Of a DNA stretch of 64,000 nucleotides, positions 1 through 64,000 are shown piece by piece. The translations under genes were made by a program, and so were the position numbers. Origin of the DNA: Pseudomonadota bacterium. Its GTDB lineage: Bacteria; Pseudomonadota; Gammaproteobacteria; JAJDOJ01. Every line of letters begins with the position of its first letter. The stretch's first letter is position 1. A model generated the notes under the pieces. It did not search any database. It saw only the letters and a list, made by a program, of their open reading frames with translations, and was not told the DNA's origin. The stretch is taken from positions 6,022 through 70,021 of the forward strand of contig JAYENI010000081.1 of assembly GCA_034722015.1 (NCBI GenBank), read 5' to 3'.

Positions 1-715
1 CGAGACAGGTTTGGGTCGAAACGGCCAGGTTTGCCGACGTCTGGAAATGTCCGGCGACCGGAGAGTTGATGCTGACTGTTGGTGATGCGCCGCAGGCGCT
101 TCCGCGCGGGCTCTCGGCCAGCCCGGAGCTGGGCGTGAAGGACGGGTCGGTGGTCAGCAGGATGCGGTCGACGTAGATGCCGGACTCGCGCATCCACAGA
201 TTGAGTGTGTGGGTCCCACTGCTGTTGACCTCGAGGCTGGCCCCGCTCCTGTCCTCCCAGACCCACGTCCCCTCCGGGTCAAAAGGCCCGATCCCGGCGG
301 CACTGGGGATTTCCTGCCCATCGAGGCCGATGTGGACCGAGTCCGAGCTGCTCTTCGGGCCGTTCCCCAGCACCCAGACGTAGTGCGTGCCGGTTTGGGT
401 GAAGTTGACTTCGAAATCGAGGCGCGGGCTGTTGGCGTTGTAGTTGGAGGTGACCTTGGCCGAGTCCTCCGGTGAAGCGAGCATGGAACCCTCGCCCTCG
501 AAACCACCCGGGGAGGTCTTCAGGAGCCACTCGTGACCGCCCTGCGGCGTACCGGCGTCGAAGTGCTCGGCCTCGATCACCACCAGCCCGTCAGCGGCCT
601 GCTCATAGGGGGTGGCCTGCGCCATCCCGGCCATCACTGCAAGGGCTATGGCTACGACGATCGAAGCGACTGACCAGGGTCGGTTGAACCCCCGCGCCCT
701 GCGGCCCGAACTCAT
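1..715 (-). CDS. Secreted protein, partial (continues beyond window start); carbohydrate-binding-module-like beta-sandwich domain
   Basis: Manual translation of minus strand from ATG at 713-715: MSSGRRARGFNRPWSVASIVVAIALAVMAGMAQA (signal peptide) then ...IEAEHFDAGTPQGGHEWLL...THYVWVLGNGPKSSSDSVHIGLDGQ...WVWEDRSG...HTLNLWMRESGIYVDRILLTTD. Open to position 1 with no stop. Not in the ORF track because it runs off the edge. Confidence 0.55.
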   Translation of the reverse strand, partial: MSSGRRARGFNRPWSVASIVVAIALAVMAGMAQATPYEQAADGLVVIEAEHFDAGTPQGGHEWLLKTSPGGFEGEGSMLASPEDSAKVTSNYNANSPRLDFEVNFTQTGTHYVWVLGNGPKSSSDSVHIGLDGQEIPSAAGIGPFDPEGTWVWEDRSGASLEVNSSGTHTLNLWMRESGIYVDRILLTTDPSFTPSSGLAESPRGSACGASPTVSINSPVAGHFQTSANLAVSTQTCL

Positions 716-1269
716 CGGCCCCGGCCTGTGAAGCAGGCCACTGTATACATCGACGAAACGCAAAATCTGAACAACTCCATTACAAATCGGTAGGGATTGC
801 ATCAAGTTAAGGACAGGGCCGATGGCTCGTCACAATCCCGTATACCCGGCATAGCGTAATCCCGGGGCCTGTTACCTGTCTACATCGGTTAGCCCTGACA
901 GTCTTTGTGGCACATCACATTTTTGGCGGGCAGGGCGTGAAGATTTCGTCGATCCGCCGGTGATCGACCCTCGCCGTGAAAGCGTACCGGGAGGCGATGA
1001 AGGCGGCTGTGAAGGGGATCGTGAAGCTAACATGACGCCGTGATCCCCCGGTTGGTATCATTTGTCGAAGCAAGAAGGATTCCGGCCGGATCCGGCGATC
1101 CGGGGACGGCTGTCACGGTTTCCCTGTCCCCGAGCGGTCTCCACTCAGTGGATACCGACATCCCGGCCCAGTACTTTCCCGGCGATCTGCCCCGGACGCG
1201 CCATCTGGTGCGTGGTCGAGTAATCGGGCGAATTGCATCGCGTGGAAGCAGGTCCCCAGGAATGACAGA

Positions 1270-3858
1270 TTGACATTACAGAACATGACAGATCACGAAC
1301 AGCTCGTACTCCCCCCCTCGGGTCGGCCGCGGGCACGACACCGCGTTTCCCTGCGCCACTGGCTGGTAGCGATTGTGCTGTTACCGTTCATGGTTGGCGC
1401 GGCCCTGGCGCATTCCCCGCACGACGTCATCGACGCGCTGGCGCTATCCCCTCAATTCGAGCGGGATGGAACCGTTTTCATCGCCAGTTCGAGTCACCTT
1501 CTTCGGTCCCGGGACGGAGGTTACGAGTGGAACGAGCTATCCGGCGGACTGGACAATCAGACCTTCTTCTCAGCCATCGTTCCATCACCCGGCTTCGACT
1601 CGGACGGGACCGTCTACATCTCCACTTTCGGAGACGGGGTCTACAAATCGACCGATCGGGGAGACTCCTGGCAAAAGACGAATAACGGTTTGCCGGATGG
1701 CAATGTCACGGGGCTTGCCATCTCGCCGGGCTATTCGAGCGACGGTGTGGTTCTCGCCGTCGTCCAGGGCAGTGGTCTGTTTCGCTCCGGGAACGGTGGC
1801 GGGGACTGGAGGCGCGCGCTGACCGCCGGCGTGGAAGCGGTGGGGTTCGCACGGGGGGTGTCATCGAAACTGGCGGTTGCCGGGGACGCCGGGGGGCGCC
1901 TGTATCGTTCCACCGACAGTGGCGGGACCTGGGACGTCGTCGAAAGTGCCGCGCTGGACGGAGCGATCACAAGTATCGCAATCGCGGCAGGCACGTCCTC
2001 TTCTCCGGGTGAGGTGTTCGTCGGCACCGCGAGTGGGGCCCTCTACCGCAGCACGGATGCCGGTCAACGGTTTGAACGCCTGAAGAGGGCGTTTGGAGAC
2101 CATAAGGCGCCCGTCGTCGCGGTCTCCGTATCACCGGACTATGCGAACGACCGGTCGGTGATCGTGTCGACCGGGGAAGAGGCCGCGTTCATCTCGATCG
2201 ACGGCGGTGCCAACTGGAAAAAGTGGTCCGACGGCCTGACCACGGACCCCCAGGCCCATTCGGTCAAATACGACTCCCCGAGTTTCCGTGAAGCGGTCTT
2301 CTCGGGGGGGTATGTGCGGGACAGAACCATTTATCTTGCCGGTTTTGACGGTCTTTTCGTCTCGACTGACGCCGGGCAAAGCTGGAACCAGGCGGAGGTC
2401 ATGCCGGTACGCCTGATCAAGGGCATTGCGACCGGGGATGCCGGCAAAGGCGTGAGTGTCGTCGGACTCGGGACCTATGGTGGCGGGGGATATTTTTCCC
2501 GGGACGGCGGCAATTCCTGGGTGGTCGGGAACCAGGGCCTGGCCAGGACGCGTCTTTCCAGCCTGACATTTTCCGACAGCTTTGCCGAGGACCGGACGAT
2601 CTATTCCGGCGCCTACGGAAAGTTGCTGAAGTCTATTGACGGCGGCGAAAGCTGGACGGCCACCGGCCACGGAGAAGAGCAGGATCTTGGCTACGACACA
2701 AGACGGTTCGCCAGCAAGGTGTTGCGGAAACTCGGACTCGATTCCCTGCACGAGGCGTGGTTTGCCGGGCACAGCTTTCAGGACCCCTATCCGACTGTCG
2801 TCGCGATTGCGCCGGATGAAAAGACACTGTTCTTCGGGACCCGCTGGCACGGGATCTATCGTTCCGACGATGCCGGTGAGACTTCCGAGCCATTGTGGGA
2901 CGCCGACGGACACGCAGTCACGGGGGTAACCCTGTCGCCTGATTTTGCAAATGACCGAACCGTGTTCGCAACTGTTCGGAAAATCGGAATCGTCAAATCG
3001 ACGGACGGCGGCGAGTCCTGGGAGCCAATGAACGAAGGTCTCACTCCTGTTCTGGCATGGCGGGATCAGTCCGAGTCCCGTCGTTCGGCCATGGACGTGC
3101 GGCTGGCGTTGCCGGATGATTTCGACAAGACCGATTGGCTGGCGGCCGGGACCGAGGCGGGTCTCCATGTATCGCCGGACGGTGGCGAGACATGGACGAA
3201 ATCGGGCGCTGCCGAGGTCTCCGGAAATATCGAGGCGATCGCGGTGTCGCCCGAATTCGCAAGCACCCGCACCCTTGTCATCAATGTCAAGGGTAAGGGC
3301 ATCTACATCAGCAGGGATGCCGGCAATTCATTTGTCCGCCCGTCCGGGGGGCCGATCGACCGGATACGCTATCTGGCGTTCTCTCCGTTGTACGCGAGCG
3401 ACGAAACGATTTATGCCGCGTCGGACGAGAACCTGTATCGGTCTACCGACGGGGGGGCCGGGTGGTCGGTGGTCTCGAGGCCCGCGCGGTACGAAAATAT
3501 CAGGGAGCCGGTGCGCTTCACCGGGACCTGGAAACGGGAAAACGGCGGCGAGTTCAGCGGCCTGAGCAGCACATGGTCAGATACACCGGGTGACCGCGTC
3601 GAACTGCGGTTCGTTGGCACCGGAGCGACCTGGATCGGCGGGTCGGGAACCGGATATGGCAGGGCGGATGTCTACATCGACGGCGAGCGTGTGGAAACCG
3701 TGGATCTCTTCGGTGAAGAGGACGGGCTGGGGGAGGTATACCGCTACGAGGGACTGGACTACGGCCCGCATGTCATCGCGGTGGTCGTTGCAGACAAGCG
3801 GAATACGCACTCCGCGGGGAACCGCGTGTCGGTTGACGCCTTCGATATCGCGCCGTGA
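1270..3858 (+). CDS. BNR/Asp-box repeat protein (about 14 SxDxGxxW repeats, likely two 7-bladed beta-propellers) with C-terminal beta-sandwich-like domain; N-terminal membrane anchor/signal
   Basis: 862-aa ORF. Repeated motifs: RSRDGGYEW, KSTDRGDSW, YRSTDSGGTW, ISIDGGANW, VSTDAGQSW, FSRDGGNSW, KSIDGGESW, VKSTDGGESW, VSPDGGETW, YRSTDGGAGW and others. Hydrophobic segment WLVAIVLLPFMVGAALA near the N-terminus. Confidence 0.8.
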   Translation: MTLQNMTDHEQLVLPPSGRPRARHRVSLRHWLVAIVLLPFMVGAALAHSPHDVIDALALSPQFERDGTVFIASSSHLLRSRDGGYEWNELSGGLDNQTFFSAIVPSPGFDSDGTVYISTFGDGVYKSTDRGDSWQKTNNGLPDGNVTGLAISPGYSSDGVVLAVVQGSGLFRSGNGGGDWRRALTAGVEAVGFARGVSSKLAVAGDAGGRLYRSTDSGGTWDVVESAALDGAITSIAIAAGTSSSPGEVFVGTASGALYRSTDAGQRFERLKRAFGDHKAPVVAVSVSPDYANDRSVIVSTGEEAAFISIDGGANWKKWSDGLTTDPQAHSVKYDSPSFREAVFSGGYVRDRTIYLAGFDGLFVSTDAGQSWNQAEVMPVRLIKGIATGDAGKGVSVVGLGTYGGGGYFSRDGGNSWVVGNQGLARTRLSSLTFSDSFAEDRTIYSGAYGKLLKSIDGGESWTATGHGEEQDLGYDTRRFASKVLRKLGLDSLHEAWFAGHSFQDPYPTVVAIAPDEKTLFFGTRWHGIYRSDDAGETSEPLWDADGHAVTGVTLSPDFANDRTVFATVRKIGIVKSTDGGESWEPMNEGLTPVLAWRDQSESRRSAMDVRLALPDDFDKTDWLAAGTEAGLHVSPDGGETWTKSGAAEVSGNIEAIAVSPEFASTRTLVINVKGKGIYISRDAGNSFVRPSGGPIDRIRYLAFSPLYASDETIYAASDENLYRSTDGGAGWSVVSRPARYENIREPVRFTGTWKRENGGEFSGLSSTWSDTPGDRVELRFVGTGATWIGGSGTGYGRADVYIDGERVETVDLFGEEDGLGEVYRYEGLDYGPHVIAVVVADKRNTHSAGNRVSVDAFDIAP

Positions 3859-3900
3859 CCCGTGTCCGGCGATGTACTGTGCAATCGAGGATTCGGTTTG

Positions 3901-4833
3901 ATGTCTGAAACGAAACGAATCGCCAGGGTCTTCAACCGGTTGCTGGAGAGGGCCAGCCGGCTGAACTATGGACTGGCCAAAAGGCACTATTTTTCGAAGC
4001 AGGAAAAGGAATACCGGGGCCTTTCAAACCCGCCTCTGCTCGTCTATCAGATGGGAAAGGTCGGCTCGTCCACCGCCGTCGCGACCTTGAATACAGTGGA
4101 CCTCGATGCGCCGATCTACCACGTACATTTCCTCTCACCGGATCTGGTGGAAAAATACGAGGCGAAGCGCAGGCCTTACCTCAGGACGCGGAAGGCCGGG
4201 GACCTCAAGCACATCTGGCAGTACCAGTTCATCCGCAAGCTTCTGAACGACCCGGGCCGTTCGGGCAAGTGGCGGGTGATCTCGCTGGTGCGAGACCCCG
4301 TCGCACGAAATCTGGCGACATTTTTCGAACACATCGAGGTCCAGGCGGAGGACGGCGATTGCTGGGACCTGAAATCATGGGAATACCAGTTTGAAACCCG
4401 GGTCTGCCGCGAGGATCAGGAACGACTGATCGAGCTGTTCTACGAGAAGTGCCGGCACGACACGCCGCTGGTGTACTTCGACCGGGAATTTCGCGATGTC
4501 CTTGGTTTCGATATCTTCGAAACGGGATTTCCCGTGAAGCGCGGGTACCAGATCACCCGACGTGACAACGCGGATTTTCTCGTGATCCGGCTGGAGGACC
4601 TGAACCGTTGCGCGACGCAGGCCTTCTCGGAGTTTCTGGGGGTCGACGGGCTGCGACTGGTCAACCGGAATGTCGGGGGAGGCAAGGAGTACGCGGAGAT
4701 CTACGACCGGTTCAAGCGCATCATCAAGCTGCCGCCCGACTACCTCGACAGGATGTACGACTCGAAATTCGCGAGGCACTTTTACACCGAAGCAGAGATC
4801 GCAGAATTCAGGAAACGCTGGACCCGGTCCTGA
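3901..4833 (+). CDS. Sulfotransferase-family protein (PAPS-binding motifs)
   Basis: 5'-PSB-like motif MGKVGSSTAV and 3'-PB-like motif RDPVARNLATF. Alternative start at 3862. GC somewhat lower than flanking DNA. Confidence 0.55.
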   Translation: MSETKRIARVFNRLLERASRLNYGLAKRHYFSKQEKEYRGLSNPPLLVYQMGKVGSSTAVATLNTVDLDAPIYHVHFLSPDLVEKYEAKRRPYLRTRKAGDLKHIWQYQFIRKLLNDPGRSGKWRVISLVRDPVARNLATFFEHIEVQAEDGDCWDLKSWEYQFETRVCREDQERLIELFYEKCRHDTPLVYFDREFRDVLGFDIFETGFPVKRGYQITRRDNADFLVIRLEDLNRCATQAFSEFLGVDGLRLVNRNVGGGKEYAEIYDRFKRIIKLPPDYLDRMYDSKFARHFYTEAEIAEFRKRWTRS

Positions 4834-4952
4834 CCGACCTCCCAATCCTCGTTTGAGGAGAATAGTCGCCTCGTGTGACGAGAACGGACACGAAGTCCGG
4901 CCAGCGACGCTTTTCCGCAGCAGGCCTTCCATTCTCGGACAGGCCTAGAGCA

Positions 4953-6467
4953 CTAGGTGTACGTGAGTGTGACGTCGGCTGCTTTCAGGTAGGCCGCTTC
5001 GCGTTCAAGCTCGAATTCCGTCAATGGGTGAGCCTCCAGCCAGCCCTTGGGGAACAACAGGTTGAGGCTTCCCTTTCCGGCCCTGGCCCGGATGCGTGGT
5101 GGTTGCGTATCGTCGCGACTACGGTGAAACAAAACGGCGAGTCGCAACAGTACACACAGCTTGATTGCCGGGCCATCACAGGGATTCGGCAAGGCGTCAA
5201 AGATGGTTCGTGGAAACTTGCGGCGATGACCGCGTACCAGCGCCGCGAGTATCCGCTGTTCCGAACCGGAAAACCCGGAAAGATCCGAATGTTCCAGCAG
5301 ATATGCCCCATGCTTCTGGTACTGGCTGTGCGAGATCGCCAGCCCGGCTTCATGCAGGTGGGCGGCCCATGACAACATGTCGCCGAAATCGTCCCGGGAC
5401 AAACCCCAGGGTTTCTCGACCTGTCCCAGCAAATGCAACGCGGTAGACTCCACGCGCGCTGCGTGCTCGGATTCCACGCCACAGCGCACCGATAGAGTCG
5501 TCACGGTGCGACCCCTGATGTCATCATGCCGGATACGGCCTACCAGGTCATAAAGGAGTCCTTCCCGCAGGGCCTCGTCCGAGACGCTCATCTGCTCGAT
5601 ACCCAATGCCTCGAAGACGCCGAACAGTACAGCGAATCCCCCCGGAATTACGGGTCTACGGTCTTCGCTGAGCCCCTCGAGTTTGAGGTTCTTCACCGAG
5701 CCGGCTTTAAGCAAACTTTCGCGCATCTGCCGCATCGAGTCCAGTGTGATACCCGCGTCGCTCCATCCGGCCGCCTGAACGATGTCGCGGATCGATCGAA
5801 TCGTTCCCGAACTGCCCACCGCTGTGTTCCAGCCTGTGTTCCGATAGCTCACTTCAACAGGCCTGACCTCCAGCCGGGCGGCAAGCCGTGCCCTGTCCAT
5901 GTTCTTGCTGCTGATGCGTCCATCTCCAAACCAGGCGCGACTCATACTGACACACCCCATATGCAGGCTTTCACGCTGAATGGGTTCGAATGCCTCACCG
6001 ATGATCAGTTCTGTGCTGCCCCCCCCGATATCGATCACCAGTCTACGATCATCGCTCGCGGCCAGACCGTGCGACACCCCGAGGTATACCAGCCGCGCCT
6101 CTTCGCGACCCGTGACAATCTCGATGGGGTGTCCAAGCGCCTGTTCGGCCAACACCAGAAAGTTGCCTGAATCCTGCACCTGACGCAGCGTGTTGGTGCC
6201 GACTGCACGCACACTGCCATCGGGCATGGAGTGCAGGCGTTGCCCGAACCGCCCAAGACAAGCGAGTGCACGATCCTTTGCCTCGTCGGTGAGCGTCTTG
6301 TCCTCTTGCAATCCGGCGCCCAGCCGGACCATTTCCCTCAGACGATCGATGATCTGAAGCTGACCGTCGGTCACACGCGCGACGATCATATGAAAACTGT
6401 TGGATCCCAGGTCGATTGCAGCGACCAGTTCGGGCGGCTTTCTGAAGTACTTCGAGAATCCCAGCAT
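4953..6467 (-). CDS. ppx: Exopolyphosphatase / guanosine pentaphosphate phosphohydrolase (Ppx/GppA family)
   Basis: N-terminus AAIDLGSNSFHMIVARV...DRLREMVRLGAGL is typical of Ppx/GppA; ~500 aa length fits. Confidence 0.9.
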   Translation of the reverse strand: MLGFSKYFRKPPELVAAIDLGSNSFHMIVARVTDGQLQIIDRLREMVRLGAGLQEDKTLTDEAKDRALACLGRFGQRLHSMPDGSVRAVGTNTLRQVQDSGNFLVLAEQALGHPIEIVTGREEARLVYLGVSHGLAASDDRRLVIDIGGGSTELIIGEAFEPIQRESLHMGCVSMSRAWFGDGRISSKNMDRARLAARLEVRPVEVSYRNTGWNTAVGSSGTIRSIRDIVQAAGWSDAGITLDSMRQMRESLLKAGSVKNLKLEGLSEDRRPVIPGGFAVLFGVFEALGIEQMSVSDEALREGLLYDLVGRIRHDDIRGRTVTTLSVRCGVESEHAARVESTALHLLGQVEKPWGLSRDDFGDMLSWAAHLHEAGLAISHSQYQKHGAYLLEHSDLSGFSGSEQRILAALVRGHRRKFPRTIFDALPNPCDGPAIKLCVLLRLAVLFHRSRDDTQPPRIRARAGKGSLNLLFPKGWLEAHPLTEFELEREAAYLKAADVTLTYT

Positions 6468-6492
6468 ATCGAATTTCCTCTATGTGACCGTG

Positions 6493-6649
6493 GGCGACTT
6501 CTGTCAAATGACATACCATCCTGCTTGTCTTTTCGTCCGTCCTCTATGTTGTGACAACAGTTGCATAGTTCGACTATGCGCCTGTCGTCGCGCCTTGATG
6601 ACGAACGAAAATCCCGCGCGATCTGGTATGTCATTTTCCGGCAATCGCC
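6493..6649. repeat. MITE-like element copy 1 (~160 bp, terminal inverted repeats GGCGAyTTCTGTCAAATGACATACC ... GGTATGTCATTTTCCGGCAATCGCC)
   Basis: Near-identical sequence recurs at 14800, 29737, 32858, 34886, 47316 and 54677. The internal part is itself palindromic. Lies between ppx and the upstream gene. Confidence 0.85.
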
Positions 6650-8112
6650 TTGACTTCCTCGACCCGTTTGATTCCACTCCGGTTTAACACGATGCGAAAA
6701 CGTTTGTACAGCTCGCCACGAGAGGTCAAATACCGGATCACCAGACTGATGTGGTACACCTTGCTACCTGCCCCCCTGTAATACCGGTCGCCATCCACCA
6801 CGAAAACCGCCTTGTCGGGGTTATCCATCTTCCGGACGAACCTCGACATGCCCAGCCTCCAGATGTCCGTGATTCCGTCTATCGGTGTGTTCCGGTAAAC
6901 CTGCTCGAAGTTTCGGGAAAATATCGTCATGGATTTCCGGTAGAGAAAAACCTTTTCGCCTAACTGGTCGTTATCGATTCGGGTGATCGGGTCGCGATTC
7001 CTGAGTCTGCGAATCTCCGGCTGCAGTTTACTGTCGGACATGAACTGGAAGGCCTCCCTGCTGACACCCAGCTGATTTCCGCGCGACCCACCGCATATCT
7101 TTACTTTATGGTCGAAGAATCGGCTCTGTACCTTCTTGTTGACATAAAGGCGGACCAGTTCCTTGATTCGATCCTTGAACATGTAACTGACCACGAGGGC
7201 GACAAAGAACGCCATGGTGAAATTTCCGTATGTCTGCTGGGTCAGAAAAGCCACCGTCGTTGCAAAAACCATCGCCAGTCCGGCCGCCAGGCTGTAGACC
7301 ACCTGCTCGGTGATTCGACCCTCGGGGCGAACGCTCGTATCGAGAAACAGGATGCTTTCCATGAGCCTTTTCAGAACGCCGCGGCGATAAATAAACGCTT
7401 CATTGTCCGAGTCGGCAGTGGGTATTGACGGATAACCCTGTTCAATTCGGTACGTGACCTCTTCAGTGATGATATCGAGAAGCGCCTTTCTGTAGCCTCC
7501 AGGGTTGTCGTCAGAAAGTTTCCCGGTCTTTTCCAGAATGTCGAAAGTGAATTGTTCGACAGTTGTGCTGATGTATTCGTCGGCAAGCGCGTAGATGGAA
7601 CGAATCCTGTCGTCGATCGAGGGCAGGGCAACCATTTCACGAAGACTTCTGAACCTTGGAAGGATCGTTTCCAGGTTGGGCAGGTAGTGTTCAACCAGAT
7701 ATTCCGCATCCGTTGAATTGCGCGCATTTGCTATCAGGTCGACATGGTCTCGTATGGAACTTTTAAGGATGCAGCAGAACAACTTGATCTGGTTTTCGCA
7801 ATTCCTGATCGCCGCGTCTGACTTGTGATCGGTCAGGTCTTTAAGGGCGGTCTCCAGTGCGACAAACGGGCTGTCGACGGCAGAGGCGATGTCGCGTAGC
7901 AATACAGTCGGTAGCTTGAACCGGATATAGGTCTGAGTGTCCCTGTAGAACAGGTATTTCGGATAGGTATCCGGGTTGACGTCAAGGCTGTTGGGGACAA
8001 AGACAAACGCCTCGATCGCATAGGCTGTATGTTTCTGATCTTGCTCAAGCTTGTAATCCGACTTGATCTCGACCTGAAACTTTCCAGAGGTCCTTATGGT
8101 TTCTTCGATCAT
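6631..8112 (-). CDS. Hypothetical membrane protein (2 central TM helices), lower GC than surroundings
   Basis: 493-aa ORF with no recognisable family. TM segment VVYSLAAGLAMVFATTVAFL...FTMAFFVALVVSYMF. GC ~50% against ~62% background. The last 6 codons and the stop lie inside the MITE. Confidence 0.6.
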   Translation of the reverse strand: MIEETIRTSGKFQVEIKSDYKLEQDQKHTAYAIEAFVFVPNSLDVNPDTYPKYLFYRDTQTYIRFKLPTVLLRDIASAVDSPFVALETALKDLTDHKSDAAIRNCENQIKLFCCILKSSIRDHVDLIANARNSTDAEYLVEHYLPNLETILPRFRSLREMVALPSIDDRIRSIYALADEYISTTVEQFTFDILEKTGKLSDDNPGGYRKALLDIITEEVTYRIEQGYPSIPTADSDNEAFIYRRGVLKRLMESILFLDTSVRPEGRITEQVVYSLAAGLAMVFATTVAFLTQQTYGNFTMAFFVALVVSYMFKDRIKELVRLYVNKKVQSRFFDHKVKICGGSRGNQLGVSREAFQFMSDSKLQPEIRRLRNRDPITRIDNDQLGEKVFLYRKSMTIFSRNFEQVYRNTPIDGITDIWRLGMSRFVRKMDNPDKAVFVVDGDRYYRGAGSKVYHISLVIRYLTSRGELYKRFRIVLNRSGIKRVEEVKAIAGK

Positions 8113-8203
8113 CGTCGACCCGCGGTGACTGTTGATTCATCGGTTGATGGTGCCGGATACTGCTGATACATGAGTGTGCCCTGTGTCGTGCCGTCGTTCG
8201 AGG

Positions 8204-10045
8204 TCAGTCCCCCGGTTCTTTCGCCGCGCTTTTCGCGACTGACGGTTTAGGTCCGGAAGCTCTCCGCTCGGGCTTCTCCGATTCCGCTTCGTTTCGTTGC
8301 CTCGCCTGTTTCAGATAGGCATTTACCGCAGGCTTCAGGGTCTGGAACCGGTATCCTTTCGCCAGCTTGCGTCGCTCGAGCGCCCAACCCTGATTGAAAT
8401 AGTCCTCCAGGGTTCTTTTTACACGCGCGTAGAAAAGGGAAATGCCCTGTTCGGCCAGCTCGGCGCGCAGTGCGTCGAGTTTCATCAGACCCGTGGCGTC
8501 CAGAACATTGATGGCGCTGGCGTCGACGACGACCCATTCCACCGGGGTCTTGGCCCGGGCAATGATCGAGCGCACCCGGTCCCTGAAATAATCCGCGTTG
8601 TAGAAGACGATGTTGGCGTCGAACCGGTAGATAATCAGTCCCGGGATGGTGGTGGCCTGTGGGTAGTCGGCGATGTCGTGGAAGCCCTTCATGCCGGCAA
8701 CGCGACCGAGGATGGCGTCGTGCGGCCTCGACCCGACCGTCAGCAACCAGACCAGCGACAGGGCCACGGCCAGCAGCACGCCGGGAAGCACCCCCAGAAC
8801 GAGTACGCCCAGGGTGGTGGTGACCGACAGCAGCAGTTCGCGATAGCTCATGCGAAACAGGGACCGGAGACGGGACCAGTCGAACAGCCCGGCAGCGGAA
8901 ACGACGATGACCGCGGCCAGTGTGACGTTTGGTATCCAGGCCAGCGGGCCGGTGAGGAAAAGCAGAACCAGCAGCATCGTCCCGCCCGCCACGATCCCCA
9001 CAAGCTGGGTCTTGCCGCCCATGGCGCTATTGACCGCGGTTCGTGAGTCGGCGCCGGTCACGGGGAAGCCCTGGAGCAGCCCGGTGCCGAGGTTGCAGGC
9101 GCCGAAGGCGATCATCTCCTGATTGGCGTTGATGTCGTACCCGTTTCGCTGGGCAAAACTCTTTGCGGTCAGGATGCCGCTGGTGAAACTCACCAGCACG
9201 ATGCCCGCCGCCGAACCCAGGATATGTTCGAACAGATCGAGGTCGAATCCGGGCAGGTGCACCGCGGGAATTCCCGCAGGCACGTTGCCCAGCAGGGCGA
9301 TGCCGCGCTCCTCCAGCCCCAGTGTCGGCACGGCGGCGATACTGGCCGCTACCACCACGAATGCGCCCGGTATCCCCGGTGCGACGCGGCGCAGCACCAC
9401 GAGCGCCAGGAGCACGCTGGCCCCGAGCACCAGCGTGGGAAGGTGAAACTGATCGACCCTTTCCGCGAACTCGATGAGTTTGGGAATGAATTCCGATGCG
9501 TCTCCCGAATATCCGAACAGCGTTTTCAGTTGACCCGCCAGGATCAGCAGCGCGATGCCGTTCAGGTATCCGGTGAGAATCGGCATGGACAGGAAGTTGG
9601 CGATGAACCCGAGTCGCGCGACACCACCGATGATATAAATCAACCCGGTCATCAGCGTCAGGACGACGAGCAACGCCATGTACTTGTCCGGGTCACCGGC
9701 GGCCAGTGGTCCGAGTGTCGCCGCGACGATGATACAGGTTGCCGCGTCAGGCCCGGTCATCAACTGGCGGGATGACCCGAACAGCGCATAGATGAACAGC
9801 GGAAAGATGGCGGAGTACATGCCGAAGACGGCCGGAACACCCGCAAGCTCGGCGTATGCGATACCCACGGGCAACGCGATGGCCGCGACGGAAAGGCCGG
9901 CGCCAACATCATTGGGCAGCCAGGATGCCCTGTACTCGAGCAGGGTTGCCAGCCCGGGGAAGAATCTACGGACCTGGTATTGGGCTTTTCGTCTGTTGTG
10001 GCTACTGACTTTCAATTGAGAACAAGCATCCTGGTTTTCGAGCAA
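8204..10045 (-). CDS. SulP-family sulfate/anion permease with C-terminal STAS domain
   Basis: N-terminal LPNDVGAGLSVAAIALPVGIAYAELAGVP plus multiple TM segments; C-terminal STAS-like region (VVDASAINVLDATGLMKLDALRAELAEQGISL). Confidence 0.9.
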   Translation of the reverse strand: MLENQDACSQLKVSSHNRRKAQYQVRRFFPGLATLLEYRASWLPNDVGAGLSVAAIALPVGIAYAELAGVPAVFGMYSAIFPLFIYALFGSSRQLMTGPDAATCIIVAATLGPLAAGDPDKYMALLVVLTLMTGLIYIIGGVARLGFIANFLSMPILTGYLNGIALLILAGQLKTLFGYSGDASEFIPKLIEFAERVDQFHLPTLVLGASVLLALVVLRRVAPGIPGAFVVVAASIAAVPTLGLEERGIALLGNVPAGIPAVHLPGFDLDLFEHILGSAAGIVLVSFTSGILTAKSFAQRNGYDINANQEMIAFGACNLGTGLLQGFPVTGADSRTAVNSAMGGKTQLVGIVAGGTMLLVLLFLTGPLAWIPNVTLAAVIVVSAAGLFDWSRLRSLFRMSYRELLLSVTTTLGVLVLGVLPGVLLAVALSLVWLLTVGSRPHDAILGRVAGMKGFHDIADYPQATTIPGLIIYRFDANIVFYNADYFRDRVRSIIARAKTPVEWVVVDASAINVLDATGLMKLDALRAELAEQGISLFYARVKRTLEDYFNQGWALERRKLAKGYRFQTLKPAVNAYLKQARQRNEAESEKPERRASGPKPSVAKSAAKEPGD

Positions 10046-10126
10046 TACCGGAACGAGTTGCGGAACATTGAACGGCGGGACCCTGCCCGTCGGGCTTTGT
10101 CGTGTGTCACTGTGCCAGCGGAAGAC

Positions 10127-11749
10127 TCAGTGTCGGCCACCATCCATGACATCGAGTATTGCTAGGGCGGATTTGGCGGCCTTCTCTATCTCCAGGGTGT
10201 CCTCCAGCCGTTTACCGTGGGGGTGGCTCTTCTCCAGCCGTTGCGCGTGCCTGGAGATACCGTGGAGCAGTTTGCTTAACTTTTTCTGCAACTCATCGGC
10301 CTGCGCCTGTCTGTCGCGCTGCGAATGTTCCAGTTCTTCCCAGGCCTCCGCTGCACGCATGGAGGATTTCCACCATTCCACGAGACGGGCCTTGTGATCC
10401 GCCATGATGTTGACCGACTGGGCCATGGCATTCACCTCATCGCGCCCCCCCGGGAGGGTGGGTATACGCTCTATGGGTTCTTCGAAAGCCAGTTGGTCCA
10501 GAAATCCGGCGATGCGCCATAAGGGGCGTGTGATGCTTAGTGTGATAATCACCGCCGATAGTATGCCCATCAGGGTTGCCAGACCTGCCAACCACAGCAT
10601 GAACCGGACATTTGTCGTGGAGGCGTTACGAATGCGTTCGATGCTCTCCTGCATCGCCTGCTCGGCGTACAGGCCGTTTTTCTGCACCAGTCGGGTTACT
10701 TCAGCAACCGTGTCGCGCATCTCGCCTTGCAGTCGGTCGATTTCCCTGTTCTGGTCGACCAGGGCGAGAAAGTCACGGCGGTAGTCGCTGAGCAGGCCTT
10801 CGAACGCATCCTTGTCCACTTCGGAAACGTCACAAATGTCGAGCTGATTTTGAATCCGTACCAGTTCCTGCAGTGCCATGCCGACGTACTGCTGGTCACC
10901 GCGCAGCAGGTAGTCCTTCTCCCTTCTCCGCAGCTGCAGGACGTTGTTACCCAGGTGCGGGATGTAGTGGCTGGAGATCGAGGCCTCGATACGATCGGCG
11001 GCCTCGCTGAAGGGACCCGTGCCCCCCTGGACCTCATCCTGGACCAGGACCGCTTCCGAATAGGCGAGGAAGGCCTCCCGGTAGACCCCCGACTCCCACA
11101 ACAGCGCCTGTTTCATTTCCGGTTCCAGGCCAGACGCATTAACCTGCGCCTCGAATGCACCGATCTGTCGCAATACCTCGTCGCGGTACAGTGCTTCCCG
11201 CCTGAGCCCCAGGTCCTTTTCCGCCTGCCGGATCTGCAGCAGTTTCAGGTACAGGTTACCGACCTTGAAGTGCTCGGCCCTGTCCTCCAGCACGTGCGCG
11301 GTGTCGCGGAATGCGCCCTGGAGACCGGAATTGTGGTCCAGCCCCTTGGTGCGCCAGGCCTCGGCGATCGCATCAAAAAGTTGCCGGTAGGTGCGCACCA
11401 GTTCGGAGATTCGTGCCGCGACCTCCGCGCCCTCGGTGTCAACTTGTGCCAGGGCCTCCGTCTCCGTCATAACGCCATGGAGAGATTCGGTCACCGCTGA
11501 CGCAGTTTCCTCGTTTCGGTACAGGAGAAACTCCTTCTCGGCGCGGCGCGCCTCGAGCATCTGTTTCTCGATACGCAGGGCATGGCCCCATTTTTCCGCG
11601 AACACCGCCTCCAACCTCTCGTAGTCGGAGAGGGTGTGTTGCAGGGTCTGGTGGTATTGCCAGATAACGGCGAGAAACAGAAGGCCCACGAGGCCGAAAC
11701 TGAGACCGATCTTTTCGCCGATGCGAAATTGCGAATAAAAATGTTTCAT
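10127..11749 (-). CDS. Membrane sensor with periplasmic CHASE3-like helical repeats and HAMP domain, no recognisable output domain
   Basis: TM1 at the N-terminus. Three repeated EK(E/D)(F/L/Y)LL motifs in the periplasmic part. TM2 followed by a HAMP-like segment (ITRPLWRIAGFLDQLA...NAMAQSVNIM) and a C-terminal coiled coil. No kinase or MCP signalling domain. Confidence 0.6.
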   Translation of the reverse strand: MKHFYSQFRIGEKIGLSFGLVGLLFLAVIWQYHQTLQHTLSDYERLEAVFAEKWGHALRIEKQMLEARRAEKEFLLYRNEETASAVTESLHGVMTETEALAQVDTEGAEVAARISELVRTYRQLFDAIAEAWRTKGLDHNSGLQGAFRDTAHVLEDRAEHFKVGNLYLKLLQIRQAEKDLGLRREALYRDEVLRQIGAFEAQVNASGLEPEMKQALLWESGVYREAFLAYSEAVLVQDEVQGGTGPFSEAADRIEASISSHYIPHLGNNVLQLRRREKDYLLRGDQQYVGMALQELVRIQNQLDICDVSEVDKDAFEGLLSDYRRDFLALVDQNREIDRLQGEMRDTVAEVTRLVQKNGLYAEQAMQESIERIRNASTTNVRFMLWLAGLATLMGILSAVIITLSITRPLWRIAGFLDQLAFEEPIERIPTLPGGRDEVNAMAQSVNIMADHKARLVEWWKSSMRAAEAWEELEHSQRDRQAQADELQKKLSKLLHGISRHAQRLEKSHPHGKRLEDTLEIEKAAKSALAILDVMDGGRH

Positions 11750-11766
11750 GGCCCGGGTCCGGTTCG

Positions 11767-13206
11767 CTATTGATTTCCGTTTCCATTGACAAAAGACAAG
11801 AGATTCTCCTGTCGGTAGCTTAGCGGGATCATCCGCCCCCGTACCCGGGTAAATACTCCGATCCAGGGTACGTTCGCACTAAAGACAATGTGGTGATTTT
11901 TTATGCCGCCAGCTTCGAGCCACCATGGGTGTTCCCGGTCCAGCGGGGAATGGCTGACGAAAAACGGTGTGCTCTCCGCGATACCCAGACCATCGCGAAA
12001 GTGTTTCACGTCGCCCCGTGTGTAGCCGGCCGGCAGGTTCCGCCGGCGGATCCGGTTGTGAGTCAGCTCCCTCACCAGGCCGGGGTGCCGGTAGATGTTG
12101 ATCAGCATGTCCAGAGTGAAACGCGTCTTTACCGGTGCGGCGTGGCAGGCCACGAAGTCCTCGGTCAGGACGAGATAGGGTAGCCGCTGGTAGAAGCGGC
12201 GCATCTCCGCCAGATAGGCTTCCCCCCGGCGGCCGCGCAAGGTGGACTCCCACATCAGGCACTGGGCCACGCCGAACTTGAACACACTGTCGGAAAAGCT
12301 GTCGTGGTTGCCCCGGACGTAGAACAGCCGCTGGGGGAAGCGCTGCTTCAGGCGCAGTATCAGGTCCATCATCAGCAGCGAGTCCTCCATTTCGTCCAGT
12401 TGGCCATCCATTTCCGAATGCACGGCATCGCCCAGTATGATCAGGGCGGCATCACCGTTCTCAAGCGCTTCGAGAAACCCGTTGTGACTGAGCAGGGTCA
12501 GGAGATTGTCCACCTGGGCGTGCAGATCGCCGACGATCACGGGGGTCAGCTCCCCGGGCAGGCGCAGCACGCCCCCCGGCGTGCCCCGGTCATCCAGCTG
12601 GCGATAGACCTCCGTTTCCAGGATCGCGTTCACCGCGCGCAAGCTGTCGAGCGCCTCTTCTGCGGCCAGCGGTTGAACAGGTCCACCAAAGAATTTGCGG
12701 ATCCTGTGCAGCTTTTCGAGTCGCCAGCCTTTGACTTTCTCGATGGTATCCGCCCGGGACACGGGACTGAGTTCGATCTCGGCATCGGACACCAGTGCCT
12801 TGAAGACCAGGGCGTCACCGTCGTGGGTGATGCTAAGCCTGCGCAGGTCCATGGTCTCGCGGTAGTTGAAGATGGCCGTTTGCAGTCTGTCGTGTTTTCC
12901 GATGACGATGGAGTCTCCGGGCTTTTCCAGGCGTAAAAAGCCGTTGATCCCCTTAAGGCACTGGTCAGGGGTGGTCAGCAGAAAAGACGTTTGCTCTTCT
13001 ATCGGAGGTCCTTGCAGGGGCAGTTCCGGGCAAACCAGCAGCTCGGTTCCGGCCCGCAGCAGGTTCACCCGAATGGGGGCGCGGTGGTGGATCACACGAA
13101 CCCGGCCCCTGCCCAGATGGTAGGGCTCGCGCAAACTGATCGCGGTCTGCCCTTCGGTGGGGGCGAACCGTGATTTCAGTCGTCCGAATATGCCCTTCTC
13201 TGTCAT
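11767..13206 (-). CDS. PPP-family (calcineurin-like) Ser/Thr phosphoesterase with N-terminal FHA-like/unknown domain
   Basis: Motifs VIVGDLHAQ, LGDAVHSE and RGNHD (GDxHG / GDxVDRG / GNHE-type). ORF trimmed to Met at 13206 to avoid overlap with the upstream P-loop gene. Confidence 0.7.
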   Translation of the reverse strand: MTEKGIFGRLKSRFAPTEGQTAISLREPYHLGRGRVRVIHHRAPIRVNLLRAGTELLVCPELPLQGPPIEEQTSFLLTTPDQCLKGINGFLRLEKPGDSIVIGKHDRLQTAIFNYRETMDLRRLSITHDGDALVFKALVSDAEIELSPVSRADTIEKVKGWRLEKLHRIRKFFGGPVQPLAAEEALDSLRAVNAILETEVYRQLDDRGTPGGVLRLPGELTPVIVGDLHAQVDNLLTLLSHNGFLEALENGDAALIILGDAVHSEMDGQLDEMEDSLLMMDLILRLKQRFPQRLFYVRGNHDSFSDSVFKFGVAQCLMWESTLRGRRGEAYLAEMRRFYQRLPYLVLTEDFVACHAAPVKTRFTLDMLINIYRHPGLVRELTHNRIRRRNLPAGYTRGDVKHFRDGLGIAESTPFFVSHSPLDREHPWWLEAGGIKNHHIVFSANVPWIGVFTRVRGRMIPLSYRQENLLSFVNGNGNQ

Positions 13207-13226
13207 TTCAACCGGGTTGGAGACAT

Positions 13227-13877
13227 TCAGCCGCGGGATCCCTGGAAGCGCGTCAGCCCGCCGTCCAGTCCCTCTCTTATATACAAGAGTATTCCATGGT
13301 GATGCAGATAACTGGCCGCGTTCCAAAGTGTATCCAGCTGCCTTTCAATCAATTCCCGATCGAAATGCTCGTCGACGCGATGGGTTTTTCTGCGTGCCCG
13401 CAGCCGGCGCTGTTCGCACAACGGTTTGGCCGGGGGCAGTATGAACTCGAAGACATATTTCCGGCGCCAGTCCCTGGACAGGACATGATGTTTTGGGGGA
13501 GGTATGGAAATTCGGGCGATATCCAGTTGCGGCGTTTCCTGGGCCTGTTCCCATTCCCTGTCGAACACCGCCAGGGACTCCGGGTAATCAACGAAGGGAA
13601 ATCCCAGGTGCACTTCCCGTGGACGCAGCGCCAGCATGCGTGAGGCCCACCAGCGTTTCAGGGCGAAATCCACGTAGCCCTCTTCCGGCCAACCGCCGAT
13701 TTGCCGGACCAGCGTGGACTTGCCGGATCCTGGCGGACCGGTGATGAGGAGTTGATGGATCTTCACGTCGGCGGGAAAGGCCATCCCCCGGAAGGTCTGC
13801 AGATTGGTGATCGTTTCGGTCTCGAAAGAACTCATCGATTCAATCCATGCGCACCCTAGGACTGCCACGGTCATCAA
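13227..13877 (-). CDS. P-loop NTPase of unknown family (paralog A)
   Basis: Walker A LITGPPGSGKSTLV. ~45% identity to the divergent gene at 13993-14799 across the whole length (shared W-W...RPRE-H--FPF...FD--W...LD--RI-IP-KK...WR--F-F-FILPP). Confidence 0.6.
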   Translation of the reverse strand: MMTVAVLGCAWIESMSSFETETITNLQTFRGMAFPADVKIHQLLITGPPGSGKSTLVRQIGGWPEEGYVDFALKRWWASRMLALRPREVHLGFPFVDYPESLAVFDREWEQAQETPQLDIARISIPPPKHHVLSRDWRRKYVFEFILPPAKPLCEQRRLRARRKTHRVDEHFDRELIERQLDTLWNAASYLHHHGILLYIREGLDGGLTRFQGSRG

Positions 13878-13992
13878 AGCGTAACATTTAAACGGTACGT
13901 TGATCTGCGGGGGTTTCTGCCTGCAGATTGAATAAACAAACGATGCAGCCGGGAAGTTCTGAACCGTACCGACAACAGGGTGTGTTCCTGCT

Positions 13993-14799
13993 ATGCTGCT
14001 TATTGATTACAGGATAGGGGCTCCTCCTCGATCCGCACTCCTTCTAGACCCCCCTGCCGGGAACGGGCGGACGATGAAACTGACTGACTGTCACGGTATT
14101 TCCTATCCGGCCAAGATGAAATTTGGAAGCTGGATCGTGGCGGGCCCGCCAGGATCCGGAAAGTCCTGGCTCATCGACCGGATCGGCGGCTACCCCGGAG
14201 AGGTCGGCATCGACATCTCCCAGGACAAATGGTGGACCGTTGAACCGCTGACCCACAGGCCCCGGGAGCTCCATTTCGCTTTCCCGTTCAAAGGACTCAA
14301 AGACGCCCTGTCGGTGTATGACGAACCCTGGCGGGGGCGCAGCGAGTTTCCCGAGCTGGATTTCGATCGCATACGCATTCCGAAGAAGAAGAAGTTTGTC
14401 CTGGCCCCCAACTGGCGCGCCCGTTTCGTATTCGATTTTATCCTTCCCCCCCCGACCTGGCTTTTCGAGAATCGGAAGAGGCGCCTGTCTTCGGGTGACG
14501 TTCGCCTGGTCGACATGGGATTGACGCAGGAGTGGATCGCCTGGCAGGTGCATATCCATTGGCAGGTCGCCTGGTTCTTCCACCAGTCTGGCCTGCAGGT
14601 GATGCTGCGGCCTTTCAATACCGCGCGCCCCTACTCCTTTCCGGTGCTCAGGAAGGTCTTGAAAAAGAAGGCCCAGGCCGCTGAGAAAGCAGTCAATCCC
14701 GAGATGGACTGGTCCAAGGTGAAGTTCGTCAAGCTGTGGTTCGATGAGGCCTCACCCGACAAGTGGAAATTTCAGCCGCTGTCGGAAAAAGCGGCCTAA
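13993..14799 (+). CDS. P-loop NTPase of unknown family (paralog B), with lysine-rich C-terminal extension
   Basis: Walker A IVAGPPGSGKSWLI. Paralog of 13227-13877 and divergently transcribed from it. Probable true start MKLTD at 14074. Confidence 0.6.
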   Translation: MLLIDYRIGAPPRSALLLDPPAGNGRTMKLTDCHGISYPAKMKFGSWIVAGPPGSGKSWLIDRIGGYPGEVGIDISQDKWWTVEPLTHRPRELHFAFPFKGLKDALSVYDEPWRGRSEFPELDFDRIRIPKKKKFVLAPNWRARFVFDFILPPPTWLFENRKRRLSSGDVRLVDMGLTQEWIAWQVHIHWQVAWFFHQSGLQVMLRPFNTARPYSFPVLRKVLKKKAQAAEKAVNPEMDWSKVKFVKLWFDEASPDKWKFQPLSEKAA

Positions 14800-14956
14800 G
14801 GCGATTTCTGGAAAATAACATACCAGCCTGCTTGTTTGTTCGTCCGTCTTCGGCGTTGCGCCAACGGTTGCATAGTTCGACTATGCGCCCGTTTCCGCGC
14901 CTTGAAGACGAACGAAAATCCTGCGCATTCTGGTATGTAATTTCCCGGCAATCGCC
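14800..14956. repeat. MITE-like element copy 2
   Basis: ggcgatttctggaaaataacatacc ... ggtatgtaatttcccggcaatcgcc. Flanked by CTAAG / CTGAG. Sits between convergent gene ends. Confidence 0.8.
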
Positions 14957-14965
14957 TGAGCGCTG

Positions 14966-16237
14966 TTAACCGCCGCCGAAGATACCCTTCAGGGTAAAGA
15001 AAAACAGCATCGCGAGCACGGCCCCGGCCGGGACCGTGATGATCCAGGAGATGACGATATCCCGGATCACGCGCAGGTCCAGGGCGCCGAGGCCCCGGGT
15101 CATGCCGACCCCCATCACCGCGCCCACGGCGATATGGGTGGTGGATACCGGCAGACCGGTCTTGGAGGCGAGCACCACGGTGGTGGCGGCCGCCAGGGTC
15201 GCGCAATAGCCGCGGGAGGGGGTGAGCTGTGTAATGCGCGTGCCGATGGTGCGCATCACACGATAACCCAGGGTGGCCAGGCCGAGCACGATGCCGACGC
15301 CGCCCAGCATCAGGACCCACAGCGGCATCTCCGCCTGCTGTGACACTTCACCGCCGCTTTGCACCAGGGCGATGACCGCCGCCAGGGGACCGATTCCGTT
15401 TGCCACGTCGTTGGAGCCGTGCGCGAAGGCCATGGCGCAGGCGGTAAATACCATCATCGGGACGAAGATCTTCTCCACCATGGCGAACTGGACGTCGCGG
15501 TCGGCGCTCTCCTCCACCGATACCTTGTCGATCATCATCTTTCCGATGAAAGCGATGATGACGCCCAGGATCGTGGCTGCAATGATGCTCTCAATCGGAG
15601 AAAGATCCAGGTTCAGGTGCTTGAGGCCCTTGAACATGGTCACCAGGCAAACGATCCAGCCCACGAGGAACACATAGAAGGGTCCCCATTTGCGCGCCTG
15701 CCGTACGGGATCGTCGGTACGCATGATCAGACGTTGCACGCTGATCATCAGAATGTATCCGAAAAATCCGCCCAGCAGCGGGGAGACCACCCAGCTGACC
15801 ACGATCTGGGTGATCTTCCCCCAGTTGACCGCGTCGACGGAAATGCCTACCAGGGCGAAGCCCACCAGGCCGCCGATGATGCTGTGTGTGGTGGAAACCG
15901 GCCAGCCGTTCCAGGAGGCCAGCATGAGCCAGATCGCGGCGGCCAGCAGGGCCGCCAGCATGCCGTAGACCAGAATTTCCGGGGTGCCGGCAATCATCTG
16001 CGGATCGATGATCCCCTTGCGGATGGTTTTGGTGACGTTGCCGCCCGCGATGAACGCCCCGGCGAATTCGAAGATCGCCGCGATGATGATGGCCTGCTTG
16101 ACCGTGATGCCGCCGGAACCCACCGAGGTGCCCATGGCATTGGCCACGTCGTTGGCCCCGATGCCCCAGGTCATGTACAGACCGAAGACGATGGCCAGGG
16201 TCAGAAAGACCGTGCTGTACTGAGCGATGATTTCCAT
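14966..16237 (-). CDS. pit: Inorganic phosphate transporter, PiT family
   Basis: GANDVANAMGTSVGSG (twice: GSNDVANGIGPLAAV), the PHO4/PiT signature. About 12 TM segments. Confidence 0.9.
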   Translation of the reverse strand: MEIIAQYSTVFLTLAIVFGLYMTWGIGANDVANAMGTSVGSGGITVKQAIIIAAIFEFAGAFIAGGNVTKTIRKGIIDPQMIAGTPEILVYGMLAALLAAAIWLMLASWNGWPVSTTHSIIGGLVGFALVGISVDAVNWGKITQIVVSWVVSPLLGGFFGYILMISVQRLIMRTDDPVRQARKWGPFYVFLVGWIVCLVTMFKGLKHLNLDLSPIESIIAATILGVIIAFIGKMMIDKVSVEESADRDVQFAMVEKIFVPMMVFTACAMAFAHGSNDVANGIGPLAAVIALVQSGGEVSQQAEMPLWVLMLGGVGIVLGLATLGYRVMRTIGTRITQLTPSRGYCATLAAATTVVLASKTGLPVSTTHIAVGAVMGVGMTRGLGALDLRVIRDIVISWIITVPAGAVLAMLFFFTLKGIFGGG

Positions 16238-16287
16238 GCCGGATTCCTCCGCGTTTGTCGTCTATCCCTGAAGGGGTTCGGTTGGTG

Positions 16288-16968
16288 TCAGCGCGCCACG
16301 AGCATGCGCATGCGGCTTCCCACCAGCTCGGCATGGTCAGCCAGCTCGCCCAGCCAGCGGGCGAGCTGGTAGGTGAAGATGGTGGAGACCGGGTCGGTGT
16401 CCTTGTGGTGCTGGTAGAGGTTGTTGACCACCTCGATGCCCAGCATGTCGGCGCCGTCCTCGCTCCTGGATACCTCGTCGATCAATTCGTAGACGCGGTC
16501 CAGGTCCGGGCCCTTGAAGCCCGTCTCTACCAGGGCGTCGAGCATCTTTATCACGTCCAGGGCCTTGTGCACGGTCTCCTGCGACTTGTTGGCCAGGGTA
16601 ATCAGCGGCTCTCGCAGTTCGCTCGAGACCTCCAGGTGGATCAGCAGCAGGCCGGCGATGTCCTGTGAGGTGTCCGCGATCTCCTCCTGTTCCCGCAGCA
16701 CGGCAATGACGTCGTGGCGGTGTACCGGTAGAAACTTGCTCTGGGACAGGCTGGAAGAGAGGCTGTCGAAGATTTCGTCGGCCTGGCTCTCCAGTTCGAA
16801 CACCTTCTCCCGGGCGCCCTGCAGGGCCTCTTCGTCCTCGTCGAACAGGGCGAGCAGCATGACGGGGACTTGTTCAACGCACTTCGATGCCAGTTTCATG
16901 TGCTTCTTAAGCGGCGGAAACGGGGAACCGCCCAATAGTTTCTTGAAGCTGATGGTCGTGGTCATGGT
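16288..16968 (-). CDS. DUF47 family PhoU-like phosphate transport regulator (PiT accessory protein)
   Basis: Co-oriented immediately upstream of pit, with the helical PhoU-like DUF47 pattern. Start taken at MTTTISFKK (16968), not the longer ORF. Confidence 0.8.
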   Translation of the reverse strand, partial: TMTTTISFKKLLGGSPFPPLKKHMKLASKCVEQVPVMLLALFDEDEEALQGAREKVFELESQADEIFDSLSSSLSQSKFLPVHRHDVIAVLREQEEIADTSQDIAGLLLIHLEVSSELREPLITLANKSQETVHKALDVIKMLDALVETGFKGPDLDRVYELIDEVSRSEDGADMLGIEVVNNLYQHHKDTDPVSTIFTYQLARWLGELADHAELVGSRMRMLVAR

Positions 16969-17705
16969 GTCGTTCCTCTCCTCGTTCGACGGGTTCACTC
17001 GTTCCGCCGGGCTTCGAGCGGGCTGGTCCGGCCGACCGATGCGATCAACATGGCGACCGTTGCGGATCTTCACGTAGGACGTGCCGGCCCCAATAACCTG
17101 AGTGCATGGAAATTATCATGCTATCGCACACTAACCTAGTTTTATTGGGCGATTTGTGCAAGCTGCCGGGGCCTGGAGAACAACGCCCGGAATGATCAAG
17201 AGCCTGCCCCATCGGTCTGTCGAGATTTTAGTCAGGTCGTCAACCGGGCCTGTGGCGCCGCGCGGTCGGCACACGGGCAATGGCGAAACAGGCCATGAAA
17301 AAAAAGTTTTGCCGTCAATCACATCGGGAAGCAGACAGCTCGTCCGCCGGGAAGTCATAGTAGAGAAACGCATTGAGCAGCCACGCCATCCCGATGCTCG
17401 TCACAGCGACCGGCAGCTTCATTGCAAAGTTGCGGATACGGACGGGATGGGTCTCCCCGGCCTTCATCTGCCGTTCCAGACAGATGCAGACGTTCAGGAA
17501 GGAACCGATGAGGACAGGGCTGTTCATGTCTGCCGTCATTTGCCTGTGATCGGGCATTTCCGGCGGCATTAAGGCCTCAGCCCGATGTCGTCCCTACGCG
17601 ACCATTGCAGGGAGCAGGTCCCTGTCAGGGACCTCTCGACACCTCTGGCAATTGCGCGGGCCGGGGAAGGTTGCGGGACGGTACGCCGTATACTGAATTG
17701 CTATT

Positions 17706-17724
17706 ATGACATGAATGTGACAAT
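17706..17724. promoter_or_regulatory. Putative Pho-box-like direct repeat (TGTCAC-N5-TGTCAT, 11-bp spacing)
   Basis: ATGACATGAATGTGACAAT in an AT-rich stretch ~100 bp upstream of nptA. Resembles PhoB-box half-sites CTGTCAT spaced 11 bp apart. Confidence 0.3.
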
Positions 17725-17825
17725 TATATTAGGGCCTGCATCAGCTGCTGCGAATGCAAAATGGCGGGGCCCTGCGGGCGTGATCGGGGTGCCTGGCTAG
17801 CGAAGATTACCCGAGGGATGCCATT

Positions 17826-19619
17826 ATGCTGCGCAAAATTCTGCTGCCCACCATTTTCCTTATTCTCGCCTGGGGATTCTGGGTCAGTCCCGACTTCAAG
17901 GAGATCGCCGCCGGGGTCTCCATTTTTCTGTTCGGTATGCTGTCGCTGGAAGAAGGGTTCCGCGCCTTCGCCGGCGGCACCCTGGAACACATACTCAAGA
18001 ACACGACAGACAAGCTCTGGAAGAGTTTGAGCTTCGGCATCGTCAGTACCACCCTGATGCAGTCCAGTTCGCTGGTCTCGGTGATTGCCATCTCCTTCCT
18101 GAGCGCGGGCCTGATCAGCCTTGCCGCCGGGGTCGGGATCATCTTCGGCGCCAATATCGGCACCACAACCGGCGCCTGGCTGGTCGCCGGCTTCGGCCTT
18201 AAGGTCAAGATCTCGGCCTACGCGATGCCGATGCTGGTCTTCGGCGTACTGCTGCTGTTCCAGAAATCCAAGGCCCTCAAGGGCATCGGCTACATCCTGA
18301 CCGGCCTCGGTTTTCTGTTTCTCGGCATTCACTACATGAAAGAGGGGTTCGAGGCGTTCAAGGACAGCTTCGACCTGGCCAGGTTCGCGGTCGCCGGCTA
18401 TCCCGGACTGTTCCTGTTCGCCGGCATCGGCATCGCGGCGACCGTGGTGATGCAGTCCAGTCATGCCACGCTGGTGTTGACCATCACCGCACTGGCCGCC
18501 GGACAGATCACCTACGAAAACGCACTTGCGCTGGCCATCGGGGCCAATGTCGGCACCACCATCACCGCCATCATCGGCTCGATGAGTGCAAACGAACAGG
18601 GCAAGCGGCTGGCCGCGGCACACCTGATCTTCAACCTGGTAACCGGCCTGATCGCGATCGTGTTCATTCATCAGATGGTGGCCGCGGTGGATTGGATCAG
18701 CGCCCACACCGGCATCGCCGAAGACGACCACACGCTGAAGCTGGCGGTGTTCCATACCCTGTTCAACACCATTGGTGTGCTGGTGATGCTGCCGCTGATC
18801 GGCAAGTTGGTCAAAACGCTCGAAGGCATGTTCGAACCCAAGGTACCGTCGGTCAGCCAGCCGAAGTACCTGTCGGACTCCGCCATCGATTTCCCGGATA
18901 CCGCGCTGGAGGCCATACGCCAGGAGACCCTGCGGGTCTGGGACCACACCATCGATATCCTGGCCGGGGTCTACGGATTCGAGCGTGGACAGGTCCTCTC
19001 GGATACCGACCTGGCGGCGGTCGCCGATTCTCAGCGCAAGCTGCCGGATTTCGACGTGGATTCAGCTTACGAGCAGCAGGTAAAGCCACTTTACAGCGCC
19101 ATTATCACGTTCATCAGCCGTGCAGGGTTCTCCTGGCAGGAGCAGCAGTCCGGGGACATCCACTGGCTGCGCGAGGCGAACCAGAACATGGTCGATGCAA
19201 TCAAGGCCGCCAAGCACATGCGCAAGAACCTCATGGCCGCGGTGGCGTCGACGGACGAGGGCCGGCGCGCGATCTACAACAACATGCGCGTCCAGCTGTC
19301 GCTGTTGATCCGTGAGCTGGAAAAAATTCGATCGGCGCCCGCGGACGAGCCCCCGGTGCTGTCCCTGGACCACATGCGCCTGATGCTGCACGAACACTGC
19401 GATGTCCTGAATGCGCGCATGGCCGAGGCAATGCGCGAAGATCGGATGTCCGGTGATGTGGCGACCTCGCTGCTGAACGATTCCAACTACGGACAGGAGG
19501 TCTTTCGCAAGCTCGTGGACATAGGCGAGACCCTGTTCGTCAGGCACGGGCGCAGTCTCAGCGATGCGGAGCGCGCGGTGCTGTTGAGCGACGACGAACT
19601 TCGCGCGCTCGAGTCCTGA
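17826..19619 (+). CDS. Na+/phosphate cotransporter (NptA, type II-like) fused to PhoU-like domains
   Basis: N-terminal transporter half with LMQSSSLVSVIAISF and GANIGTTTGAW repeats (Na_Pi_cotrans). C-terminal soluble half has PhoU-like helical repeats. Confidence 0.85.
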   Translation: MLRKILLPTIFLILAWGFWVSPDFKEIAAGVSIFLFGMLSLEEGFRAFAGGTLEHILKNTTDKLWKSLSFGIVSTTLMQSSSLVSVIAISFLSAGLISLAAGVGIIFGANIGTTTGAWLVAGFGLKVKISAYAMPMLVFGVLLLFQKSKALKGIGYILTGLGFLFLGIHYMKEGFEAFKDSFDLARFAVAGYPGLFLFAGIGIAATVVMQSSHATLVLTITALAAGQITYENALALAIGANVGTTITAIIGSMSANEQGKRLAAAHLIFNLVTGLIAIVFIHQMVAAVDWISAHTGIAEDDHTLKLAVFHTLFNTIGVLVMLPLIGKLVKTLEGMFEPKVPSVSQPKYLSDSAIDFPDTALEAIRQETLRVWDHTIDILAGVYGFERGQVLSDTDLAAVADSQRKLPDFDVDSAYEQQVKPLYSAIITFISRAGFSWQEQQSGDIHWLREANQNMVDAIKAAKHMRKNLMAAVASTDEGRRAIYNNMRVQLSLLIRELEKIRSAPADEPPVLSLDHMRLMLHEHCDVLNARMAEAMREDRMSGDVATSLLNDSNYGQEVFRKLVDIGETLFVRHGRSLSDAERAVLLSDDELRALES

Positions 19620-19747
19620 CGCCTGGGCCGGCGCGACTTTCCACGGACTTCCGAAGGCGTCTGTGCGCTGTTCACGTTTCGTGGACTATCCCCGGCCCTG
19701 TTTCCCAAAGGGTGTAGGATGGGCAGTCAGATTACCGGGAACACGTC

Positions 19748-19996
19748 ATGAAAGAGAAAAAACTGCTCGCCCGCCTGGGCGCCTACCTGGATCTCGGCGC
19801 AAAACGCCGCAAGAAGCAGGTGAACGAACTCAAGGAACTCCTCAAGAAGCTCAGAAAGAAGGAGAAGGCAATGATCGGCGAGTGCCGCAAGGCCGGCAAG
19901 GGAGAGGAGCGTGACATGCTCGAAAAGCGCTATCTGATTCTCCACGCACAGCGTCTGAAAGGGCAGAAGGCGCTGAAGAAGATCGGGGGGAAATAG
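19748..19996 (+). CDS. Small lysine-rich basic protein, hypothetical
   Basis: 82 aa, KKQVNELKELLKKLRKKEKA. No family recognised. Could be spurious. Confidence 0.3.
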   Translation: MKEKKLLARLGAYLDLGAKRRKKQVNELKELLKKLRKKEKAMIGECRKAGKGEERDMLEKRYLILHAQRLKGQKALKKIGGK

Positions 19997-20720
19997 AGCG
20001 GCCGGGCGCGAATATTAAACAAACCGTGCCGCATGTCGAAATCTGCGTCTGCCTGCTTGTCCCTTGCGCATCCGACCGGATCGCGGTGGAGCTGGCGGCA
20101 TGTCTGCCGGTTGAGTTCCGGGCGGACCCTCACGGCATGATGGCCGCGCGTCTCGGGCGCCTGCATTCCCTGCTGGCAAGTTTCGGCATGACACCGAGCG
20201 ACCGGACGCGCGTGGCGGTGCCTGAGCCGGTATTTGAGGATTCCGCCACGCGGCGGGTTTTGAAGCACCTCCCTCCCGGAACAACGCTCCCCGCGACTCA
20301 TCGCGGTATCCGCCACCATTTGCGAGCGCTGCCGATATCCCCGTGTCCGTTGCGTGTAACCCGTTGATCGGCAGCCCCCGTTGTGTGACATGCCTGTCTG
20401 CGGGGTTGAAGGGGACAACCCCGACGCACGGTACGGGGCGTGGGTGTCACCCAAATTGGGTGACACCCTCTCGCAGCAATCCGCCCACCGTATCCGCCGT
20501 ATGCACGAAGTATTCGGGATCGCCGCGAAGAAGTCGTCCATATCACGCAGCCCGGCCTAGCACCGCCCCGTCCGGGGTGACTTCGGACATTTCGAGCAGG
20601 TCGGGATGAAGGGGCTTGGCGGACTCCTGGGGTGGTGGAGTCCGGGAGTTTGGCGGCTGGGGAGAGGGTTTGAAGTGCCGCGAATTGGAATTGAGCCGCC
20701 GAAGGTCAACAGGGGGTTAT

Positions 20721-20765
20721 TGGTGGGCGGTACTGGGATCGAACCAGTGACCCTCGCCGTGTGAA
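20721..20765 (-). other. tRNA 3'-end-like fragment (variable loop, T-arm, acceptor 3' strand, CCA); probable att-site remnant
   Basis: Minus strand reads GGTCACTGGTTCGATCCCAGTACCGCCCACCA (T-loop TTCGATC, T-stem ACTGG/CCAGT, CCA end). No D-arm or anticodon arm could be folded upstream. Confidence 0.35.
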
Positions 20766-20830
20766 GGAGGGTCGCTGCGGAAAATACCGTCCATAATTGT
20801 CTACAGACGTCCACTAAGTCATCGTGGCTA

Positions 20831-21493
20831 TTGACCGACCCCCCCCTTCCGTGCATCAATAATCGTCCGCACGAATCCACGCATTATCTGGCGTTTCGTA
20901 CCGGGGCGGTGGCCTCTGACACCGCATGGCGGCGCGTCTCGCCGTTCAAGGGCGTAGGCAGGCCGCGCACGCTGTTCCTTACCGACGTGCAAGTTCGGAG
21001 GCTGTTGGATCACGCTGACGGTGCGTTCCGTGGTCTGTGCGAGACAGTCATCGTCACCGGGGCCAGACCCGGAGAACTCGCCAATGCACGGGTACGTGAC
21101 TTCTCCCGCACGGACGGGACGCTGAGTCTGACCGGCAAGACCGGGCACCGGACGAGCTATCTGTCCCAGCAAGGGTTCGAGATGTTTACTCAGCTGTCGA
21201 GGGGGAAACTGCCCGGCGCATTGCTGTTGCCCAACGACGCGGGGATGCCGTGGCGTAAAGAACATTGGCGCGACTTGATGATGAGGGCAAGGAAGACCGC
21301 CCACCTGCCTGCCGACACGGTGATGTACTCACTACGTCATTACGCTGTGTCGAAGATGCTGGTTGCTGGCGTGGCCCCGCAGGTTACCGCGGAGAACACC
21401 GGCACGTCCATCCGCATGATCGAGCGGCACTACGGGAAATTCACCGCGCTCGACCGTCGCACGATGCTCGACCGGGTGGAGGTCGCGTTATGA
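20831..21493 (+). pseudogene. int: Tyrosine recombinase/integrase, catalytic domain only (5'-truncated)
   Basis: Box I VIVTGARPGELANARVRDF; box II YSLRHYAVSKM...IERHYGKF with catalytic Tyr. At 220 aa it lacks the N-terminal arm/core-binding domain. Confidence 0.75.
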
Positions 21494-21966
21494 GGGATCC
21501 GAAATACATCCGCGAGGTGACGCTCAAGAACGGCAGGTTGGGGGGGAGCGTGGGGGGCGTCTACGTCGCCGACCTCATGCAGGGTTGGGACGAAATCGGG
21601 GAAATACTCTCTGGCTCGGACGCGAGGAACCGTCTCGATGATTTCTTCCGAAACGAAATCGGAAAAAGATTCTCAGGCCCCGAGGCACAAGAACATATCG
21701 ACAGCTATCGGCGGGAGGTCAAAGCCGTCAAAGCGGGCCTAAAGCAAGCAGAAAGTTGTGAGAGGGGAGCAGAGAAAACCAACGAAACCCGACGGGAGCG
21801 GGCGCGGTGGTTGAACGAGCTTGTGGCGGACGAGTACCGGCAGTACAAAGACCGGCACCCCGACTGCACGGCGTCCGACGCAGCCCGGGCGATTCACAAA
21901 AACCACCCGGAGACGTTCGTCAGTTTCGAAGCGGTACGGCAGCGAATCAAGCGGTTGGGTCTCTGA
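21490..21966 (+). CDS. Hypothetical protein (island)
   Basis: ATGA overlap with the integrase stop. 159 aa, charged/helical, no family recognised. Confidence 0.4.
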   Translation: MRDPKYIREVTLKNGRLGGSVGGVYVADLMQGWDEIGEILSGSDARNRLDDFFRNEIGKRFSGPEAQEHIDSYRREVKAVKAGLKQAESCERGAEKTNETRRERARWLNELVADEYRQYKDRHPDCTASDAARAIHKNHPETFVSFEAVRQRIKRLGL

Positions 21967-22092
21967 CGAACGACCAAAGCAAGACGACGAAACGGCTCCC
22001 TCGGGGGCCGTTTTTTGTCGGTCGAAAATAGTTGGTCAAACGCTCTCCGTGTGACCAGACCAGTCGGGCAGACTGGGGGAACCTGTTGAAAA

Positions 22093-22347
22093 ATGGAGGT
22101 TCTTGCAGTGAGGCTCAACGAATTACCCATCGAACGACTGGCGTACAGCCCGGCAGAGTTGGCTGTCGCGACGAGCATCAGCCGGGCACAAATCTACCTG
22201 CTCCTCAACCAACGAAAGATCCGGGCGAGGAAGCTCGGCAAGCGGACAATCATCCTGCGCGCGGATGCGGAGGACTTTCTCGGCCGTCTGGAGGAGATGG
22301 TGGTGGTCGATCCTTCACAGGAGACGGATACAGAGAGGGTTGCGTGA
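22093..22347 (+). CDS. AlpA-like HTH regulator / excisionase
   Basis: YSPAELAVATSISRAQIYLLLNQRKIRARKLGKRTIILRADAEDFL matches the Phage_AlpA/excisionase HTH pattern. Confidence 0.55.
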   Translation: MEVLAVRLNELPIERLAYSPAELAVATSISRAQIYLLLNQRKIRARKLGKRTIILRADAEDFLGRLEEMVVVDPSQETDTERVA

Positions 22348-22889
22348 TGGGCAAGCACCTGACCCCGCTGGATGTCAACGGCACAACCATACATAACCAG
22401 AGTCGCGAGATGTATTCGCTCAATGACCTGTGGGAGGCGAGCGGTGGGAGTAACAGGCACCGGCCCTCTCACTGGTTGAAGCTCAAGCACCCCAAAGAGG
22501 TCATAAAGGAGCTGGAAAACGAGAATCCAAATGCAGGAATCCCTGCAATTAAACCCGTCCAGATCATCGCCGGAAAGTACGGCGGTAGATCGGAGTCGTA
22601 TGCACTCCTCACCGAGACGCAGGCGTACTTCCTCCTGATGCTGTCTCGGAACTTGTCGCCGGAGGGGGGGGCGATGAAATCAATCGCACTGACCCGTGAG
22701 GGCACGTCGTTCCTCGCCGATTCGCGGATGCTCTCGGATCGGTTGAAAATCGCACATCATCAAGTGTACCGGACGATTCTGAAATATGAAGCCGATATTC
22801 GAGACCTCGAAGACGGTCGAATTCTTCGTTTTGAAAGCGAGAAAATAATCTCCGGTCGGGACGCCCGTGCATTGAGGAGAAGACGATGA
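22347..22889 (+). CDS. KilA-N-like domain protein (phage)
   Basis: N-terminal LNDLWEASGGSNRHRPSHWL resembles the KilA-N DNA-binding domain. TGATG overlap with the upstream gene. Confidence 0.4.
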   Translation: MGKHLTPLDVNGTTIHNQSREMYSLNDLWEASGGSNRHRPSHWLKLKHPKEVIKELENENPNAGIPAIKPVQIIAGKYGGRSESYALLTETQAYFLLMLSRNLSPEGGAMKSIALTREGTSFLADSRMLSDRLKIAHHQVYRTILKYEADIRDLEDGRILRFESEKIISGRDARALRRRR

Positions 22890-23434
22890 ACGACGACAAG
22901 AAAGACGACCAGACCCCGACAGGTAGTGGTACTGAAATAGTCGGGCCTGTACCACAGATCATCCCCCTGACTGCCGGAATCGCAGTAGAGCATGGGTTGG
23001 AACGACAGTACGTCTACATTGGCGCAACGCTGGATCTGAACAAGGTCATGCCGAGTGGAGTGAAGTGGCAAAGCTTCAGCAAAAAATACGTGGAGTTCCG
23101 AAAGGTCGTACCCACACCCGGAACACTGAGCGAAGTTGATGACCACGCACGGGCGTTCATCGACTATGCCGGATACACCGAAGCCAAGGCGGAAGGCGCA
23201 GTGGTGTGGGTCATCTGGCGCGTATGGGAACTGAAAGGCAAGTCGAAGCTGATACTAGATGCAGATGCAAGACGCGATGTGCTCAATGCTATCGAAGCCA
23301 GGAAATTAATATTCGTAAATCGAAATAGATCGCAACAAAAAATATCATTGCCACGAAGGATATCGGACTCGGAACACGAAGACAGGCTGGCTACCTTGAT
23401 TGCTGTTGGTAAATATGCCAACATCCATCAATGA
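22886..23434 (+). CDS. Hypothetical protein (island)
   Basis: 182 aa, lower-GC 3' end, no family recognised. Confidence 0.35.
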   Translation: MNDDKKDDQTPTGSGTEIVGPVPQIIPLTAGIAVEHGLERQYVYIGATLDLNKVMPSGVKWQSFSKKYVEFRKVVPTPGTLSEVDDHARAFIDYAGYTEAKAEGAVVWVIWRVWELKGKSKLILDADARRDVLNAIEARKLIFVNRNRSQQKISLPRRISDSEHEDRLATLIAVGKYANIHQ

Positions 23435-23778
23435 GTAAGGATACGAGAGCCATCTCATGGATCAAGGCGGCGCACAAAGAGTTCGGGAGGTTTCCCCAGG
23501 GTGCGCAGACAATCATACTCCGGGCTTTGACGATTGCTGCTGAGGGCAGCAAGGCGGATATAGCGAAGCCGATGAAGGGCCTGGGTTCTGGTGTTATTGA
23601 GGTTGCTCTTGCTTATCGGTCTGATGCCTATCGGACGGTGTACGCCGTTACATTGGGTGAGGATATCTGGGTTGTCCATGCATTCCAGAAGAAGTCCACC
23701 CGCGGCATCAAGACACCGAAGAAAGATGTCGATTTGATCCGTTCTCGGATCAGTCAATTGAAGGAGCAGCTACGATGA
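23431..23778 (+). CDS. higB: Type II toxin, HigB/RelE-like (Gp49/DUF891-type killer protein)
   Basis: ~115 aa. Toxin gene lies upstream of an XRE-HTH gene with a 4-bp overlap, which is HigBA architecture. Confidence 0.65.
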   Translation: MSKDTRAISWIKAAHKEFGRFPQGAQTIILRALTIAAEGSKADIAKPMKGLGSGVIEVALAYRSDAYRTVYAVTLGEDIWVVHAFQKKSTRGIKTPKKDVDLIRSRISQLKEQLR

Positions 23779-24086
23779 CGAAGAAACTGGAAACCGTCAA
23801 TGGCAGTGGTAACGTTTTTCGGGACTTTGGTTATCAAAATGCCGACGTTGAACAACTCAAATCTCAACTGGCGGCTGAGATTATCCGGGTTCTTGATAAG
23901 CAGAAACTTTCTGTTCGCAAAGCAGCGGAAAAGACTGGCTTTGATCATGCGGATTTCTCACGGATCAGGAATGCAGATCTGGGTCGTTTCACTATTGACC
24001 GGCTGGTAACGGTGTTAAATCGTCTGAACCAGCGTGTCGAAATCAAGGTAACGCCTTTTCGTGGAAGGCGACCCAAGACCGCCTGA
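23775..24086 (+). CDS. higA: HigA-like XRE-family HTH antitoxin
   Basis: LSVRKAAEKTGFDHADFSRIRNADLGRFTIDRLVTVLNRL is HTH_XRE-like. Confidence 0.65.
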   Translation: MTKKLETVNGSGNVFRDFGYQNADVEQLKSQLAAEIIRVLDKQKLSVRKAAEKTGFDHADFSRIRNADLGRFTIDRLVTVLNRLNQRVEIKVTPFRGRRPKTA

Positions 24087-24210
24087 TAATGGTGCCAAAT
24101 CAGACCGGCTGGTAAGCAACTAGGCGGTCTGAAGTGGACCCCGAAAATTGGACAGGTTGATAAGTTAAGGAATGCGAGCGCGATTAACCGCAACGCAGAG
24201 GCAATCAACC

Positions 24211-24507
24211 ATGTCAAGAAAACGCAAAATTCATGCGCCCGAGTTCAAGGCCAAGGTCTCCCTTGAAGCGATCAAGGGGATGAAGACCACCAGCGAACTG
24301 GCCAGTCGGTATCAGGTTCACCCGGTCCAGATCAGTGCCTGGAAAAAGCAGGCAATCGAGAGCTTGCCCGAAACCTTCAAGCGGGGCAAGGCAGCGAAGC
24401 AACCCCTCACCGAGCAGGCGCTCACCGCGCCCCTGTTCGAGGAGATCGGGCGTCTGAAACTAAGTAGCCGCGACGTGACGTATAAGACAGTCACCAGTGC
24501 CTCTTGA
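24211..24507 (+). pseudogene. IS3-family transposase OrfA fragment
   Basis: MSRKRKIHAPEFKAKVSLEAIKGMKTTSELASRYQVHPVQISAWKKQ is the IS3/IS911 OrfA HTH. The C-terminus diverges and truncates. Confidence 0.65.
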
Positions 24508-24707
24508 ACACAACGGCAGAAATCAGCTTGTCAATTCCCTGATTACTAGAGTGTGAGCACTAGGCTGAATGAACTGTTAGAAAATTCAACACCTGTAAAA
24601 AAAAGAAATGTAATGGAAAATATAATAGTAATCGGTGGTGGTTTTGCCGGTTTTTGGGCCTATCTAGGCACAGCACGTCTGGTCATAGAGAATGAGGCGA
24701 ACATACG

Positions 24708-25100
24708 ATGAAGGCAATCATCCAGGACAAGTACGGGTCACCTGATGACGTCCTGGAACTCAGAGACATCGACGCGCCGGTTGTCAACGACGATCAGGTG
24801 CTGGTACGCGTTCACGCGGTGGGCCTCCATGCAGGCGATTGTTTCGCTGTGAGATGCGCACCGTTCCCCGTGCGTATGGTCGCCGGTCTGCTCAAACCAA
24901 AATACGGTGTTCCGGGATACGACGTGGCAGGGCGGGTCGAGGTGGTCGGCAGCAATGTGAAGCGATTCCAACCCGGCGATGAGGTGTTCGGTGCGTGCGC
25001 CGGTACTTGCGCCGAGTATGCATGTGCCAGAGAAGACGAACTCGCACACAAGCCCGCGAACCCGGTTACGCCGACTTTCTTTGGTCAGTCGATCCAAAGT
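24708..25100 (+). pseudogene. Zn-dependent alcohol dehydrogenase / quinone oxidoreductase N-terminal fragment
   Basis: MKAIIQDKYGSPDDVLELRDIDAPVVNDDQVLVRVHAVGL... The frame degenerates after ~130 aa. Also a 32-aa NAD/FAD-binding N-terminal fragment (MENIIVIGGGFAGFWAY) at ~24613-24711. Confidence 0.5.
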
Positions 25101-25146
25101 ACACGATATCCGGTGTTTTTCTCCCCAGCGACTGGTGCCGTCGTTC

Positions 25147-25362
25147 TCAGTTTAAGAACGTCATATACCGCCCGATCGAACTACATGCCTGCGCGCTACT
25201 GTCGTAGGCCTTCAGGTAGACCTCCTCGTTCAGACTGCGCCACAGCCGCTCGACGAACACATTCGTGCACTCGTGGAACATGGATCGCTCGCCAACAGGG
25301 AGGGACAGCCTCACCCGTTCCCGGGCAGGATATCGCCGATCGATTTCGGACTCATTTCCCAC
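25147..25362 (-). pseudogene. Transposase C-terminal fragment (DDE integrase core end)
   Basis: NVFVERLWRSLNEEVYLKAYDS resembles the C-terminal end of IS3/IS481-type transposases. Confidence 0.45.
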
Positions 25363-25517
25363 CCGGCAAACCGCCGACTCGCACCGGCATCCACTCCGTC
25401 ACTTGATTCTGGAAAATCTACAGAAATCCTGTCAGGGAATGCCGATCCTTGGAGTCATTTCCCCCCTGTTTTCATCGGTGTGACGACCACGGCGAATCCG
25501 TTCTAACCCGCCTGATT

Positions 25518-25823
25518 TCACGTGAGGCGAGATCGCGGTTTGGAATTGTTGGTCACACGCAGGTAGTCGAAGACAAGTCGGACGTTACGGGCGAGTTTTC
25601 GGATGGTGGCGGCGACGCTGTCGCGGCTTCTGGACTTGATCAGGCCGACGGCGAAGCGTCGCAGGCAGGTGATGTTCGCCGGGCCATGGCCGGTACGCAG
25701 GGTGCAGCGGTCTTCGTCCCAGTTCCAGTCCGGGATGTAGTGGTGGCTTTCGACGCGCCAGTGATGGCGATTGAAGGCCAGTAAGCGGGCAGCATCGGCG
25801 CTCTGTGGGGTGTGGCTGGTCAC
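25518..25823 (-). pseudogene. ISAs1-family transposase C-terminal fragment
   Basis: HHWRVESHHYIPDWNWDEDRCTLRTGHGPANITCLRRFAVGLIK matches the ISAs1 / H-repeat protein C-terminus (RGHWGIEN...DVTF.ED...R.GN.A.N...LRH.ALNLL). Confidence 0.6.
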
Positions 25824-25974
25824 GCCGTAGACGGTTTCGGTAGAAACCGTCTATTGACATCCCAAAAAAGTGGGAATAAGATCCCAAAAAATTATGAGCG
25901 TCCGACACCACTGTGAATGGGGGTTCGCAGGGTCGCTCACAGAGAAAACCTGGATTTCTACAGACCTTCGAATT

Positions 25975-28737
25975 ATGGGAGCAATCGTCGTGATGCCAGT
26001 TCGCCGAACAGATTTCTGCCTCCGCCACTATGTCATTTTGCTTCTGTCTGCAATTTTGCTGCTGGCTTTCAGCGGTTGCGGCGAACAACAGGCGACCGAG
26101 ACGGCCGCGCTCGTTGTTTCGGGCGAGTCGGGTGCGGCTGCAGACAGACGCGACCCGTTCAGGATCGACGAAGCGCAGTGGAAGAGGGAAGAATCCCTGC
26201 TCAGGGTGAAGGGCAAGGGGAACAAGGGAGCCAGCGTTGCGATCTCCAATGCCGATACACTGATCCTGCTGGGCCAGGTCAGGGTTGACGACGAATGGGA
26301 ATTTCGCAACTCCGACCTTGGAGCCGTTCCGTGCCGTGTGAGGGCAGAGCAATCCGATGGGCAGATTGCCGAGATGGCGGTAAAGGATGCACCCGAGGAT
26401 TGTGCAGGTGGCATCGCCGGAGGCCAGCCGGGTGTCGCGAGCGGCTTCGCGCTGCTGGGGGCCAATGACCTGGGTATGCGTTGCGCCGACCTCGACTACC
26501 AGATATTCAGCATCCTTCCGCCGTTCAACGTGGTTCACGCCCAGGCGATCGAGAAGGGTACTTCGAACAGCCTTCCCCGGATCCTTGATGGTACCGAGGT
26601 GGCTGTCACATATCATGCCGCCAGCAGTGCCGACGATCCTGCCGGGGCGGGTTCGATCAACACGACAAGCCAGAATTCACCCGTTGCTTTCAAGTCCAAT
26701 TTCTGGGAAGACAGTGGCCATCCGGTCCCCCTGAGTGGAAGCGCCGGCAACAACTCATGGGGTGGACTGGCTTACGGGCCGCTCTACCCGAGCGTACTGG
26801 CCGGCGCACTGGTCCCGCCGCCTGCCGGCCCCCTGAACCTTGCCGGAGAATGCAGTGTTCCTGCAACCCCCGCCGGTTGCCCCAGCATCCTGAATCTGTT
26901 CGAGCCCTTGCCCGCGGACACCGGGATACCCGTGCCGGACCCCAATGCGCTTTCTCCCGTGGCGGGTTCGCCGGAACTGGTGACCGCGCAGCAACACATG
27001 CCCGGTCCTGCCAACATCCCGCAGGAGTTTGACCGCTTCGACAGGGACCTCGCTTTTTTTGTCGACTTTCCCTTCGGCAGCCGTGTGACGAATGTCAACT
27101 GGTTTGCCGCGGACGGTGTACCAATCATGCCCGTCGACGATGACGGGCGAGGTAACGCCTACCCGTTAATGCAGCTTACCGCCCGTGACAAGGGTACGCA
27201 CGACGAGATGGCTTCGCTGGATGTCGTCCTGCCGGTTGCTTCCGAGGCCGATTGCCAGAACTGTCACGTGGAGCCAATCGACTGTGCGGATCCGTCCCTG
27301 CCGGGCGAGGTGCTTGCCAATTCCGATGCGTGTATCGGCGCGGCAGTGTCTCAAACCACTTTTCAGGTAGAAACGCTGGACGACAACCCCCCGGGAAATA
27401 CGCGACTCGAGCAGTTGCTGAATACCGCCAAGGTCAACGTTCTTCGGTTGCACGACATGAAGCACGGGGACAAGTATCGCAACTGGGACGCTGGAAACAA
27501 TCTTGCTGCCAGGGTATGCGATTCCGTTGCCGATCCCCAGGACCCGGATTGCCTGGCCAACCAGACGCCGATCCAGTGTTCACGCTGCCACTACACCCCG
27601 GCGCTTGATCTGGCCCAGGCGGGTCCGGTTGACGAGCCCGAACAGGGCCTGAACGGCCGCCAGCAGACCGTTCACATCAGCATGTCGCGTGCCATGCACT
27701 TTCACCATGGGAATCTACCGCCGTTCGAAGGCAGACCCCTGTTCCCGGCGATGCCGGCGCCGGATAGTCCCGAGCGATCCGCGGGCGCCCTCGCAGTCAA
27801 CGATTTCGAACAGAAGGTGCTGGGCGAGACCTGCTACCAGTGCCATCCGGGAAAGCGCACCCAGTGTCTGCGCGGCGCCATGTTTGCGGGTGGCGTGGTT
27901 TGTCAGGACTGCCACGGCGCCATGGCGCAGGTGGGTAGCGACTTCACCGGGAATTTTCCGAATACACCGTTTCCGGCAGGTGCGGACCTGAGCAGGCGCG
28001 TACCCTGGGCCATCGAGCCGAAGTGCCAGTCCTGCCATACCGGTGACGCCAACAATCCCGGTCACCCCAATGGCGCCATTGTGGCCGATGACGGTATTCG
28101 TTTGTTGCAGGCGTTCGCGAAAGGCGACGCCGACGCCACGCCCATTGGACGTCCGGACTCCCGATTCGCGGAGAACACGGGCCAGAACGGGAATGGAGAT
28201 ACGGTCGATGTCTTGTATCGCTTGAGTACGGGTCATGGCGGTGTGATGTGCGAGGGCTGCCACAACTCCACTCATGCGATCTGGCCCGTGCAGAATCCGT
28301 TCGCCAACGACAACATCGCGTCCGACCAGTTGCAGGGGCATCAGGGTACCGTCGTCGAATGCAATACCTGTCACGACCCCGAAAACTTCCGGAAGGGAGG
28401 ACTCCTGGATCCGCAGAACAGCGGCGATTTACTGAAGGGGCCGCACGGCATGCATCCGGTGCCGATGGAAACGGGTGGGCTCACAATGACTGCGACTCAC
28501 TTCGTGGATGGCGGCCACGAGGAGATCGCGGAAAATGACAAGGACGCCTGCCGCGCCTGCCACGGAAAAAACGGTGAAGGGACTGTGCTGTCCCGGGTCG
28601 CAGTGAATCGCACTTTTGTCGTCGAAGAATGCAAGAAGGGCGACCTGTGCCCCGGGCAGGAGATCGAGAACTTTACGGTAGAGCTGTCCAGGGGAACGCA
28701 AGTGAGCTGCACGCTCTGCCACGAAAACGAACTCTAG
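25975..28737 (+). CDS. Nonaheme c-type cytochrome lipoprotein (~920 aa; N-terminal ~450-aa heme-free domain)
   Basis: Lipobox LLLAFSGC. Nine CxxCH motifs: CQNCH, CSRCH, CYQCH, CQDCH, CQSCH, CEGCH, CNTCH, CRACH, CTLCH, all in the C-terminal half. Confidence 0.85.
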   Translation: MGAIVVMPVRRTDFCLRHYVILLLSAILLLAFSGCGEQQATETAALVVSGESGAAADRRDPFRIDEAQWKREESLLRVKGKGNKGASVAISNADTLILLGQVRVDDEWEFRNSDLGAVPCRVRAEQSDGQIAEMAVKDAPEDCAGGIAGGQPGVASGFALLGANDLGMRCADLDYQIFSILPPFNVVHAQAIEKGTSNSLPRILDGTEVAVTYHAASSADDPAGAGSINTTSQNSPVAFKSNFWEDSGHPVPLSGSAGNNSWGGLAYGPLYPSVLAGALVPPPAGPLNLAGECSVPATPAGCPSILNLFEPLPADTGIPVPDPNALSPVAGSPELVTAQQHMPGPANIPQEFDRFDRDLAFFVDFPFGSRVTNVNWFAADGVPIMPVDDDGRGNAYPLMQLTARDKGTHDEMASLDVVLPVASEADCQNCHVEPIDCADPSLPGEVLANSDACIGAAVSQTTFQVETLDDNPPGNTRLEQLLNTAKVNVLRLHDMKHGDKYRNWDAGNNLAARVCDSVADPQDPDCLANQTPIQCSRCHYTPALDLAQAGPVDEPEQGLNGRQQTVHISMSRAMHFHHGNLPPFEGRPLFPAMPAPDSPERSAGALAVNDFEQKVLGETCYQCHPGKRTQCLRGAMFAGGVVCQDCHGAMAQVGSDFTGNFPNTPFPAGADLSRRVPWAIEPKCQSCHTGDANNPGHPNGAIVADDGIRLLQAFAKGDADATPIGRPDSRFAENTGQNGNGDTVDVLYRLSTGHGGVMCEGCHNSTHAIWPVQNPFANDNIASDQLQGHQGTVVECNTCHDPENFRKGGLLDPQNSGDLLKGPHGMHPVPMETGGLTMTATHFVDGGHEEIAENDKDACRACHGKNGEGTVLSRVAVNRTFVVEECKKGDLCPGQEIENFTVELSRGTQVSCTLCHENEL

Positions 28738-28769
28738 CAACGATTCCTCCAGGTAGTCTCCTGTTGTAT

Positions 28770-28800
28770 GCGCCCATGTCACCATGGGCGCATTTTTTTT
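28770..28800 (+). terminator. Rho-independent terminator
   Basis: GCGCCCATG-tcac-CATGGGCGC hairpin followed by a T8 run, just downstream of the cytochrome stop. Confidence 0.8.
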
Positions 28801-29030
28801 GGGGATCCGATGCGAGGCACGGCTATTCTTTCCGGCGCCGGGGCAAGGGCCCCGCGCGACTTGATTCACGTCAAGCAGGGACGCGAAAGTTTATTTTTGC
28901 CCGGGGAATCTGTAATCGTACGGATAGTAAATCGGGCCGTGCGGGCCTAGAAAGAATATAGGAGTGGGGGAAAATCGTTGGTTTGACACGATGCGGACTT
29001 CGGTTCGCGGGATGTTAAAGGAGGTGTTCC

Positions 29031-29549
29031 ATGAGAAGGAGAACGTTGGCGTTGTTGTCTGCGCTTGTACTCATCGGTCTTCCGATGAACGCGCAGGCGT
29101 ATTCTGTGGCGGACGTGGCTGGCTGTTACGCCGTGCAGTTTGATGGCCAGGTCTTGCTGGATCCGACCACGGGGCAATTTGTGCCTGAAAACGGGCTGGC
29201 CCGTTTTTGCTCAGACGGCGCAGGGAACCTAACCGGCGTCGTTGGTTACTCAAAGATCGCGGGTTGCGCGCTCGTGACCTACACGTTGGGAGGTCCTTCC
29301 ACGTATACCGTCAGTGAAGGTGGCGGGGGCGTGATATCGATTGATCTCAAGGTCGTTGAGGCAAGGGACCTTTGCCAGGGCGCGGTCCAGTTGCCGATCG
29401 TCGCGGGTGAGAGGGCCGTGATGAGACAACTGTTCTATCTCGACGCCGAAGGCGTCATTCACACTATCGGACTGGATACGGCATTTCCGGACAATCCGGT
29501 CATGCCGTTCCTGCCTGAAGTGTCGTCGGGTACTGCCTGGAAGCAATAG
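29031..29549 (+). CDS. Secreted hypothetical protein
   Basis: Signal peptide MRRRTLALLSALVLIGLPMNAQA. 172 aa, no family recognised. Confidence 0.5.
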   Translation: MRRRTLALLSALVLIGLPMNAQAYSVADVAGCYAVQFDGQVLLDPTTGQFVPENGLARFCSDGAGNLTGVVGYSKIAGCALVTYTLGGPSTYTVSEGGGGVISIDLKVVEARDLCQGAVQLPIVAGERAVMRQLFYLDAEGVIHTIGLDTAFPDNPVMPFLPEVSSGTAWKQ

Positions 29550-29736
29550 CTAGGCACTATGGCCTGAATCGCCGATGCCGCATCGATTGGTACAACCGGT
29601 GAGGGGAGCCGGCGTGACAAGAGGGCCGGGTGGCGCCGGGGAGGCGCCACCCGGTGAAAAAGGGGGTGTTGCTCGTCCGTCATGATCTCCAGTTGGCGAA
29701 CCACGCTGTCCGCGGGTCATTCACCCGTCTCGACGA

Positions 29737-29902
29737 GGGAAGCCAAGGCGATTTCCGTCAAATGACATACCATCCTGTTTGTCTTTTCATCCGTCCTCTG
29801 TGTTGCGTTCAACCGTTCCATCGTTCGTATGCGCCTGTTGTCGCGCCTTGATGACGAACGATAATCCGGCGCGATCCGGTATGTCATTTTCCGGCAATCG
29901 CC
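29737..29902. repeat. MITE-like element copy 3
   Basis: ggcgatttccgtcaaatgacatacc ... ggtatgtcattttccggcaatcgcc. Confidence 0.85.
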
Positions 29903-29954
29903 TAAACTCCGTGCGTAACATCATCCGGGCCGCGATCACGTCGGGAGGGTCGGC

Positions 29955-30449
29955 ATGGAGATCGAGGGAAGCTGCTACTGTGGGCAGGTGAGATTCAGGG
30001 CCGTCTCTCACACGCCCTACCCCTACATGCGTTGCTACTGCTCGATCTGTCGAAAGACCGCAGGCGGTGGTGGTTACGCCATCAATATCATGGCGATGGC
30101 GGATACCCTCGAGGTCGAAGGGGAGGGGTTCGTTGCCGCGCACCACAACCGGGTGGACGACGACGCACATCCGGGAGAACTCGTGTTGAGCCCCGGCAAG
30201 GGTTATTGCTGCCGCGACTGCGGCAGCGCCCTGTGGGCCGCGGATCCCCGATGGGAAAAGTGGATTTACCCCTTCGCTTCCGCCATTGACACGCCGCTGC
30301 CCGCACCGCCCGAGTGGGTCCACATCATGCTCGACTTCGCGGCGCCGTGGGTTGTCGTGCCGCAGGGGGAAGGGCACAGGCATTTCGCACGTTACCCTGA
30401 CGAGAGCATCGAGGCCTGGCACAATCGCCACGGACTGTTTCAGACCTGA
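29955..30449 (+). CDS. GFA (glutathione-dependent formaldehyde-activating / CENP-V) family protein
   Basis: Zn-binding Cys pattern CYCGQV...CYCSIC...CCRDCGSALW. Confidence 0.75.
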   Translation: MEIEGSCYCGQVRFRAVSHTPYPYMRCYCSICRKTAGGGGYAINIMAMADTLEVEGEGFVAAHHNRVDDDAHPGELVLSPGKGYCCRDCGSALWAADPRWEKWIYPFASAIDTPLPAPPEWVHIMLDFAAPWVVVPQGEGHRHFARYPDESIEAWHNRHGLFQT

Positions 30450-30523
30450 TTGCGTGCAGCGAGGGGCGGTCGGGCAGATGTCTAGAGCCAGGCTGGTATA
30501 GGGAATTTCGAACAGTGGTTCGG

Positions 30524-30552
30524 CAAAAAAAGCCCCCATGAATTTTGGGGGC
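30524..30552 (-). terminator. Rho-independent terminator (for yceI-like gene)
   Basis: Minus strand: GCCCCCA-aaattca-TGGGGGC followed by T7. Confidence 0.7.
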
Positions 30553-30596
30553 CTCGTGAATCTTCGCGCGTCGCGGGTTTGAGCGGAAGAGGGGTG

Positions 30597-31316
30597 TCAG
30601 GCATTCCCCTGACCGGTTCGTGCAGCCGATCGGGTGTCGATTACCGGGGAATCCGGGCTGAACCTGACCGCGTCGATGCTGAGGCAGAGACGGACGTCAT
30701 TCTTTACCAGTGCGGACATCTTGCTGATTCCGAAGTCGAAACGGTTGATGGTGGTGGCCTTGACGGTGACGTTCTGCACCTCACCCGGGCGACTTTCCCC
30801 CTCGACGAGTTCCACCGCGAATTCCACGGGCCGGGTTACACCGCGCAGCGTGAGGTCGCCATGCATCAACGCGGTTTTCGGCGTGATCCATTTGATGCCC
30901 TTGCTGACGAAAAGGATCTCCGGGTGGTTTTCGGCATCGAAGAACCCTGCTCCCTTGATGAGTTTGTCGATGATTGCACTTTCGGTATGCAGGCTGTCCG
31001 TGCGCACTATCACGAGGGCCTGGCTGTCACCCTCGGATACCGGTTGCCAGGCCAGACCGCCACGAAATTCATCGAACTGGCCGTTAACAGGCGCAAAAAC
31101 GCTAGTAACGCAAAACCCGACCTGAGACGTGGCGGGCTGGATCCGATACAGATAGCCATCCTCGGCGGCTTCCAGCATTCCCCCCATGATCTCGGGGTTC
31201 ACCCGGTCGTCTCCGAACGGTTCGCAGACCTCTTCGGCGACAGCGCCCTGTGCGGCGATGCCGCCAAGCAGAAACGCCAGGATGGGACCTTTCATCGTGT
31301 CATATAAGTTCTTCAT
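30597..31316 (-). CDS. YceI-family periplasmic protein
   Basis: Signal peptide MKGPILAFLLGGIAAQGAVA. YceI-like core (VGFCVTSVFAPVNGQFDEF...HGDLTLRGVTRPVEF). Confidence 0.75.
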   Translation of the reverse strand: MKNLYDTMKGPILAFLLGGIAAQGAVAEEVCEPFGDDRVNPEIMGGMLEAAEDGYLYRIQPATSQVGFCVTSVFAPVNGQFDEFRGGLAWQPVSEGDSQALVIVRTDSLHTESAIIDKLIKGAGFFDAENHPEILFVSKGIKWITPKTALMHGDLTLRGVTRPVEFAVELVEGESRPGEVQNVTVKATTINRFDFGISKMSALVKNDVRLCLSIDAVRFSPDSPVIDTRSAARTGQGNA

Positions 31317-31672
31317 ATGCCTTTCTCCGCCTGAACCCTCATACGGGAGTGTTGTGCCACATGAACTAATCAAGCGAGCAGTATATAAGAAAAATCTAAT
31401 GAATAATGGCTCCACTCGTCACGGTCGACGCGCCGTTCAGGGCTGTTTTGTGACCGGGTTCCGGGTTCAGCAGGGCCACGGATCCGTGTGAAATAACCGG
31501 ATACCGGGCATGTGGGAGGCTCTTCTGCCGTGTGACTGACAGGGCCGAGGTGCCGGGGTCAGGCTTATCCACACCCTTCTGGAACGGACAGCTGCGGAAA
31601 TTGCGTCACCCCAGCTACACCATGGCGTAAGATGTGTTCTGGTGATTCACGATCAGGCGGCATCCACAGACC

Positions 31673-32797
31673 ATGTTCCAACATGAATTCCTGAGCGGTA
31701 ACGACCCGGACGCACTGGTCAGCGAACTGGTGTCGGCTCTGCGCGGCGTGCCCGACTCGGTGAACCTGGGATTCATCTACTTCGACGGCTCACTGACATC
31801 CGGTATCGACGGGATACTCGACCAGCTTCGCGCCGAGACCCCGATTGATCGGTGGGTCGGCAGTGTCGCGACAGGTGTCATCGGAAATGGTGTCGAGAGT
31901 TACGGTCAGCCCGCGATCAGCGTGCTGGTGGCCGATTTCGAACCTGACAGTTTTCTTCTGCTCCCGACCGTCAGCGACGACCTCTCAGGGTTCCTGGATG
32001 CCAGTCGGTCCTGGCGCGAGCGCAACCTCAGCTCGTTCGGCGTGGTTCACGGCGATCCCCGCAATTCGCGAGTGCCGAGACTGATTTCCGGACTCAGCGC
32101 CGGGATGGAGGGCGGGTTTCTGGTCGGAGGACTCTCTTCGTCCGAGGACGAGGATCTGATTCAGATCGCGGGTGACCGGACCATGAACGGCCTCTCGGGT
32201 GTGTTGTTTTCGGGCAGCGTCCCGGTGGTCACGGGGGTGACCCAGGGTTGCACCCTGTTCGGACATCGACACGAGGTGACCGGGGCGGACGCGCACATCA
32301 TTACACGGCTGGACGGGCGTCCCGCCCTCGACGTGCTGAACGAGGAGGTGGGCGACGTTCTGGCGCGCGACCCCCGGCGCATGGCTGGTTACATCTTCGC
32401 GGCCCTTCACATCCCCGGATCGGACACCGGGGACTTCCTGGTCAGAAACCTGCTCGGAATCGACCCGGATAACGGCGCCCTGGCGGTCGGTGATCACCTG
32501 CAGGAGGGTGCGCAGCTGCAATTCGCGAAGCGCGACGCGGACACCGCGAGGGAGGATCTCCGGCGTATGCTGGGTAACGTCGGAGCGCGAATCAAGGGCC
32601 AGCCGAAGGGCGCGCTCTATTTCAGTTGTCTCGGCAGGGGGCAGAGCCTTTTCGGCCCGGATTCTGCGGAACTTGCCCTGGTACGGGAAGCACTCGGTGA
32701 CCTTCCACTTGCGGGTTTCTACGCCAACGGGGAAATCTCCCACAATCGGCTCTACGGTTACACTGGGGTGCTGGCGGTTTTTCTGGATCCGGACTAA
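31673..32797 (+). CDS. FIST-domain signal transduction protein (FIST_N + FIST_C)
   Basis: 374 aa, no TM. Pattern of FIST sensor proteins (…LGFIYFDGSL…GFYANGEIS…). Confidence 0.7.
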   Translation: MFQHEFLSGNDPDALVSELVSALRGVPDSVNLGFIYFDGSLTSGIDGILDQLRAETPIDRWVGSVATGVIGNGVESYGQPAISVLVADFEPDSFLLLPTVSDDLSGFLDASRSWRERNLSSFGVVHGDPRNSRVPRLISGLSAGMEGGFLVGGLSSSEDEDLIQIAGDRTMNGLSGVLFSGSVPVVTGVTQGCTLFGHRHEVTGADAHIITRLDGRPALDVLNEEVGDVLARDPRRMAGYIFAALHIPGSDTGDFLVRNLLGIDPDNGALAVGDHLQEGAQLQFAKRDADTAREDLRRMLGNVGARIKGQPKGALYFSCLGRGQSLFGPDSAELALVREALGDLPLAGFYANGEISHNRLYGYTGVLAVFLDPD

Positions 32798-32857
32798 ACG
32801 GCGGCCCGGTCTGTGGCAGGCCAAGGGTTCCTCTGCCTTCCCTGAAGGCAAGGGCTA

Positions 32858-33015
32858 AGGCGATTGCCGGAAAATGACATACCAGAATGCGCCGGATTCT
32901 CGTTCGTCATCAAGGCGCGACAACAGGCGCATCGTCGAACGATGGAACGGTTGTCGCAACACAGAGGACGGATGAAAAGACAAGCAGGATGGTATGTCAT
33001 TTGACAGAAATCGCC
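32858..33015. repeat. MITE-like element copy 4 (inverted orientation), flanked by direct CTAAG
   Basis: ctaag|gcgattgccggaaaatgacatacc ... ggtatgtcatttgacagaaatcgc|ctaag. Confidence 0.85.
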
Positions 33016-33020
33016 TAAGC

Positions 33021-33755
33021 TCAGGGCGTCGTACGATATCTGGACGGCAAGGGGTTTGCAGGCTGAGCTGGCAGGTCCTTGTCGAAACAGTGGATATGTG
33101 ACCGGGTACCCGCAGTGCTGACATACGAAATCAGGCACTCCTTGCCGTTGGGTTCATCAACGACCTTGCGGACAATAAGATCACCTTCCCGCATCTGGTT
33201 CGTCTGCGTCAGGCTCCCTTTGCCACCGGCTTGACTCTTGTAGCAGATCAATGCCGGAGAGGTGCTGTTCGTGCTGACAAAGGCGATGAGACAGGTTTCC
33301 GTGCTGTCCGGGTCCACCACCCGATGCACATCGAGGTCTCCCTCGCGTAGGTGTCCCTGACGGACGATGCTGTCTTTCGGGGCGAAGGCACTCCGGTAAC
33401 AGTCGATGGCAGGTGAGGTTCCGGATGTACTGACATATGCGACCAGGCAGGACATGCTGTTGACGGAATCCTTGATCTTCCGAATGACCAGTTTCCCTTC
33501 CTTGAAGTGTCCCACCTGGTTGATGTTGGTCCGGAAGCCGGAGGTCCCTTCGTAACAGTACATTGCCGGGCTGGTCCCCGTCGTCCGTACATAGAAGGCC
33601 AGACAGATCTTGTTGCTTTCGAGGTCACTGACGGTGCGGACAATGAGATCGCTCTCGCGGAACTGGCCTGTTTGAACAAGAAGCGAGGATTGGTATTCTC
33701 CCAGGGCGGGGTAAAGCGGCAATGCGGTCAGCAGAACAATCAGCAACTTCTTCAT
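33021..33755 (-). CDS. Secreted protein with four ~50-aa tandem repeats, each with a conserved Cys pair
   Basis: Signal peptide MKKLLIVLLTALPLYPALG with a GGAGG RBS. Repeat consensus G.FREGDLIVR.V.D....CL.AYVST.GTSPA..CY. Confidence 0.6.
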   Translation of the reverse strand: MKKLLIVLLTALPLYPALGEYQSSLLVQTGQFRESDLIVRTVSDLESNKICLAFYVRTTGTSPAMYCYEGTSGFRTNINQVGHFKEGKLVIRKIKDSVNSMSCLVAYVSTSGTSPAIDCYRSAFAPKDSIVRQGHLREGDLDVHRVVDPDSTETCLIAFVSTNSTSPALICYKSQAGGKGSLTQTNQMREGDLIVRKVVDEPNGKECLISYVSTAGTRSHIHCFDKDLPAQPANPLPSRYRTTP

Positions 33756-34385
33756 TGAAAGATCCTCCAGGTTTTGAGGCCTGAATCTGGTTTGCAGGTT
33801 AAAGGGTGGTAAATTAACGTCCCGACTGTGATTCCACGGCATCCGGAGTGGACGGTGCGTACCGACCTCTCCAGGCGGGGATATCGTGTCCAGTCTATGG
33901 TCTCCGGGCGGAAATCGGCTCGATTCGGATCCCCGGAGTTTACGCCAAGTCGTCCGTGTCCGAGAGGCAGGATTCCTGCGCCAGACCCTCGCTTCAGGGC
34001 ACCCTATGGCGCGTTGCCCGGAGAACTTCGCTGGCCCCACGCGTGAAACCGGGCCATCTCCAGACGCGGTTGTAATAATAGCAGCTTGTGCCAAACTATT
34101 GGAAAAACGGGTCCTATCCGCTGTATCGGCCAGAATCGCTCGCCTGGCCGGATGCGAGTGGCCAAAAGGTCTTGAGCCGTGTCAAGCTAAAGGTGTATTA
34201 TAATCCGCTAATATACTTCCTCGTAAGTGACGCAGTCACGGAGTGGGCGGATCACGTGTTCAAGTTGCGTCGATTCTGCAACACGGTGCCGAGTAGCGGC
34301 CGACATTGGCGCCATGGCTGACGAGCGCTTGGGTGGGAAGCTTATTCTGAAGCAGGTACCCATTAACAGGTCTGGAGACAAGAAT

Positions 34386-34724
34386 ATGTTCAAGCCAAGA
34401 TTGATTGCTTTCGCAGCCGCCGTGGCGACCGTCGGACTGTCGGGTGTGGCGGTTCCGGGAACCGCCTCGGCCGGGATGTTTGACATGATGAACCCCTCCA
34501 AGTGGTTTAACAGTAGCAGCAACAGGGATCGCTACTACGACCGGGACTACTACTATGGACGGGGCCCTTACGGCTACGGCGGCGGTCCCTACGGCTGGGG
34601 GGGTGGCTATCCCGGGTATGGGTATGGTTATCCCGGGTACGGCTTTCCCGGATACGGTTATCCGTATGGTGGAGTTCCCGGAGCAGGCACCACTCAGCAA
34701 CAGGCTCCCAGGCTGCCTGAGTAA
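34386..34724 (+). CDS. Gly/Tyr-rich secreted protein, sulfur-globule-protein-like
   Basis: Signal peptide MFKPRLIAFAAAVATVGLSGVAVPGTASA. Mature part DRYYDRDYYYGRGPYGYGGGPYGWGGGYPGYGYGYPGYGFPGYGYPYGG. Confidence 0.55.
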   Translation: MFKPRLIAFAAAVATVGLSGVAVPGTASAGMFDMMNPSKWFNSSSNRDRYYDRDYYYGRGPYGYGGGPYGWGGGYPGYGYGYPGYGFPGYGYPYGGVPGAGTTQQQAPRLPE

Positions 34725-34885
34725 GCTCGAACAGGTATCGGACTTTTGGCGCAACAGGCCGTCGATCACGCATCCGACCTTCGAAGCCAACAGCTTTTCA
34801 TAGATATTACCTGGTCTGACGGATGTGCCGCGATCGCCGGCACACTCCGCTCAGACTATTTTCACCTGCCTTCGGCGGATCCTTA

Positions 34886-35041
34886 GGCGATTGCCGGAAA
34901 ATGACATACCAGATCACGCCGGATTTTCGTTCGTCTTCAAGGCGCGGCAACGGGCGCATAGTCGAACTATGCAACCGTTGCCACAACGCCGAAGACGGGC
35001 GAAAAGACAAGTGAGGTGGTACATGATTTGACAGAAATCGC
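34886..35041. repeat. MITE-like element copy 5, flanked by direct CTTAG
   Basis: cttag|gcgattgccggaaaatgacatacc ... atttgacagaaatcgc|cttag. Confidence 0.85.
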
Positions 35042-35078
35042 CTTAGCAGCGTTGCATCTGGCAGAAAGACGATCGGAC

Positions 35079-35834
35079 ATGACTGCCTGCGATTCGCAAA
35101 ACCACGGCCCGGATATACGTGCGCAACTTCTCGAACTGTATACGCGCCTGGCAAATGAACCCGACTCGGATTTTGGCTGGGGAAGAGGTAAGGACAATGC
35201 CCGCGCGCTGGGCTATCCTGAAGACTGGTTGAATCGCCTGCCGGACGGTGTCTGGGAGTCAGCCGCGGCAGTTGGCAATCCCTTTAGCCTGGGGCCGATC
35301 CGTGCCGGCGAAACTATCGTCGATATCGGTTGTGGTGCGGGTGCCGATGCTTGTGTTGCAGCGCTACTGGTTGGAGGAAAAGGCAAGGTAGCCGGTATCG
35401 ACTGTACGCCGGCGATGATTGATAAGGCGGCATCGAACGCCGCTGTGTCCGGTTTCTCGCAGATCGTCTATCACGAAGCGGAGATGGCGGCGCTTCCGCT
35501 GCTTGGCGCCAGTGCGGATGTGGTGATATCCAACGGCGCCATCAACCTTGGCGAGAGTAAAACGGCCGTTCTCGGGGAGATCTTCCGGGTGCTTCGGCCT
35601 GGCGGCCGTCTGCAAATCGCCGACATGGTCCGCGATCCATCGCAAGGACGCGCCGTCTCCTGCAATAGCGAAGAATCCTGGGCGGACTGTGTCTCCGGGA
35701 CATTGGAGCCGGACGTGTTTATATCGATGTTGACACAAGCCGGCTTCGTTCAGGTGGAATTGACGGGATTCACTGGGTACAAGACTGCGCCTGCTACGAC
35801 TGGTGCGTTGATAAGGGCCGTCAAGCCGCGTTGA
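35079..35834 (+). CDS. ArsM-like class I SAM methyltransferase lacking two of the conserved catalytic cysteines
   Basis: GETIVDIGCGAGADA (SAM motif I) and RVLRPGGRL. Collinear with ArsM, but the GCGNP box reads AVGNP and the SNCVINL box reads SNGAINL; the third Cys is conserved (ADCVSG). Confidence 0.65.
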   Translation: MTACDSQNHGPDIRAQLLELYTRLANEPDSDFGWGRGKDNARALGYPEDWLNRLPDGVWESAAAVGNPFSLGPIRAGETIVDIGCGAGADACVAALLVGGKGKVAGIDCTPAMIDKAASNAAVSGFSQIVYHEAEMAALPLLGASADVVISNGAINLGESKTAVLGEIFRVLRPGGRLQIADMVRDPSQGRAVSCNSEESWADCVSGTLEPDVFISMLTQAGFVQVELTGFTGYKTAPATTGALIRAVKPR

Positions 35835-36483
35835 CGGTGCCGGCCTGACCGTCCGGGGAGGGCATTTCCGGTACCCTGAGGAATGAACCGGGGCAACACC
35901 GCATTCTGAAACAAATCTGTCGAGCGTGATCTGTGTCCGCGGGTGGCTGGCGCACGGTGTGAGCCACACGCGCTGACGCCGGGGGATGCGCGCACGGTAT
36001 GCAACCGCAGTCCTTCGTCGAGTTATCGGCACACACCTTGCTATTGGTTCGGACGAAGCCGCGGGCTGGGACCGGGACGAGAACTACGTACAAGTCCTCG
36101 TAAGGCGAGCCGACAATCCCTAACGGTGTCGGGGACCTCGTCCGGGTATTCTTTCGACCGAACGAGGTCGCCACGGATGACGAGCCCCGGACTCGCAAGC
36201 AAAGCGGGAAAGCACAGCGCTGCAAGATATCGTCGAGCTTGCAGGGAACACTTCGCTGCGTCCCTGGGAGGAGCGTGTCGGCTTTCCGGGCTTCGCATCA
36301 GTCATCCAACCTGGCACTGCCCGGGTGGGTCAGGCACATCCTCGAGGAGACGGCGAGGGGCGTGATCGGGACGGTGCCCTACGGGAACGATCGCGCTGCC
36401 CTGGCGGACATGCCGAATCGACCCGGGGTACCGCGTTGCGCCTGACGGTCGTCCGGATCCCGGTAGCGCGAGAACTCACTTAG

Positions 36484-36530
36484 GCGATTGAAGGAAAATG
36501 ACATACTGGAATGCGCCTTATTCCCAACCC
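36484..36530. repeat. MITE-like element, partial copy (one terminus only)
   Basis: ggcgattgaaggaaaatgacatactggaatgcgcc. Confidence 0.6.
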
Positions 36531-36721
36531 GAATCGGAGGGCAGCGCAATGGCACACAAGGATTTCAACGTCCTGAATCTGTGTAAGGCGTTCTCGGAGT
36601 GGCGGAACCGGATCTCCCTCTTCGTGAACCTGCCCTTCGAGTCCCTGGATAGGTTGAGGTTGCAGGAGAAGCTCGATGAAATCGGTCAGCTCGTGCTGCC
36701 GGAGACCGAAGCGGTGGCGGA

Positions 36722-37645
36722 ATGAGGCGCTGGATACTGCTTTCACTGCTCGGGTTGCAGGCCCTGGGCGGCGCCTGGGCCTATACGCCGACCGCGACTC
36801 AGGTCGCCGGGGACGTCTATGCCATCGTGGGACCGACCGACGGCCGTACGGCCGAAAACCACGCCCTGAACAACAACCTCGGTTTCGTGGTCACGCCCGA
36901 AGGCGTGGTGCTCATCGACAGCGGTGCGTCGGCCGAAGGCGCGAGGCTCGTCGAGGCGGCCGTTCGCACGGTCACGGACCAGCCGGTCCGCTGGGTCATC
37001 AATACCGGGAGCCAGGACCACCGCTGGCTGGGTAACGACTACTTTCGTCGCCAGGGCGCCAGGATCATTGCCCTGGGCCGTACCGTCGAGACGCAGCGGC
37101 GGTTCGCCGACCAGCATATGGCAAGACTCGAACCGATCCTGAAGGATGACTTCGCCGGCACGCAGCCCGCGACCGCCGATCCGGCCGCCGACACCGATCG
37201 GCTGGAGCTGAATCCCGGTGGCGTGCCGCTGGTTCTGCTCTATCCGGGTGACGCGCATTTCCCCGGGGACGCGGTCCTCTGGTTGCCGGAGCAGAAGGTC
37301 CTGTTCAGCGGGGACCTGATCTACGTGGACCGGATGCTGGACGTCCATCCCTGGAGCGACGTGCGCAGCTGGCGCGAGGCCTTCCGCCGGGTCGAGGCGC
37401 TGCAGCCGGAGGTGATCGTGCCCGGTCACGGCAGCGTGTGTGACCTCGCGAAGGCGCGGCGCGAGAGCGGCGACTATCTCGACTGGCTGGTCGAGCAGGT
37501 CGGCGCGGCGGTCGCCGACTGGGAAGAACTGGACCACGTGGTCGATCGCCTGGGCGATGAGCCCCGGTTCGCGCACCTCGAGCACTTCGACGACTGGCAC
37601 CGCACGAACATCAACCGCACCTACCTTCAACTGGAGGGGCAGTAG
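36722..37645 (+). CDS. MBL-fold metallo-hydrolase, secreted
   Basis: Signal peptide MRRWILLSLLGLQALGGAWA. MBL motifs: INTGSQDHRWLG near the HxHxDH position, and GDAHFPGD. Confidence 0.75.
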   Translation: MRRWILLSLLGLQALGGAWAYTPTATQVAGDVYAIVGPTDGRTAENHALNNNLGFVVTPEGVVLIDSGASAEGARLVEAAVRTVTDQPVRWVINTGSQDHRWLGNDYFRRQGARIIALGRTVETQRRFADQHMARLEPILKDDFAGTQPATADPAADTDRLELNPGGVPLVLLYPGDAHFPGDAVLWLPEQKVLFSGDLIYVDRMLDVHPWSDVRSWREAFRRVEALQPEVIVPGHGSVCDLAKARRESGDYLDWLVEQVGAAVADWEELDHVVDRLGDEPRFAHLEHFDDWHRTNINRTYLQLEGQ

Positions 37646-37648
37646 CCC

Positions 37649-38761
37649 GTGAGCGCCCAATGTGAGGCTACTGCCAGGCGCGCCGCCGGCGGTGCCATGG
37701 GGTTCTTCGAACGCTACCTGACGCTGTGGGTCGGGCTGTGCATCGTCGCCGGTATCGTGCTGGGCCATTGGCTGCCCGCGGTGTTCCAGGCCATTGGTCG
37801 CATGGAGGTCGCGCGGGTCAATCTGCCGGTGGCGGTGCTCATCTGGCTGATGATCATCCCCATGTTGCTGAAGGTCGACTTCACGGCCATGCATCACCTG
37901 AAGGAACACTGGAAAGGCGTCGGCGTCACCCTGTTCATCAACTGGGCGGTCAAGCCCTTTTCGATGGCCCTGCTGGGCTGGCTGTTCATTCGCGGGGTGT
38001 TCGCGCCCTACCTGCCGGCGGACCAGATCGACGCCTATATCGCGGGGCTGATCCTGCTCGCCGCGGCGCCCTGCACGGCGATGGTGTTCGTGTGGAGCCG
38101 CCTGAGCGGTGGTGACGCCAACTTCACCCTGACCCAGGTGGCGCTGAACGACACCATCATGATCTTCGCCTTCGCGCCGATCGTGGGCCTGCTGCTCGGG
38201 CTGTCGGCGATCGCCGTGCCCTGGGACACGCTGTTCCTCTCCGTCGTGCTTTATATCGTCATTCCGGTCGTCTTCGCCCAATGGTGGCGCCGCCGGGTCC
38301 TGGGCAAGGGTGGGGTAGCGGCGCTGGAACGTCTGCTGGACACCCTGCACCCGATCTCGCTCGCCGCCCTGCTGGCGACGCTGGTGCTGCTGTTCGGTTT
38401 CCAGGGCAGGCAGATCCTGGCACAGCCGCTGGTGATCGTCATGCTGGCCGTGCCGATCCTGATCCAGGTGTATTTCAACTCGGGCCTTGCCTACTGGCTC
38501 AACCGGCGGTTCGGGGTCGCGCACTGCGTGGCGGCCCCCTCGGCCCTGATCGGGGCGAGCAACTTCTTCGAACTCGCGGTGGCGACCGCCATCGTGCTGT
38601 TTGGATTCGATTCCGGCGCGGCCCTGGCGACGGTTGTCGGGGTGCTGGTGGAGGTGCCGGTCATGCTCTCGGTGGTGAGGATCGTGAACGCGACGCGCGG
38701 ATGGTACGAGCGTGGCGCGCCGGCCCGGATCTCTCCTGGTAGCGGAGGCGGGACCCGATAG
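37649..38761 (+). CDS. acr3: Arsenite efflux transporter, ACR3 family
   Basis: MGFFERYLTLWVGLCIVAGIVLG is the classic Acr3 N-terminus; ~10 TM segments. GTG start at 37649, alternative ATG at 37697. Confidence 0.85.
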   Translation: MSAQCEATARRAAGGAMGFFERYLTLWVGLCIVAGIVLGHWLPAVFQAIGRMEVARVNLPVAVLIWLMIIPMLLKVDFTAMHHLKEHWKGVGVTLFINWAVKPFSMALLGWLFIRGVFAPYLPADQIDAYIAGLILLAAAPCTAMVFVWSRLSGGDANFTLTQVALNDTIMIFAFAPIVGLLLGLSAIAVPWDTLFLSVVLYIVIPVVFAQWWRRRVLGKGGVAALERLLDTLHPISLAALLATLVLLFGFQGRQILAQPLVIVMLAVPILIQVYFNSGLAYWLNRRFGVAHCVAAPSALIGASNFFELAVATAIVLFGFDSGAALATVVGVLVEVPVMLSVVRIVNATRGWYERGAPARISPGSGGGTR

Positions 38762-38889
38762 TTCGATACCGGAAGGTAGCTGAGTATCAGGGGCAAACAG
38801 GATTGTGATTTCGGCCGGCGTCTCAGGGTGACGGAGACCGTGTCCGGGCCCGCGATTCGGGCGTGAATTCAACTCGGGGAGATAGGGTG

Positions 38890-39891
38890 ATGACGGTTCG
38901 ATTGGGAATCAACGGCTTCGGCCGCATGGGTCGGCTGGGCCTTCGGGCCGGTTGGGGCAGGGACGAACTGAAGATCGTGCAGGTCAACGAGATCTCGACC
39001 GATGCGGTCGGCTCTGCGCACCTGCTGAAGTTCGATTCGGTACACGGCGCCTGGGAGGTGGACTGCACCTCGGACGGTCACGCGATGATCGTCGATGGCG
39101 AGCGCATCGCCTGCAGCCGCGATGCGTCGCCAGGCGAGACCGACTGGTCGGGGTGCGACATCGTCATCGAGGCCACCGGCAGACACCACAAAAAGCCGGA
39201 GACACTGCGGACCTACTTCGAGCAGGGGGTGAAAAAGGTCATCGTCGCGGCGCCGACCGAGGGTGCACTCAACATCGTCTACGGGATTAACGATCACCTC
39301 TACGACCCGGGCGAACATCGTCTGGTCACGGCTGCCTCCTGCACCACCAACTGCCTGGCACCGGTGGTCAAGGTCATGCACGAGGAAATCGGCATTGTGC
39401 ACGGCTGCATGACCACCATCCACGACATCACCAACACACAGATCATCGTCGACAAGGGCCACAAGGACCTGCGCCGGGCGCGCGCCTGCGGCCAGTCGCT
39501 GATCCCGACGACCACGGGTTCGGCCAAGGCCATCACGAAGATCTTTCCCGAACTGGAAGGAAAGCTGAACGGGCATGCGGTGCGCGTGCCCCTGCTCAAC
39601 GCCTCGCTGACTGATTTCGTCTTCGAGGCCGCCCGGCCGGTCACCGCGGAGGAGGTCAATGACTTTTTCAGGCAAGCCGCCGAAGGTGAATTGAAGGGCA
39701 TCCTGGGATACGAGGAACGCCCGCTGGTGTCGGTCGATTACCTCAACGACCCGAGGTCGTCGATCGTCGACGCGCTCTCCACCCTGGTGATCGACGGCAC
39801 GCAGGTGAAGGTGTACGCCTGGTACGACAACGAATGGGGTTACGTCTGCCGGATGATGGACATCGCCGCAATGATCGCCCGGAGCCTGTGA
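38890..39891 (+). CDS. gap: Glyceraldehyde-3-phosphate dehydrogenase (ars-cluster type, partner of ArsJ)
   Basis: INGFGRMGR; catalytic SCTTNCLAP; [21 protein letters not shown]. Confidence 0.9.
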
Positions 39892-39893
39892 CC

Positions 39894-40163
39894 ATGGACT
39901 GGAAGGTGCTCGGACTGGTCTTCGGCACGGTGTTCGTCGCCGAACTGGGTGACAAGACGCAACTCGCCACCCTGCTGTTCGCGGCGGACAAGGACGTCGG
40001 CAAGTGGACGGTGTTTTTCGGCGCGTCCCTGGCCCTGATCGCCACCTCGGCCATCGGGGTGCTGGGCGGCGCCGTGATCTCGCAGTACGTGAGTGAGCGA
40101 ACCCTGCACGTCATTGCCGGGGTCGGGTTCATCCTCATCGGCGTCTGGACGCTGTTGCGGTAG
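39894..40163 (+). CDS. UPF0016 (GDT1/TMEM165-like) half-size membrane protein
   Basis: ELGDKTQLATLLFAA signature (E-x-G-D-K-T). 89 aa, 3 TM segments. Confidence 0.55.
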   Translation: MDWKVLGLVFGTVFVAELGDKTQLATLLFAADKDVGKWTVFFGASLALIATSAIGVLGGAVISQYVSERTLHVIAGVGFILIGVWTLLR

Positions 40164-40170
40164 CGGGTCG

Positions 40171-41388
40171 ATGAATAGCAATCTGCGCAACTATCTCGTC
40201 GTGACCGGTGGCTACTGGGCCTTCACCGTCACTGACGGCGCGATCCGCATGCTGGTGGTGCTGTATTTCCACCAGTTGGGCTATTCACCCTTCGAGGTGG
40301 CGATGCTGTTCGTGTTCTACGAGTTCTTCGGCATCGTCACCAATCTCGTCGGTGGCTGGCTCGGGGCGCGCATCGGTTTGAACCTGACCATGCACATCGG
40401 TATGGGGTTGCAGGTCCTCGCCCTCGGTCTGCTCGCGGTGCCGGACGCCTGGCTGTCGGTACCCTGGGTGATGGCGGCGCAGGCCCTGTCGGGCATCGCC
40501 AAGGACCTGAACAAGATGTCGGCCAAGGCAAGTGTCAAGATGCTGGCCGGCGACGGCGGGGAATCGAAGCTGTTCAAATGGGTGGCCGTGCTCACCGGAT
40601 CCAAGAACGCGCTGAAGGGCGCGGGTTTCTTCGTCGGCGCCGCCCTGCTGCAGTGGATCGGCTTTCGCGCCGCCCTGGCGGTGCTGGCGGGTTTGCTGCT
40701 GGTGGTGTTGATCGTCACTGCGGTCCTGTTGCCTTCCGGACTGGGCAGGATGAAGACCAAGCCGAAGTTCACCCAGGTTTTCTCGAAGGTGCCGGCGATC
40801 AACTGGCTGTCGGCGGCGCGCTTTTTCCTGTTCGGCTCGCGCGACGTCTGGTTCGTGGTCGGCCTGCCGGTGTTCCTCTATGACGTGCTGCACTGGGAGT
40901 TCATGTGGGTCGGTGGTTTCCTGGCCCTGTGGGTGATCGGTTACGGCTTCGTGCAGGTCTCCGCGCCGAGACTCATTCGGCACAGTCACCACGGACGTGG
41001 TCCGGGCGGCGGGACGGCTCGGCTGTGGGTCTTCGTGCTGGCGTTCCTGCCGGCTGGCATCGCCCTTGGGTTGGCGCAGGGGTGGGACCCCGCGACGGTC
41101 CTGATCGTCGGCCTGGTTCTGTTCGGGATCGTCTTCGCCATCAACTCTGCGGTGCACTCCTACCTGATCCTCGCCTATTCCGATTTCGACAAGGTGTCGA
41201 TGAATGTCGGTTTCTACTACATGGCCAATGCCGGGGGGCGGCTGACCGGCACGGTCCTTTCGGGCTGGGTTTATCAAACGCACGGGCTGGAGGGTTGCCT
41301 GTGGTGGTCGGCCGGTTTCGTGCTGATGGCGGCGATTCTTTCCTTTCCGTTGCCGGAGCCGGGCGAGCCGCGGGTGTCGACGGCCTGA
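40171..41388 (+). CDS. arsJ: ArsJ-like MFS transporter (organoarsenical/1-arseno-3-phosphoglycerate efflux)
   Basis: 12-TM MFS protein immediately downstream of GAPDH, as in characterised gapdh-arsJ pairs. Confidence 0.75.
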   Translation: MNSNLRNYLVVTGGYWAFTVTDGAIRMLVVLYFHQLGYSPFEVAMLFVFYEFFGIVTNLVGGWLGARIGLNLTMHIGMGLQVLALGLLAVPDAWLSVPWVMAAQALSGIAKDLNKMSAKASVKMLAGDGGESKLFKWVAVLTGSKNALKGAGFFVGAALLQWIGFRAALAVLAGLLLVVLIVTAVLLPSGLGRMKTKPKFTQVFSKVPAINWLSAARFFLFGSRDVWFVVGLPVFLYDVLHWEFMWVGGFLALWVIGYGFVQVSAPRLIRHSHHGRGPGGGTARLWVFVLAFLPAGIALGLAQGWDPATVLIVGLVLFGIVFAINSAVHSYLILAYSDFDKVSMNVGFYYMANAGGRLTGTVLSGWVYQTHGLEGCLWWSAGFVLMAAILSFPLPEPGEPRVSTA

Positions 41389-41507
41389 GCCGGAATCTCC
41401 GCGTCCCAGGGGGAGCGGACCCGCCGCCGGTCCGGTTCGCTTCAGGTGGAATCCTGGTGCGTCGGGATTTGCCACCGCGGACTGGCCCGTGCCGCCCGGA
41501 TCCGTGT

Positions 41508-43214
41508 TCAGTTCGATTCGGGGGGGATGTAGAGAATTCGCCGGTTGAAATGCCGGTCACCGTGATAGCTCGCGGTAATGTCCCCGTCTTCCAGGTCGAT
41601 GTCGGCGAAGAATTCCGCGTCACTTCGCCAGTCTGGCGAGAGGTAGATTTGCCGGGTGGAAGGGGTCCATCCGTGTTGAAAGTAGCCGATATCCCGGACG
41701 CTCGTTACGGATCCCTCGATCCGTTCAGCCGTCCTTGCGTCCATCGCGTACCAACCCGCCGGACCGACGTAGTAGTTCACGCCGTCTTCGTGTTGTCCGG
41801 AAATGCCGGTCTCGAACGATTTGTCGTCCGTGCCGATGAAGTCCTTGAAGAGATCGTCTTCACGCAACGTGGTGGTGAGCGAGATCGTTCGGCTGGCCGC
41901 CTTGGAGGGGTCGTAGTCGGCGTAATACACGATCTGGTATCTGAGCCGGTTCTCCTCCCCCGGGGGCGTATTCTCGTTGAAAAACGGGCGGTCCGGGGTG
42001 ATCGCCCGGTTCCCCGTCACGTTGCTAGAGACGTTGACCGGTTTGACGTAGGCTCTTGTCGTCCAGGATGCGGGAATTCCCAGTCCCAGGCGGGGGTCGT
42101 CCGCCAGGACGGTGACGGGGATGCGATGCTCGTTGACCGATACCTCCGCGTCGCCCGTGGACCAGGAAGCCATCAGGTTCTTGGGGATGGTTGCGGTCAC
42201 CTCGCCTGAGTTCCCGTATTGCGCATCGATCGCCACGTGATCGAAGCGGGACGGATCCGGGTTCATGACCGATTCGTCCAGAACGGGAAACTCTATCGTG
42301 ATCGTTCTTCCGTCGGCGACGATCAGTCCGTACGCGCCGATGCTTCCACCTCCATTGCGGGACAGGATCGTCGTAGCGCTGATCCTCTTCCAGATCTGCT
42401 CGGTAACCAGTTCGACGATGTCGCCCGCATGGTTGCGGATCGTGAACATCAGCCGGGTGGCGTCTTCGATGTCTGCCCGATACGCATCGATTGAAGGGTG
42501 GGGCGACGATCCGGTTACGAACAGATCGACCGGCCGGTACCTAAGGTCATCGTCCTGGCGGTTGTATCCGGCATAGATCGCCGCCACGGGACCGGACAGC
42601 ATCGCATCCCAGGGAGGGATCAATCGAGAGGCGTCCCTGGACGGCACGAAGGAGAGTACATCGTCGTAGTCGACGCTGCCGTCGCGATTGATATCGCCGA
42701 CCAGGGATTCCGACAGCGCGTCCAGTCTGCGGGCCAGTTCCCCGGGCGAGTATCGGGCGGGGTCGCCGATCGCGAAACCGGCGTAGTCGCTCACCGGGGT
42801 AACCATGACCGATCCCGCCTGCAACCGTCCCGCCGTCGCCAGGGCCTGGAAATATCCGTGGTTTCTCTCCGCCGAACCGGCATCGGTCCCTTGATCGACG
42901 CCCCCCGAGACCCGGACCTTCACCCATTCGTCCGGAGCAAGGGCGTCGAGTGGGAGTTCGAAGCGTCCGGCTTCTTCCGGACCGGCGTCGCCGCGCGAAT
43001 AGACAGGCCCGGCGATCGGGGCGCCGGAGATGGAGTAGGCCGTGATCTCCGCGCCGGTCAGGGCGGAGCGCAGAAATGCCTGGTTGGAAGGGGTGGCGGA
43101 ATCGTTCCCGGGGGGCTCGCTGACGGACGAGACCTCCCCACTATCACCGCCGCTGCAGGAAACCAGCAGAGCCGCTGCGAGCAATAAAAGAGCAAACTTC
43201 CTGAGGTACATCAT
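41508..43214 (-). CDS. Lipoprotein with dockerin/EF-hand-like Ca-binding motif, hypothetical
   Basis: Start at MMYLRKFALLLLAAALLVSCSGG (lipobox) rather than the 761-aa extended ORF. DINRDGSVDYDDV motif. Confidence 0.55.
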   Translation of the reverse strand: MMYLRKFALLLLAAALLVSCSGGDSGEVSSVSEPPGNDSATPSNQAFLRSALTGAEITAYSISGAPIAGPVYSRGDAGPEEAGRFELPLDALAPDEWVKVRVSGGVDQGTDAGSAERNHGYFQALATAGRLQAGSVMVTPVSDYAGFAIGDPARYSPGELARRLDALSESLVGDINRDGSVDYDDVLSFVPSRDASRLIPPWDAMLSGPVAAIYAGYNRQDDDLRYRPVDLFVTGSSPHPSIDAYRADIEDATRLMFTIRNHAGDIVELVTEQIWKRISATTILSRNGGGSIGAYGLIVADGRTITIEFPVLDESVMNPDPSRFDHVAIDAQYGNSGEVTATIPKNLMASWSTGDAEVSVNEHRIPVTVLADDPRLGLGIPASWTTRAYVKPVNVSSNVTGNRAITPDRPFFNENTPPGEENRLRYQIVYYADYDPSKAASRTISLTTTLREDDLFKDFIGTDDKSFETGISGQHEDGVNYYVGPAGWYAMDARTAERIEGSVTSVRDIGYFQHGWTPSTRQIYLSPDWRSDAEFFADIDLEDGDITASYHGDRHFNRRILYIPPESN

Positions 43215-43658
43215 GGTCTGTGCGCGGCATGCGCTAACGCATCCGGGGAACTCCGGTTCCCGTGGAGGCAGTCCTGGAACGATCCGTTCGATCCTCACGA
43301 CGACCACGAATCCGCAGGAAGACTTCAAGGGAAATCCCGCCGCTTCCAGGAACAGTATGACACCGGAGATTCCCAGTGGAAAGACGGGAACCGGAGTTGC
43401 GGGAAACCGGTCGCAAAACCGTCGACTCCCGTCCGGCTTCCTTCTGGGAATCGGTTGGTCCGTTGCCCCGGTGCCGTCGTTTCCGTAGCCGGCCCCGTCG
43501 ATATGGGTGAGATGGTGGCTCACCTCATGAGCCAGGGGGTGGTGTAGGATTGTGCCTGGAATCATCGCGCCCACGGGACCCCGGAAGCGGGGAGAAATGG
43601 GGGGGAAATGGGGTCTGGTCTTTCTCCGCGCGCCAGTCACGGAGCAAGACCAGACCCC

Positions 43659-44123
43659 ATGATTCCCGTCACGGATGTGATCGTGCTGGTCCAGCCAATC
43701 GGTGGGTTGCAGCGGGTGTTTATTGGTGTGCTTCGGGGATTCTCGGCCCTGATGGCAGTGTTCCTGGCGCTCAGGTGTGGCTATGAGACACAAAGCAGCG
43801 CCGTTGATCTCCAGGGATGGGTCGAGGGGTGGATGATCTTACCCTTTGCGGTTGTGGCGTTCTTCGGTGCGCGCTTGCCGCGTAGCGCTGCCGCATTGAT
43901 TGTGGCAGCCACACTTTGGGTCGAGTGGGCGTTCGTTATCACCGGGCAGGAGGTTTCATTGGGAGCAATGGCGACATGGTATGGCGCTGTCCAGTCATAT
44001 CAGCCCAATCTGGCCGAGGTCGGAATACTCGTGCTCGGTATCGCCGTGGCTGCCGCCTTGTTTCAGTTGGGACGACAGATCTGGCTGAGCCCTTCGGGGC
44101 ATGCCGAAAACGAACCAATGTAG
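43659..44123 (+). CDS. Hypothetical membrane protein (4 TM)
   Basis: Hydrophobic segments VFIGVLRGFSALMAVFLAL, ILPFAVVAFFGA, ALIVAATLWVEWAFVI and VGILVLGIAVAAALF. Overlaps the unlikely 5' extension of the minus-strand lipoprotein ORF. Confidence 0.4.
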   Translation: MIPVTDVIVLVQPIGGLQRVFIGVLRGFSALMAVFLALRCGYETQSSAVDLQGWVEGWMILPFAVVAFFGARLPRSAAALIVAATLWVEWAFVITGQEVSLGAMATWYGAVQSYQPNLAEVGILVLGIAVAAALFQLGRQIWLSPSGHAENEPM

Positions 44124-44572
44124 CGACCGAGAAGCGGCCTCAGGGCCGCTTCTCGGTTCTGATCGTGCCTGTTGCCCTGAACGAGCGGACGATAACGCCC
44201 CAATTTTCATACTGAAAGCGATATGCTCGCCGAAACGGCGAAGAGAGACTGACGACTTTCTGTGCTGGAGAACAGAGCGCACATTTGATTCTACCCTTTC
44301 AGCCTTCCCGGCCTGGCGGGTCCAGTCAAGTCGATTACCGGTCCATCGCCGGGTGCATCACATGCACGGACCGTCACGTCTCCTCGCACCTTGATGATCC
44401 GGGACAATGCCCCCACATGTTTCCTGATAGTTAAAATTCTTGCTGGACAACGTGAGATGATCGGCCTTTTTGCGGACTCCGATGCTCTGAATACATATTG
44501 CACCGCGATTTGGTCATTCGGCTGATAGGAAGCAACGGCACAGTCCAGATATTCGGTTATCGAGGGTCAAAC

Positions 44573-45007
44573 ATGAGTGAATCCTTGCACATCGTCTGTC
44601 CGCACTGCGATGCGGTCAACCGTATCCCCTCCGCGCGTCTGGGCCAGGCGCCGAAGTGCGGCAAGTGTCACCGGTCGTTGTTCGAGGGACATCCGGTCGA
44701 ACTGACCGGCGCCAATTTCCAGAAACACGTTGCCCGCGGCGACATTCCCGTGCTGGTGGACTTCTGGGCGCCCTGGTGCGGTCCCTGCAAGATGATGGCG
44801 CCGGCTTACGAGCAGGTGGCCCAGCAGCTCGAACCGAGGGTGCGGGTCGCCAAGGTCAATACCGATGCCGAGCAGATGCTTGGCACCCAGTTCCAGATCC
44901 GCAGCATCCCGACCATGGCGCTGTTCAAGGGTGGCCGCGAGGTCGCCCGCCAGGCGGGGGCGATGGGTGCCGGGGACATCATGCGCTGGGTACAGGCGCA
45001 TCTGTAA
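44573..45007 (+). CDS. trxC: Thioredoxin 2 (N-terminal Zn-finger CxxC-x-CxxC plus WCGPC active site)
   Basis: CPHCDAVNRIP...CGKCH followed by DFWAPWCGPCKMMAP. Confidence 0.9.
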   Translation: MSESLHIVCPHCDAVNRIPSARLGQAPKCGKCHRSLFEGHPVELTGANFQKHVARGDIPVLVDFWAPWCGPCKMMAPAYEQVAQQLEPRVRVAKVNTDAEQMLGTQFQIRSIPTMALFKGGREVARQAGAMGAGDIMRWVQAHL

Positions 45008-45287
45008 TTTTTTTAGCCGGTTGTCACCTTAAATTTCATTTTCGGTTGCTACGGGAGCCGTTCCTTCAATTACAGTACGCTGAACGTCAAGGCGAGCGGG
45101 CCAAGTCTGCCCGAAGATTCGTTCTGTAGGTTCTCCGGTACCCGTTTGTTGTGAGGCTGGGTTCGCGCGTATCCTGGCCGAATATGGCATAGGAAATCTC
45201 CGAAGGGATTCCGGCCATGGAATTTCCGTGAGGCCGGACAGCGATCCGCCGCATACCCACACCCACGCGCATTTGGTGAAAAGACCC

Positions 45288-45680
45288 ATGAAACAGGTCG
45301 TTTGCGCCGCAATAGGGGATTCCCCCGGGCGGGTTCTGATGGCCCGCCGGGCGACGGGGGAACACCTTGAAGGATTTTGGGAACTCCCGGGCGGTAAGGT
45401 AGAGCCCGGTGAGACTCTTGCCTCGGCCCTCGAAAGGGAACTGGAAGAAGAGCTGGGGCTGCGTGCAGTGGCAGGCGCCGAGATCGCCCGTACGATTCAT
45501 CACTACGAACGCGGTAGTATCGAGTTGATCGCCCTGGCGACCACGGTGGCGAACAAAGTCGGGGCATTGCTCGTGCATGATGCGGTAACCTGGGTGAGCG
45601 CGGGAGAGGCCCGCCTCCTGCAGATCGCCCCTGCGGACGTTCCCCTCATCAACGTGGTCCTGCAGGGCATGCGCGCATGA
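45288..45680 (+). CDS. NUDIX hydrolase (MutT-like)
   Basis: Nudix box GFWELPGGKVEPGETLASALERELEEELGL. Confidence 0.8.
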   Translation: MKQVVCAAIGDSPGRVLMARRATGEHLEGFWELPGGKVEPGETLASALERELEEELGLRAVAGAEIARTIHHYERGSIELIALATTVANKVGALLVHDAVTWVSAGEARLLQIAPADVPLINVVLQGMRA

Positions 45681-47238
45681 GCGAGGAGTCCGGGGTCGGA
45701 TTCGGACTTCACGAACGGCTCTCGACGCCCACCCTGCGGGAGAAGCTGAGAGAACTCGGGCTGGAGGAGCTCGCGCGCTGGCGCGACAAACTATCGGTCG
45801 AGGATCTCGAACCCGCCGTCGCCGCGCATCTCGGCCGACTGTTCACACGCCTTTCCCTTGCCCTGCGAGAGAAGGACCACGATCAGTGGGGGCACGCGCT
45901 TGGGCAGTTTGCCGGGGCGTTGCAGTCCGCGGGCAATCCATTCGAAGGCCTGGCAGGAGAGGTTCCCGTGCCACCCTTCGAGCAACTGCTCGAGGTTGTG
46001 ACGCGAGAGGCCGGTGTCCTTGGAAAATCCAGAAGCATTCGCCCGGATGTGCCGCTGGGAGTTTCCGCCTTGCTCACAGGGGCCGGGAGAACCCCAAGCC
46101 TGATCAGTCAGATTCAAAAGGAACTGGCGAGTACGGACCGGGCCGACTGGCTCGTGAACGGCTCGACAGGGAGCAGTTCGATTACGTCGTGCTGGACGAG
46201 GCGCACCACGCGGCGGCGGCAAGCTATCGGGCCATCCTGGAACATGTCCGCCCGCGGGTCCTGCTCGGCCTGACGGCCACGCCCGAGCGGACCGACGGCC
46301 GTGATATCCGCGAGGACTTCGGTGGTCGCTATACCCACGAAATTCGCCTGCCGGATGCCGTCGAGCGGCGTCTGCTCGCCCCGTTTCACTACTTCGGGGT
46401 ATCCGATCACGACTCGATCGATCTCGCGCATCTCCACTGGCAGCGCGGCGGATACAGTCAGGCCGAGCTGGACCGGGTATTCGGCGCGAACGAGGTGCGG
46501 GCGAAGTGGGTGTACCGTCAGGTACTGGAGACTGTGGCCGATCCGGGACGCATCCGCGGGATTGGATTCTGCGTCAGCCAGGAGCATGCCCGGTTCATGG
46601 CGCGGATATTCTCGGAATGGGACCTCCCGTCCGAGGCCCTCACGGCCAACAGCGGCAAGGACCGGCGCAGGGAAGCCCAGAGGGATCTCGTGCAACGCCG
46701 GATCCGTTTTATCTTTACCGTCGATCTCTACAACGAAGGGGTCGATATTCCCGAGGTGGACACCGTTCTCCTGCTGCGCCCCACGGAGAGCCTCACGGTC
46801 TATCTGCAGCAGATCGGTCGGGGTCTGCGGCTCCACGAGGAAAAGCCCCATCTGACGATCCTCGATTTCATCGCGCCCCAGCATCGCCAGTTCCGGTTTG
46901 CGGATCGCTACCGCGCGCTGAGCAGTGAGCCAGCGGCCCGCATAGACCGGCAGGTCGAGGACGGCTTCCCCTGGCTGCCGAGCGGTTGCCTGATCGATCT
47001 GGATCCCGTCGCCAGAGAAAGGGGGCTGGAGAACATTCGCGGCAATCTGGATATGCGCAGGGACAAGGTTGTCGAGAATCTTGCGCAATGTCGCCAGCAT
47101 CTCGGGCGCCGCCCCGGTCTCGAAGAGATGCTGGACTGGCTGCATTTCGACACCTCGAACACCCGATGCCCGCCCGGATTTTCAGGATCAGTCACCGCGA
47201 GGCCGCGTGAGCGGGGCGACGAGCGCTGGTCGATTTAA
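45677..47238 (+). pseudogene. SF2 (DEAH-box, type III restriction Res-like) helicase, frameshifted and lacking motif I/PLD domain
   Basis: Frame shift near 46140-46160 between ORF 45677-46273 and ORF 45886-47238. Downstream frame carries VVLDEAHHAA (II), LGLTATP (III) and QQIGRGLR (VI). Paralog of the intact PLD-helicase at 63089. Confidence 0.55.
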
Positions 47239-47315
47239 CCCGGTTATCGAACAACGGACGGCGCATAGGGCAGATTCGACCGCTTCGCCGCAAGGAATAC
47301 CGCGTGGATGACTTA

Positions 47316-47472
47316 GGCGATCGCCGGAAAATGACATACTGGATCGCGTCGGATTATCGTTCGTCATCAAGGCGCGACGACAGGCGCATCGTCGAACGAT
47401 GTAGCGGTTGTCGCAACACAGAGGACGGACGAAAAGACGAGCAGGATGGTATGTCATTTGACAGAAATCGCC
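47316..47472. repeat. MITE-like element copy 7, flanked by direct CTTAG
   Basis: cttag|gcgatcgccggaaaatgacatact ... atttgacagaaatcgc|cttag. A further short terminal fragment (ggaaatcgcctaagg) lies at ~47975-47990. Confidence 0.85.
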
Positions 47473-47521
47473 TTAGACTGGATTTAGGAATCACAAGGGG
47501 CAGCACACTACGACGCGTGCC

Positions 47522-47950
47522 ATGACGATAGACAGAAAGGCGCTTCGACATTCACTGCGCAAGACCGCCGACGCCTTCCTTCGACTACTGCCGCTTCTGG
47601 TCGGCGTACTGTTGCTGGCCGGACTACTGGTGCAACTCGTACCCTGGCTGTTCCGGGCTGGGTTGTTCGGGCACGGTACGGCCGTAGATACGTGGGTCGC
47701 CGCCGTTATCGGGAGCGTCTCTACCGGTCCGCCGTTCACCGGTTACGTGCTGGGTGGCGAGCTTGTGTTGGGGGGGATCGCCCTGGTGACCGTCACGGCC
47801 TTCATCACCGCCTGGACAACGGTGGGTGTCGTTCAGCTTCCCGCGGAAGCCGGGATGCTTGGCTGGCGTTTCGCCCTCTGGCGAAATCTGATCGCCTTCC
47901 TGTTCTGCGTCCCGATCGCGTGGCTCACCGTGGTGACGCTGCGTGTCTGA
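47522..47950 (+). CDS. Putative permease, N-terminal half (DUF318/YraQ-like), split gene
   Basis: 4 TM segments, Gly-rich; followed by a second 4-TM half-gene. Confidence 0.4.
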   Translation: MTIDRKALRHSLRKTADAFLRLLPLLVGVLLLAGLLVQLVPWLFRAGLFGHGTAVDTWVAAVIGSVSTGPPFTGYVLGGELVLGGIALVTVTAFITAWTTVGVVQLPAEAGMLGWRFALWRNLIAFLFCVPIAWLTVVTLRV

Positions 47951-48001
47951 CAAGAAGGCCAGACCAGGAAATCGCCTAAGGCAGGGTTCGGCTGGTGGTT
48001 T

Positions 48002-48472
48002 TTGCTTGGTGTCGGAGCCCTCTATGCGATCGTTGCGATGGTTGACGGCGCGACCGCGCTGCGTGGGCTTCAGTATTCCCTGAAAGCGGGAGCGAAAATG
48101 TTGCCCGCCCTGCTGCTGGTCTTTCTCGTCATCTGGGCCTTTCATCTGGCGCGCGATGCGAAGGGCAGGCTGGTCAAGCTGGCGGGGCGAGGCAGCGGCA
48201 CGAAGGGCTGGATGATTGCGGTCACCACCGGGATCCTTTCCCACGGACCGGTCTATCCCTGGTATGCCCTTTTGAGGGAACTGCGCCAGCAGGGGGTCCG
48301 TCCGGCACTGATCGCCGCCTTTCTCTATGCCCGATCCATCAAACTGCCATGGTTGCCGTTGATGGCTTACTACTTTGGCCTTGCATACATGGTGACCCTG
48401 ACCGTCTACATCGCCGTGTTCTCGGTCCTCAACGGCTGGCTGGTGGAGAAACTGGCGCCGGGTGACGACTGA
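48002..48472 (+). CDS. Putative permease, C-terminal half (DUF318/YraQ-like)
   Basis: 4-5 TM segments. Separated from the first half by a MITE terminal fragment. Confidence 0.4.
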   Translation: MLGVGALYAIVAMVDGATALRGLQYSLKAGAKMLPALLLVFLVIWAFHLARDAKGRLVKLAGRGSGTKGWMIAVTTGILSHGPVYPWYALLRELRQQGVRPALIAAFLYARSIKLPWLPLMAYYFGLAYMVTLTVYIAVFSVLNGWLVEKLAPGDD

Positions 48473-48747
48473 TCCCGGCGTGCCCTCAGGTTCTTTCCTG
48501 GCGAGTGACCATCCGGCGATTCGCGGATGCGAATGCCGCAATATCTTACCTTCTCACCGGGAACCTTCCTTATGGGGTCCACCTTATGCAAGCCCTGTTG
48601 TCCTGATGCCGACTGGGCCTTGCATCGAAGCCGGCGTCCCCCTCGCTTCAAATCAGAGTAAAATTGACATAAATCAATATGCGGAATCCCATCATATGTT
48701 CTAAACAGTCTATAGTTTTTAAATATAAAACATGAGGGGAGGGAATC

Positions 48748-50031
48748 ATGCTGCTCAGAGGCAAATCTTTCATTGTGATCTTTGCAGCGCTGATAGCGGC
48801 GGGCTGCGCCGGCGAGCGGCAAGGCGTCGACGTAAACCAGATCCTCTCCAGTCCCAAGGAGTATGTAGGCTCCGAGACGTGTATGACCTGCCACCTGGAG
48901 CATCATGACGCGTGGAAGAAGACGCTGCACAGCCGCATGATCCAGGACGTGCGGGCCAACGAGGATGCAATCATCCCCGTCTTCGACGAGGCGGCGATCC
49001 GGGAAGATCTGAAGAATCTCGACAAGAAGCTGAAGGTGCCAGCTGAAGAAATCTACATTCCGAAGAAAGAGGACATCCTCTACACCATCGGCAGCCAGTG
49101 GAAACAGCGTTATCTGATCGAGAAAGAGGGCGATCTCTTCATTTCCCCCGTCCAGTACAACATCGATACGGGCCGCTGGGTCAACTATCACGAGCATGAC
49201 TGGGACAAGCGGCCCTGGTTGAAGAAATGCGGGGGCTGCCACGCGACAGGCGTCGATCTCGAGCAGAAGACGTTTATGGAGCCCGGCGTCGGATGCGAGA
49301 GTTGTCATGGCAAGGGCTCATGGCATGCGGCGTTACCCAAGGCCGAGACCTACAAAAAGCGCGAAACGATTGTGAATCCCGAGAAGTTGACGATGGGGGT
49401 ATCGGTCCAGATCTGCGGATCCTGCCACAACCGCGGTAAGTCGACCCACGTCAAGGGTGCCGGCTGGCCGGTAGGGTACGAGCCGGGCAAGTCGCTGGAG
49501 GCCTATTACCAATCCACGTCTTTCGAGGCCGGCGACGTCAAGCACGTCTATGCCAACGAGTTTTCCAAGGGTCACCACCAGCAGTATATCGACTGGAAAC
49601 AGTCCAAGCACTCCAGGGAAGGTGTGACCTGCAACTCCTGTCATTACTCGCACGAACTGGGCCAGGGAGCAACCCGTTCCCAGACCGCTACCAAGGGATC
49701 CAAGGTCTGCTTCGAGTGTCACGAGCAGGTCAACAGGGAGGGGCCCCACTCGATACATTCGTTCGCCAATTGCGTTGGCTGCCATATGCCCAGGATCGCC
49801 AAGAGCGCGGAGTCGGGTGACATCCACAGTCACGTGTTCGTGACCCTGCTACCCAGGGACACCCTGGAGAATCCCGACCTGCCCAACTCCTGCGAGACCT
49901 GCCACGAGCACAAGGACCAGGACCTGAAGGAGCTGCAGGAGCGCTACGACGCACTCACAAAGCGTTCGTATCCCGAAGGGATGGAAAAGGCGGATTCCGG
50001 GGAGTCGGAGCAAAAGCCGGAGGAGGGGTAG
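48748..50031 (+). CDS. Octaheme c-type cytochrome lipoprotein
   Basis: Lipobox IAAGCAG. Eight CxxCH motifs: CMTCH, CGGCH, CESCH, CGSCH, CNSCH, CFECH, CVGCH, CETCH. Strong RBS GAGGGGAGGG. AT-rich upstream region containing TTGACA. Confidence 0.85.
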   Translation: MLLRGKSFIVIFAALIAAGCAGERQGVDVNQILSSPKEYVGSETCMTCHLEHHDAWKKTLHSRMIQDVRANEDAIIPVFDEAAIREDLKNLDKKLKVPAEEIYIPKKEDILYTIGSQWKQRYLIEKEGDLFISPVQYNIDTGRWVNYHEHDWDKRPWLKKCGGCHATGVDLEQKTFMEPGVGCESCHGKGSWHAALPKAETYKKRETIVNPEKLTMGVSVQICGSCHNRGKSTHVKGAGWPVGYEPGKSLEAYYQSTSFEAGDVKHVYANEFSKGHHQQYIDWKQSKHSREGVTCNSCHYSHELGQGATRSQTATKGSKVCFECHEQVNREGPHSIHSFANCVGCHMPRIAKSAESGDIHSHVFVTLLPRDTLENPDLPNSCETCHEHKDQDLKELQERYDALTKRSYPEGMEKADSGESEQKPEEG

Positions 50032-50049
50032 TCAGCGGGGGAGCGGCAC

Positions 50050-50727
50050 ATGGCTCTGCATCATCGATGGCGCGCGAAGCGTGACCTGATCCGGGCCACT
50101 GTTTTGGGTGGTCTCTGTGTGGTGTTCCTGCAGGCGTTTGTCGCAACGAACGCTTTTGCGGTATCGGCCCAGTCAACGGGCGCTGAAGATGCCGGCGCGC
50201 TGATACGCCGCTACCGGGACGAGATACAGAGTTCTGATTATTTTGATCCATCCGACAACGCGATGTCGTTGCAGTTCGGTCCCAGGTCGACGGCTGCACC
50301 CGCACCGGGACCGAAAGCGGATGCTCATGCAGGCGTCAAGGGATACACGTTTCGTCGCTGCGAAAACTGCCATGAGCAGGAGGCGAACAACCTGCATACG
50401 ATCCGCGGCAACAACACCTGTCGCCAGTGCCATCGCCGGGAACCCATTGCCTCGATCGATCACTATTTCTCGATCCTGAATCCCATCCGTCGCCACGCGT
50501 ATGTCTGCGCGAAATGCCATGAGGGGTCGAGCGCGTCGTTCGCCACCTATGTCGTGCACGAACCGGTCGCGGCCAGTATCGAGACCCGGGACCAGTTCCC
50601 GTTCCTCTACTACGCTTACTGGTTCATGTTCTGGTTGCTTCTGGGCGTGCTTCTCATCTTTGTCCCCCACGGCATCGGCTGGTGGTTGCGCGAGTGGTTC
50701 GTCAAAAGGCGCCGGGAGGCCACGTGA
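50050..50727 (+). CDS. Triheme c-type cytochrome with C-terminal TM anchor
   Basis: CENCH, CRQCH, CAKCH; C-terminal LYYAYWFMFWLLLGVLLIFV. Confidence 0.75.
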   Translation: MALHHRWRAKRDLIRATVLGGLCVVFLQAFVATNAFAVSAQSTGAEDAGALIRRYRDEIQSSDYFDPSDNAMSLQFGPRSTAAPAPGPKADAHAGVKGYTFRRCENCHEQEANNLHTIRGNNTCRQCHRREPIASIDHYFSILNPIRRHAYVCAKCHEGSSASFATYVVHEPVAASIETRDQFPFLYYAYWFMFWLLLGVLLIFVPHGIGWWLREWFVKRRREAT

Positions 50728-50732
50728 AATCC

Positions 50733-51557
50733 ATGGACAAACCTGTCAGACGATTTACGCGCTTTGATCGCCTTACACACCTGTGGCTGATTCTCACCTT
50801 TATGGTGCTTGCCATCACCGGTACCGGACGTCTCTACGACTCCACGTACTGGGGGCGTTCCCTGCTCGACCTTTTCGGTGGCGAAGACCAGGCGATCCTG
50901 GTGCACATCTGGGCGGGATGGCTGATGACGATCGGATTCGGCGTGCACATTCTGTATCTGTTCACCAGGGTTCGATGGAGAGCACCGGGAAACAGTCTGT
51001 TCGGACCGGATTCACTGGTTCCCGTCTGGAGGGATTTCAAACAGTTCGGCCAACAGGTCCTCTGGTTTTTCGGCATCGGCAGGGACCCGGAATTTGAGCG
51101 CTGGACCTATTGGGAAAAGTTTGACTACTGGGCGGTGTTCTGGGGAATCCCGATCCTGTTCGTGACCGGGCTGATGTTGATCTACCCGGTGGAAACGGCA
51201 CGTGTCGTTCCCGGATGGACCCTGAACGTCGCGCTACTGATCCATCGCGCCGAGGCAATCCTCGCCGTCAGTTACATCATCCTCATCCACTTGATGGTCG
51301 GACATTTCCGCCGGTCCACGTTCCCGCTCAACGAGGCGATGTTCTCAGGGAGCGTACCGCTCGAACGTTTGAAAGACGAAAAGCCCTTGTGGGTAGCACG
51401 TCTCGATCGTCTGAACCAGTTGAAAGACCTTGCCACAACCCCACCCGCACTCTGGTTCCGGATGCTGTATTTCGTTTTCGGCTATGCCGTCATCGGACTC
51501 GGTGTGTACCTGGTGATCTGGGGGATCTACTACAGTCGGTTTGTCAGTTTGCACTGA
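50733..51557 (+). CDS. Membrane b-type cytochrome (Ni/Fe-hydrogenase / FdnI-like cytochrome b, PF01292-like)
   Basis: RFTRFDRLTHLWLILTFMVLAITG and later ...HRAEAILAVSYIILIHLMVGHF: 4-5 TM segments with conserved His pairs. Confidence 0.7.
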   Translation: MDKPVRRFTRFDRLTHLWLILTFMVLAITGTGRLYDSTYWGRSLLDLFGGEDQAILVHIWAGWLMTIGFGVHILYLFTRVRWRAPGNSLFGPDSLVPVWRDFKQFGQQVLWFFGIGRDPEFERWTYWEKFDYWAVFWGIPILFVTGLMLIYPVETARVVPGWTLNVALLIHRAEAILAVSYIILIHLMVGHFRRSTFPLNEAMFSGSVPLERLKDEKPLWVARLDRLNQLKDLATTPPALWFRMLYFVFGYAVIGLGVYLVIWGIYYSRFVSLH

Positions 51558-51968
51558 TCAGGGTGACATTCAGAATGCCCTGACAACGGGCGCGAATATC
51601 CTGCCTTCGATGTATCTGGAAATTTTCCCATCTGGATTTTCCGCCCGGTGCGCAATGTAACGGGTCGGCTGGTCAAACGGTGGGACCCGGTAGAGGATGA
51701 GCAGACGGCGCAATGGCTGGTATTCGCCAAGTCACAGTAAGAGGTGGAGTACGTCGGTACCGGATGCCGGCACGCTTTCGTGGTCCGCGACATCGGGCAG
51801 GCAGGCGAAGACGTCGCCGCTCTCGCATCCCTGTCCGCATCGGGAAAGTCTTCGCGGCGGGGTCCGGTGCTACCGGAAGAGCGCAACCGACTACAATTAT
51901 CCTGTTGTATCCGACTTCTGCTGTTCCCCAGGCACAGAATACTTCAGGGATTTCCTGTTCCTCGATGA

Positions 51969-54695
51969 GTGTTTGTCATGCCCACGAATGACCCGAGTTT
52001 CGCCTGGCATGCCCAGGATGTGGATGCCGTGCTCGAACGGCTGGAAACCAGGGATACCGGGCTCGAACAGGTCGAGGCCAACCTACGCCTGCAACGCTAC
52101 GGCCCGAACCGGCTGCCGCCGCCCAAACGCCGGGGTTCCTGGCTGCGGTTCCTGATCCAGTTCCACAACGTCCTGATCTATGTCCTGATTGCCGCGGCGC
52201 TGGTGACCGCCCTGCTGGGGCACTGGGTGGATACCGGCGTCATCGTCGCCGTCGTTCTCATCAACGCGCTGGTGGGGTTCGTCCAGGAAGGCAAGGCCGA
52301 ACGCGCGCTGGACGCCATCCGCAACCTGCTGTCTCCCCATGCCACCGTGCTGCGCGACCGGAAGCAGGTGGTGCTTCCCGCCGAGCAGGTCGTGCCGGGG
52401 GACGTCGTACTGCTGCAGCCGGGTGACAAGGTCCCTGCCGATCTGCGCCTGATTCGCGTCAGGGACCTGAGAATCGAGGAGGCCGCGCTGACCGGAGAGT
52501 CGGTGCCCGTGGACAAGACCCGGGGTGAGGTGGAGGAGGAGACGGTCCTGGGCGACCGGACCAGTATGGCATTCGCCAGCACCCTGGTGACCTACGGTCA
52601 GGGCGCCGGGATCGTCGTCGGTACCGGTGAGGACACCGAGATCGGCCATATCAGCGCCCTTCTGGGGAAGGTACACACGCTGACGACTCCGTTGCTGCGG
52701 CAGATCTCCCGATTCGGGCGCTGGCTGACCGCGGCCATCCTGTTCATGGCCGCCTGTACGTCCGCTTACGGCATCCTGGTCTGGGAAAATCCACTCAGCG
52801 ACATGTTTCTCGCCGCGGTCGGCCTGGCGGTTGCCGCCATTCCCGAGGGACTCCCCGCGATCATCACCATCACGCTCGCGATCGGCGTGCAGCGCATGGC
52901 CGCCCGCAACGGGATCATTCGTCTGCTTCCCGCAGTGGAGACGCTCGGCGCGGTTTCAGTTGTCTGTTCGGACAAGACGGGGACACTGACGCGGAACGAA
53001 ATGACGGTCCAGACCGTTGCCAGTGCCCGTAACCTGTTCGACGTGGCCGGGGTGGGCTACAACCCGCACGGCGGGATCCGTGTGAACGAAGAGGAGATAG
53101 ATCCCGAGACGCGCCCGGGACTGATGGAGCTGGCGCGCGCCAGCCTGCTCTGCAACGACGCCGAAGTGAATCTCGACGACGGGCGATGGAAGCTGTCGGG
53201 CGATCCCACCGAAGGCGCGCTGTATACCCTGGCCCTGAAATGCGGCCTCGATCCGTTGTTTCAGAAGGAGTCGCTGCCCCGTACCGACACGATTCCGTTC
53301 GATTCCCGGCACCGCTTCATGGCGACTTTGCATCACGACCATGCGGGTCACGGGTTCATCTATATCAAGGGCGCACCGGAGCGCCTGGTGGATCGGTGCG
53401 CATGGCAGCGCATCGAGGGCGAGGATCAGCCGATCGACATCGGCTACTGGTACCGGCGCGTGGAGGAGATCGCGCGGCGCGGTCAGCGAACCCTGGCACT
53501 GGCGTTCCGTTCCGCGGAACCGGACCACGGCGAGCTGAAGTTCGACCACGTCGAGGGGGGGCTCACCCTGCTCGGTCTGGTCGGGATCATCGATCCGCCC
53601 CGCGTAGAGGCAATCGAGGCCGTGAAGCAGTGCCGCTCGGCGGGAGTCACCGTCAAGATGATCACCGGGGACCACGCGGTGACAGCCCATGCGGTCGCCG
53701 ACCAGATGGGTATCGGCGACGGCGGCAGTACGCTGACCGGCGACGAGATCGAAGGGTCGGCCGAAGTGGAGTTGCGTGATGCCGTCCGGAACATCGACGT
53801 ATTTGCCCGTACCAGCCCGGAACACAAACTGCGCCTGGTGGAGGCGCTGCAGGCCAACGGCACCGTGCTGGCCATGACCGGCGACGGCGTCAACGACGCC
53901 CCCGCCCTGAAGCGCGCGGACGTGGGCGTGGCCATGGGCATCAACGGCACCGAGGTGGCGAAGGAGTCCGCTGAAATGGTGCTGGCCGACGACAACTTCG
54001 CGTCCATTGTCCACGCCATCGAAGAGGGCCGCACGGTCTACGACAATATCAAGAAATCCATTCTCTTCATTCTTCCCACCAACGGTGCGGAGGCGTTCAC
54101 CCTCATTGCGGCCATCCTGCTGGGCTATCACCTGCCCATCACCCCGGTCCAGATCCTCTGGGTGAACATGATCACGGCGGTCACGCTGGCACTGTCACTG
54201 GCCTTCGAACCGCCGGAGACCGATATCATGAACCGCCCGCCCAGGGACCCGGACGAGCCCATCCTGTCGGGGTTTCTCATCTGGCGCACGCTCTTCGTCT
54301 CCCTGCTCATGGTGGCGGGAATCTTCGGCCTGTTCCTGTGGGAGATCGATTCCGGCACATCGCTGGACACGGCAAGGACGGTCGCCGTCAATACGCTGGT
54401 GATGTTCGAGGTCTTCTACCTGCTCAACACGCGATACATCCGGCGCTCGATCCTGTCGCGCAAGGGGCTGACGGGGAACCGCAAGGTGCTCGTCGCCATC
54501 GTCCTGGTGGTCTTCTTCCAGTTTCTTTTTACCTACCACCCATGGATGCAACAGCTTTTTCACACCACGCCCCTGGATGCCAAAACCTGGGCGGTGCTGG
54601 TACTGGTCGCGTCATCGGTGTTCTTTGTCGTCGAGCTGGAGAAGTATTTCGCCAGATATTGCAGTTCCAGGAGTAAGGCGATTTCTGTCAAATGA
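51969..54695 (+). CDS. Cation-transporting P-type ATPase (P2-type, Ca2+/Mg2+-like)
   Basis: CSDKTGTLT phosphorylation motif; TGES; MITGDH...GDGVNDAPAL; 10 TM segments. Confidence 0.9.
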   Translation: MFVMPTNDPSFAWHAQDVDAVLERLETRDTGLEQVEANLRLQRYGPNRLPPPKRRGSWLRFLIQFHNVLIYVLIAAALVTALLGHWVDTGVIVAVVLINALVGFVQEGKAERALDAIRNLLSPHATVLRDRKQVVLPAEQVVPGDVVLLQPGDKVPADLRLIRVRDLRIEEAALTGESVPVDKTRGEVEEETVLGDRTSMAFASTLVTYGQGAGIVVGTGEDTEIGHISALLGKVHTLTTPLLRQISRFGRWLTAAILFMAACTSAYGILVWENPLSDMFLAAVGLAVAAIPEGLPAIITITLAIGVQRMAARNGIIRLLPAVETLGAVSVVCSDKTGTLTRNEMTVQTVASARNLFDVAGVGYNPHGGIRVNEEEIDPETRPGLMELARASLLCNDAEVNLDDGRWKLSGDPTEGALYTLALKCGLDPLFQKESLPRTDTIPFDSRHRFMATLHHDHAGHGFIYIKGAPERLVDRCAWQRIEGEDQPIDIGYWYRRVEEIARRGQRTLALAFRSAEPDHGELKFDHVEGGLTLLGLVGIIDPPRVEAIEAVKQCRSAGVTVKMITGDHAVTAHAVADQMGIGDGGSTLTGDEIEGSAEVELRDAVRNIDVFARTSPEHKLRLVEALQANGTVLAMTGDGVNDAPALKRADVGVAMGINGTEVAKESAEMVLADDNFASIVHAIEEGRTVYDNIKKSILFILPTNGAEAFTLIAAILLGYHLPITPVQILWVNMITAVTLALSLAFEPPETDIMNRPPRDPDEPILSGFLIWRTLFVSLLMVAGIFGLFLWEIDSGTSLDTARTVAVNTLVMFEVFYLLNTRYIRRSILSRKGLTGNRKVLVAIVLVVFFQFLFTYHPWMQQLFHTTPLDAKTWAVLVLVASSVFFVVELEKYFARYCSSRSKAISVK

Positions 54696-54835
54696 CATAC
54701 CATCCTGCTTGTCTTTTCGTCCGTCCCCTGTGTTGCGACAACCGTTCCATCGTTCGACGATGTGCCTGTTGTCGCGCCTTGATGACGACCGATAATCCGG
54801 CGCGATCTGATATGTCATTTTCCGGCAATCGCCTA
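54677..54835. repeat. MITE-like element copy 9
   Basis: taag|gcgatttctgtcaaatgacatacc ... atatgtcattttccggcaatcgc|ctaag. The 5' end overlaps the last codons of the ATPase. Confidence 0.85.
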
Positions 54836-55003
54836 AGCGAACCGGTCAGCAGGATTGACACGTACCAACAAGGAAAATGGCCTTTGGGTAGGTCGGGTTA
54901 GCGCAGCGTAACCCGAAAATTTTGCATCCCCCGGTGTCGGGTTACGCTTTCGCCAACCCGAAGGACGAAATGGCACCGGCAGTTTTTCGCGTCCTGACGA
55001 GAT

Positions 55004-55816
55004 TCACGGCCCGTCGGCACAACGAAACCCGATGGATCCGTAGATGCTGTCGCCACTGAACGGCGGCTTGACGTTTCGGTAGGAGCTGCGCAGGTTGTCG
55101 GTATTCTCGTCCCAGGAGCCGCCACGGACGACGCGCTGACGGCCATTTTCGGGGCCGACGAGGTCGCCTTTCGCGTACAGGCGCGTCAGGGCATCGGGGG
55201 CGTACCAGTTCATCACCCATTCCCCTGCGTTGCCGTGCATGTCGCGGAGGCCGAACGCGTTGGCTTCGCGGCTGCCGATGGGCCAGGTGCGGTCTTCACC
55301 GCAGCCATCCGGTTCGTCCGGGACGCTGCCCATGGTATGGCCGTCATCGAGGATGGCCTGCTTGCAGCTCACCTCGCCGCCCCAGGGATAGGGTGAGGTG
55401 CTGCCGGCACGGGCCGCTTTCTCCCATTCGGCCTCGGTCGGCAGGCGGCCCTGTCGGGTCGCGCAGTAGTCGAGCGCCTGCTGCCAGTCCACACAGTTGA
55501 CCGGGTGACCACCGCGATCCGGACTGCCGACGTTACAGTACTTGTTGCGGGCGTGGTCCTTGGGCCGGTTGCAGGCGCCGCTGTCGATGCAACGCGTGTA
55601 CTCGTCCACCGTGACCTCGTAGCGGTCGATGCGAAACGCCGGGACATCCACGGTGGTCCCGCCCGGTGCGCCTTCGTCGTCGCCGCAGGCCTTGTCACCG
55701 GTCGAGCAGCCCATCTGGAAAGGACCGGCCGGAATCCGGACCGGGTCCGGCGTCTGTGATGCGGTTGCGGTGGCTATGCCCGTTACGCCAGCCAGGAGCA
55801 GGACAGGAATCTTCAT
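55004..55816 (-). CDS. Secreted formylglycine-generating-enzyme (FGE/SUMF1) domain protein
   Basis: Signal peptide MKIPVLLLAGVTGIATATA. Family motifs RVVRGGSWDENTDNLRSSYR, HPVNCVDWQQALDYC and HGNAGEWV. Confidence 0.8.
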   Translation of the reverse strand: MKIPVLLLAGVTGIATATASQTPDPVRIPAGPFQMGCSTGDKACGDDEGAPGGTTVDVPAFRIDRYEVTVDEYTRCIDSGACNRPKDHARNKYCNVGSPDRGGHPVNCVDWQQALDYCATRQGRLPTEAEWEKAARAGSTSPYPWGGEVSCKQAILDDGHTMGSVPDEPDGCGEDRTWPIGSREANAFGLRDMHGNAGEWVMNWYAPDALTRLYAKGDLVGPENGRQRVVRGGSWDENTDNLRSSYRNVKPPFSGDSIYGSIGFRCADGP

Positions 55817-56446
55817 TTACGGGTTTCCTTGTTTGTCCGGTTCTTCGGTGAGCGCGAACAACACACCCTTCTCGACCCACAGGGTCACCTTGATGCCGCG
55901 CGACCAGGTCGAAACCGGCATCTCGCCCTTGTCGTAGTCCGGGATCCGGCGGAATGTTCTCGAGTCATAGCCGACTTCGTAGAGGGTGCGCAGGTCGTCT
56001 TCCCCCACGGACCCGAAGCGCAGCTGGGCCGCGGTAACGCCCTGCAGCGAACAGTAGCGACCGCCGAGCAGGGTCAGTCCACTGTCCGCCAGATAGCGGC
56101 TTTCCACCGGCATGAAGTCGAGTCGCGTGAAATAGTTCTGGATCCCCGCGATGCGCGTCGTATTGACCTCGAGCGGCTTCAGGTGCAGGTGGTTCTCGAC
56201 CACCTCGGAGGCGATCTCGTCGATCAGGTTTTCCGGACCGCCGGGCCGGGCGAGCCACAGGGTCAGGCCCGCCACGAGCAGGGCCACGGCCGCGGCGCCG
56301 GCCCAGGCGCCGTAGCGATTGCGCTCCCCTTCGGCCGGCCGGTCGTCACCGGCAGGTTGCAGAGACCTCAGGGCATCCAGTTGGCCCGCGTCGAGTTGCC
56401 TGGCGTTCAGGTGGTCCTTGAGGACCCGCTTGAGTGGACGCTTCAT
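55817..56446 (-). CDS. Anti-sigma factor (single TM)
   Basis: ATGA overlap with the sigma stop. N-terminal cytoplasmic region, TM AWAGAAAVALLVAGLTLWLA, periplasmic C-terminus. Confidence 0.6.
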   Translation of the reverse strand: MKRPLKRVLKDHLNARQLDAGQLDALRSLQPAGDDRPAEGERNRYGAWAGAAAVALLVAGLTLWLARPGGPENLIDEIASEVVENHLHLKPLEVNTTRIAGIQNYFTRLDFMPVESRYLADSGLTLLGGRYCSLQGVTAAQLRFGSVGEDDLRTLYEVGYDSRTFRRIPDYDKGEMPVSTWSRGIKVTLWVEKGVLFALTEEPDKQGNP

Positions 56447-56943
56447 GTGCCTGCCCCCTCCCTGATCCCGTCCCCGCCGAGGTCGAAACGGGCGATCTTC
56501 TTCTTCAGGCGGTGTATCCGCGAAAGGATGGTGCCCCGGGGCGAATCCAGCTGGGTCGCGATCTCGCGGGCGGTCATCTCCTCGTAGGCCCACAGATGCA
56601 ACAGTTCACGCTCCAGCGGATCGAGCCGGGCCAGGATCGACTCGATCATCTGCCGGTCGATCACCAGTTCCCCGGGATCCGGCATGGCCATGGACACCAG
56701 GCTGTCTCCGCCATCTTCCAGGGACTCGTGCGGGTAGCGCTTTTCCTTTCTGAGCTGGTCGATGTAGCGGTTGCGCATGACCCTGCGCAGATAAAACCCG
56801 GCGCCGTCGACGGGCCGCCGCGCGGGATCCATTTTCAGGTAGCACTCAATGGCGTCCTGCAGCAGGTCGTAGGCCAGAGTCTCGTCGTTGGTGAGCGAGA
56901 TGCCGTAGCGGTACAGGCCGTTGAGCTGCGCGTCACTGAACAC
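56443..56943 (-). CDS. ECF-family RNA polymerase sigma factor
   Basis: Region 2 (DLLQDAIECYLK...RVMRNRYIDQLR) and region 4 HTH (LTAREIATQLDSPRGTILSRIHRLKKKI). Confidence 0.8.
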   Translation of the reverse strand: MFSDAQLNGLYRYGISLTNDETLAYDLLQDAIECYLKMDPARRPVDGAGFYLRRVMRNRYIDQLRKEKRYPHESLEDGGDSLVSMAMPDPGELVIDRQMIESILARLDPLERELLHLWAYEEMTAREIATQLDSPRGTILSRIHRLKKKIARFDLGGDGIREGAGT

Positions 56944-57736
56944 CGGTTTGCCCCGTTTGTTCGTTCTCCAGGCGGAATCCGCAGATCCATCCGCGAGCGA
57001 CGAGGTTGGGGAGGCGGGTCATGGCGCCTGCCAGGCGCGGGTCTGTCGACAGTTGCGTCAGTGTCCGGACCGAAGCGATCGCCTCCAGCAGGGCGAATGC
57101 CTCCGCGTCGACCCGGACGATCTCTACCTCCAATTCGGCGCGGACGATTGCCAGACGGTCTGGCGTGCCGTCGGCGCGGATCTCGCGGGGCGCCTCTCCG
57201 TTCCTGTGGCGGCGCCAGAGTTCGAATACCGGCCAGTCGCTCTGCATCGGATAAAGGCTTGCGCTGAGGGTGAAGACGAGGCGTTCGGGCCGGTTCGCGG
57301 CGTCCGCGAAGTCCGTATAGTCGAACGGTGGATCATCCGGTGCGAACAGGGCCTGGTGCCAGTGGTATTCCAGCAGGGCCAGGTCGTGCAGATAGGGCAG
57401 TGCCGCAAGTTCCGTGTCGTGTTCCCGGAGGAAATCCGGAAATCCCACGCCGTACCGGTTCAGGTCCGGATCGGTCGTCGGACAACGCCAGGCGTATTCC
57501 CGGGCCAGTGTGGCGAAGACGCGCTCACCGATCACCTCCCGGCACACCGGGTAGATGCTCTCCAGCGCGGCGATGTGGGCCCCGCTGACGTTGTGTCGAT
57601 AGATAGCCAGCCGGTCCGGGTTGCTCAAGGTGCCGTATTGCCGGACCAGCGCCGCCCCCGCCTCCAGCTCCCGTTCGTTGCGGAACGGGCTGAGCGCGGC
57701 GCAGAGACGGGTCTGGATTTCCGCGAGGGAATTCAT
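56933..57736 (-). CDS. DUF2063 family protein (MNIO partner, BufC/MbnC-like)
   Basis: Translationally coupled (ATGA) to the DUF692 gene. Sequence pattern of DUF2063 putative-DNA-binding proteins. 267 aa. Confidence 0.75.
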   Translation of the reverse strand: MNSLAEIQTRLCAALSPFRNERELEAGAALVRQYGTLSNPDRLAIYRHNVSGAHIAALESIYPVCREVIGERVFATLAREYAWRCPTTDPDLNRYGVGFPDFLREHDTELAALPYLHDLALLEYHWHQALFAPDDPPFDYTDFADAANRPERLVFTLSASLYPMQSDWPVFELWRRHRNGEAPREIRADGTPDRLAIVRAELEVEIVRVDAEAFALLEAIASVRTLTQLSTDPRLAGAMTRLPNLVARGWICGFRLENEQTGQTGVQ

Positions 57737-58602
57737 GCCGATGCCGCCTCGGCGGGCGTATCGACGTGGCGCGCAACGAGGGCCTCGGCCTTTTGTCCCT
57801 CCGCCTGCAAGACCTCGAATGCGGGAATATCCTTGTCCCATTCGATCAGAGTGGGGATGTCCGGCTGCCGCCGGACGAAATCCTCGTACAGCCGCCAAAC
57901 GGGCGGCGTAACCGGGTGGTTGTGGGCGTCCAGCAGGTAACCCTCGCGGGTCTCGTAGCCGGCGAGGTGGATCTCGCGCACCCGCGCCACCGGGATCCGG
58001 TCCAGGTACGCCCGCGCGTCGAATCCATGATTCACCGCGTTGACGTAGACGTTGTTGATGTCGAGCAGCAGCTCGCAGTCGGCGCGCTCCAGCAGTTCGG
58101 CGATGAAATCCGCCTCGTCGATGTCCGAGGCCTGATAGCTGAGATAGCTGGAGACGTTCTCCACCAGGATCCGTCGACCCAGGAACTCCTGCACGAACTG
58201 GATCCTCGATGAGAGATGCCGCAGGGCTTCCTCGTTGCAGGGCAACGGGAGCAGGTCGTGGTAGTTGTGCCGCCGGAAACGTGTGAAACTCAGGTGATCC
58301 GACACCCAGGCGGGCTCGGCGTCCCGGACCAGTCGGCGGATGGCCTTCAGATAATCCATATCCAGCGGGTCCGTCCCGCCCAGGGACATCCCCACGCAGT
58401 GGAAGGTGAGGGGATAATGCTCCCGCACGGTCGCCAGTTGTCGCGGAATAGCGCCGCCGGTAGCCAGATAATTGTCGGCCAGGATCTCGAACCAGGGAAT
58501 GTCCGGACGATCGCGGAGAACCTCCGCAACATGCGTCGAGCGCAGCCCCAGGCCCACACCCCCAACACCGCTCCGTGCCCGTGAGGGCACGTGAGCGGGC
58601 AT
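57733..58602 (-). CDS. MNIO family enzyme (DUF692/UPF0276; MbnB/BufB-like)
   Basis: VGLGLRSTHVAEVL... TIM-barrel DUF692 pattern. Start taken at MPAHV (58602). Adjacent to the DUF2282 precursor. Confidence 0.85.
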   Translation of the reverse strand: MPAHVPSRARSGVGGVGLGLRSTHVAEVLRDRPDIPWFEILADNYLATGGAIPRQLATVREHYPLTFHCVGMSLGGTDPLDMDYLKAIRRLVRDAEPAWVSDHLSFTRFRRHNYHDLLPLPCNEEALRHLSSRIQFVQEFLGRRILVENVSSYLSYQASDIDEADFIAELLERADCELLLDINNVYVNAVNHGFDARAYLDRIPVARVREIHLAGYETREGYLLDAHNHPVTPPVWRLYEDFVRRQPDIPTLIEWDKDIPAFEVLQAEGQKAEALVARHVDTPAEAASA

Positions 58603-58616
58603 GTCTGGCGATGCCG

Positions 58617-58910
58617 TCACTTCTTGGCCGGTTTGACCGCGGCCACACTGCCACCGGTGATCTTGGTACACGTGCCCTCGGGGACGTAGATCCATTCGGT
58701 CGCCATATTGTCCTTCGCGGCCTGGCTGGCGCAACCGTGCTTGCCGTCCAACGCGCCACAATCGTTCATGCCGGCCTTGGAGATGCCCGCACACTTCTCC
58801 CAGTTCGCGGGCTGGTCCGGCACGGCCTGTGCAGTACCGGCGGCAATGCCCGCACCCAGGGCCAGAATACCGGCGATCGCGGTCTTGGTGAGGTCGCTTT
58901 CTTTCTTCAT
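58617..58910 (-). CDS. DUF2282 family secreted Cys-containing precursor peptide (bufferin-like RiPP precursor)
   Basis: Signal peptide MKKESDLTKTAIAGILALGAGIAAGTAQA. Core EKCAGISKAGMNDCGALDGKHGCASQAAKDNMATEWIYVPEGTCTKI with 4 conserved Cys. Confidence 0.8.
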   Translation of the reverse strand: MKKESDLTKTAIAGILALGAGIAAGTAQAVPDQPANWEKCAGISKAGMNDCGALDGKHGCASQAAKDNMATEWIYVPEGTCTKITGGSVAAVKPAKK

Positions 58911-59747
58911 GGGATGTTCCTGTTGTTGGAAAGGGAAGGATAGGATCGCGGTGCCGCGGCCCTCACCCTGTAAACGACCGGGGAGGGGATTTGATTGCAT
59001 GGGGAACTGGAAACACGGTTGCCATCATCCAACGTGGCGTGCCGATCGGGCATTGCCTGCGAGTACGCGGGTCGCGAAGATGGATCCAGCCCGTCTGTCA
59101 CGGAACAAAGGCGGATGCAATTGTGCACGCCATGACTTTCAGTCCGCGAGATTCAGCGGCACAGGTATTCGGCGGATCCCATCTTCGATGGCATGCCTTC
59201 CTTCAGATCAAGGTGTTCGTAAGAATCCGGAATCTGCTGAAGTTTCACAAAGGACTCCAGTTCTTCCACGGTCACGCAACTTCCAGAGATCCGTGTCGGG
59301 TATTCTGCGGAATTCCGTCGTCCAGCGTAGTCATTGAATGTCGTGTTCTGCCGTTCACTGAAATCGTTATCTGTGTTCATGCGCCCGTCAGTGTGCGATC
59401 AGCCATTGGTCATCATGACACACTCAGTGAAAAACGGGCTTGGGGGAACAGGAAGGAATTCGAATGGGGCAGGGGATACCGGAAGGATTGCACATCGTGC
59501 TGATCTCCTCTTTCAGACGCTCGATCTCCGCCGGCCCATCTACCGGCGCACGGCCGCCTACGGCCACTTCGGTAGAACGTTGCTCGGGTTCTCCCGGGGG
59601 AAAACGTATCGCACGGAGGACCTGAGGGTCGCCTGCCGACTCCCGTTACGGTGACGCTCCGGTGACAATGTCGAATCGTTGCGATAACAGCCACACGGGG
59701 CGGAGCGCCCAACGATGATGCACGCGGCACTCCGCCCCCCTGCCCGC

Positions 59748-60311
59748 CTAATCCAGATCGATAACGAACAGGCAATCGAAGGTCGCCGTAGCGGGAAAAT
59801 CAGCCAGGTTGACCAGGCCGGACAGGCGGGACGTGCCCGTGGAGGAACTGTAACGCCCGGTTCCACTGAGCACGGCGTTGCCATCGCCCGCCGCGCCGGT
59901 CATATGCGTAAAGACCTGACCATTGGCAGAGACCGTAGGCTGGATCACGGGCTGTACCGTGGTCAGGCCGCGTGTCACCAGCTCACCTCTCAACTCACCT
60001 CCGGCCAGATGGAAAGAGGTGGTGCCGACCAGTTTGATGGCGTCGCCTTCCGTAGTGATATTGGACAGGCAATCGGTTGCCGTTCCAATGCGTCGCCGGG
60101 TCTTCTGATTGAACAGATCGACGTCGAAGCAAACCGCCTCGTCGTCCAGGGTGTCGCCGTCGATATCGGGAACCAGCTTGCTGTAACCGGTTCCCGTGCC
60201 GACCAGATTGAGCACGAGGTGTTTTACGCTTTCGGCACTGACGGACAAGGGCAGACTCAGCGCAACACTCAGGAACATCGATACTGCGTGTTTTTTGGAT
60301 AACATTTTCAT
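59748..60311 (-). CDS. Secreted hypothetical protein
   Basis: Signal peptide MKMLSKKHAVSMFLSVALSLPLSVSA. 187 aa, Gly/Thr-rich, no family recognised. Confidence 0.5.
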   Translation of the reverse strand: MKMLSKKHAVSMFLSVALSLPLSVSAESVKHLVLNLVGTGTGYSKLVPDIDGDTLDDEAVCFDVDLFNQKTRRRIGTATDCLSNITTEGDAIKLVGTTSFHLAGGELRGELVTRGLTTVQPVIQPTVSANGQVFTHMTGAAGDGNAVLSGTGRYSSSTGTSRLSGLVNLADFPATATFDCLFVIDLD

Positions 60312-60477
60312 TCTCCTCGTACAGTGGGACTTGGGTGCGAGATCCCGATCCGGTATCCGTGCGTGTGAACGGGCTCAGGATCTGAATACCACGATGTGGA
60401 ATCGGTTCATGTCTTCCGGCCCATAGGCGTTCCTCCTTTCATTGCTTGATCACGAAAACACGACGAATCCCACCCGG

Positions 60478-60738
60478 TCAGTCGAAGACGGCGAAATCCG
60501 GTTGCGCATCGACGTGGCCAAGGCGTCCGGCAGACTCTATCCATCGGTTGCGTTCCGCCAGCCAGGCGGCGGTCGATTCCAGGTCGTGCCGTGGCTCGAT
60601 CGGGACGAACGGCAGCAATGCGTGCACGGCAAACGCCACTACACTGGTGATGAGGCGGCAGGCGATGCCCATGGCAAAGCGCCAGTGCTCGTAGTAGGTG
60701 ACCCCCTGCTGCCGTGGATGAGTGGTGAACGGGTTCAT
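60478..60738 (-). CDS. Small hypothetical membrane protein
   Basis: 86 aa with one hydrophobic segment. Weak support. Confidence 0.3.
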   Translation of the reverse strand: MNPFTTHPRQQGVTYYEHWRFAMGIACRLITSVVAFAVHALLPFVPIEPRHDLESTAAWLAERNRWIESAGRLGHVDAQPDFAVFD

Positions 60739-60985
60739 CGTCGGTTCCTCCCGGGTCGGCGGGATTTCCCGGCCGACCCAAAAGTGCTTTGAATGTGAGG
60801 GTCAGGATGCCGGACGGGATGTACGGAAGGGTCTTAAAGGCGTGCCCAGGCGTATCAATCGGGGCCGGGCGGCAGGTTTGGGCGGCAGGTATACGACTGC
60901 CGGTTCCGCGGCCAAATTCCGTGTAATTTCGCATAGATCAGTGGTTCCGAAACCAACAGTGCAAGCACCCTGAACTCAATCCATA

Positions 60986-61447
60986 TTACCGAGCCAGCCT
61001 TGGATCGAAATCGAACGGCTCACTTGATGCCGTCGCGATGACCGAGCCGAAACCGGGGTGCCCCGGATTCAACAGAACGTTGCGCTGTTGTGGCACGATG
61101 GTGCTGGGTACGATTAGCGCGAGCGACTGAAGACTGAGGGCCCATTGGTCCCCGATGTCGGCGGTTGACGAAGGTGGTGGATCGCGCCGCCAGTTTTTTG
61201 GCAACGCAGTTTTATCCAGCGACATGATGCTGTCGTCGGATAGCTTCAGCCTGGGCAGCAGGTACTGATTGAGTATCTCTCCACGATGCAGGTGCACGAG
61301 AAGTTCGAGCGCGGCCAGAGAAACGCTTTCAGATGCGTAAACCATCGCGACTCCCTTGCTGTTCCAGCGGCCGCCGTGGGCCTTCGCCCCTGAACCGTCC
61401 AGCGCGGTGTCGGCAAGGCGTGCCTTCACCAACCGAAAGACCCGCAT
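60986..61447 (-). CDS. RES-domain toxin (RES-Xre type II TA)
   Basis: AHGGRWNSKGVAMVYASESVSLAALE contains the RES motif R...E...S. Confidence 0.75.
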   Translation of the reverse strand: MRVFRLVKARLADTALDGSGAKAHGGRWNSKGVAMVYASESVSLAALELLVHLHRGEILNQYLLPRLKLSDDSIMSLDKTALPKNWRRDPPPSSTADIGDQWALSLQSLALIVPSTIVPQQRNVLLNPGHPGFGSVIATASSEPFDFDPRLAR

Positions 61448-61950
61448 CAGGTATAGACGCCGTGTTCCAGCCGACCGATCAGGTCCCGAACCTCGCCGGC
61501 GCCGGCCTCGGTATCCAGGTGCTGAAGCGGCCTGATCCCGCCAAGTGCCCTGGCGGGCTCCGACAGCCAGCTTCGGGCGGACTCGGCATCCCCCTCGAAC
61601 AGTTGAACCGCACTCCGGTAGATTTCCGCGATCCGATAGATCCGGTCGCTTTCTTCCACGGAAAGCAATCCGGCGGCGCTCTTGCGACGACGCGTCAGCG
61701 TAGCGGGGGCAATCCCGGCGACCTTCAGCAGTGTCTGCCGGGGGAGGCCCAGATCGTTGGCCAGTTTTTAGATGACGTTGACCGGGAAACCGCGGTGAAT
61801 CCGTTTCACCATCTCGGTGCGGTCCTCTGCGAGTCCCAGACGATGGAAGATCCCTTTGCCACCACGCTCTCCAGATTTGCCTGCCAGGCTCCGAGACGGT
61901 TCGATGGGAACGAAAACTTTTGTTTGGCTGGTCACCGTTGGCTCCTGCAT
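61447..61950 (-). pseudogene. Xre/ParS/MbcA-family antitoxin (DUF2384) interrupted by an in-frame TAA
   Basis: Two same-frame segments, 61771-61950 and 61450-61767, separated by TAA at 61768-61770 that falls inside the HTH (…HRGFPVNVI*KLANDLGLPRQTLLKV…). C-terminal part: ESDRIYRIAEIYRSAVQLFEGDAESARSWLSEP...GEVRDLIGRLEHGVY. Confidence 0.6.
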
Positions 61951-62091
61951 CTGCTCATATGGAATTAACTATACTTCCATTTGGAACAAAAGGAGCCTTC
62001 CCGGTTATAAATGTTCGGGGTGCCATGCCTTGCCATGTAACATAACATGGGCTATGTTACTTCATATGAATGTGCTAGAGATTCAAGTGAT

Positions 62092-62307
62092 ATGCCCGTA
62101 GGTCAAAGCGGCCGGATCGTCATCGAGATCGATCCGGAATTGAAGCAAGAACTGTATTCCGCCCTCGAGGGCGATGGGTTGACCCTGAAACGGTGGTTTC
62201 TTGACAGGGTGGGGGAGCACCTTCGGAATCGAAATCAACTGTCTCTTCAACTGATGTTCGCGGACAAGGATGCCGTTGAGGATCACGCTGAAGAGTTTTC
62301 CGGTTAG
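62092..62307 (+). CDS. Putative ribbon-helix-helix (CopG/ParG-like) DNA-binding protein
   Basis: RIVIEIDPELKQELYSALEGDGLTLKRWFLDRV resembles an RHH beta-strand + helix. Low-GC gene. Confidence 0.35.
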   Translation: MPVGQSGRIVIEIDPELKQELYSALEGDGLTLKRWFLDRVGEHLRNRNQLSLQLMFADKDAVEDHAEEFSG

Positions 62308-62483
62308 AGCAAGTCTCTTTCCGCCAAGGTCCATTTCCGTTCATCTTCTTACAGGTTCGCGGGATCTCGTCGCATCCCGATGTCACGAGGGTGCGTTGGG
62401 ATTCCAGATACGCCGGTGCCGACGTCGAGCGGATGGTGGGACATCTACCGAGAGACAGTCTCGCGACAGGCGCCCATATCGAA

Positions 62484-63104
62484 ATGCGCTCGAATAGCGA
62501 ACCAACTACGGATTATTACCAAACTAATGCCGGGAGATACTTTCAGAACACGGTTCACCTTGACATGGCGCCGCTCTACGATCGTTTCCTCGGGCACCTT
62601 CGGCCCGGCGCCCGAATACTGGACGCCGGATGTGGATCAGGGCGTGACGCAAAGGCATTTTCAGATCTTGGCTACGTTGTCAGGGGGTTCGATGCGTCAT
62701 CCTCGTTAGTGAAGTTGGCGGAAAAACACGCCCGGGTTCCGGTTGAGGTGCTGCGATTTCAGGATCTTGGATATGTTGCGGAGTTTGACGGGATATGGGC
62801 TTGCGCAAGCCTGTTACACGTTTGCATGGATGAACTGCCGGATGTGTTGGGACGATTGGCCAGGGCGCTCGATTCCAACGGCATTATCTACGTTTCTTTC
62901 AAATACGGGCAGGGCTCCAGGGAGGTGGACGGGAGGAGGTTTACCGATCTCGATGAGGCGACGCTGATGACCTTGGTCAAGGAATCCCGCAAGCTCGACA
63001 TCGTGGAAACCTGGATATCCGGGGATCGCCGGCCGGATCGCCAGGCAGATCGCTGGCTGAACGCGCTGCTAGCCACGGGGGAGGCGACGTGTCGAAACAT
63101 CTGA
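62484..63104 (+). CDS. Class I SAM-dependent methyltransferase (small-molecule type)
   Basis: Motif I ILDAGCGSGRDA. No DNA-MTase NPPY/DPPY motif. Longer alternative start at 62391. Confidence 0.65.
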   Translation: MRSNSEPTTDYYQTNAGRYFQNTVHLDMAPLYDRFLGHLRPGARILDAGCGSGRDAKAFSDLGYVVRGFDASSSLVKLAEKHARVPVEVLRFQDLGYVAEFDGIWACASLLHVCMDELPDVLGRLARALDSNGIIYVSFKYGQGSREVDGRRFTDLDEATLMTLVKESRKLDIVETWISGDRRPDRQADRWLNALLATGEATCRNI

Positions 63105-64000
63105 TTACCGGAGGCGATTCCGACCCCCTTCTGCCCCGACTGCTCGAGGCCATCCACCAGGCCGACGAGATAGAACTCGCTGTTGCCTTTGTCAAGGCCA
63201 GTGGTCTGGAAGTGCTGTTCCCAGCCCTGTCCGATGCGATCACGTCGCGCGATGCCGACCTTACGGTACTCACGAGCGACTACCTGGACATCACGGATCC
63301 ACAGGCATTGCGCCAGTTGATGTTGTTGGCCGAGCGCGGAGCCGATGTCCGTGTGTTCGAGACGAACGGTAGGGTCAGCTTTCACCTGAAGGCGTACATC
63401 TTTTTGCGTTGCGGCAACGGTAACCCGGCCGCTGGGACGGCATTCATCGGATCGAGCAACATCAGCAAGGTTGCACTGACCGACGGGCTCGAATGGAACT
63501 ATTGCGTCGAGTTTTACGAAGGGTCTTCAGGTCAGGAACACGACGGATTTCGTGAAATACGGAAAGAATACGAGGCGTTGCTGAATCGACCGGAAGCGGT
63601 TCGCCTGAATCATCCATGGATCCGCGACTACGAGAAGCGACGCAGACCGCCGTCCGCCCCTCCGGAGTCGGGGAGCGGCGATCCCCCGTTGCCGGTGCCC
63701 ACGCCGAGTCCGGTTCAGGAACAGGCGCTTCAGGCGTTGTCAGAAACCGTCGCGGCGGGTTATCGGCGCGGCCTTGTCGTGATGGCGACGGGTCTCGGCA
63801 AGACTTACCTGGCGGGCTTTCTCGCCGCCCGGATCAATGCCGAAACCGTCCTGTTCGTCGCGCACAGAGAGGAGATCCTTCTGCAGGCGGAGGCGACGTT
63901 CCAGCGTATCTTCCCGCGACACGTGGTGGGCCGTTACGCCGGAGAAAGGAAGGAAAAGGAAGCCGGGATGCTGTTCGCGTCCGTGCAGACGCTTGGGCAG
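63089..64000 (+). CDS. PLD-family (HKD) nuclease domain fused to SF2 DEAD/DEAH helicase, partial (continues beyond window end)
   Basis: HKD motif FHLKAYIFLRC...GSSNIS. Helicase motif I VVMATGLGKTYLAGF. GTG start overlapping the MTase stop. Open at position 64000. Confidence 0.7.
   Translation, partial: MSKHLITGGDSDPLLPRLLEAIHQADEIELAVAFVKASGLEVLFPALSDAITSRDADLTVLTSDYLDITDPQALRQLMLLAERGADVRVFETNGRVSFHLKAYIFLRCGNGNPAAGTAFIGSSNISKVALTDGLEWNYCVEFYEGSSGQEHDGFREIRKEYEALLNRPEAVRLNHPWIRDYEKRRRPPSAPPESGSGDPPLPVPTPSPVQEQALQALSETVAAGYRRGLVVMATGLGKTYLAGFLAARINAETVLFVAHREEILLQAEATFQRIFPRHVVGRYAGERKEKEAGMLFASVQTLGQ

Follow-up and report, generated by a model that had tools for sequence, protein, structure and literature searches.

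A 157-bp MITE-like repeat with TWA target-site duplications in uncultured gammaproteobacteria

Relation to described mobile elements

Bacterial MITEs include the Correia/NEMIS elements from Neisseria, which duplicate TA, and the ERIC elements from enterobacteria. A 3-bp TWA target, or a C|TNA|G target, is a hallmark of transposases of the IS5 family and of the PIF/Harbinger type. Members of the IS1031 group insert into a target of three nucleotides (PMC2516522). PIF/Harbinger elements create TWA duplications, and NuwaII has a C|TNA|G target with an ambiguity of 3 versus 5 bp; the transposases of the PHIS superfamily are related to those of the bacterial IS5 family (PMC4482050).

In a stretch of 64,000 nucleotides (referred to as the window), a preliminary description had reported a MITE-like non-autonomous element with terminal inverted repeats (TIRs), two arm variants and a palindromic body. 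A profile search and folding agree with this description. With a probability of about 85%, the repeat is a MITE family, a non-coding DNA transposon unit of 157 bp that is scattered through the intergenic regions of uncultured gammaproteobacteria. It is short and non-coding, has TIRs and a duplication of fixed length, and occurs as dispersed copies with unrelated flanks and with insertion polymorphism. As a new member of a familiar class, the family is nothing unusual, and it leaves our knowledge of transposition unchanged.

The element shares with Correia/NEMIS and ERIC a length in the range of ~100-160 bp, the non-coding character, TIRs, a body that folds into a hairpin, an intergenic location with a copy number in the tens to hundreds, length variants due to indels and the fusion to gene ends. 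These elements, too, are often without an identifiable autonomous partner. It differs from them by an unrelated TIR sequence, by the duplication of TWA within Y|TWA|R (TA in the case of Correia) and by its uncultured gammaproteobacterial hosts. A 3-bp duplication is also known from IS5-family insertion sequences (IS1031, IS427/ISL2 groups) and the MITEs derived from them (PMC2516522). As in IS5-family ends, the ends of the element start with G and have an A-run ~12-17 nt further in. However, the tip is GGCGATT and not GAG..., and neither a transposase nor a matching full-length IS was found in our searches (see below), so that membership in the IS5 family cannot be claimed. The PIF/Harbinger "Tourist" MITEs and NuwaII share the TWA duplication and also the 3-versus-5-bp ambiguity, which had affected the preliminary description. 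They are, however, eukaryotic, and the likeness is in mechanism only. Among prokaryotes, the element represents a clear case of a Tourist-like MITE that duplicates TWA.

Copies, termini and gene context

The window contains seven full copies of 156-157 bp, a 42-bp terminal fragment and a 15-bp remnant. A search of the window with a profile built from the copies (nhmmer) returned exactly the seven full copies and the terminal fragment. Both terminal 25-mers recur in the window (10 and 7 times with <=3 mismatches, versus 0 expected in shuffles). All seven full copies had already been recognized, with the start of copy 3 (given as 29737) off by 10 bp and two other positions (32858 and 36484) off by 1 bp.

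Copy 1 (6493..6649, minus strand, 157 bp, 172 bits) is flanked by GTG (6490-6492) and TTG (6650-6652) and lies upstream of ppx, 25 bp from its start at 6467. ORF 6631..8112(-) enters arm A of this copy by 19 nt and ends at an in-element TGA, which changes the native tail VT* to AIAGK*. Copy 2 (14800..14956, minus strand, 157 bp, 151 bits) has convergent genes on both sides and is flanked by TAA (14797-14799), used as stop codon by ORF 13993..14799(+), and by TGA (14957-14959). Copy 3 (29747..29902, minus strand, 156 bp, 158 bits) is flanked by CAA and TAA. Copy 4 (32859..33015, plus strand, 157 bp) has a perfect TAA/TAA pair (32856-32858 and 33016-33018) and is located between two convergent genes, a FIST gene and ORF 33021..34094(-). 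Copy 5 (34886..35042, plus strand, 157 bp, perfect TTA/TTA) is found directly upstream of a methyltransferase ORF, the longest reading of which (35016..) begins within the element. The truncated copy (36483..36524, plus strand, 42 bp, preceded by TTA) consists only of the arm A terminus (E = 9e-6, model positions 1-42), and alignment to the element is lost after ~40 nt. Copy 7 (47316..47472, plus strand, 157 bp, perfect TTA/TTA) follows a helicase-like ORF, 45886..47238(+), and precedes ORF 47522..47950(+) by 49 bp. The remnant that had been suspected near ~47975 is the arm B tip GACCAGGAAATCGCC at 47962..47976 (plus strand, 15 bp, followed by TAA). It is too short for nhmmer and was read directly; for the 13-mer that matches tip plus duplication, we estimate a chance expectation of ~0.002 in 128 kb. 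Copy 8 (54677..54833, minus strand, 157 bp) has a perfect TAA/TAA pair (54674-54676 and 54834-54836). A P-type ATPase ORF, 51969..54695(+), enters arm B of this copy by 19 nt and ends at an in-element TGA, with AISVK* instead of the native tail RTGQQD*.

Two copies in the window have thus replaced the last 2-6 codons of genes, as had been proposed, and supplied them with stop codons and C-termini. Besides these two genes, publicly available entries for AcrR, LysR, YccF and further proteins have C-terminal tails derived from the element. The element also creates spurious ORFs, as stated previously, and a family profile would allow annotators to mask it.

In the window and public contigs (844 kb), 94 full copies were found, 80 of which are exactly 157 bp long, and a metagenome scan confirmed 413 related stretches; in 149 metagenome stretches, the pattern of arm B was matched but the body was missing. 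The density, which ranges from ~1 copy per 9 kb to 1 copy per 44 kb, makes the element suitable for telling apart strains of gammaproteobacteria of the wastewater or sediment type. The hosts of the public copies are uncultured Competibacteraceae/Chromatiaceae-like gammaproteobacteria. The TIRs (arm A: GGCGATTGCCGGAAAATGACATACC; arm B: GGCGATTTCTGTCAAATGACATACC) are 25 bp long, imperfect and nearly invariant across 83 distinct copies. The termini carry GGCGATTKCYGKMAAATGA, and the outermost bases are G...C. Column conservation is 0.90 and 0.95 in the TIRs versus 0.81-0.91 in the interior, and the body is near-palindromic along its whole length. Position 22/136 in the TIRs co-varies between subfamilies (T-A in 35, G-C in 33 copies). 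With stops in every reading frame in some copies and a unit size well within the MITE range (below ~300 bp), the element has no coding capacity; predicted ORFs that overlap it in public data have no Pfam domains of their own.

No copy is located inside an intact predicted gene. It had been reported that all copies are in 3' intergenic spaces or between convergent genes. The intergenic location holds true. A preference for 3' ends or convergent genes was not found, as the contexts (27 tandem, 10 convergent, 5 divergent) are similar to the background (286/63/55) when a rough codon-based gene caller is used, and copy 1 with its position upstream of ppx is an example to the contrary. Many copies are located 9-60 bp upstream of a start codon, and some target a TAA stop codon. 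There is no orientation bias relative to the neighboring transcription unit (14:13). The impression that copies are "at gene ends" is explained by the strict Y|TWA|R target, which allows harmless insertion at TAA stop codons.

Target-site duplication and mobility

The duplication was analyzed for 86 independent (unique) copies from the window and public contigs. The 3-bp flanks are the same on both sides in 71 of them (TTA 41, TAA 28, TCA 1, CAA 1) and have one base different in 11. Direct flank repeats of 4-6 bp are present in none of the 86. A pyrimidine precedes the trinucleotide in 71/86 copies (position -1) and a purine follows in 76/86 (position +1), which gives Y|TWA|R as the target. 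The element duplicates three bases of this target (TWA, i.e., TTA or TAA) and not five. The preliminary description had correctly read CTAAG or CTTAG on both sides of the copies that it numbered 4, 5 and 7, and it was right in considering this a duplication of the target rather than a TIR extension: the central base of TWA is direct in 84/92 copies and complementary in only 5. The proposed length of 5 bp had to be abandoned, because a CTWAG direct repeat is found in only 11/86 copies when more copies are aligned. CTWAG is seen in the window because the element ends with G...C and the target favors Y before and R after TWA. Tn3-type ends are ~38-bp GGGG... repeats, unlike those of the element. 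Tn3-derived TIMEs (PMC4133298) are likewise non-autonomous bacterial elements and would fit a 5-bp duplication; the rarity of such repeats speaks against assignment to this group.

Support for movement of the element as one unit comes from an empty site, from an insertion nested in another repeat and from a length variant with its own duplications. Contig L058 has an empty site and reads CACTTGAATCTGG, while its 94%-identical counterpart L011 reads CACTTG[157 bp]CTGAATCTGG. This is the only empty/filled pair that was found, and its duplication is non-canonical (TTG/CTG). In L044, a copy (1323-1479) is inserted into an unrelated repeat of ~270 bp, intact copies of which exist elsewhere. A 235-bp length variant occurs at 8 distinct sites, 7 of which have perfect 3-bp duplications (TCA twice among them). 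Within one metagenome, the copies are 97.5% identical (median), which we count as a sign of recent activity.

The mobilizing enzyme and alternative explanations

The previously implied IS transposase with CTWAG preference was not found in ~0.9 Mb (the window, the 844 kb of loci and four further contigs, the latter devoid of any transposase), where neither an autonomous element with matching ends nor an IS5-type transposase was detected. A parent IS was not found in PLSDB plasmids or IMG/VR viral contigs either, and no informative hit was obtained when both termini were compared with PLSDB by BLAST. Among the loci, there are no solo termini except for short deletion forms, repeats >400 bp are overlapping contigs only, and TWA-flanked TIR pairs at a distance of 0.6-3.5 kb are only MITE pairs around ordinary genes (e.g., YggS, PmbA). 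When all frames of the element were used as protein queries, only spurious ORFs and gene tails were returned, and no transposase. No DDE_Tnp_1 or DDE_Tnp_4 type transposase was found among the ORFs tested or the Pfam listings of neighboring genes, and a literature search for the terminal sequences gave only chance matches. Other mobile element traces were encountered. The window has a remnant of an IS3-type HTH_Tnp_1 orfA (24172-24507). L084, a related contig from a metagenome, carries a Y1_Tnp pseudogene (2894-3145) with repeats of another family (GAGGCTG...) on both sides. A second MITE family with ends GAGGCTGTC...AAAAAC is present in the same contigs as the element and has the same C-TWA-G flanks.

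We propose that the element is mobilized in trans by a DDE-type transposase that would bind its ends and cut Y|TWA|R with a 3-nt stagger, so that TWA would be duplicated upon insertion. The enzyme is probably of the IS5 family (IS1031/IS427/ISL2-like) or of the PIF/Harbinger type, as suggested only by the TWA duplication. A duplication of 2-4 bp at a palindromic target centered on TA or TNA is characteristic of the IS5/PHIS type, and the element has TWA in Y|TWA|R. IS1031-type ends start with GAG; because those of the element start with GGC, it is the duplication on which assignment to the IS5 family is based. The full-length palindrome is most readily interpreted as a legacy of the origin of the element by inverted duplication of a single IS end. 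It should be noted that a complete palindrome differs from the outcome of a simple internal deletion in an IS, and this counts against the explanation. The palindrome also makes copies prone to internal deletion in situ, which leads to the forms of roughly 60 bp and 30 bp. Insertions inside genes are presumably purged by selection, and therefore the surviving copies are intergenic or located precisely at TAA stop codons; in the latter case the duplication regenerates the stop.

An origin of the copies from longer duplicated segments, or from errors of assembly, has a negligible likelihood. Beyond repetition itself, nothing is in favor of it. No relationship between flanks is seen even at the bases next to the trinucleotide, and the sequences diverge immediately outside the element, so that the copies are discrete units, as had been assumed. 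The unit recurs in independent assemblies (GenBank MAGs, JGI, ENA and Logan). Short-read assemblies, moreover, are broken by the element (L006), and a Logan contig with ppx ends inside a copy. A host-selected structured RNA or regulatory hairpin (a terminator, mRNA stabilizer or sRNA), for which repetition would be secondary, is very improbable. Copies adjoin gene ends, and the folding check that had been suggested showed that the whole element (copy 4) forms a single, very stable hairpin (-72.6 kcal/mol, z = -8.2; z = -7.6 on the other strand). However, the orientation to transcription units is random, and Rfam 15 has no match over the window at the gathering threshold and none on copy 4 even at E <= 1. 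RNAalifold pairs have many G.U and few A.C variants, but this is an artefact of its choice of pairs. When the palindrome is read in its unbiased register, G.T mismatches (23 columns) and A.C mismatches (21 columns) are balanced; the G.U excess vanishes and there is no strand-specific pairing signal. No signal was seen for a selected RNA structure. No T-tract terminator was found in the element, and a promoter consensus scan was at chance level. Four arm-specific TIR differences are fixed in 83/83 copies, and arm B has a conserved outward-facing TTGACA, 10 nt from the tip, so that the two ends might do different jobs, e.g., promoter delivery. Hybrid promoters starting from this TTGACA were discarded, as -10 boxes are not enriched in the flanks beside arm B compared to those of arm A. 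Even less credit is given to a REPIN-like palindromic doublet that is spread by a domesticated Y1 (RAYT) transposase rather than a DDE enzyme. As in REP/REPIN, the hairpin is long, the copy number is high and the location is strictly intergenic, and a Y1_Tnp pseudogene does exist, although it is bracketed by the GAGGCTG... repeats instead of the element. The element has TIRs with no solo or gene-flanking termini seen, lacks an associated Y1 transposase, and shows regular 3-bp direct duplications that are missing from the empty site. Such duplications are not known as a REP/REPIN property, and we do not assign the element to REP/REPIN-RAYT.

A DDE transposase outside the IS5 and PIF/Harbinger types is a more serious, though still rather unlikely, candidate for mobilization of the MITE, as some members of IS3, IS30 and ISNCY can give 3-bp duplications. 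The partner transposase was not found in the searches, the tip of the element is GGC rather than the GAG of the IS1031 group, and the window has the IS3-type remnant described above. IS3-type ends (TG...CA), however, do not fit, and a palindromic Y|TWA|R target with strict 3-bp TWA duplication is the signature described for PIF/Harbinger and relatives. We consider it doubtful that this is an orphan MITE lineage, active across several families of uncultured Gammaproteobacteria without a cognate autonomous IS, that would be cross-mobilized by an unrelated or unclassified transposase or kept for a host function. The fixed differences between the arms and the outward TTGACA of arm B are the hints in this direction. 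An IS5-family or PIF/Harbinger-type enzyme is also favored by the co-resident second MITE family at C-TWA-G sites; because this family has the same flanks, such an enzyme activity existed in the hosts.

The 157-bp element and its copies

The window contains exactly seven full copies of a non-coding element of 157 bp, as detected by nhmmer with a profile built from the copies. The element has 25-bp imperfect terminal inverted repeats (TIRs; arms A and B) and a near-palindromic body. With arm A (GGCGATTGCCGGAAAATGACATACC) at the left defined as "+" orientation, copies 4 (32859-33015), 5 (34886-35042) and 7 (47316-47472) are "+", and copies 1 (6493-6649), 2 (14800-14956), 3 (29747-29902) and 8 (54677-54833) are "-". 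The same profile search found a 42-bp arm-A fragment (36483-36524). A 15-bp remnant of the arm-B tip, followed by TAA, is located at 47962-47976. The seven full copies had been recognized in a preliminary description, with coordinates that hold to within 1 bp, except for copy 3, which was off by 10 bp. With up to 3 mismatches allowed, the window has 10 and 7 occurrences of the two terminal 25-mers, and dinucleotide-preserving shuffles predict none. Pairwise identity among the window copies is 80-95%, and the window has a G+C of 60%. In the multiple alignment, similarity of the flanks vanishes directly outside the element, and a repeat finder reported units of 157-165 nt without longer blocks. 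Thus, the copies are discrete elements and segmental duplication is excluded.

We consider the element to be a MITE (probability about 90%). Apart from an identified partner, all defining features of a MITE that could be tested are present, and the element operates in the manner of Correia/NEMIS, ERIC and other bacterial MITEs. In its target choice, it resembles Tourist/PIF-Harbinger and NuwaII elements. A REPIN does not fit because the element has a target-site duplication, and the Y1 gene that was encountered belongs with another repeat (see below). A Tn3-TIME does not fit because a 5-bp duplication is absent. The sequence family appears to be undescribed so far, as the literature (searched for the termini), Rfam and plasmids gave no match.

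Further copies were gathered by translating a stop-free frame of the element and searching metagenome contigs with the resulting "protein". This gave 413 confirmed stretches, and 80 loci (L-numbers) were kept. In window and loci together (844 kb), full copies number 94, of which 80 have a length of exactly 157 bp. Length variants are a 235-bp form with an internal insertion of ~78 bp, forms of ~60 bp that are scarcely more than both ends (L003, L004) and a 30-bp form (L063). The insertion of the 235-bp subfamily has GCGCCGG direct repeats at its borders; members (L040 2572-2806, L051, L058, L073, L082, L086, L015, L023) come from three different metagenomes. In a pattern scan of species-representative genomes, the matches listed include MAGs labelled Candidatus Competibacteraceae, Chromatiaceae and "Pseudomonadota MAG153".

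Target site, movement and mobilising enzyme

The preliminary description had read a 5-bp CTWAG duplication. CTWAG is nearly its own reverse complement, so a 5-bp duplication beside GCGATT...AATCGC is the same reading as a 3-bp TWA (TTA or TAA) duplication beside GGCGATT...AATCGCC in C-TWA-G. The two readings are inseparable from the window alone but separable with more copies. The same ambiguity has been discussed for the eukaryotic NuwaII elements (C|TNA|G; PMC4482050). In a set of 86 unique copies, the triplets that abut GGCG.../...CGCC match exactly on the two sides in 71 (TTA 41, TAA 28, TCA 1, CAA 1) and have a single mismatch in 11. None of the 86 shows direct repeats of 4, 5 or 6 bases, and the proposed 5-mer is directly repeated in no more than 11, so that the 5-bp reading is abandoned. 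The triplet is preceded by C or T in 71/86 and followed by G or A in 76/86 unique copies, which gives Y|TWA|R as the target. The central base of the triplet is the same on both sides in 84 of 92 copies and complementary in 5. The triplet thus stems from the target rather than from the inverted repeat; in this respect, the earlier view of a duplication rather than a TIR extension stands. Of the window copies, 4, 5, 7 and 8 are flanked by perfect 3-bp duplications, and 1, 2 and 3 by duplications with one mismatch each.

An empty site is available at L058 (CACTTGAATCTGG). Its filled counterpart at L011, which is 94% identical, reads CACTTG[157 bp]CTGAATCTGG, so the gain is the element plus 3 bp. 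At L044, a copy (1323-1479) splits an unrelated repeat of ~270 bp, intact versions of which exist at L070 and L060. The 235-bp form occupies eight different sites, with perfect 3-bp duplications at seven (TCA twice); this variant therefore transposed after gaining its insertion. The termini are the best-conserved part of the element (mean column identity 0.90 and 0.95, versus 0.81-0.91 for the interior), and one TIR position is altered on both arms between subfamilies (T-A 35, G-C 33). Copies within metagenome Ga0209458 have a median identity of 97.5%, which points to a recent burst; those within Ga0210096 are at 90.5%. Decay is illustrated by two contigs of 98.5% identity with a shared insertion site, which holds a full copy in one (L056 11337-11493) and a 30-bp remnant in the other (L063 3654-3683; GGCGATTGCCGGAAAATGACAGAAATCGCC), with TAA flanks in both. 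A TGA microhomology forms the junction of the remnant, so that the short forms result from deletions in situ within the palindrome.

The IS transposase implied by the preliminary description was not encountered. In the 844 kb of window and loci, solo termini are restricted to deletion forms; the loci contain no dispersed repeats >400 bp. TWA-flanked inverted pairs 0.6-3.5 kb apart, considered as a parent IS, proved to be only MITE pairs around ordinary genes (YggS, PmbA). Searches for a parent element in PLSDB and IMG/VR found nothing, and neither protein searches covering all frames of the element nor four further contigs yielded a transposase. The only transposase-like piece in the window is an IS3-type HTH_Tnp_1 orfA remnant, and IS3-type ends do not fit the element. 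The Y|TWA|R target and the 3-bp duplication rather suggest that the mobilising enzyme is an IS5-family or PIF/Harbinger-type DDE transposase, which we regard as somewhat favored. A second MITE family, which shares contigs with the element and has the same C-TWA-G flanks and 3-bp duplications, adds weight to this assignment.

Gene context, altered gene ends and the hairpin

Genes were called by codon usage, with training on long ORFs of the loci. None of the 86 copies lies inside an intact predicted gene, although this rough caller is imperfect (in the window, it chose an antisense ORF over a Pfam-supported helicase gene). The copies had been described as always being at 3' ends or between convergent genes. 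Their contexts (27 tandem, 10 convergent, 5 divergent), compared with a background of 286/63/55, reveal no real preference of this kind, and copies in tandem contexts have no orientation bias (14:13). A start codon is found 9-60 bp downstream of many copies; for copy 1, that of ppx lies 25 bp downstream. The impression of copies at gene ends is explained by the position of the neighbouring gene's stop codon. In 8/86 copies, the duplicated TAA itself is that stop codon, as for window copy 2 (ORF 13993..14799), and in one further copy the stop codon overlaps the element tip by 1 nt. The element is a tidy example of TWA-duplicating insertion targeted to stop codons.

In 2/86 copies, both in the window, an ORF enters the element by 19 nt and ends at a TGA (element positions 17-19), which is present in both arms. 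The original gene ends were rebuilt by deleting the element and one triplet in silico. The tail of a P-type ATPase was formerly ...SRSK-RTGQQD* and is now ...SRSK-AISVK*; that of the 6631 gene was ...EEVK-VT* and is now ...EEVK-AIAGK*. The earlier proposal that insertion supplied stop codons and C-termini to these two genes is confirmed by the reconstructed tails. The 6631 gene (6631-8112, - strand), with its last codons from copy 1, is a 493-aa ORF in a stretch of low G+C (0.52), with a good codon score but without a Pfam match.

For these uncultured gammaproteobacteria, the element is of importance chiefly in annotation and assembly. Stretches derived from the element occur in public protein predictions such as AcrR, LysR, YccF and a cobalamin-dependent protein. 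L087 has two direct copies (10020-10177 and 10530-10686), 352 bp apart, and a predicted "protein" of 224 aa (P0005, ENA assembly) spans both. The window ppx gene has an identical match on a 1,666-bp Logan contig, whose end falls within the element, as is typical of assemblies broken by repeats.

Folding of each strand gives one long hairpin for the whole element (-72.6 and -67 kcal/mol; z = -8.2 and -7.6). No support was found for the hairpin being a selected RNA. Rfam has no match at gathering thresholds, nor at E <= 1 on a single copy. The RNAalifold covariation term is small (-1.47 kcal/mol). The RNAalifold pairs seemed to have more G.U than A.C variants, which would speak for strand-specific RNA pairing, but the imbalance is gone when pairs are set by the palindromic register (23 vs 21 columns). 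Promoter-like and terminator-like scans are at or below chance. Arm B has a perfect outward-facing TTGACA 10 nt from its tip, kept in >90% of copies; the frequency of correctly spaced -10-like hexamers is no higher beside arm B than beside arm A. The arms differ at four positions in 83/83 distinct copies, a pattern that fits either a founder that passed on distinct left and right ends or a constraint acting on each of the ends.

Other repeat families and further features

The second MITE family (~131 bp) has the ends GAGGCTGTC...AAAAAC, or GAG(G/A)CTGT(C/A)TAA(A/G)AACTAA with variable positions shown. At least 53 termini occur in contigs from Ga0209458, Ga0056121 and Ga0209679; copies include L035 1100-1231, L057 7167-7297, L060 2942-3071 and L061 5480-5610. 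At L084 (2293-3361), a 1,069-bp element has GAGGCTG-family termini and TAA/TAA at its borders. It contains a Y1_Tnp (IS200-like) pseudogene (ORF 2894-3145, E = 2e-22, profile positions 53-120 only). It could represent a MITE into which an IS200-like element has inserted, or a less common arrangement.

A third MITE family (99 bp, ends GGGCAC(T/C)TTGAAAAATA) has 33 termini in the same contigs, with mostly T(T/A)A-like flanks (L056 13198-13296 and 15898-15996, L035 10908-11006, L049 626-724 and others). A 2.8-kb segment between two of its copies has two ORFs (227 and 557 aa) without Pfam match. A fourth repeat family (~240-300 bp) is G+C-rich, has internal inverted repeats and often adjoins, or is interrupted by, the 157-bp element (L070 7872-8107 and 3878-4112, L060 9656-9886, L085 10187-10460). 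A 104-bp presence/absence difference between ~99%-identical contigs (L075 2483-2586 versus L083 713/714) shows features of neither a TIR nor a duplication and has no relation to the 157-bp element.

The IS3-type orfA (24172-24507), devoid of orfB, is part of a small mobile-island remnant in the window (20831-24507, i.e., 20.8-24.5 kb) with lower G+C (0.50-0.56). This also carries a Phage_integrase fragment (20831-21493), a KilA-N/Rha-like protein (22032-22889) and a Gp49/HTH_37 toxin-antitoxin-like pair (23431-24086). A 955-aa ORF in the window (25870-28737) has only weak matches, to multihaem cytochrome c7/c3 domains near residues 652-726.

Follow-up and report, generated by a model that had tools for sequence, protein, structure and literature searches.

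A P-loop protein and an FHA-like/PPP phosphatase paired beside the PhoU_div-PiT phosphate transport genes

Organization of the Locus

The window, that is, the whole stretch of 64,000 nucleotides that we analysed, carries on its reverse strand the genes of a PhoU_div (DUF47) protein, 225 aa long from an internal ATG (16288..16965, Pfam PhoU_div E 4e-38), and of a low-affinity phosphate transporter of the PHO4 family, PiT (14966..16237, 423 aa, Pfam PHO4 E 3e-124). The PhoU_div gene is the first of a conserved cassette, and its homologues lie 5' of PiT in related loci. On the same strand are encoded the P-loop protein A (13227..13835, 202 aa, identical to P0376/MEA3410783, with the Walker A motif GPPGSGKS at 13716-13739), a phosphatase matching Pfam Metallophos (11767..13206, 479 aa, identical to NCBI MEA3410782) and, 18 nt further downstream, an accessory membrane sensor (10127..11749, 540 aa). 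The gene of a second P-loop protein, B, is found on the forward strand (14074..14799, 241 aa, identical to P0001/MEA3410784, Walker A at 14143-14166).

A preliminary description of this DNA had listed the sensor, the phosphatase, A and B as four ORFs; all of them are present on the strands given there, and their starts were corrected. An ORF of 519 aa overlapping gene A was rejected as the phosphatase gene, the true start giving the 479-aa protein. Because of the new starts, the divergent region between A and B is 238 bp long (13836..14073), and the 115-bp divergent promoter proposed before holds for the maximal ORFs only. The 238-bp region presumably carries the promoters from which B and A-phosphatase-sensor are transcribed; neither a sigma-70 consensus nor a Pho box was found in it, and promoter and terminator scans were uninformative. 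The flanking genes named previously were recovered by Pfam as SulP, PiT (PHO4), PhoU_div, Ppx-GppA and Na/Pi cotransporter.

The Conserved Core

The phosphatase gene lies directly downstream of A in 50 of the 51 testable metagenome loci, with a median gap of 78 nt. Moreover, natural fusions of P-loop, FHA-like and Metallophos domains (664-726 aa, e.g., P0236-P0254) occur in other lineages, and in a Vicinamibacteria locus (L015) the start of the fusion overlaps the stop codon of PiT. The suspected partnership was thus well founded: P-loop A and the FHA-like/PPP phosphatase together make up a single functional unit, an obligate pair.

This pair stands beside PhoU_div-PiT in all 54 informative metagenome loci, in two gene orders, collinear or convergent, and is distributed among Gamma-, Alpha-, Beta- and Deltaproteobacteria and Acidobacteriota. 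The link to PiT was also observed in Thiodiazotropha, Thiosymbion, Rhabdochromatium, Vicinamibacteria, Kiloniellales and Ca. Dechloromonas phosphorivorans, and phosphatase paralogues without a P-loop partner are also without PiT. A conserved neighbourhood is clearly present, and the connection to phosphate suggested at the outset is borne out by the adjacency of PiT in the 54 loci and in those of Alphaproteobacteria, Betaproteobacteria and Acidobacteriota. The A-phosphatase unit is to be grouped with the phosphate transport pair PhoU_div-PiT. Instead of the four genes between 10127 and 14799, the core is therefore PhoU_div-PiT-A-phosphatase, and it reaches about 16965, outside that interval.

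Ppx, Na/Pi cotransporter and Usp genes abound in the window locus and in related ones. The carriers of the cassette include sulfur-oxidising, magnetotactic and polyphosphate-accumulating bacteria, which are known to take up and release phosphate as redox conditions change; among them, Ca. Dechloromonas phosphorivorans reportedly accumulates polyphosphate.

Accessory Genes

P-loop B, a lineage-specific paralogue of A, is encoded antisense to its neighbours PiT and A, between which its gene was inserted. Of 80 metagenome loci, 4 have B together with A, and B does not form part of the unit to which it had been assigned. The same insertion is seen in L001, L024, L026, L060 and L073. B-type genes found elsewhere stand alone in unrelated contexts, with no phosphatase nearby. 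One B homologue directly follows a short Ppx-GppA gene.

The sensor has two transmembrane segments (residues 10-32 and 381-405), on either side of three helical periplasmic repeats of about 100 aa with the motif R-x-[AR]-E-K-[DE]-x-[LG]-L at residues 68, 174 and 274, which match one another by pairwise BLAST with E values of 1e-4 to 3e-2. A putative HAMP region follows (residues 402-451, nt 10397-10546), whose Pfam score of 19.1 bits falls short of the cut-off (25); the orthologues score 23.4-27.1 bits at the matching position. The C-terminal part is a coiled coil of about 90 aa, and some orthologues end about 20 residues past HAMP. No MCPsignal, HisKA/HATPase, kinase or GGDEF output domain was detected with Pfam and NCBIfam. 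Thus, the three repeats and the output-less character described earlier stand, whereas the term CHASE3-like was not confirmed by a profile, CHASE3 having no Pfam match at E <= 0.1; the only resemblance to CHASE3 lies in the internal R-x-x-E-K-[DE]-x-L-L repeat.

These observations bear on the earlier reading, in which sensor, phosphatase, A and B would form a sensor-driven module for phosphate or sulfate status. The position of the sensor gene in the window, co-oriented with that of the phosphatase and close behind it, is consistent with such a module, as are the orthologues near the cassette (L001/2, L008, L012, L019 and L042), in three different arrangements. However, of 80 metagenome loci only one has the sensor with the cassette, as have five other loci, and the sensor was seen in none of the 24 loci where the sequence continues for 2 kb or more past the phosphatase; B is present in 4 of the 80. 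The link to sulfate fails, SulP lying near the pair only in the window and in one other locus. The sensor recurs but is uncommon, accessory and not core, and, since none of the three is conserved, the core works without sensor, B and SulP. We consider a four-gene module quite improbable; it is largely refuted as a conserved unit, and the arrangement could be a lineage-specific elaboration.

The Phosphatase

The N-terminal extension reported for the phosphatase is present, with about 220 aa before the catalytic domain, not about 280. It includes, at about residues 60-165 (nt 12712-13029, reverse strand), an FHA-like beta domain and then a helical linker, which leads to a binuclear metallophosphatase domain of PPP type (about residues 215-479, nt 11770-12564, reverse strand; Pfam Metallophos E 3e-9). 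The PF00149 profile gave 38 bits for the window protein (cut-off 21.5) and matched 59 of 59 homologues. The motifs GDLHA, GDAVHSE and GNHD, all confirmed, stand where the PPP signature has GDxHG, GDxVDRG and GNHE, the DRG of motif 2 being replaced by H-S-E. The metal ligands (D, H, D, N and H residues) are invariant, and this holds for all six ligands and for the GNH[DE] histidine. Sequence matches in the PDB were to PP1/BSU1-type PPPs only. In a Foldseek search against the PDB, for which the query was the model of the fused homologue P0236 and not the window protein, the best 50 matches were all PP1, PP5, PP2A, PPZ or calcineurin (E 1e-13 to 1e-11, target-normalised TM about 0.7), with no ApaH or other small-molecule phosphoesterase among them. 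By its predicted fold, the phosphatase is PPP-like, closest to PP1/PP5.

The Pfam FHA profile did not match the window phosphatase and was sub-threshold in 11 of 59 homologues, with a best E of 3.4e-4. The family consensus has the FHA motifs LGR..D, (S/A)xRH and DL.S..GT, and AlphaFold predicted residues 240-360 of P0236 to form an all-beta domain (pLDDT about 80-89). The window protein and its closest relatives have GK for GR, RRL for SxxH and SDAE for SxxGT. Judged by these motifs, the FHA-like domain is divergent in the family and degenerate in the window copy, in which, as the canonical residues are lost, docking on phospho-threonine may not operate.

The P-Loop Proteins

Over 178 aa, A and B share 39% identity (E 4e-44), less than the 45% estimated before. 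The scaffold WW / RPRE-H / PF / IP / FVF[DE]F-LPP, already pointed out, is real in both proteins and conserved across the whole P-loop family. The homologue set of A comprised 543 proteins, and conservation was counted on 38 sequences. The conserved positions are K39, D56, WW62-63, RPRE71-74, the Walker B E130, R143, R146 and D155: K39 was found in 38/38 sequences (100%), S/T40 in 38/38, the Walker B acid at position 130 in 37/38 (97%), D56 in 35/38 (92%), R143 in 36/38 (95%) and R146 in 38/38 (100%). The family has both the Walker A GxxGxGK[ST] and the Walker B hhhh[DE] of the P-loop kinase class, together with putative LID-type arginines and, after strand 2, a putative catalytic Asp. In the AlphaFold model of B (pLDDT 94.1), R143/R146 are placed on helix 128-140 and D56 after strand 41-48; B carries a structured C-terminal extension of about 50 aa.

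No relative of the P-loop family was found in Pfam, NCBIfam or the PDB sequences, where matches were confined to Walker A. Foldseek with the P-loop model gave no significant kinase, the best E values being 0.01 (PDB) and 0.02 (BFVD) with TM 0.3-0.4, and the sole structural neighbours, all weak, were nucleotide, gluconate and shikimate kinases. These proteins thus fit no characterised kinase family in these searches, as had been claimed. The family has no GTPase specificity motif, and the anti-phage defence models of PADLOC gave matches of Walker A length only, with E of at least 1e-4. Fusions of the P-loop protein to GAF domains have a hydrophobic C-terminal tail resembling a membrane anchor, which would fit targeting of these relatives to the membrane, and one GAF-fused homologue adjoins SbcCD. 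Fusions to a J-domain also exist.

The weak structural neighbours, all nucleotide or sugar kinases, would agree with a pair acting on a phosphorylated metabolite, polyphosphate or nucleotides and buffering cytoplasmic Pi at the transporter, or with a P-loop ATPase energising PiT as ArsA does ArsB. The abundance of Ppx, Na/Pi cotransporter and Usp genes, the B homologue behind Ppx-GppA, the occurrence in Ca. Dechloromonas phosphorivorans and the degenerate FHA-like domain of the window point the same way. Nevertheless, we regard this possibility as doubtful: the phosphatase fold is nearest to PP1/PP5/PP2A, with no ApaH-type enzyme in the best 50 matches, and the phosphopeptide-binding motifs of FHA are kept in the family consensus, while fusion to a phosphatase would be unexpected for an ArsA-like energising subunit.

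Very improbable, in our opinion, is a Pnkp-type function, in which a nucleic-acid end-healing 5'-kinase and 2',3'/3'-phosphatase would neighbour PiT incidentally. The domain grammar is similar, with kinase and phosphatase fused: in bacterial Pnkp, a P-loop kinase is linked to a metallophosphoesterase resembling lambda phosphatase, while human PNKP combines FHA, phosphatase and P-loop kinase. The homologue beside SbcCD would also suit this function. By contrast, PiT is adjacent in every informative locus, a ligase/Hen1 partner is absent from every locus examined, the Pfam AAA_33 match covers residues 44-60 only, i.e., Walker A, and the structural matches are to PP1/PP5, not to Pnkp or lambda phosphatase.

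Proposed Role in Phosphate Transport

The explanation that we prefer, tentatively, is that the phosphorylation state of the PhoU_div/PiT complex is governed jointly by A, as a kinase-like ATPase, and by the FHA-PPP phosphatase; the A-phosphatase pair probably switches phosphate transport on or off. A would be a small ATP-dependent phosphotransferase with a P-loop kinase-type core comprising Walker A and B, in which the Asp just after strand 2 would hold the position of the catalytic base and the two arginines conserved on the helix that follows strand 4 would correspond to those of a kinase LID. The PPP protein would be the phosphoprotein phosphatase opposing A, docked on phospho-threonine by the FHA-like domain in most family members. 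Together they may set the phosphorylation of a PhoU_div/PiT component, or of each other, and this state would gate metal-phosphate/H+ transport post-translationally. The window lineage would have gained two inputs, namely the divergently transcribed paralogue B and the membrane sensor with its periplasmic triple repeat, HAMP and coiled coil.

On the other hand, the P-loop protein might not be a kinase but an NTPase serving the regulation or assembly of the phosphatase, e.g., an ATP/ADP-state switch or a metal-loading factor; another kinase, for example of Hanks type, would phosphorylate PiT/PhoU_div, and FHA-PPP would remove the phosphates. We deem this unlikely. In its favour, the P-loop protein is strictly paired, and also fused, with the phosphatase and lacks a recognisable substrate-binding domain or a significant kinase match. 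PPP enzymes require two metal ions, the marks that FHA domains read are normally the work of Hanks kinases, and the J-domain fusions hint at a chaperone-like context, all of which would favour an NTPase of this sort. However, the conserved Asp after strand 2 and the R-x2-R helix characterise phosphotransferases more than switch NTPases, the family is without a GTPase specificity motif, and B-type paralogues exist with no phosphatase nearby.

Comparison with Known Systems

The A-phosphatase pair is uncharacterised, and its P-loop family is without a database entry. As in PhoU/PstSCAB and the DUF47 (PhoU_div)-Pit pairs, a cytoplasmic accessory protein, thought to be modulatory, lies beside a phosphate transporter; unlike the Pit systems described in the searched literature, for which no P-loop or phosphatase component was reported, the present one has both. 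With the PPP Ser/Thr phosphatases PP1, PP5, PP2A, PPZ1 and calcineurin the phosphatase would have the binuclear metallophosphoesterase fold in common. It differs from them in motif 1, which ends in Ala instead of Gly, and in motif 2, where an invariant His replaces the second Asp and, GDAVHSE standing in place of GDxVDRG, the phosphate-binding Arg is absent; it also adds the N-terminal FHA-like domain, the helical linker and the obligate P-loop partner.

The P-loop kinases (NMP, gluconate/shikimate, T4 Pnk-type and Zeta toxin), a class reportedly set out by Leipe, Koonin and Aravind in 2003, have in common with A and B Walker A, the hhhh[DE] Walker B, the Asp after strand 2 and the two helix arginines. 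The A/B family, by contrast, matches them in sequence at Walker A alone and has an N-terminal beta-hairpin, the invariant WW and RPRE-H motifs and a poorly structured insert of about 50 residues between strands 3 and 4. The BY-kinase systems of Firmicutes (YwqC/D/E), in which a two-TM membrane modulator, a cytosolic P-loop kinase and a metal-dependent phosphatase act together, may offer an analogy to the putative single operon of the window, with its two-TM protein bearing a large external domain, soluble P-loop protein and metallophosphatase. BY-kinases, however, resemble MinD/ParA and bear a Walker A' motif as well as a Tyr cluster at the C terminus, for which no match was found in the window. 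Their phosphatase is PHP or LMW-PTP; in the window the phosphatase is of PPP type and the membrane protein is not core. Finally, HprK/P and PpsR (DUF299) are P-loop protein Ser/Thr kinases with an opposing phosphorylase activity built in. A, as proposed here, would resemble them in coupling protein phosphorylation by a non-Hanks P-loop enzyme to the reverse reaction; it has no Pfam Hpr_kinase or Kinase-PPPase match and, unlike in those enzymes, the reverse reaction would be entrusted to a separate or fused PPP hydrolase.

Layout of the Locus

On the minus strand of the window the genes follow one another in the order PhoU_div (DUF47, 16288-16965), PiT (PHO4, 14966-16237), the P-loop protein A (13227-13835, 202 aa), a PPP-like phosphatase (11767-13206, 479 aa) and a HAMP membrane sensor (10127-11749, 540 aa); B, the paralogue of A (14074-14799, plus strand, 241 aa), lies antisense between PiT and A, with PiT and then PhoU_div on its far side. 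All the genes named in the preliminary description are present in the region, and their starts were corrected by means of identical database proteins (P0376 for A, NCBI MEA3410783; P0110 for the phosphatase; P0001 for B, NCBI MEA3410784). The stop codon of A is 20 nt from the start codon of the phosphatase, the stop of the latter is followed after 17 nt by the start of the sensor, and the divergent A and B genes are separated by a spacer of 238 bp. At a greater distance a Na/Pi cotransporter, SulP and Ppx/GppA are encoded.

The scan for sigma-70 promoters and terminators gave a signal no better than that of shuffled sequences, while the window-wide Pho-box search returned 3 matches, against 4 expected by chance, and none in the A/B intergenic region; no RNA family of Rfam was found within the window. 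Two weak Pho-box-like sites (17533-17550 and 17706-17723, with 2 and 3 mismatches, respectively) are present where 860 bp separate PhoU_div from the Na/Pi cotransporter gene. Between ppx and sulP runs a 493-aa ORF (6631-8112, minus strand) that belongs to no Pfam or NCBIfam family and does not adjoin the cassette in other loci; the middle part of its product looks hydrophobic by eye. Elsewhere in the window, the segment 22000-26000 has a G+C content of 0.53-0.55, compared to about 0.60 in the rest, and includes an ORF with KilA-N and Rha phage-regulator domains (22032-22889); it may be a small mobile-element remnant. The stretch 40001-42000 has a strongly negative AT skew (-0.28) and long ORFs overlapping on both strands, and tandem repeats were not found in it.

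Conservation of the PhoU_div-PiT-A-Phosphatase Cassette

The order PhoU_div-PiT-A-phosphatase was observed in Ca. Thiodiazotropha (L008, with the sensor next), Ca. Thiosymbion (L012), Rhabdochromatium marinum DSM 5261 (L013) and a Vicinamibacteria MAG of the Acidobacteriota (L015), in which a 705-aa ORF comprises both A and the phosphatase, its start overlapping the stop codon of PiT. A convergent form, with A-phosphatase facing PiT-PhoU_div, is found on a 6-Mb metagenome contig (L018) and in a Kiloniellales MAG (L019), and in Ca. Dechloromonas phosphorivorans (L011) A-phosphatase is followed by a divergent PiT-like gene and an ORF that is DUF47-like by eye. The scan of genome contigs, saturated by a generic Walker A as its pattern, gave only 7 loci. 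The metagenome scan used two family-specific peptides, RPRE[VI]HLG and GGWPxEGY, taken from A-type sequences only, and found 434 relatives; the 80 best loci among them were compared with the window proteins by tblastn. In 50 of the 51 loci with enough sequence, A was followed immediately by the phosphatase, at a median gap of 78 nt. Moreover, PiT adjoined the A-phosphatase pair in all 54 informative loci (37 collinear, 17 convergent; none without PiT, and 24 further loci too short to judge). This sample is biased to relatives with an identity of 52% or more over the 91-aa query; the individually fetched loci of distant lineages agree with it.

The neighbourhood of the genes singled out at the outset is strongly conserved, and we consider this evidence decisive. 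A and the phosphatase are one unit, and its link to PhoU_div-PiT persists from phylum to phylum and through gene-order rearrangements; the cassette of four genes is conserved and horizontally mobile. Its carriers include the genome of R. marinum DSM 5261, and for Sedimenticola thiotaurini it was seen only in a MAG assigned to the species. One metagenome contig (L073, 2006-9282) has two PhoU_div-PiT pairs flanking the B, A and phosphatase genes.

Phosphatase paralogues with no P-loop partner (L009, L010 and a second copy in L008) also have no PiT, and are followed by a conserved protein of about 255 aa. In L008 (8001-10175) and L009 (8001-10245), where the paralogues are of the FHA-like/PPP type, this protein has no Pfam family, and with the phosphatase it may constitute another partner system, distinct from the first.

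B, the Sensor and SulP

The preliminary description had joined sensor, phosphatase, A and B in a four-gene signalling module possibly linked to phosphate or sulfate. The four genes are real, but the conserved unit is PhoU_div-PiT-A-phosphatase, and B and the sensor are lineage-specific add-ons. Among the best 80 metagenome loci and the fetched ones, the antisense placement of B between PiT and A is restricted to close relatives of the window (L001/L002, L026, L073), while in L024 and L060 it accompanies A on contigs ending short of PiT. Elsewhere B-type genes are solitary and in unrelated contexts (L003, L006, L020, L022). In L004 (7060-8750) and L005 (5754-7444) a B-type gene is found 50 nt downstream of a short Ppx-GppA gene (296 aa), a second phosphate-related context for the P-loop family.

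The sensor has TM segments at residues 10-32 and 381-405, and its periplasmic region of about 350 aa consists of three repeats of about 100 aa, each with the motif R-x-[AR]-E-K-[DE]-x-[LG]-L (at 68, 174 and 274; inter-repeat BLAST E 1e-4 to 3e-2). Its HAMP domain scores weakly in the window and reaches or exceeds the threshold in orthologues; a coiled coil of about 90 residues follows. An output domain was not found, as already noticed from the sequence; the proposed likeness to CHASE3 was not confirmed, with no match to the CHASE3 profile, and no solved relative was found. The sensor is near the cassette in six distinct loci with three arrangements (window, L001/2, L008, L012, L019, L042), in only 1 of the best 80 metagenome loci, and in none of the 24 with at least 2 kb after the phosphatase. 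SulP is near the pair only in the window and in L011; it is not conserved, and the link to sulfate was rejected.

A P-Loop Family with No Match to Characterised Kinase Families

A and B are 39% identical (E 4e-44). Their Pfam and NCBIfam matches are confined to about 20 residues around Walker A, and profile searches of all PDB sequences likewise gave nothing past this region. The family is compact and mostly known from metagenome-derived sequences (clusters at 90% identity: 543 matching the A query and 109 the B query), its named sources including Sedimenticolaceae, Chromatiaceae, Ca. Thiodiazotropha, tubeworm endosymbionts, Kiloniellales, Magnetococcales and Desulfobulbaceae. In a 38-sequence alignment of the domain spanning all subtypes, G33, G38, K39, W62, W63, P72, P80, R146 and A174 are invariant, and S/T40, D56 (35/38), R73, E74, H76, R143 (36/38) and D155 (37/38) are conserved in at least 90% of the sequences. 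An acid at position 130 closes the hydrophobic strand [FY]-V-F-[ED]-F in 37 of 38, and is a classical Walker B. Both window copies retain all these residues.

The AlphaFold2 model of B (77-sequence alignment; pLDDT 94.1, pTM 0.91) starts with a beta-hairpin, followed by the P-loop strand and helix, a strand (41-48) ending at the conserved Asp, a strand (65-71) beginning at RPRE and a loosely structured insert of about 50 residues; then come the Walker B strand (120-124), a helix (128-140) with both arginines, a long helix and the last strand, with two extra helices in B only. Foldseek of this model against PDB and viral models gave nothing significant, the best matches being archaeal adenylate kinase, gluconokinase, hCINAP, UMP and thymidylate kinases (E 0.01-0.1, TM 0.3-0.4). 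In our reading, motif grammar and these weak structural neighbours suggest a core of the P-loop kinase class, too divergent for assignment to any characterised family. The absence of APS kinase, HprK and Zeta toxin likeness claimed earlier was borne out by the profiles; PPK2, PhoH and BY-kinase were rejected in the same way. PADLOC found nothing, and a role as a defence system was rejected. Since GAF-only proteins filled the lower ranks of the profile search of 1.84 billion representatives, the alignment of which included GAF-fused members, no remote P-loop relatives could be read from it.

This search and Pfam revealed three types of fusion. The first, P-loop with FHA-like and Metallophos domains (664-726 aa, at least 15 representatives), is a Rosetta-stone link of A to the phosphatase. 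The second joins an N-terminal DnaJ J-domain to the P-loop domain (about 310 aa; P0253, P0257, P0263, P0268), and the third, mainly of Magnetococcales, is P-loop-GAF with a hydrophobic C-terminal tail (P0092-P0109 and L007 8001-9314). In L007, SbcD/SbcC come after this gene, and a Usp gene and a Na/Pi cotransporter are 3 kb away from it. At NCBI, A, B and many homologues go under 'serine/threonine protein phosphatase', although a phosphatase domain is missing from A and B. Possibly this name was carried over from the fused proteins; it looks like a misannotation, as does 'EcfA2', the JGI name of some homologues.

As the main alternative, the P-loop protein could serve the phosphatase as nucleotide-state regulator or maturation factor instead of being a kinase; we regard this as rather unlikely.

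The Phosphatase

The only Pfam match of the phosphatase is Metallophos, and among solved structures its sequence resembles detectably only those of PPP Ser/Thr phosphatases, BSU1 and PP1 being examples (E 1e-4 to 1e-2). For the model of a natural fusion (P0236, pLDDT 85), the top 50 Foldseek matches were all PPZ1, PP1, PP5, PP2A and calcineurin (E about 1e-13, target TM about 0.7). The metal ligands D227, H229, D260, N300, H355 and H419 (window numbering) are invariant in 59 homologues, as is H301 of GNHD; A and the phosphatase both keep their catalytic residues. Because motif 2 is GDAVHSE in place of GDxVDRG, the enzyme is a PPP-like variant.

The N-terminal 220 aa or so form, in the P0236 model, an all-beta domain and two long helices. 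The only other Pfam family recurring across the homologues is FHA, always sub-threshold (11/59, best E 3.4e-4), and the family consensus L-G-R-x-D ... (S/A)-x-R-H-L-x-I ... D-L-x-S-x-x-G-T follows the FHA motif pattern, at whose positions the window protein and its closest relatives have G-K, R-R-L and S-D-A-E. The domain appears FHA-like, with phospho-threonine-binding residues not conserved in the window lineage: at 12712-13029 (residues ~60-165) it has lost GR, SxxH and SxxGT, which the other family members keep. The lineage has either given up reading phospho-threonine or put the domain to another use.

A small-molecule or polyphosphate role of the pair, which we consider improbable, and a Pnkp-like nucleic-acid role, which is highly improbable, fit less well with the resemblance of the fold to PP1, with the FHA motifs and with the invariable presence of PiT; RNA repair of the Pnkp type was rejected on context and fold neighbours.

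Proposed Function and Comparison with Known Systems

Built around a P-loop family without a database entry, the pair is an uncharacterised accessory of a phosphate transporter and probably has a regulatory role. Tentatively, we propose that A would transfer phosphate from ATP, that the phosphatase would reverse this transfer, and that the target would be within the PiT/PhoU_div system. It seems doubtful that the P-loop family is an unrecognised class of bacterial protein kinases, unrelated to Hanks, HprK and BY kinases, forming with its dedicated FHA-PPP phosphatase the first known phospho-switch directly on PiT or PhoU_div; if true, this would explain the rapid switching between phosphate uptake and release in sulfur-oxidising and in polyphosphate-storing bacteria.

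The regulation of the low-affinity PiT/Pit transporters is poorly understood and, to our knowledge, only transcription and a vague role of the DUF47 partner have been described so far. A full-text literature search found no paper on this cassette or on a P-loop/phosphatase partner for Pit. The cassette, in which PhoU_div-PiT is joined by an ATP-binding enzyme and by a protein phosphatase, points to post-translational control of phosphate flux, of relevance for polyphosphate cycling in sediments, in marine invertebrate symbionts and where phosphorus is removed from wastewater. A P-loop family that neither Pfam nor NCBIfam contains is also defined here, and the hypothesis is directly testable because cultured carriers exist.

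Among known systems, the PPP enzymes are structurally nearest to the phosphatase, which is predicted to work likewise, but its motif 2 departs from the canonical one. The P-loop protein shares its grammar with the P-loop kinases, whereas every family-level test failed. As a pair, the two resemble, by analogy only, P-loop protein kinase/phosphatase pairs such as HprK/P and the BY-kinase operons, the latter of which also include a two-TM membrane modulator.

Follow-up and report, generated by a model that had tools for sequence, protein, structure and literature searches.

The window, by which we mean the whole 64-kb stretch of DNA analysed here, carries on its forward strand an uninterrupted open reading frame (25870..28737), the longest version of which opens at a GTG codon at 25870 and which encodes a putative multiheme lipoprotein. 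The sequence-only reading took the ATG at 25975 as the start and thus gave the protein a length of 920 aa. The 920 codons from this position are indeed uninterrupted; however, a GGGAG sequence resembling a Shine-Dalgarno sequence is located at 25978-25982, approximately 10 nt upstream of another ATG at 25993. Because no such sequence was found ahead of the ATG at 25975, the ATG at 25993 appears more likely to be the true start. With this start the precursor would more likely have 914 aa, and the positions of the lipobox cysteine and the hemes are unchanged. The signal peptide would then be MPVRRTDFCLRHYVILLLSAILLLAFSG, with C directly after the cleavage site. The gene and its flanking signals are listed below; residues are counted throughout in the 920-aa numbering.

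25854..25882, + strand: sigma-70-type promoter-like site, TTGACA-17-TAAGAT, with 10 of 12 consensus matches (called by consensus match only)
25993..28737, + strand: likeliest coding sequence for the nine-heme lipoprotein (precursor of 914 aa), from the placement of GGGAG
26056..26079, + strand: lipobox LLLAFSGC, read from the sequence, with the putatively lipidated Cys35 at 26077-26079
28768..28803, + strand: intrinsic terminator-like hairpin (11-bp stem, 7 G-C pairs, 4-nt loop), then a T-run

The stem of the hairpin occupies 28768-28793 and T8 follows it directly, in agreement with the earlier description of a strong terminator belonging to the gene itself. The same description placed the gene immediately downstream of a decayed island, which is plausible given the integrase fragment, the transposase HTH fragment and the truncated ADH_N gene found there, together with an HTH_17 protein and a Gp49-like toxin with its HTH_37 antitoxin. 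On the other side, the gene for a small secreted protein (29031-29549) was not conserved at the other loci that we compared.

Domain layout of the nine-heme protein

The lipobox LLLAFSGC is present as first reported, and Cys35 is followed by glycine; therefore, the Asp signal for retention in the inner membrane is absent at the +2 position. An AlphaFold2 model of the window protein (pLDDT 80.8, pTM 0.79) was confident for the β-domains and for most of the heme domain. The N-terminal part of approximately 450 aa had been described as one large heme-free domain. There is no CxxCH motif ahead of aa 427, but in the model this part consists of several domains, namely a signal peptide and tether (aa 1-60), an Ig-like β-sandwich (aa 61-140) and a β-rich domain (aa 156-425).

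26155..26394, + strand: Ig-like β-sandwich domain, aa 61-140 (AlphaFold2, pLDDT 87-96)
26440..27249, + strand: conserved β-rich domain without hemes, aa 156-425, which is the signature of the family (AlphaFold2, pLDDT mostly >85)
26464..26484, + strand: NDLGM(R)C loop, aa 164-170, from the alignment of homologs; the family motif is NDLGMHC
27250..28734, + strand: nonaheme domain, aa 426-920, with nine CxxCH motifs
27253-27267, 27577-27591, 27832-27846, 27901-27915 and 28024-28038, + strand: CxxCH motifs 1 to 5
27387..27392, + strand: C6 homopolymer, for which a Logan assembly obtained independently for the same population has C7
27865..27882, + strand: invariant residues outside the heme motifs, Cys631-Leu-Arg633-Gly-Ala-Met636, between heme motifs 3 and 4
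28249-28263, 28360-28374, 28549-28563 and 28708-28722, + strand: CxxCH motifs 6 to 9

For the Ig-like domain, the best Foldseek matches were bacterial Ig-like adhesin domains, although the best E value (3.7e-3) was not significant. This domain occurs in part of the family only, and many homologs cover 83% of the query without it. The β-rich domain that follows is the conserved one. It had no match in the PDB by sequence or by Foldseek, and the profile and structure searches of the N-terminal part that had been proposed as a check assigned neither a fold nor a family to it.

The CxxCH motifs, which are canonical in all nine cases (aa 427, 535, 620, 643, 684, 759, 796, 859 and 912), lie without exception within the C-terminal 495 aa or so, as the sequence-only reading had noted; when the same residues were shuffled, the mean was 0.04 motifs and the maximum two. 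Variant heme motifs such as CxxCK and CX15CH were sought in the window protein and none was found. The nine motifs are invariant across 104 close and 193 diverse full-length relatives, and in the latter nine further histidines (493, 575, 578, 754, 767, 789, 824, 827 and 848) are invariant as well. To judge from the alignment, these histidines could act as distal ligands, and they would be enough for bis-His coordination at all nine hemes. Comparison by hhalign of the half with hemes 1-4 and the half with hemes 5-9 gave a probability of 85% (E 5.8e-6), so that the two halves look like the product of an internal duplication. Cys631, Arg633 and Met636 could have a role of another kind: the cysteine could pair with Cys170 in a disulfide, or these residues could be ligands of a metal or border a substrate site. 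A second AlphaFold2 model, made for the heme domain alone from only 16 aligned sequences, had a pLDDT of 42.6 and was discarded.

A large family and an atypical allele

By its sequence, the window protein belongs to a large unnamed family in which a β-domain with an NDLGMHC loop precedes a nonaheme domain. At least 596 species genomes contain relatives, and a profile of the conserved β-domain alone retrieved 1,325 representatives of 50%-identity clusters at E<=1e-3. Full-length members have exactly nine hemes and the conserved β-domain without exception. At 33-65% identity to family members, the window protein shares with them the nine CxxCH motifs behind the β-domain, the Cys631/Arg633/Met636 residues and the nine histidines outside the motifs; it deviates in the otherwise invariant loop, which reads NDLGMRC. 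The architecture was first called unusual. It is unannotated, since the PDB, NCBIfam and the literature gave no match that identifies a nonaheme NDLGMHC family, and we found neither a database name nor a paper describing it; however, it is far from rare.

The family is concentrated in sulfur oxidisers (Thiotrichales, Thiohalomonadales, Sedimenticola, Ca. Thiodiazotropha, Thioploca and Chromatiales) and is also present in Burkholderiales, Rhodocyclaceae, Rhodobacterales and Desulfobacteraceae. Approximately 40% of 104 homologs have a lipobox, and the others have ordinary signal peptides. Some relatives carry additional N-terminal domains of extracellular type (PKD, Big_2, TIG, fn3, cadherin and dockerin). 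Outer-surface multiheme cytochromes are of interest because they let bacteria give electrons to, and take them from, minerals, electrodes and one another, and the characterised families stem from a few metal reducers. Many of the carriers of the present family are sulfur oxidisers of sediments and vents or relatives of symbionts, and are not regarded as electroactive.

At the loop, codon 26479-26481 of the window is CGT and encodes Arg169 where the family has histidine. All of the 260 other database proteins carrying the motif have the histidine, down to approximately 33% overall identity. The sole other NDLGMRC was found in P0006, which is the same gene in a Logan assembly, so that Arg169 is present in two assemblies. 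Over the 244 columns with a conservation of 90% or more, the protein departs from the family at only one, where the median for homologs is four. Thus, judged by the alignment, the window protein is a clear homolog that is atypical at the defining residue of the loop, and with arginine at an invariant position this allele may work differently from the rest of the family.

One possible explanation of Arg169 is that the window gene is an impaired or decaying allele, with a damaging His169-to-Arg change and, in some cells, a frameshift, of a family that is functional elsewhere. The arginine is the lone deviation from this histidine among the family sequences examined, and the gene adjoins a degraded mobile island. 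Furthermore, the Logan contig L083, which is 99.95% identical over 3,750 nt, differs by one SNP and one extra C; the resulting C7 breaks the frame and cuts the product to 571 aa. A look-up of the exact protein sequence with three alternative starts found no identical record, although the Ppx protein encoded in the window is on record from an NCBI MAG contig. However, the reading frame in the window is intact, as are the promoter-like site and the terminator, and a single deviating conserved column against a median of four also speaks against decay. The difference between C6 and C7 may be an assembly or sequencing error, and arginine at times substitutes functionally for histidine. We consider impairment or decay of the window gene quite unlikely. 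In either case, the natural His169-to-Arg allele offers a ready-made test of how much the NDLGMHC loop matters.

Comparison with known multiheme cytochromes

According to the sequence-only reading, the protein recalls the outer-surface cytochromes MtrC and OmcA and yet fits them neither in heme count nor in domain layout. Both parts of this statement held. Against Pfam PF22113 (MtrC/MtrF domain II/IV), whose cut-off is 30 bits, the score of the window protein is 16 bits; in NCBIfam the protein matches nothing at E<=1, including TIGR03507 (OmcA/MtrC family). Among 47 diverse relatives, 32 match PF22113 at E<=0.01 (best 7.4e-14) and five match TIGR03507 weakly; the 30-bit cut-off for PF22113 was passed by 13 of 20 relatives examined, often in two stretches that span both heme halves. 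These signals indicate, at the level of sequence profiles, a distant kinship of the heme modules and not membership. In the PDB, sequence searches at E<=10 with the single protein and with two family profiles retrieved stray monoheme or sensor proteins but no chain of MtrC, OmcA, MtrF, UndA or OcwA, and a search with the most MtrC-like relative gave nothing useful. Foldseek with the full AlphaFold2 model found no PDB entry at E<=1e-3, and its list consisted mostly of insignificant Ig-like matches. A clear match to a characterised family of the same architecture was looked for and not found.

Two weak matches were rejected. The PDB entry 3B47, deposited as 'Methyl-accepting chemotaxis protein', matched the last β-strands and heme 1 with an E value of 0.03. 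PF21563 was matched by five relatives; in P0246, the only one checked, the match covers little beyond a CxxCH region elsewhere in the protein.

The likeness to MtrC and OmcA extends beyond the profile signals. MtrC, OmcA, MtrF and UndA are lipoproteins of Gram-negative bacteria, and the window protein has a lipobox. In MtrC and OmcA as in the family, a β-rich heme-free domain precedes two related multiheme modules in tandem, and the conserved histidines suffice for hemes that are all bis-His. A link of MtrC and OmcA to type II secretion is established, and in the family the corresponding link is gene adjacency at four of 82 loci. In contrast, MtrC, OmcA and MtrF have ten hemes (UndA has 11) in two pentaheme domains, where the family has nine. 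The layout of MtrC, OmcA and MtrF is β-barrel I, pentaheme II, β-barrel III and pentaheme IV, whereas the AlphaFold2 model of the window protein has no β-domain between the modules; the single β-domain with the NDLGMHC loop is not recognised as MtrC domain I or III by Pfam or Foldseek. Genes of the MtrC type have mtrAB in their neighbourhood and those of the family do not, and many family members are soluble and not lipidated. An ordinary member of the MtrC/OmcA/MtrF/UndA clade, seated on a porin-cytochrome conduit of the MtrAB type, could have the lipobox of the window protein and could explain the PF22113 and weak TIGR03507 similarities of its relatives. Nevertheless, with nine hemes instead of ten or eleven, no β-barrel between the modelled heme modules, a PF22113 score below the cut-off, no TIGR03507 match, mtrA or mtrB neighbours at none of the 82 loci, and PDB chains of the four proteins unmatched even at E<=10, this identity is extremely unlikely.

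Other nonaheme cytochromes have been described. OcwA (TherJR_2595) of Thermincola potens is a nonaheme surface cytochrome (bioRxiv 10.1101/641308; PMC6703420). Like the family it has nine c-type hemes, and terminal electron transfer at the cell surface has been proposed for it; however, it comes from a Gram-positive bacterium, and no sequence similarity to the family was found at E<=10. OcwA is also not known to carry a β-domain of this kind at its N-terminus or an NDLGMHC loop. The 'MtoC' of Gallionella ES-2 (PMC5566968) and the NHC of Ferrigenium straubiae (bioRxiv 10.64898/2026.01.22.701106) are nonaheme proteins associated with the inner membrane. They share with the family the nine heme motifs and the occurrence in chemolithotrophic Proteobacteria, but they have an inner-membrane anchor and membrane or FeS partners or mto operons; the family, unlike them, has a lipoprotein or secretory signal peptide, a mostly orphan gene and the link to type II secretion. 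These three cytochromes are thus proteins different from the family. The MHCscan survey (PMC11475568) dealt chiefly with proteins of more than ten hemes.

Gene neighbourhoods and possible function

We surveyed the neighbourhoods of 82 loci, comprising 912 kb of flanking sequence. Genes of type II secretion adjoin the cytochrome gene at four of these loci (in Magnetospira sp. QH-2, Sedimenticola thiotaurini, a Rhodocyclaceae MAG and another gammaproteobacterium), where roughly 0.5 loci would be expected by chance according to an approximate estimate. The ortholog of Magnetospira sp. QH-2 is embedded in the type II secretion operon itself, where the stop codon of the cytochrome gene overlaps the start of the next gene, a member of the PilN family (GspL-like). 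Genes for type II cargo are known to stand beside the secretion genes, as in the case of PulA with the pul genes and SslE with the gsp operon of E. coli. The placement in the family is similar, within the cluster in Magnetospira and adjacent in three other lineages, but it concerns only these four loci. The adjacency, the additional extracellular-type domains and the mixture of signal peptides point to export.

Several observations count against a distantly MtrC-like wire at the cell surface. The window protein falls short of PF22113 and of all NCBIfam models, no structure of MtrC, OmcA, UndA or OcwA was matched, and Arg169 stands in place of the invariant histidine. There is no type II secretion link at the other 78 loci, and the 64 kb around the window copy hold no secretion genes. 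Furthermore, no porin or periplasmic decaheme partner, including any that is mtrA- or mtrB-like, is located near the gene at the 82 loci; another ORF with at least two CxxCH motifs is present at three of them, and none is adjacent in the window. Since such a partner is not nearby, the wire does not by itself account for the passage of electrons across the outer membrane; a partner may be encoded elsewhere in the genome.

On this evidence, we give somewhat better than an even chance to the view that the protein is a nine-heme electron wire at or outside the cell surface, a Sec-exported lipoprotein that is distantly MtrC-like and has a β-domain for docking or catalysis. It is probably exported to the surface, where it would pass electrons to or from the outside. 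Signal peptidase II would cleave the precursor, acylation at Cys35 would direct the protein to the outer membrane, and, by analogy with MtrC and OmcA, the type II secretion system would deliver it to the surface; members whose signal peptide is of the ordinary type would be soluble cargo and be released. From the signals, the conserved histidines and the related heme halves, we infer not only this location but also that the nine hemes, most probably all bis-His and arranged in two related MtrC-like modules, form a wire that links the cell envelope to an extracellular partner, which may be a mineral, a solid sulfur or iron phase, a shuttle or another cell. The conserved β-domain at the heme-1 end would likely be a partner-docking, ligand-binding or catalytic site. 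If the protein is exposed at the surface and active, it provides a concrete candidate molecule through which electron exchange with the outside could be tested in these sulfur oxidisers, with possible uses on solid-phase sulfur and iron or in handing electrons to cable bacteria.

However, the invariant Met168-His169-Cys170 of the family and Cys631/Arg633/Met636 exceed the needs of a plain wire and hint at catalysis or metal binding. An alternative possibility is that the protein is a redox enzyme, in which the β-domain and heme 1 form the active site and the other eight hemes are a relay. Its site would include, besides these six residues, Asp165, Asp172 and Asp174; it could be a heme ligated by His/Cys or by Met, or else a metal site of Cys/His/Met, and a small substrate, for example a sulfur compound, would be oxidised or reduced there, either periplasmically or extracellularly. 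The conservation of NDLGMHC in 260 of 260 proteins is unusually strict for a docking surface, and Cys631, Arg633 and Met636 are equally without variation. Cys-ligated hemes with an arginine nearby are typical of SoxA, TsdA and DsrJ, and the concentration of the family in sulfur-oxidising lineages would fit such a chemistry. A gene that is mostly an orphan without a conduit partner is also what a self-contained enzyme would have. On the other hand, the nine histidines outside the motifs suffice to six-coordinate all nine hemes, no variant motif of the CxxCK or CX15CH kind is present, and Cys170-Cys631 could be a mere structural disulfide. The family models of NrfA, HAO/ONR, Otr and MccA in Pfam and NCBIfam do not match the window protein; in Pfam, NCBIfam and the PDB the family is likewise unlike SoxA and TsdA, and stray weak matches are limited to such cases as a lone TIGR04315 or NrfB match among the 47 relatives. 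Its presence in Burkholderiales, Rhodocyclaceae, Rhodobacterales and Desulfobacteraceae also speaks against this possibility. An enzyme of this kind is thus possible, though on balance we doubt it.

A bolder proposal, which we regard as unlikely, is that the family is a very widespread class of cytochromes exported by type II secretion, whose new β-domain has an invariant His-Cys(-Met) site for catalysis or substrate binding, with eight of the hemes serving as its relay. If this is true, sulfur oxidisers of the Gamma- and Betaproteobacteria, among them relatives of chemosynthetic symbionts, would need no classical MtrAB conduit for direct electron exchange with shuttles, partner cells, or sulfur and iron in solid phases. 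Apart from these proposals, the β-domain is of interest in its own right, as a domain that is new, contains no heme and has a His-Cys loop invariant in the family.

A comparison of neighbourhoods in related genomes had been suggested in the sequence-only reading. When the ORFs of the 82 loci were clustered, no universal neighbour emerged. Several genes recur at other loci, and none of them was found in the window: QseBC/PmrAB-like two-component systems (approximately 11 loci, with scores below the NCBIfam cut-offs), a pair of DUF6502 and DUF5666 lipoprotein genes (approximately 10 loci plus L086), Crp/Fnr regulators, and an ECF sigma/anti-sigma pair.

The cytochrome gene and its upstream region

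The gene for the nonaheme cytochrome c lipoprotein and the elements around it are located as follows.

20831-25823: mobile-element remnants, directly 5' of the cytochrome promoter
25854-25882, forward strand: promoter-like TTGACA-17-TAAGAT (sequence match)
25870-28737, forward strand: open reading frame of the cytochrome
25978-25982, forward strand: GGGAG, preceding ATG 25993
28768-28793, forward strand: GC-rich hairpin of 11 bp with T8, 31 nt past the stop codon

Translation from ATG 25975, the start taken in the sequence-only reading, gives 920 aa, and residues are numbered here in that form. Because of the GGGAG sequence, ATG 25993 is favoured as the true start, with a precursor of 914 aa; the mature protein is identical for either start. 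The nine CxxCH motifs are all canonical (aa 427, 535, 620, 643, 684, 759, 796, 859 and 912) and none precedes aa 427, against a mean of 0.04 motifs after shuffling of the residues. The nine heme motifs noted from sequence alone are thus confirmed, as are the lipobox LLLAFSGC (Cys35, followed by Gly) and the gene's own terminator, represented by the hairpin. The N-terminal part, described earlier as one large heme-free domain, indeed has no heme motif, but it is predicted to consist of two domains in a confident AlphaFold2 model built from 104 homologs (pLDDT 80.8, pTM 0.79):

aa 1-60: signal peptide and disordered tether
aa 61-140: Ig-like β-sandwich
aa 156-425: β-rich domain (pLDDT mostly >85)
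aa 426-920: heme domain, with a β-hairpin at its end

Many homologs align to just 83% of the query; thus, of the two N-terminal domains, only the second, β-rich one is conserved family-wide.

The region 5' of the gene contains an integrase fragment, an HTH_17 gene, a Gp49-like toxin with an HTH_37 antitoxin, a transposase HTH fragment and a truncated alcohol-dehydrogenase (ADH_N) gene, so that its earlier designation as a decayed island is reasonable. An antisense ORF (25518-25823, 101 aa) is transposase-like in appearance, with no Pfam match. The cytochrome gene stands alone between this degraded island and a gene for a small secreted protein, which is not conserved at the other loci.

A nonaheme family and its relation to MtrC-type cytochromes

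The protein is not a singleton and has a large homolog family. At least 538 homologs were recovered by word-indexed searching, with identities of up to about 60%; all of them are unnamed or annotated as 'hypothetical' or plain 'cytochrome C'. Scanning a single genome for each species gave at least 596 confirmed loci. The main carriers are Thiotrichales/Thiotrichaceae, Thiohalomonadales, Thiogranum, Sedimenticola, Ca. Thiodiazotropha, Thioploca, Chromatiales, Burkholderiales and Rhodocyclaceae; a few loci belong to Rhodobacterales and Desulfobacteraceae. When the β-domain was used by itself as a profile, it had 1,325 matches (E<=1e-3) among 1.84 billion cluster representatives; the full-length matches have nine CxxCH each, and in the two with ten the extra motif lies outside the nonaheme domain. 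A gammaproteobacterial MAG carries two members in tandem (locus L022, 7725-12553), a local duplication. Our literature search found no paper describing this NDLGMHC/nonaheme family, and the MHCscan survey emphasised proteins with more than 10 hemes (PMC11475568). The nonahemes OcwA (PMC6703420), ES-2 MtoC (PMC5566968) and Ferrigenium NHC (bioRxiv 10.64898/2026.01.22.701106) were rejected as family matches, being different proteins. The family is widespread and uncharacterised.

By itself, the window protein has only generic Pfam matches, to Cytochrome_C7 and, at 16 bits (cut-off 30 bits), to the MtrC/MtrF domain II/IV model PF22113, and it has no match in NCBIfam. At the family level, the MtrC-type signal is real: PF22113 matches 32 of 47 diverse members (E<=0.01; best 7.4e-14), and 13 of 20 members examined singly pass its cut-off, often in two segments that between them span both heme-domain halves. 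These halves (hemes 1-4 and 5-9) align with each other (probability 85%, E 5.8e-6). Matches to the OmcA/MtrC family model TIGR03507 and the DmsE model were obtained for only 5 and 6 of the 47 members, respectively, and all were weak. Two tandem modules, distantly MtrC-like, are thus the best reading of the heme domain. However, in contrast to MtrC/OmcA, the family has nine hemes and no β-domain between the heme modules. Together with the lack of a family-model match, these differences led us to reject membership of that clade, and a canonical MtrC/OmcA identity is essentially excluded. The earlier impression that the protein recalls MtrC/OmcA without fitting them therefore holds.

Export, partners and possible function

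Sequence features of the window copy indicate export and lipid anchoring in the outer membrane. About 40% of the family has a lipobox, and most others have apparently ordinary signal peptides. In Magnetospira sp. QH-2 (L001, FO538765.1 1451430-1474018), the ortholog lies within a type II secretion cluster, preceded or followed by gspE-H and gspK-I genes at one end and by gspL-M-N-D genes at the other. Its stop codon overlaps the start of the adjoining gene, which is of the PilN family (GspL-like); the arrangement resembles that of a cargo gene within its own secretion operon. Type II secretion genes also adjoin, each time in a different arrangement, in Sedimenticola thiotaurini, a Rhodocyclaceae MAG and another gammaproteobacterium. 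Such adjacency was thus seen in 4 of 82 loci (912 kb of flank), against a rough chance expectation of ~0.5 loci. MtrC and OmcA are known to be exported by type II secretion. Furthermore, the N termini of relatives bear PKD, Big_2, TIG, fn3, cadherin or dockerin domains, all of them characteristic of extracellular proteins. In P0202 (1841 aa), P0246, P0282 and other homologs, very long extensions that include PKD, Big_2 or dockerin domains precede the conserved β-domain and nonaheme core, a layout suggestive of attachment to extracellular structures. In many lipidated members, the lipobox Cys is followed by a long Gly/Ser/Asp-rich tether. The gsp adjacency, added domains and tethers fit a location beyond the periplasm, as surface-exposed or released type II cargo.

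Invariance outside the heme motifs was scored on 193 diverse full-length members. Nine His residues (493, 575, 578, 754, 767, 789, 824, 827 and 848) are invariant; nine spare His for nine hemes is the number that an all-bis-His electron-transfer cytochrome requires. The loop Asn164-Asp-Leu-Gly-Met-His-Cys170, Asp172, Asp174, Cys631, Arg633 and Met636 are also invariant, and the further Met, His, Cys and Arg residues would be left unexplained by bis-His ligation. We consider it somewhat better than an even chance that the protein is an outer-membrane-anchored nine-heme electron wire of two distantly MtrC-like modules, probably exported to the surface by type II secretion; the novel conserved β-domain would form its docking or reactive end. 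The main rival, a redox enzyme with the His-Cys loop as active site, seems rather unlikely. Its main support is also the point at which the wire model is weakest: near the gene, the 82 loci encode neither a porin nor a periplasmic multiheme partner, so that the electron route to a surface cytochrome would lack a nearby partner.

Another ORF with at least two CxxCH occurs in only 3 of the 82 loci, and clustering of the neighbourhoods found no universal partner. QseBC/PmrAB-like two-component systems recur in ~11 loci, and a pair of DUF6502 and multi-repeat DUF5666-lipoprotein genes, varying in order and orientation, in ~10 loci and in L086 (L011, 377-2697; L086, 5438-7609; L012, L013, L017, L036, L043, L082). 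The DUF6502 and DUF5666 proteins, whose functions are not assigned, may be functional partners of the cytochrome. Crp/Fnr regulators and an ECF sigma/anti-sigma pair are other recurrent neighbours; none of these four kinds occurs within the window.

The window allele and other features of the window

The window protein agrees with 243 of 244 columns of at least 90% conservation (homolog median, 4 deviations). The sole miss is residue 169 of the NDLGMHC loop, where Arg (CGT, 26479-26481) replaces the His found in all 260 other database proteins carrying the motif. NDLGMRC was otherwise found only in the same gene in an independent Logan assembly, from run SRR26901932 (L083; 99.95% identity over 3,750 nt). 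There, C6 of the window (27387-27392) is C7 (1573-1579) and the frame shifts, leaving a truncated product of 571 aa (P0006). The extra base may be an error of sequencing or assembly; if it is not, it marks a population variant or a pseudogene. An identical protein of full length has not been recorded. Together with Arg169 and the C7 tract, this means that the window copy may be functionally altered or starting to decay, or else that the protein tolerates the differences or that they are assembly noise. An impaired allele, which could overlie any of the other readings, is in our view improbable.

The host is an uncultured gammaproteobacterium near the sulfur-oxidising Sedimenticola/symbiont group. 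The window Ppx has 100% identity with a protein of an NCBI 'Pseudomonadota bacterium' MAG and ~60% identity with those of Sedimenticola, tubeworm symbionts and Solemya symbionts. Ppx/GppA belongs to a set of phosphate-related genes (4953-19619) with a SulP permease, a PHO4 phosphate transporter, a PhoU-like DUF47 protein and an Na/Pi cotransporter. Genes for a SAM methyltransferase, a metallo-β-lactamase-fold protein, an SBF/ACR3-like transporter, GAPDH and an MFS transporter (35016-41388) resemble an arsenic-resistance island with a GAPDH/ArsJ pair. A separate multiheme cluster (48748-51557, forward strand), ~20 kb from the cytochrome gene, has the appearance of a quinol-linked octaheme redox module. 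It encodes a 427-aa lipoprotein (eight CxxCH, lipobox AAGC, c554/c552/MtrC-like Pfam matches), a 225-aa protein that has three CxxCH and a transmembrane helix at its C-terminal end, and a 291-aa cytochrome b561/Ni_hydr_CYTB protein.
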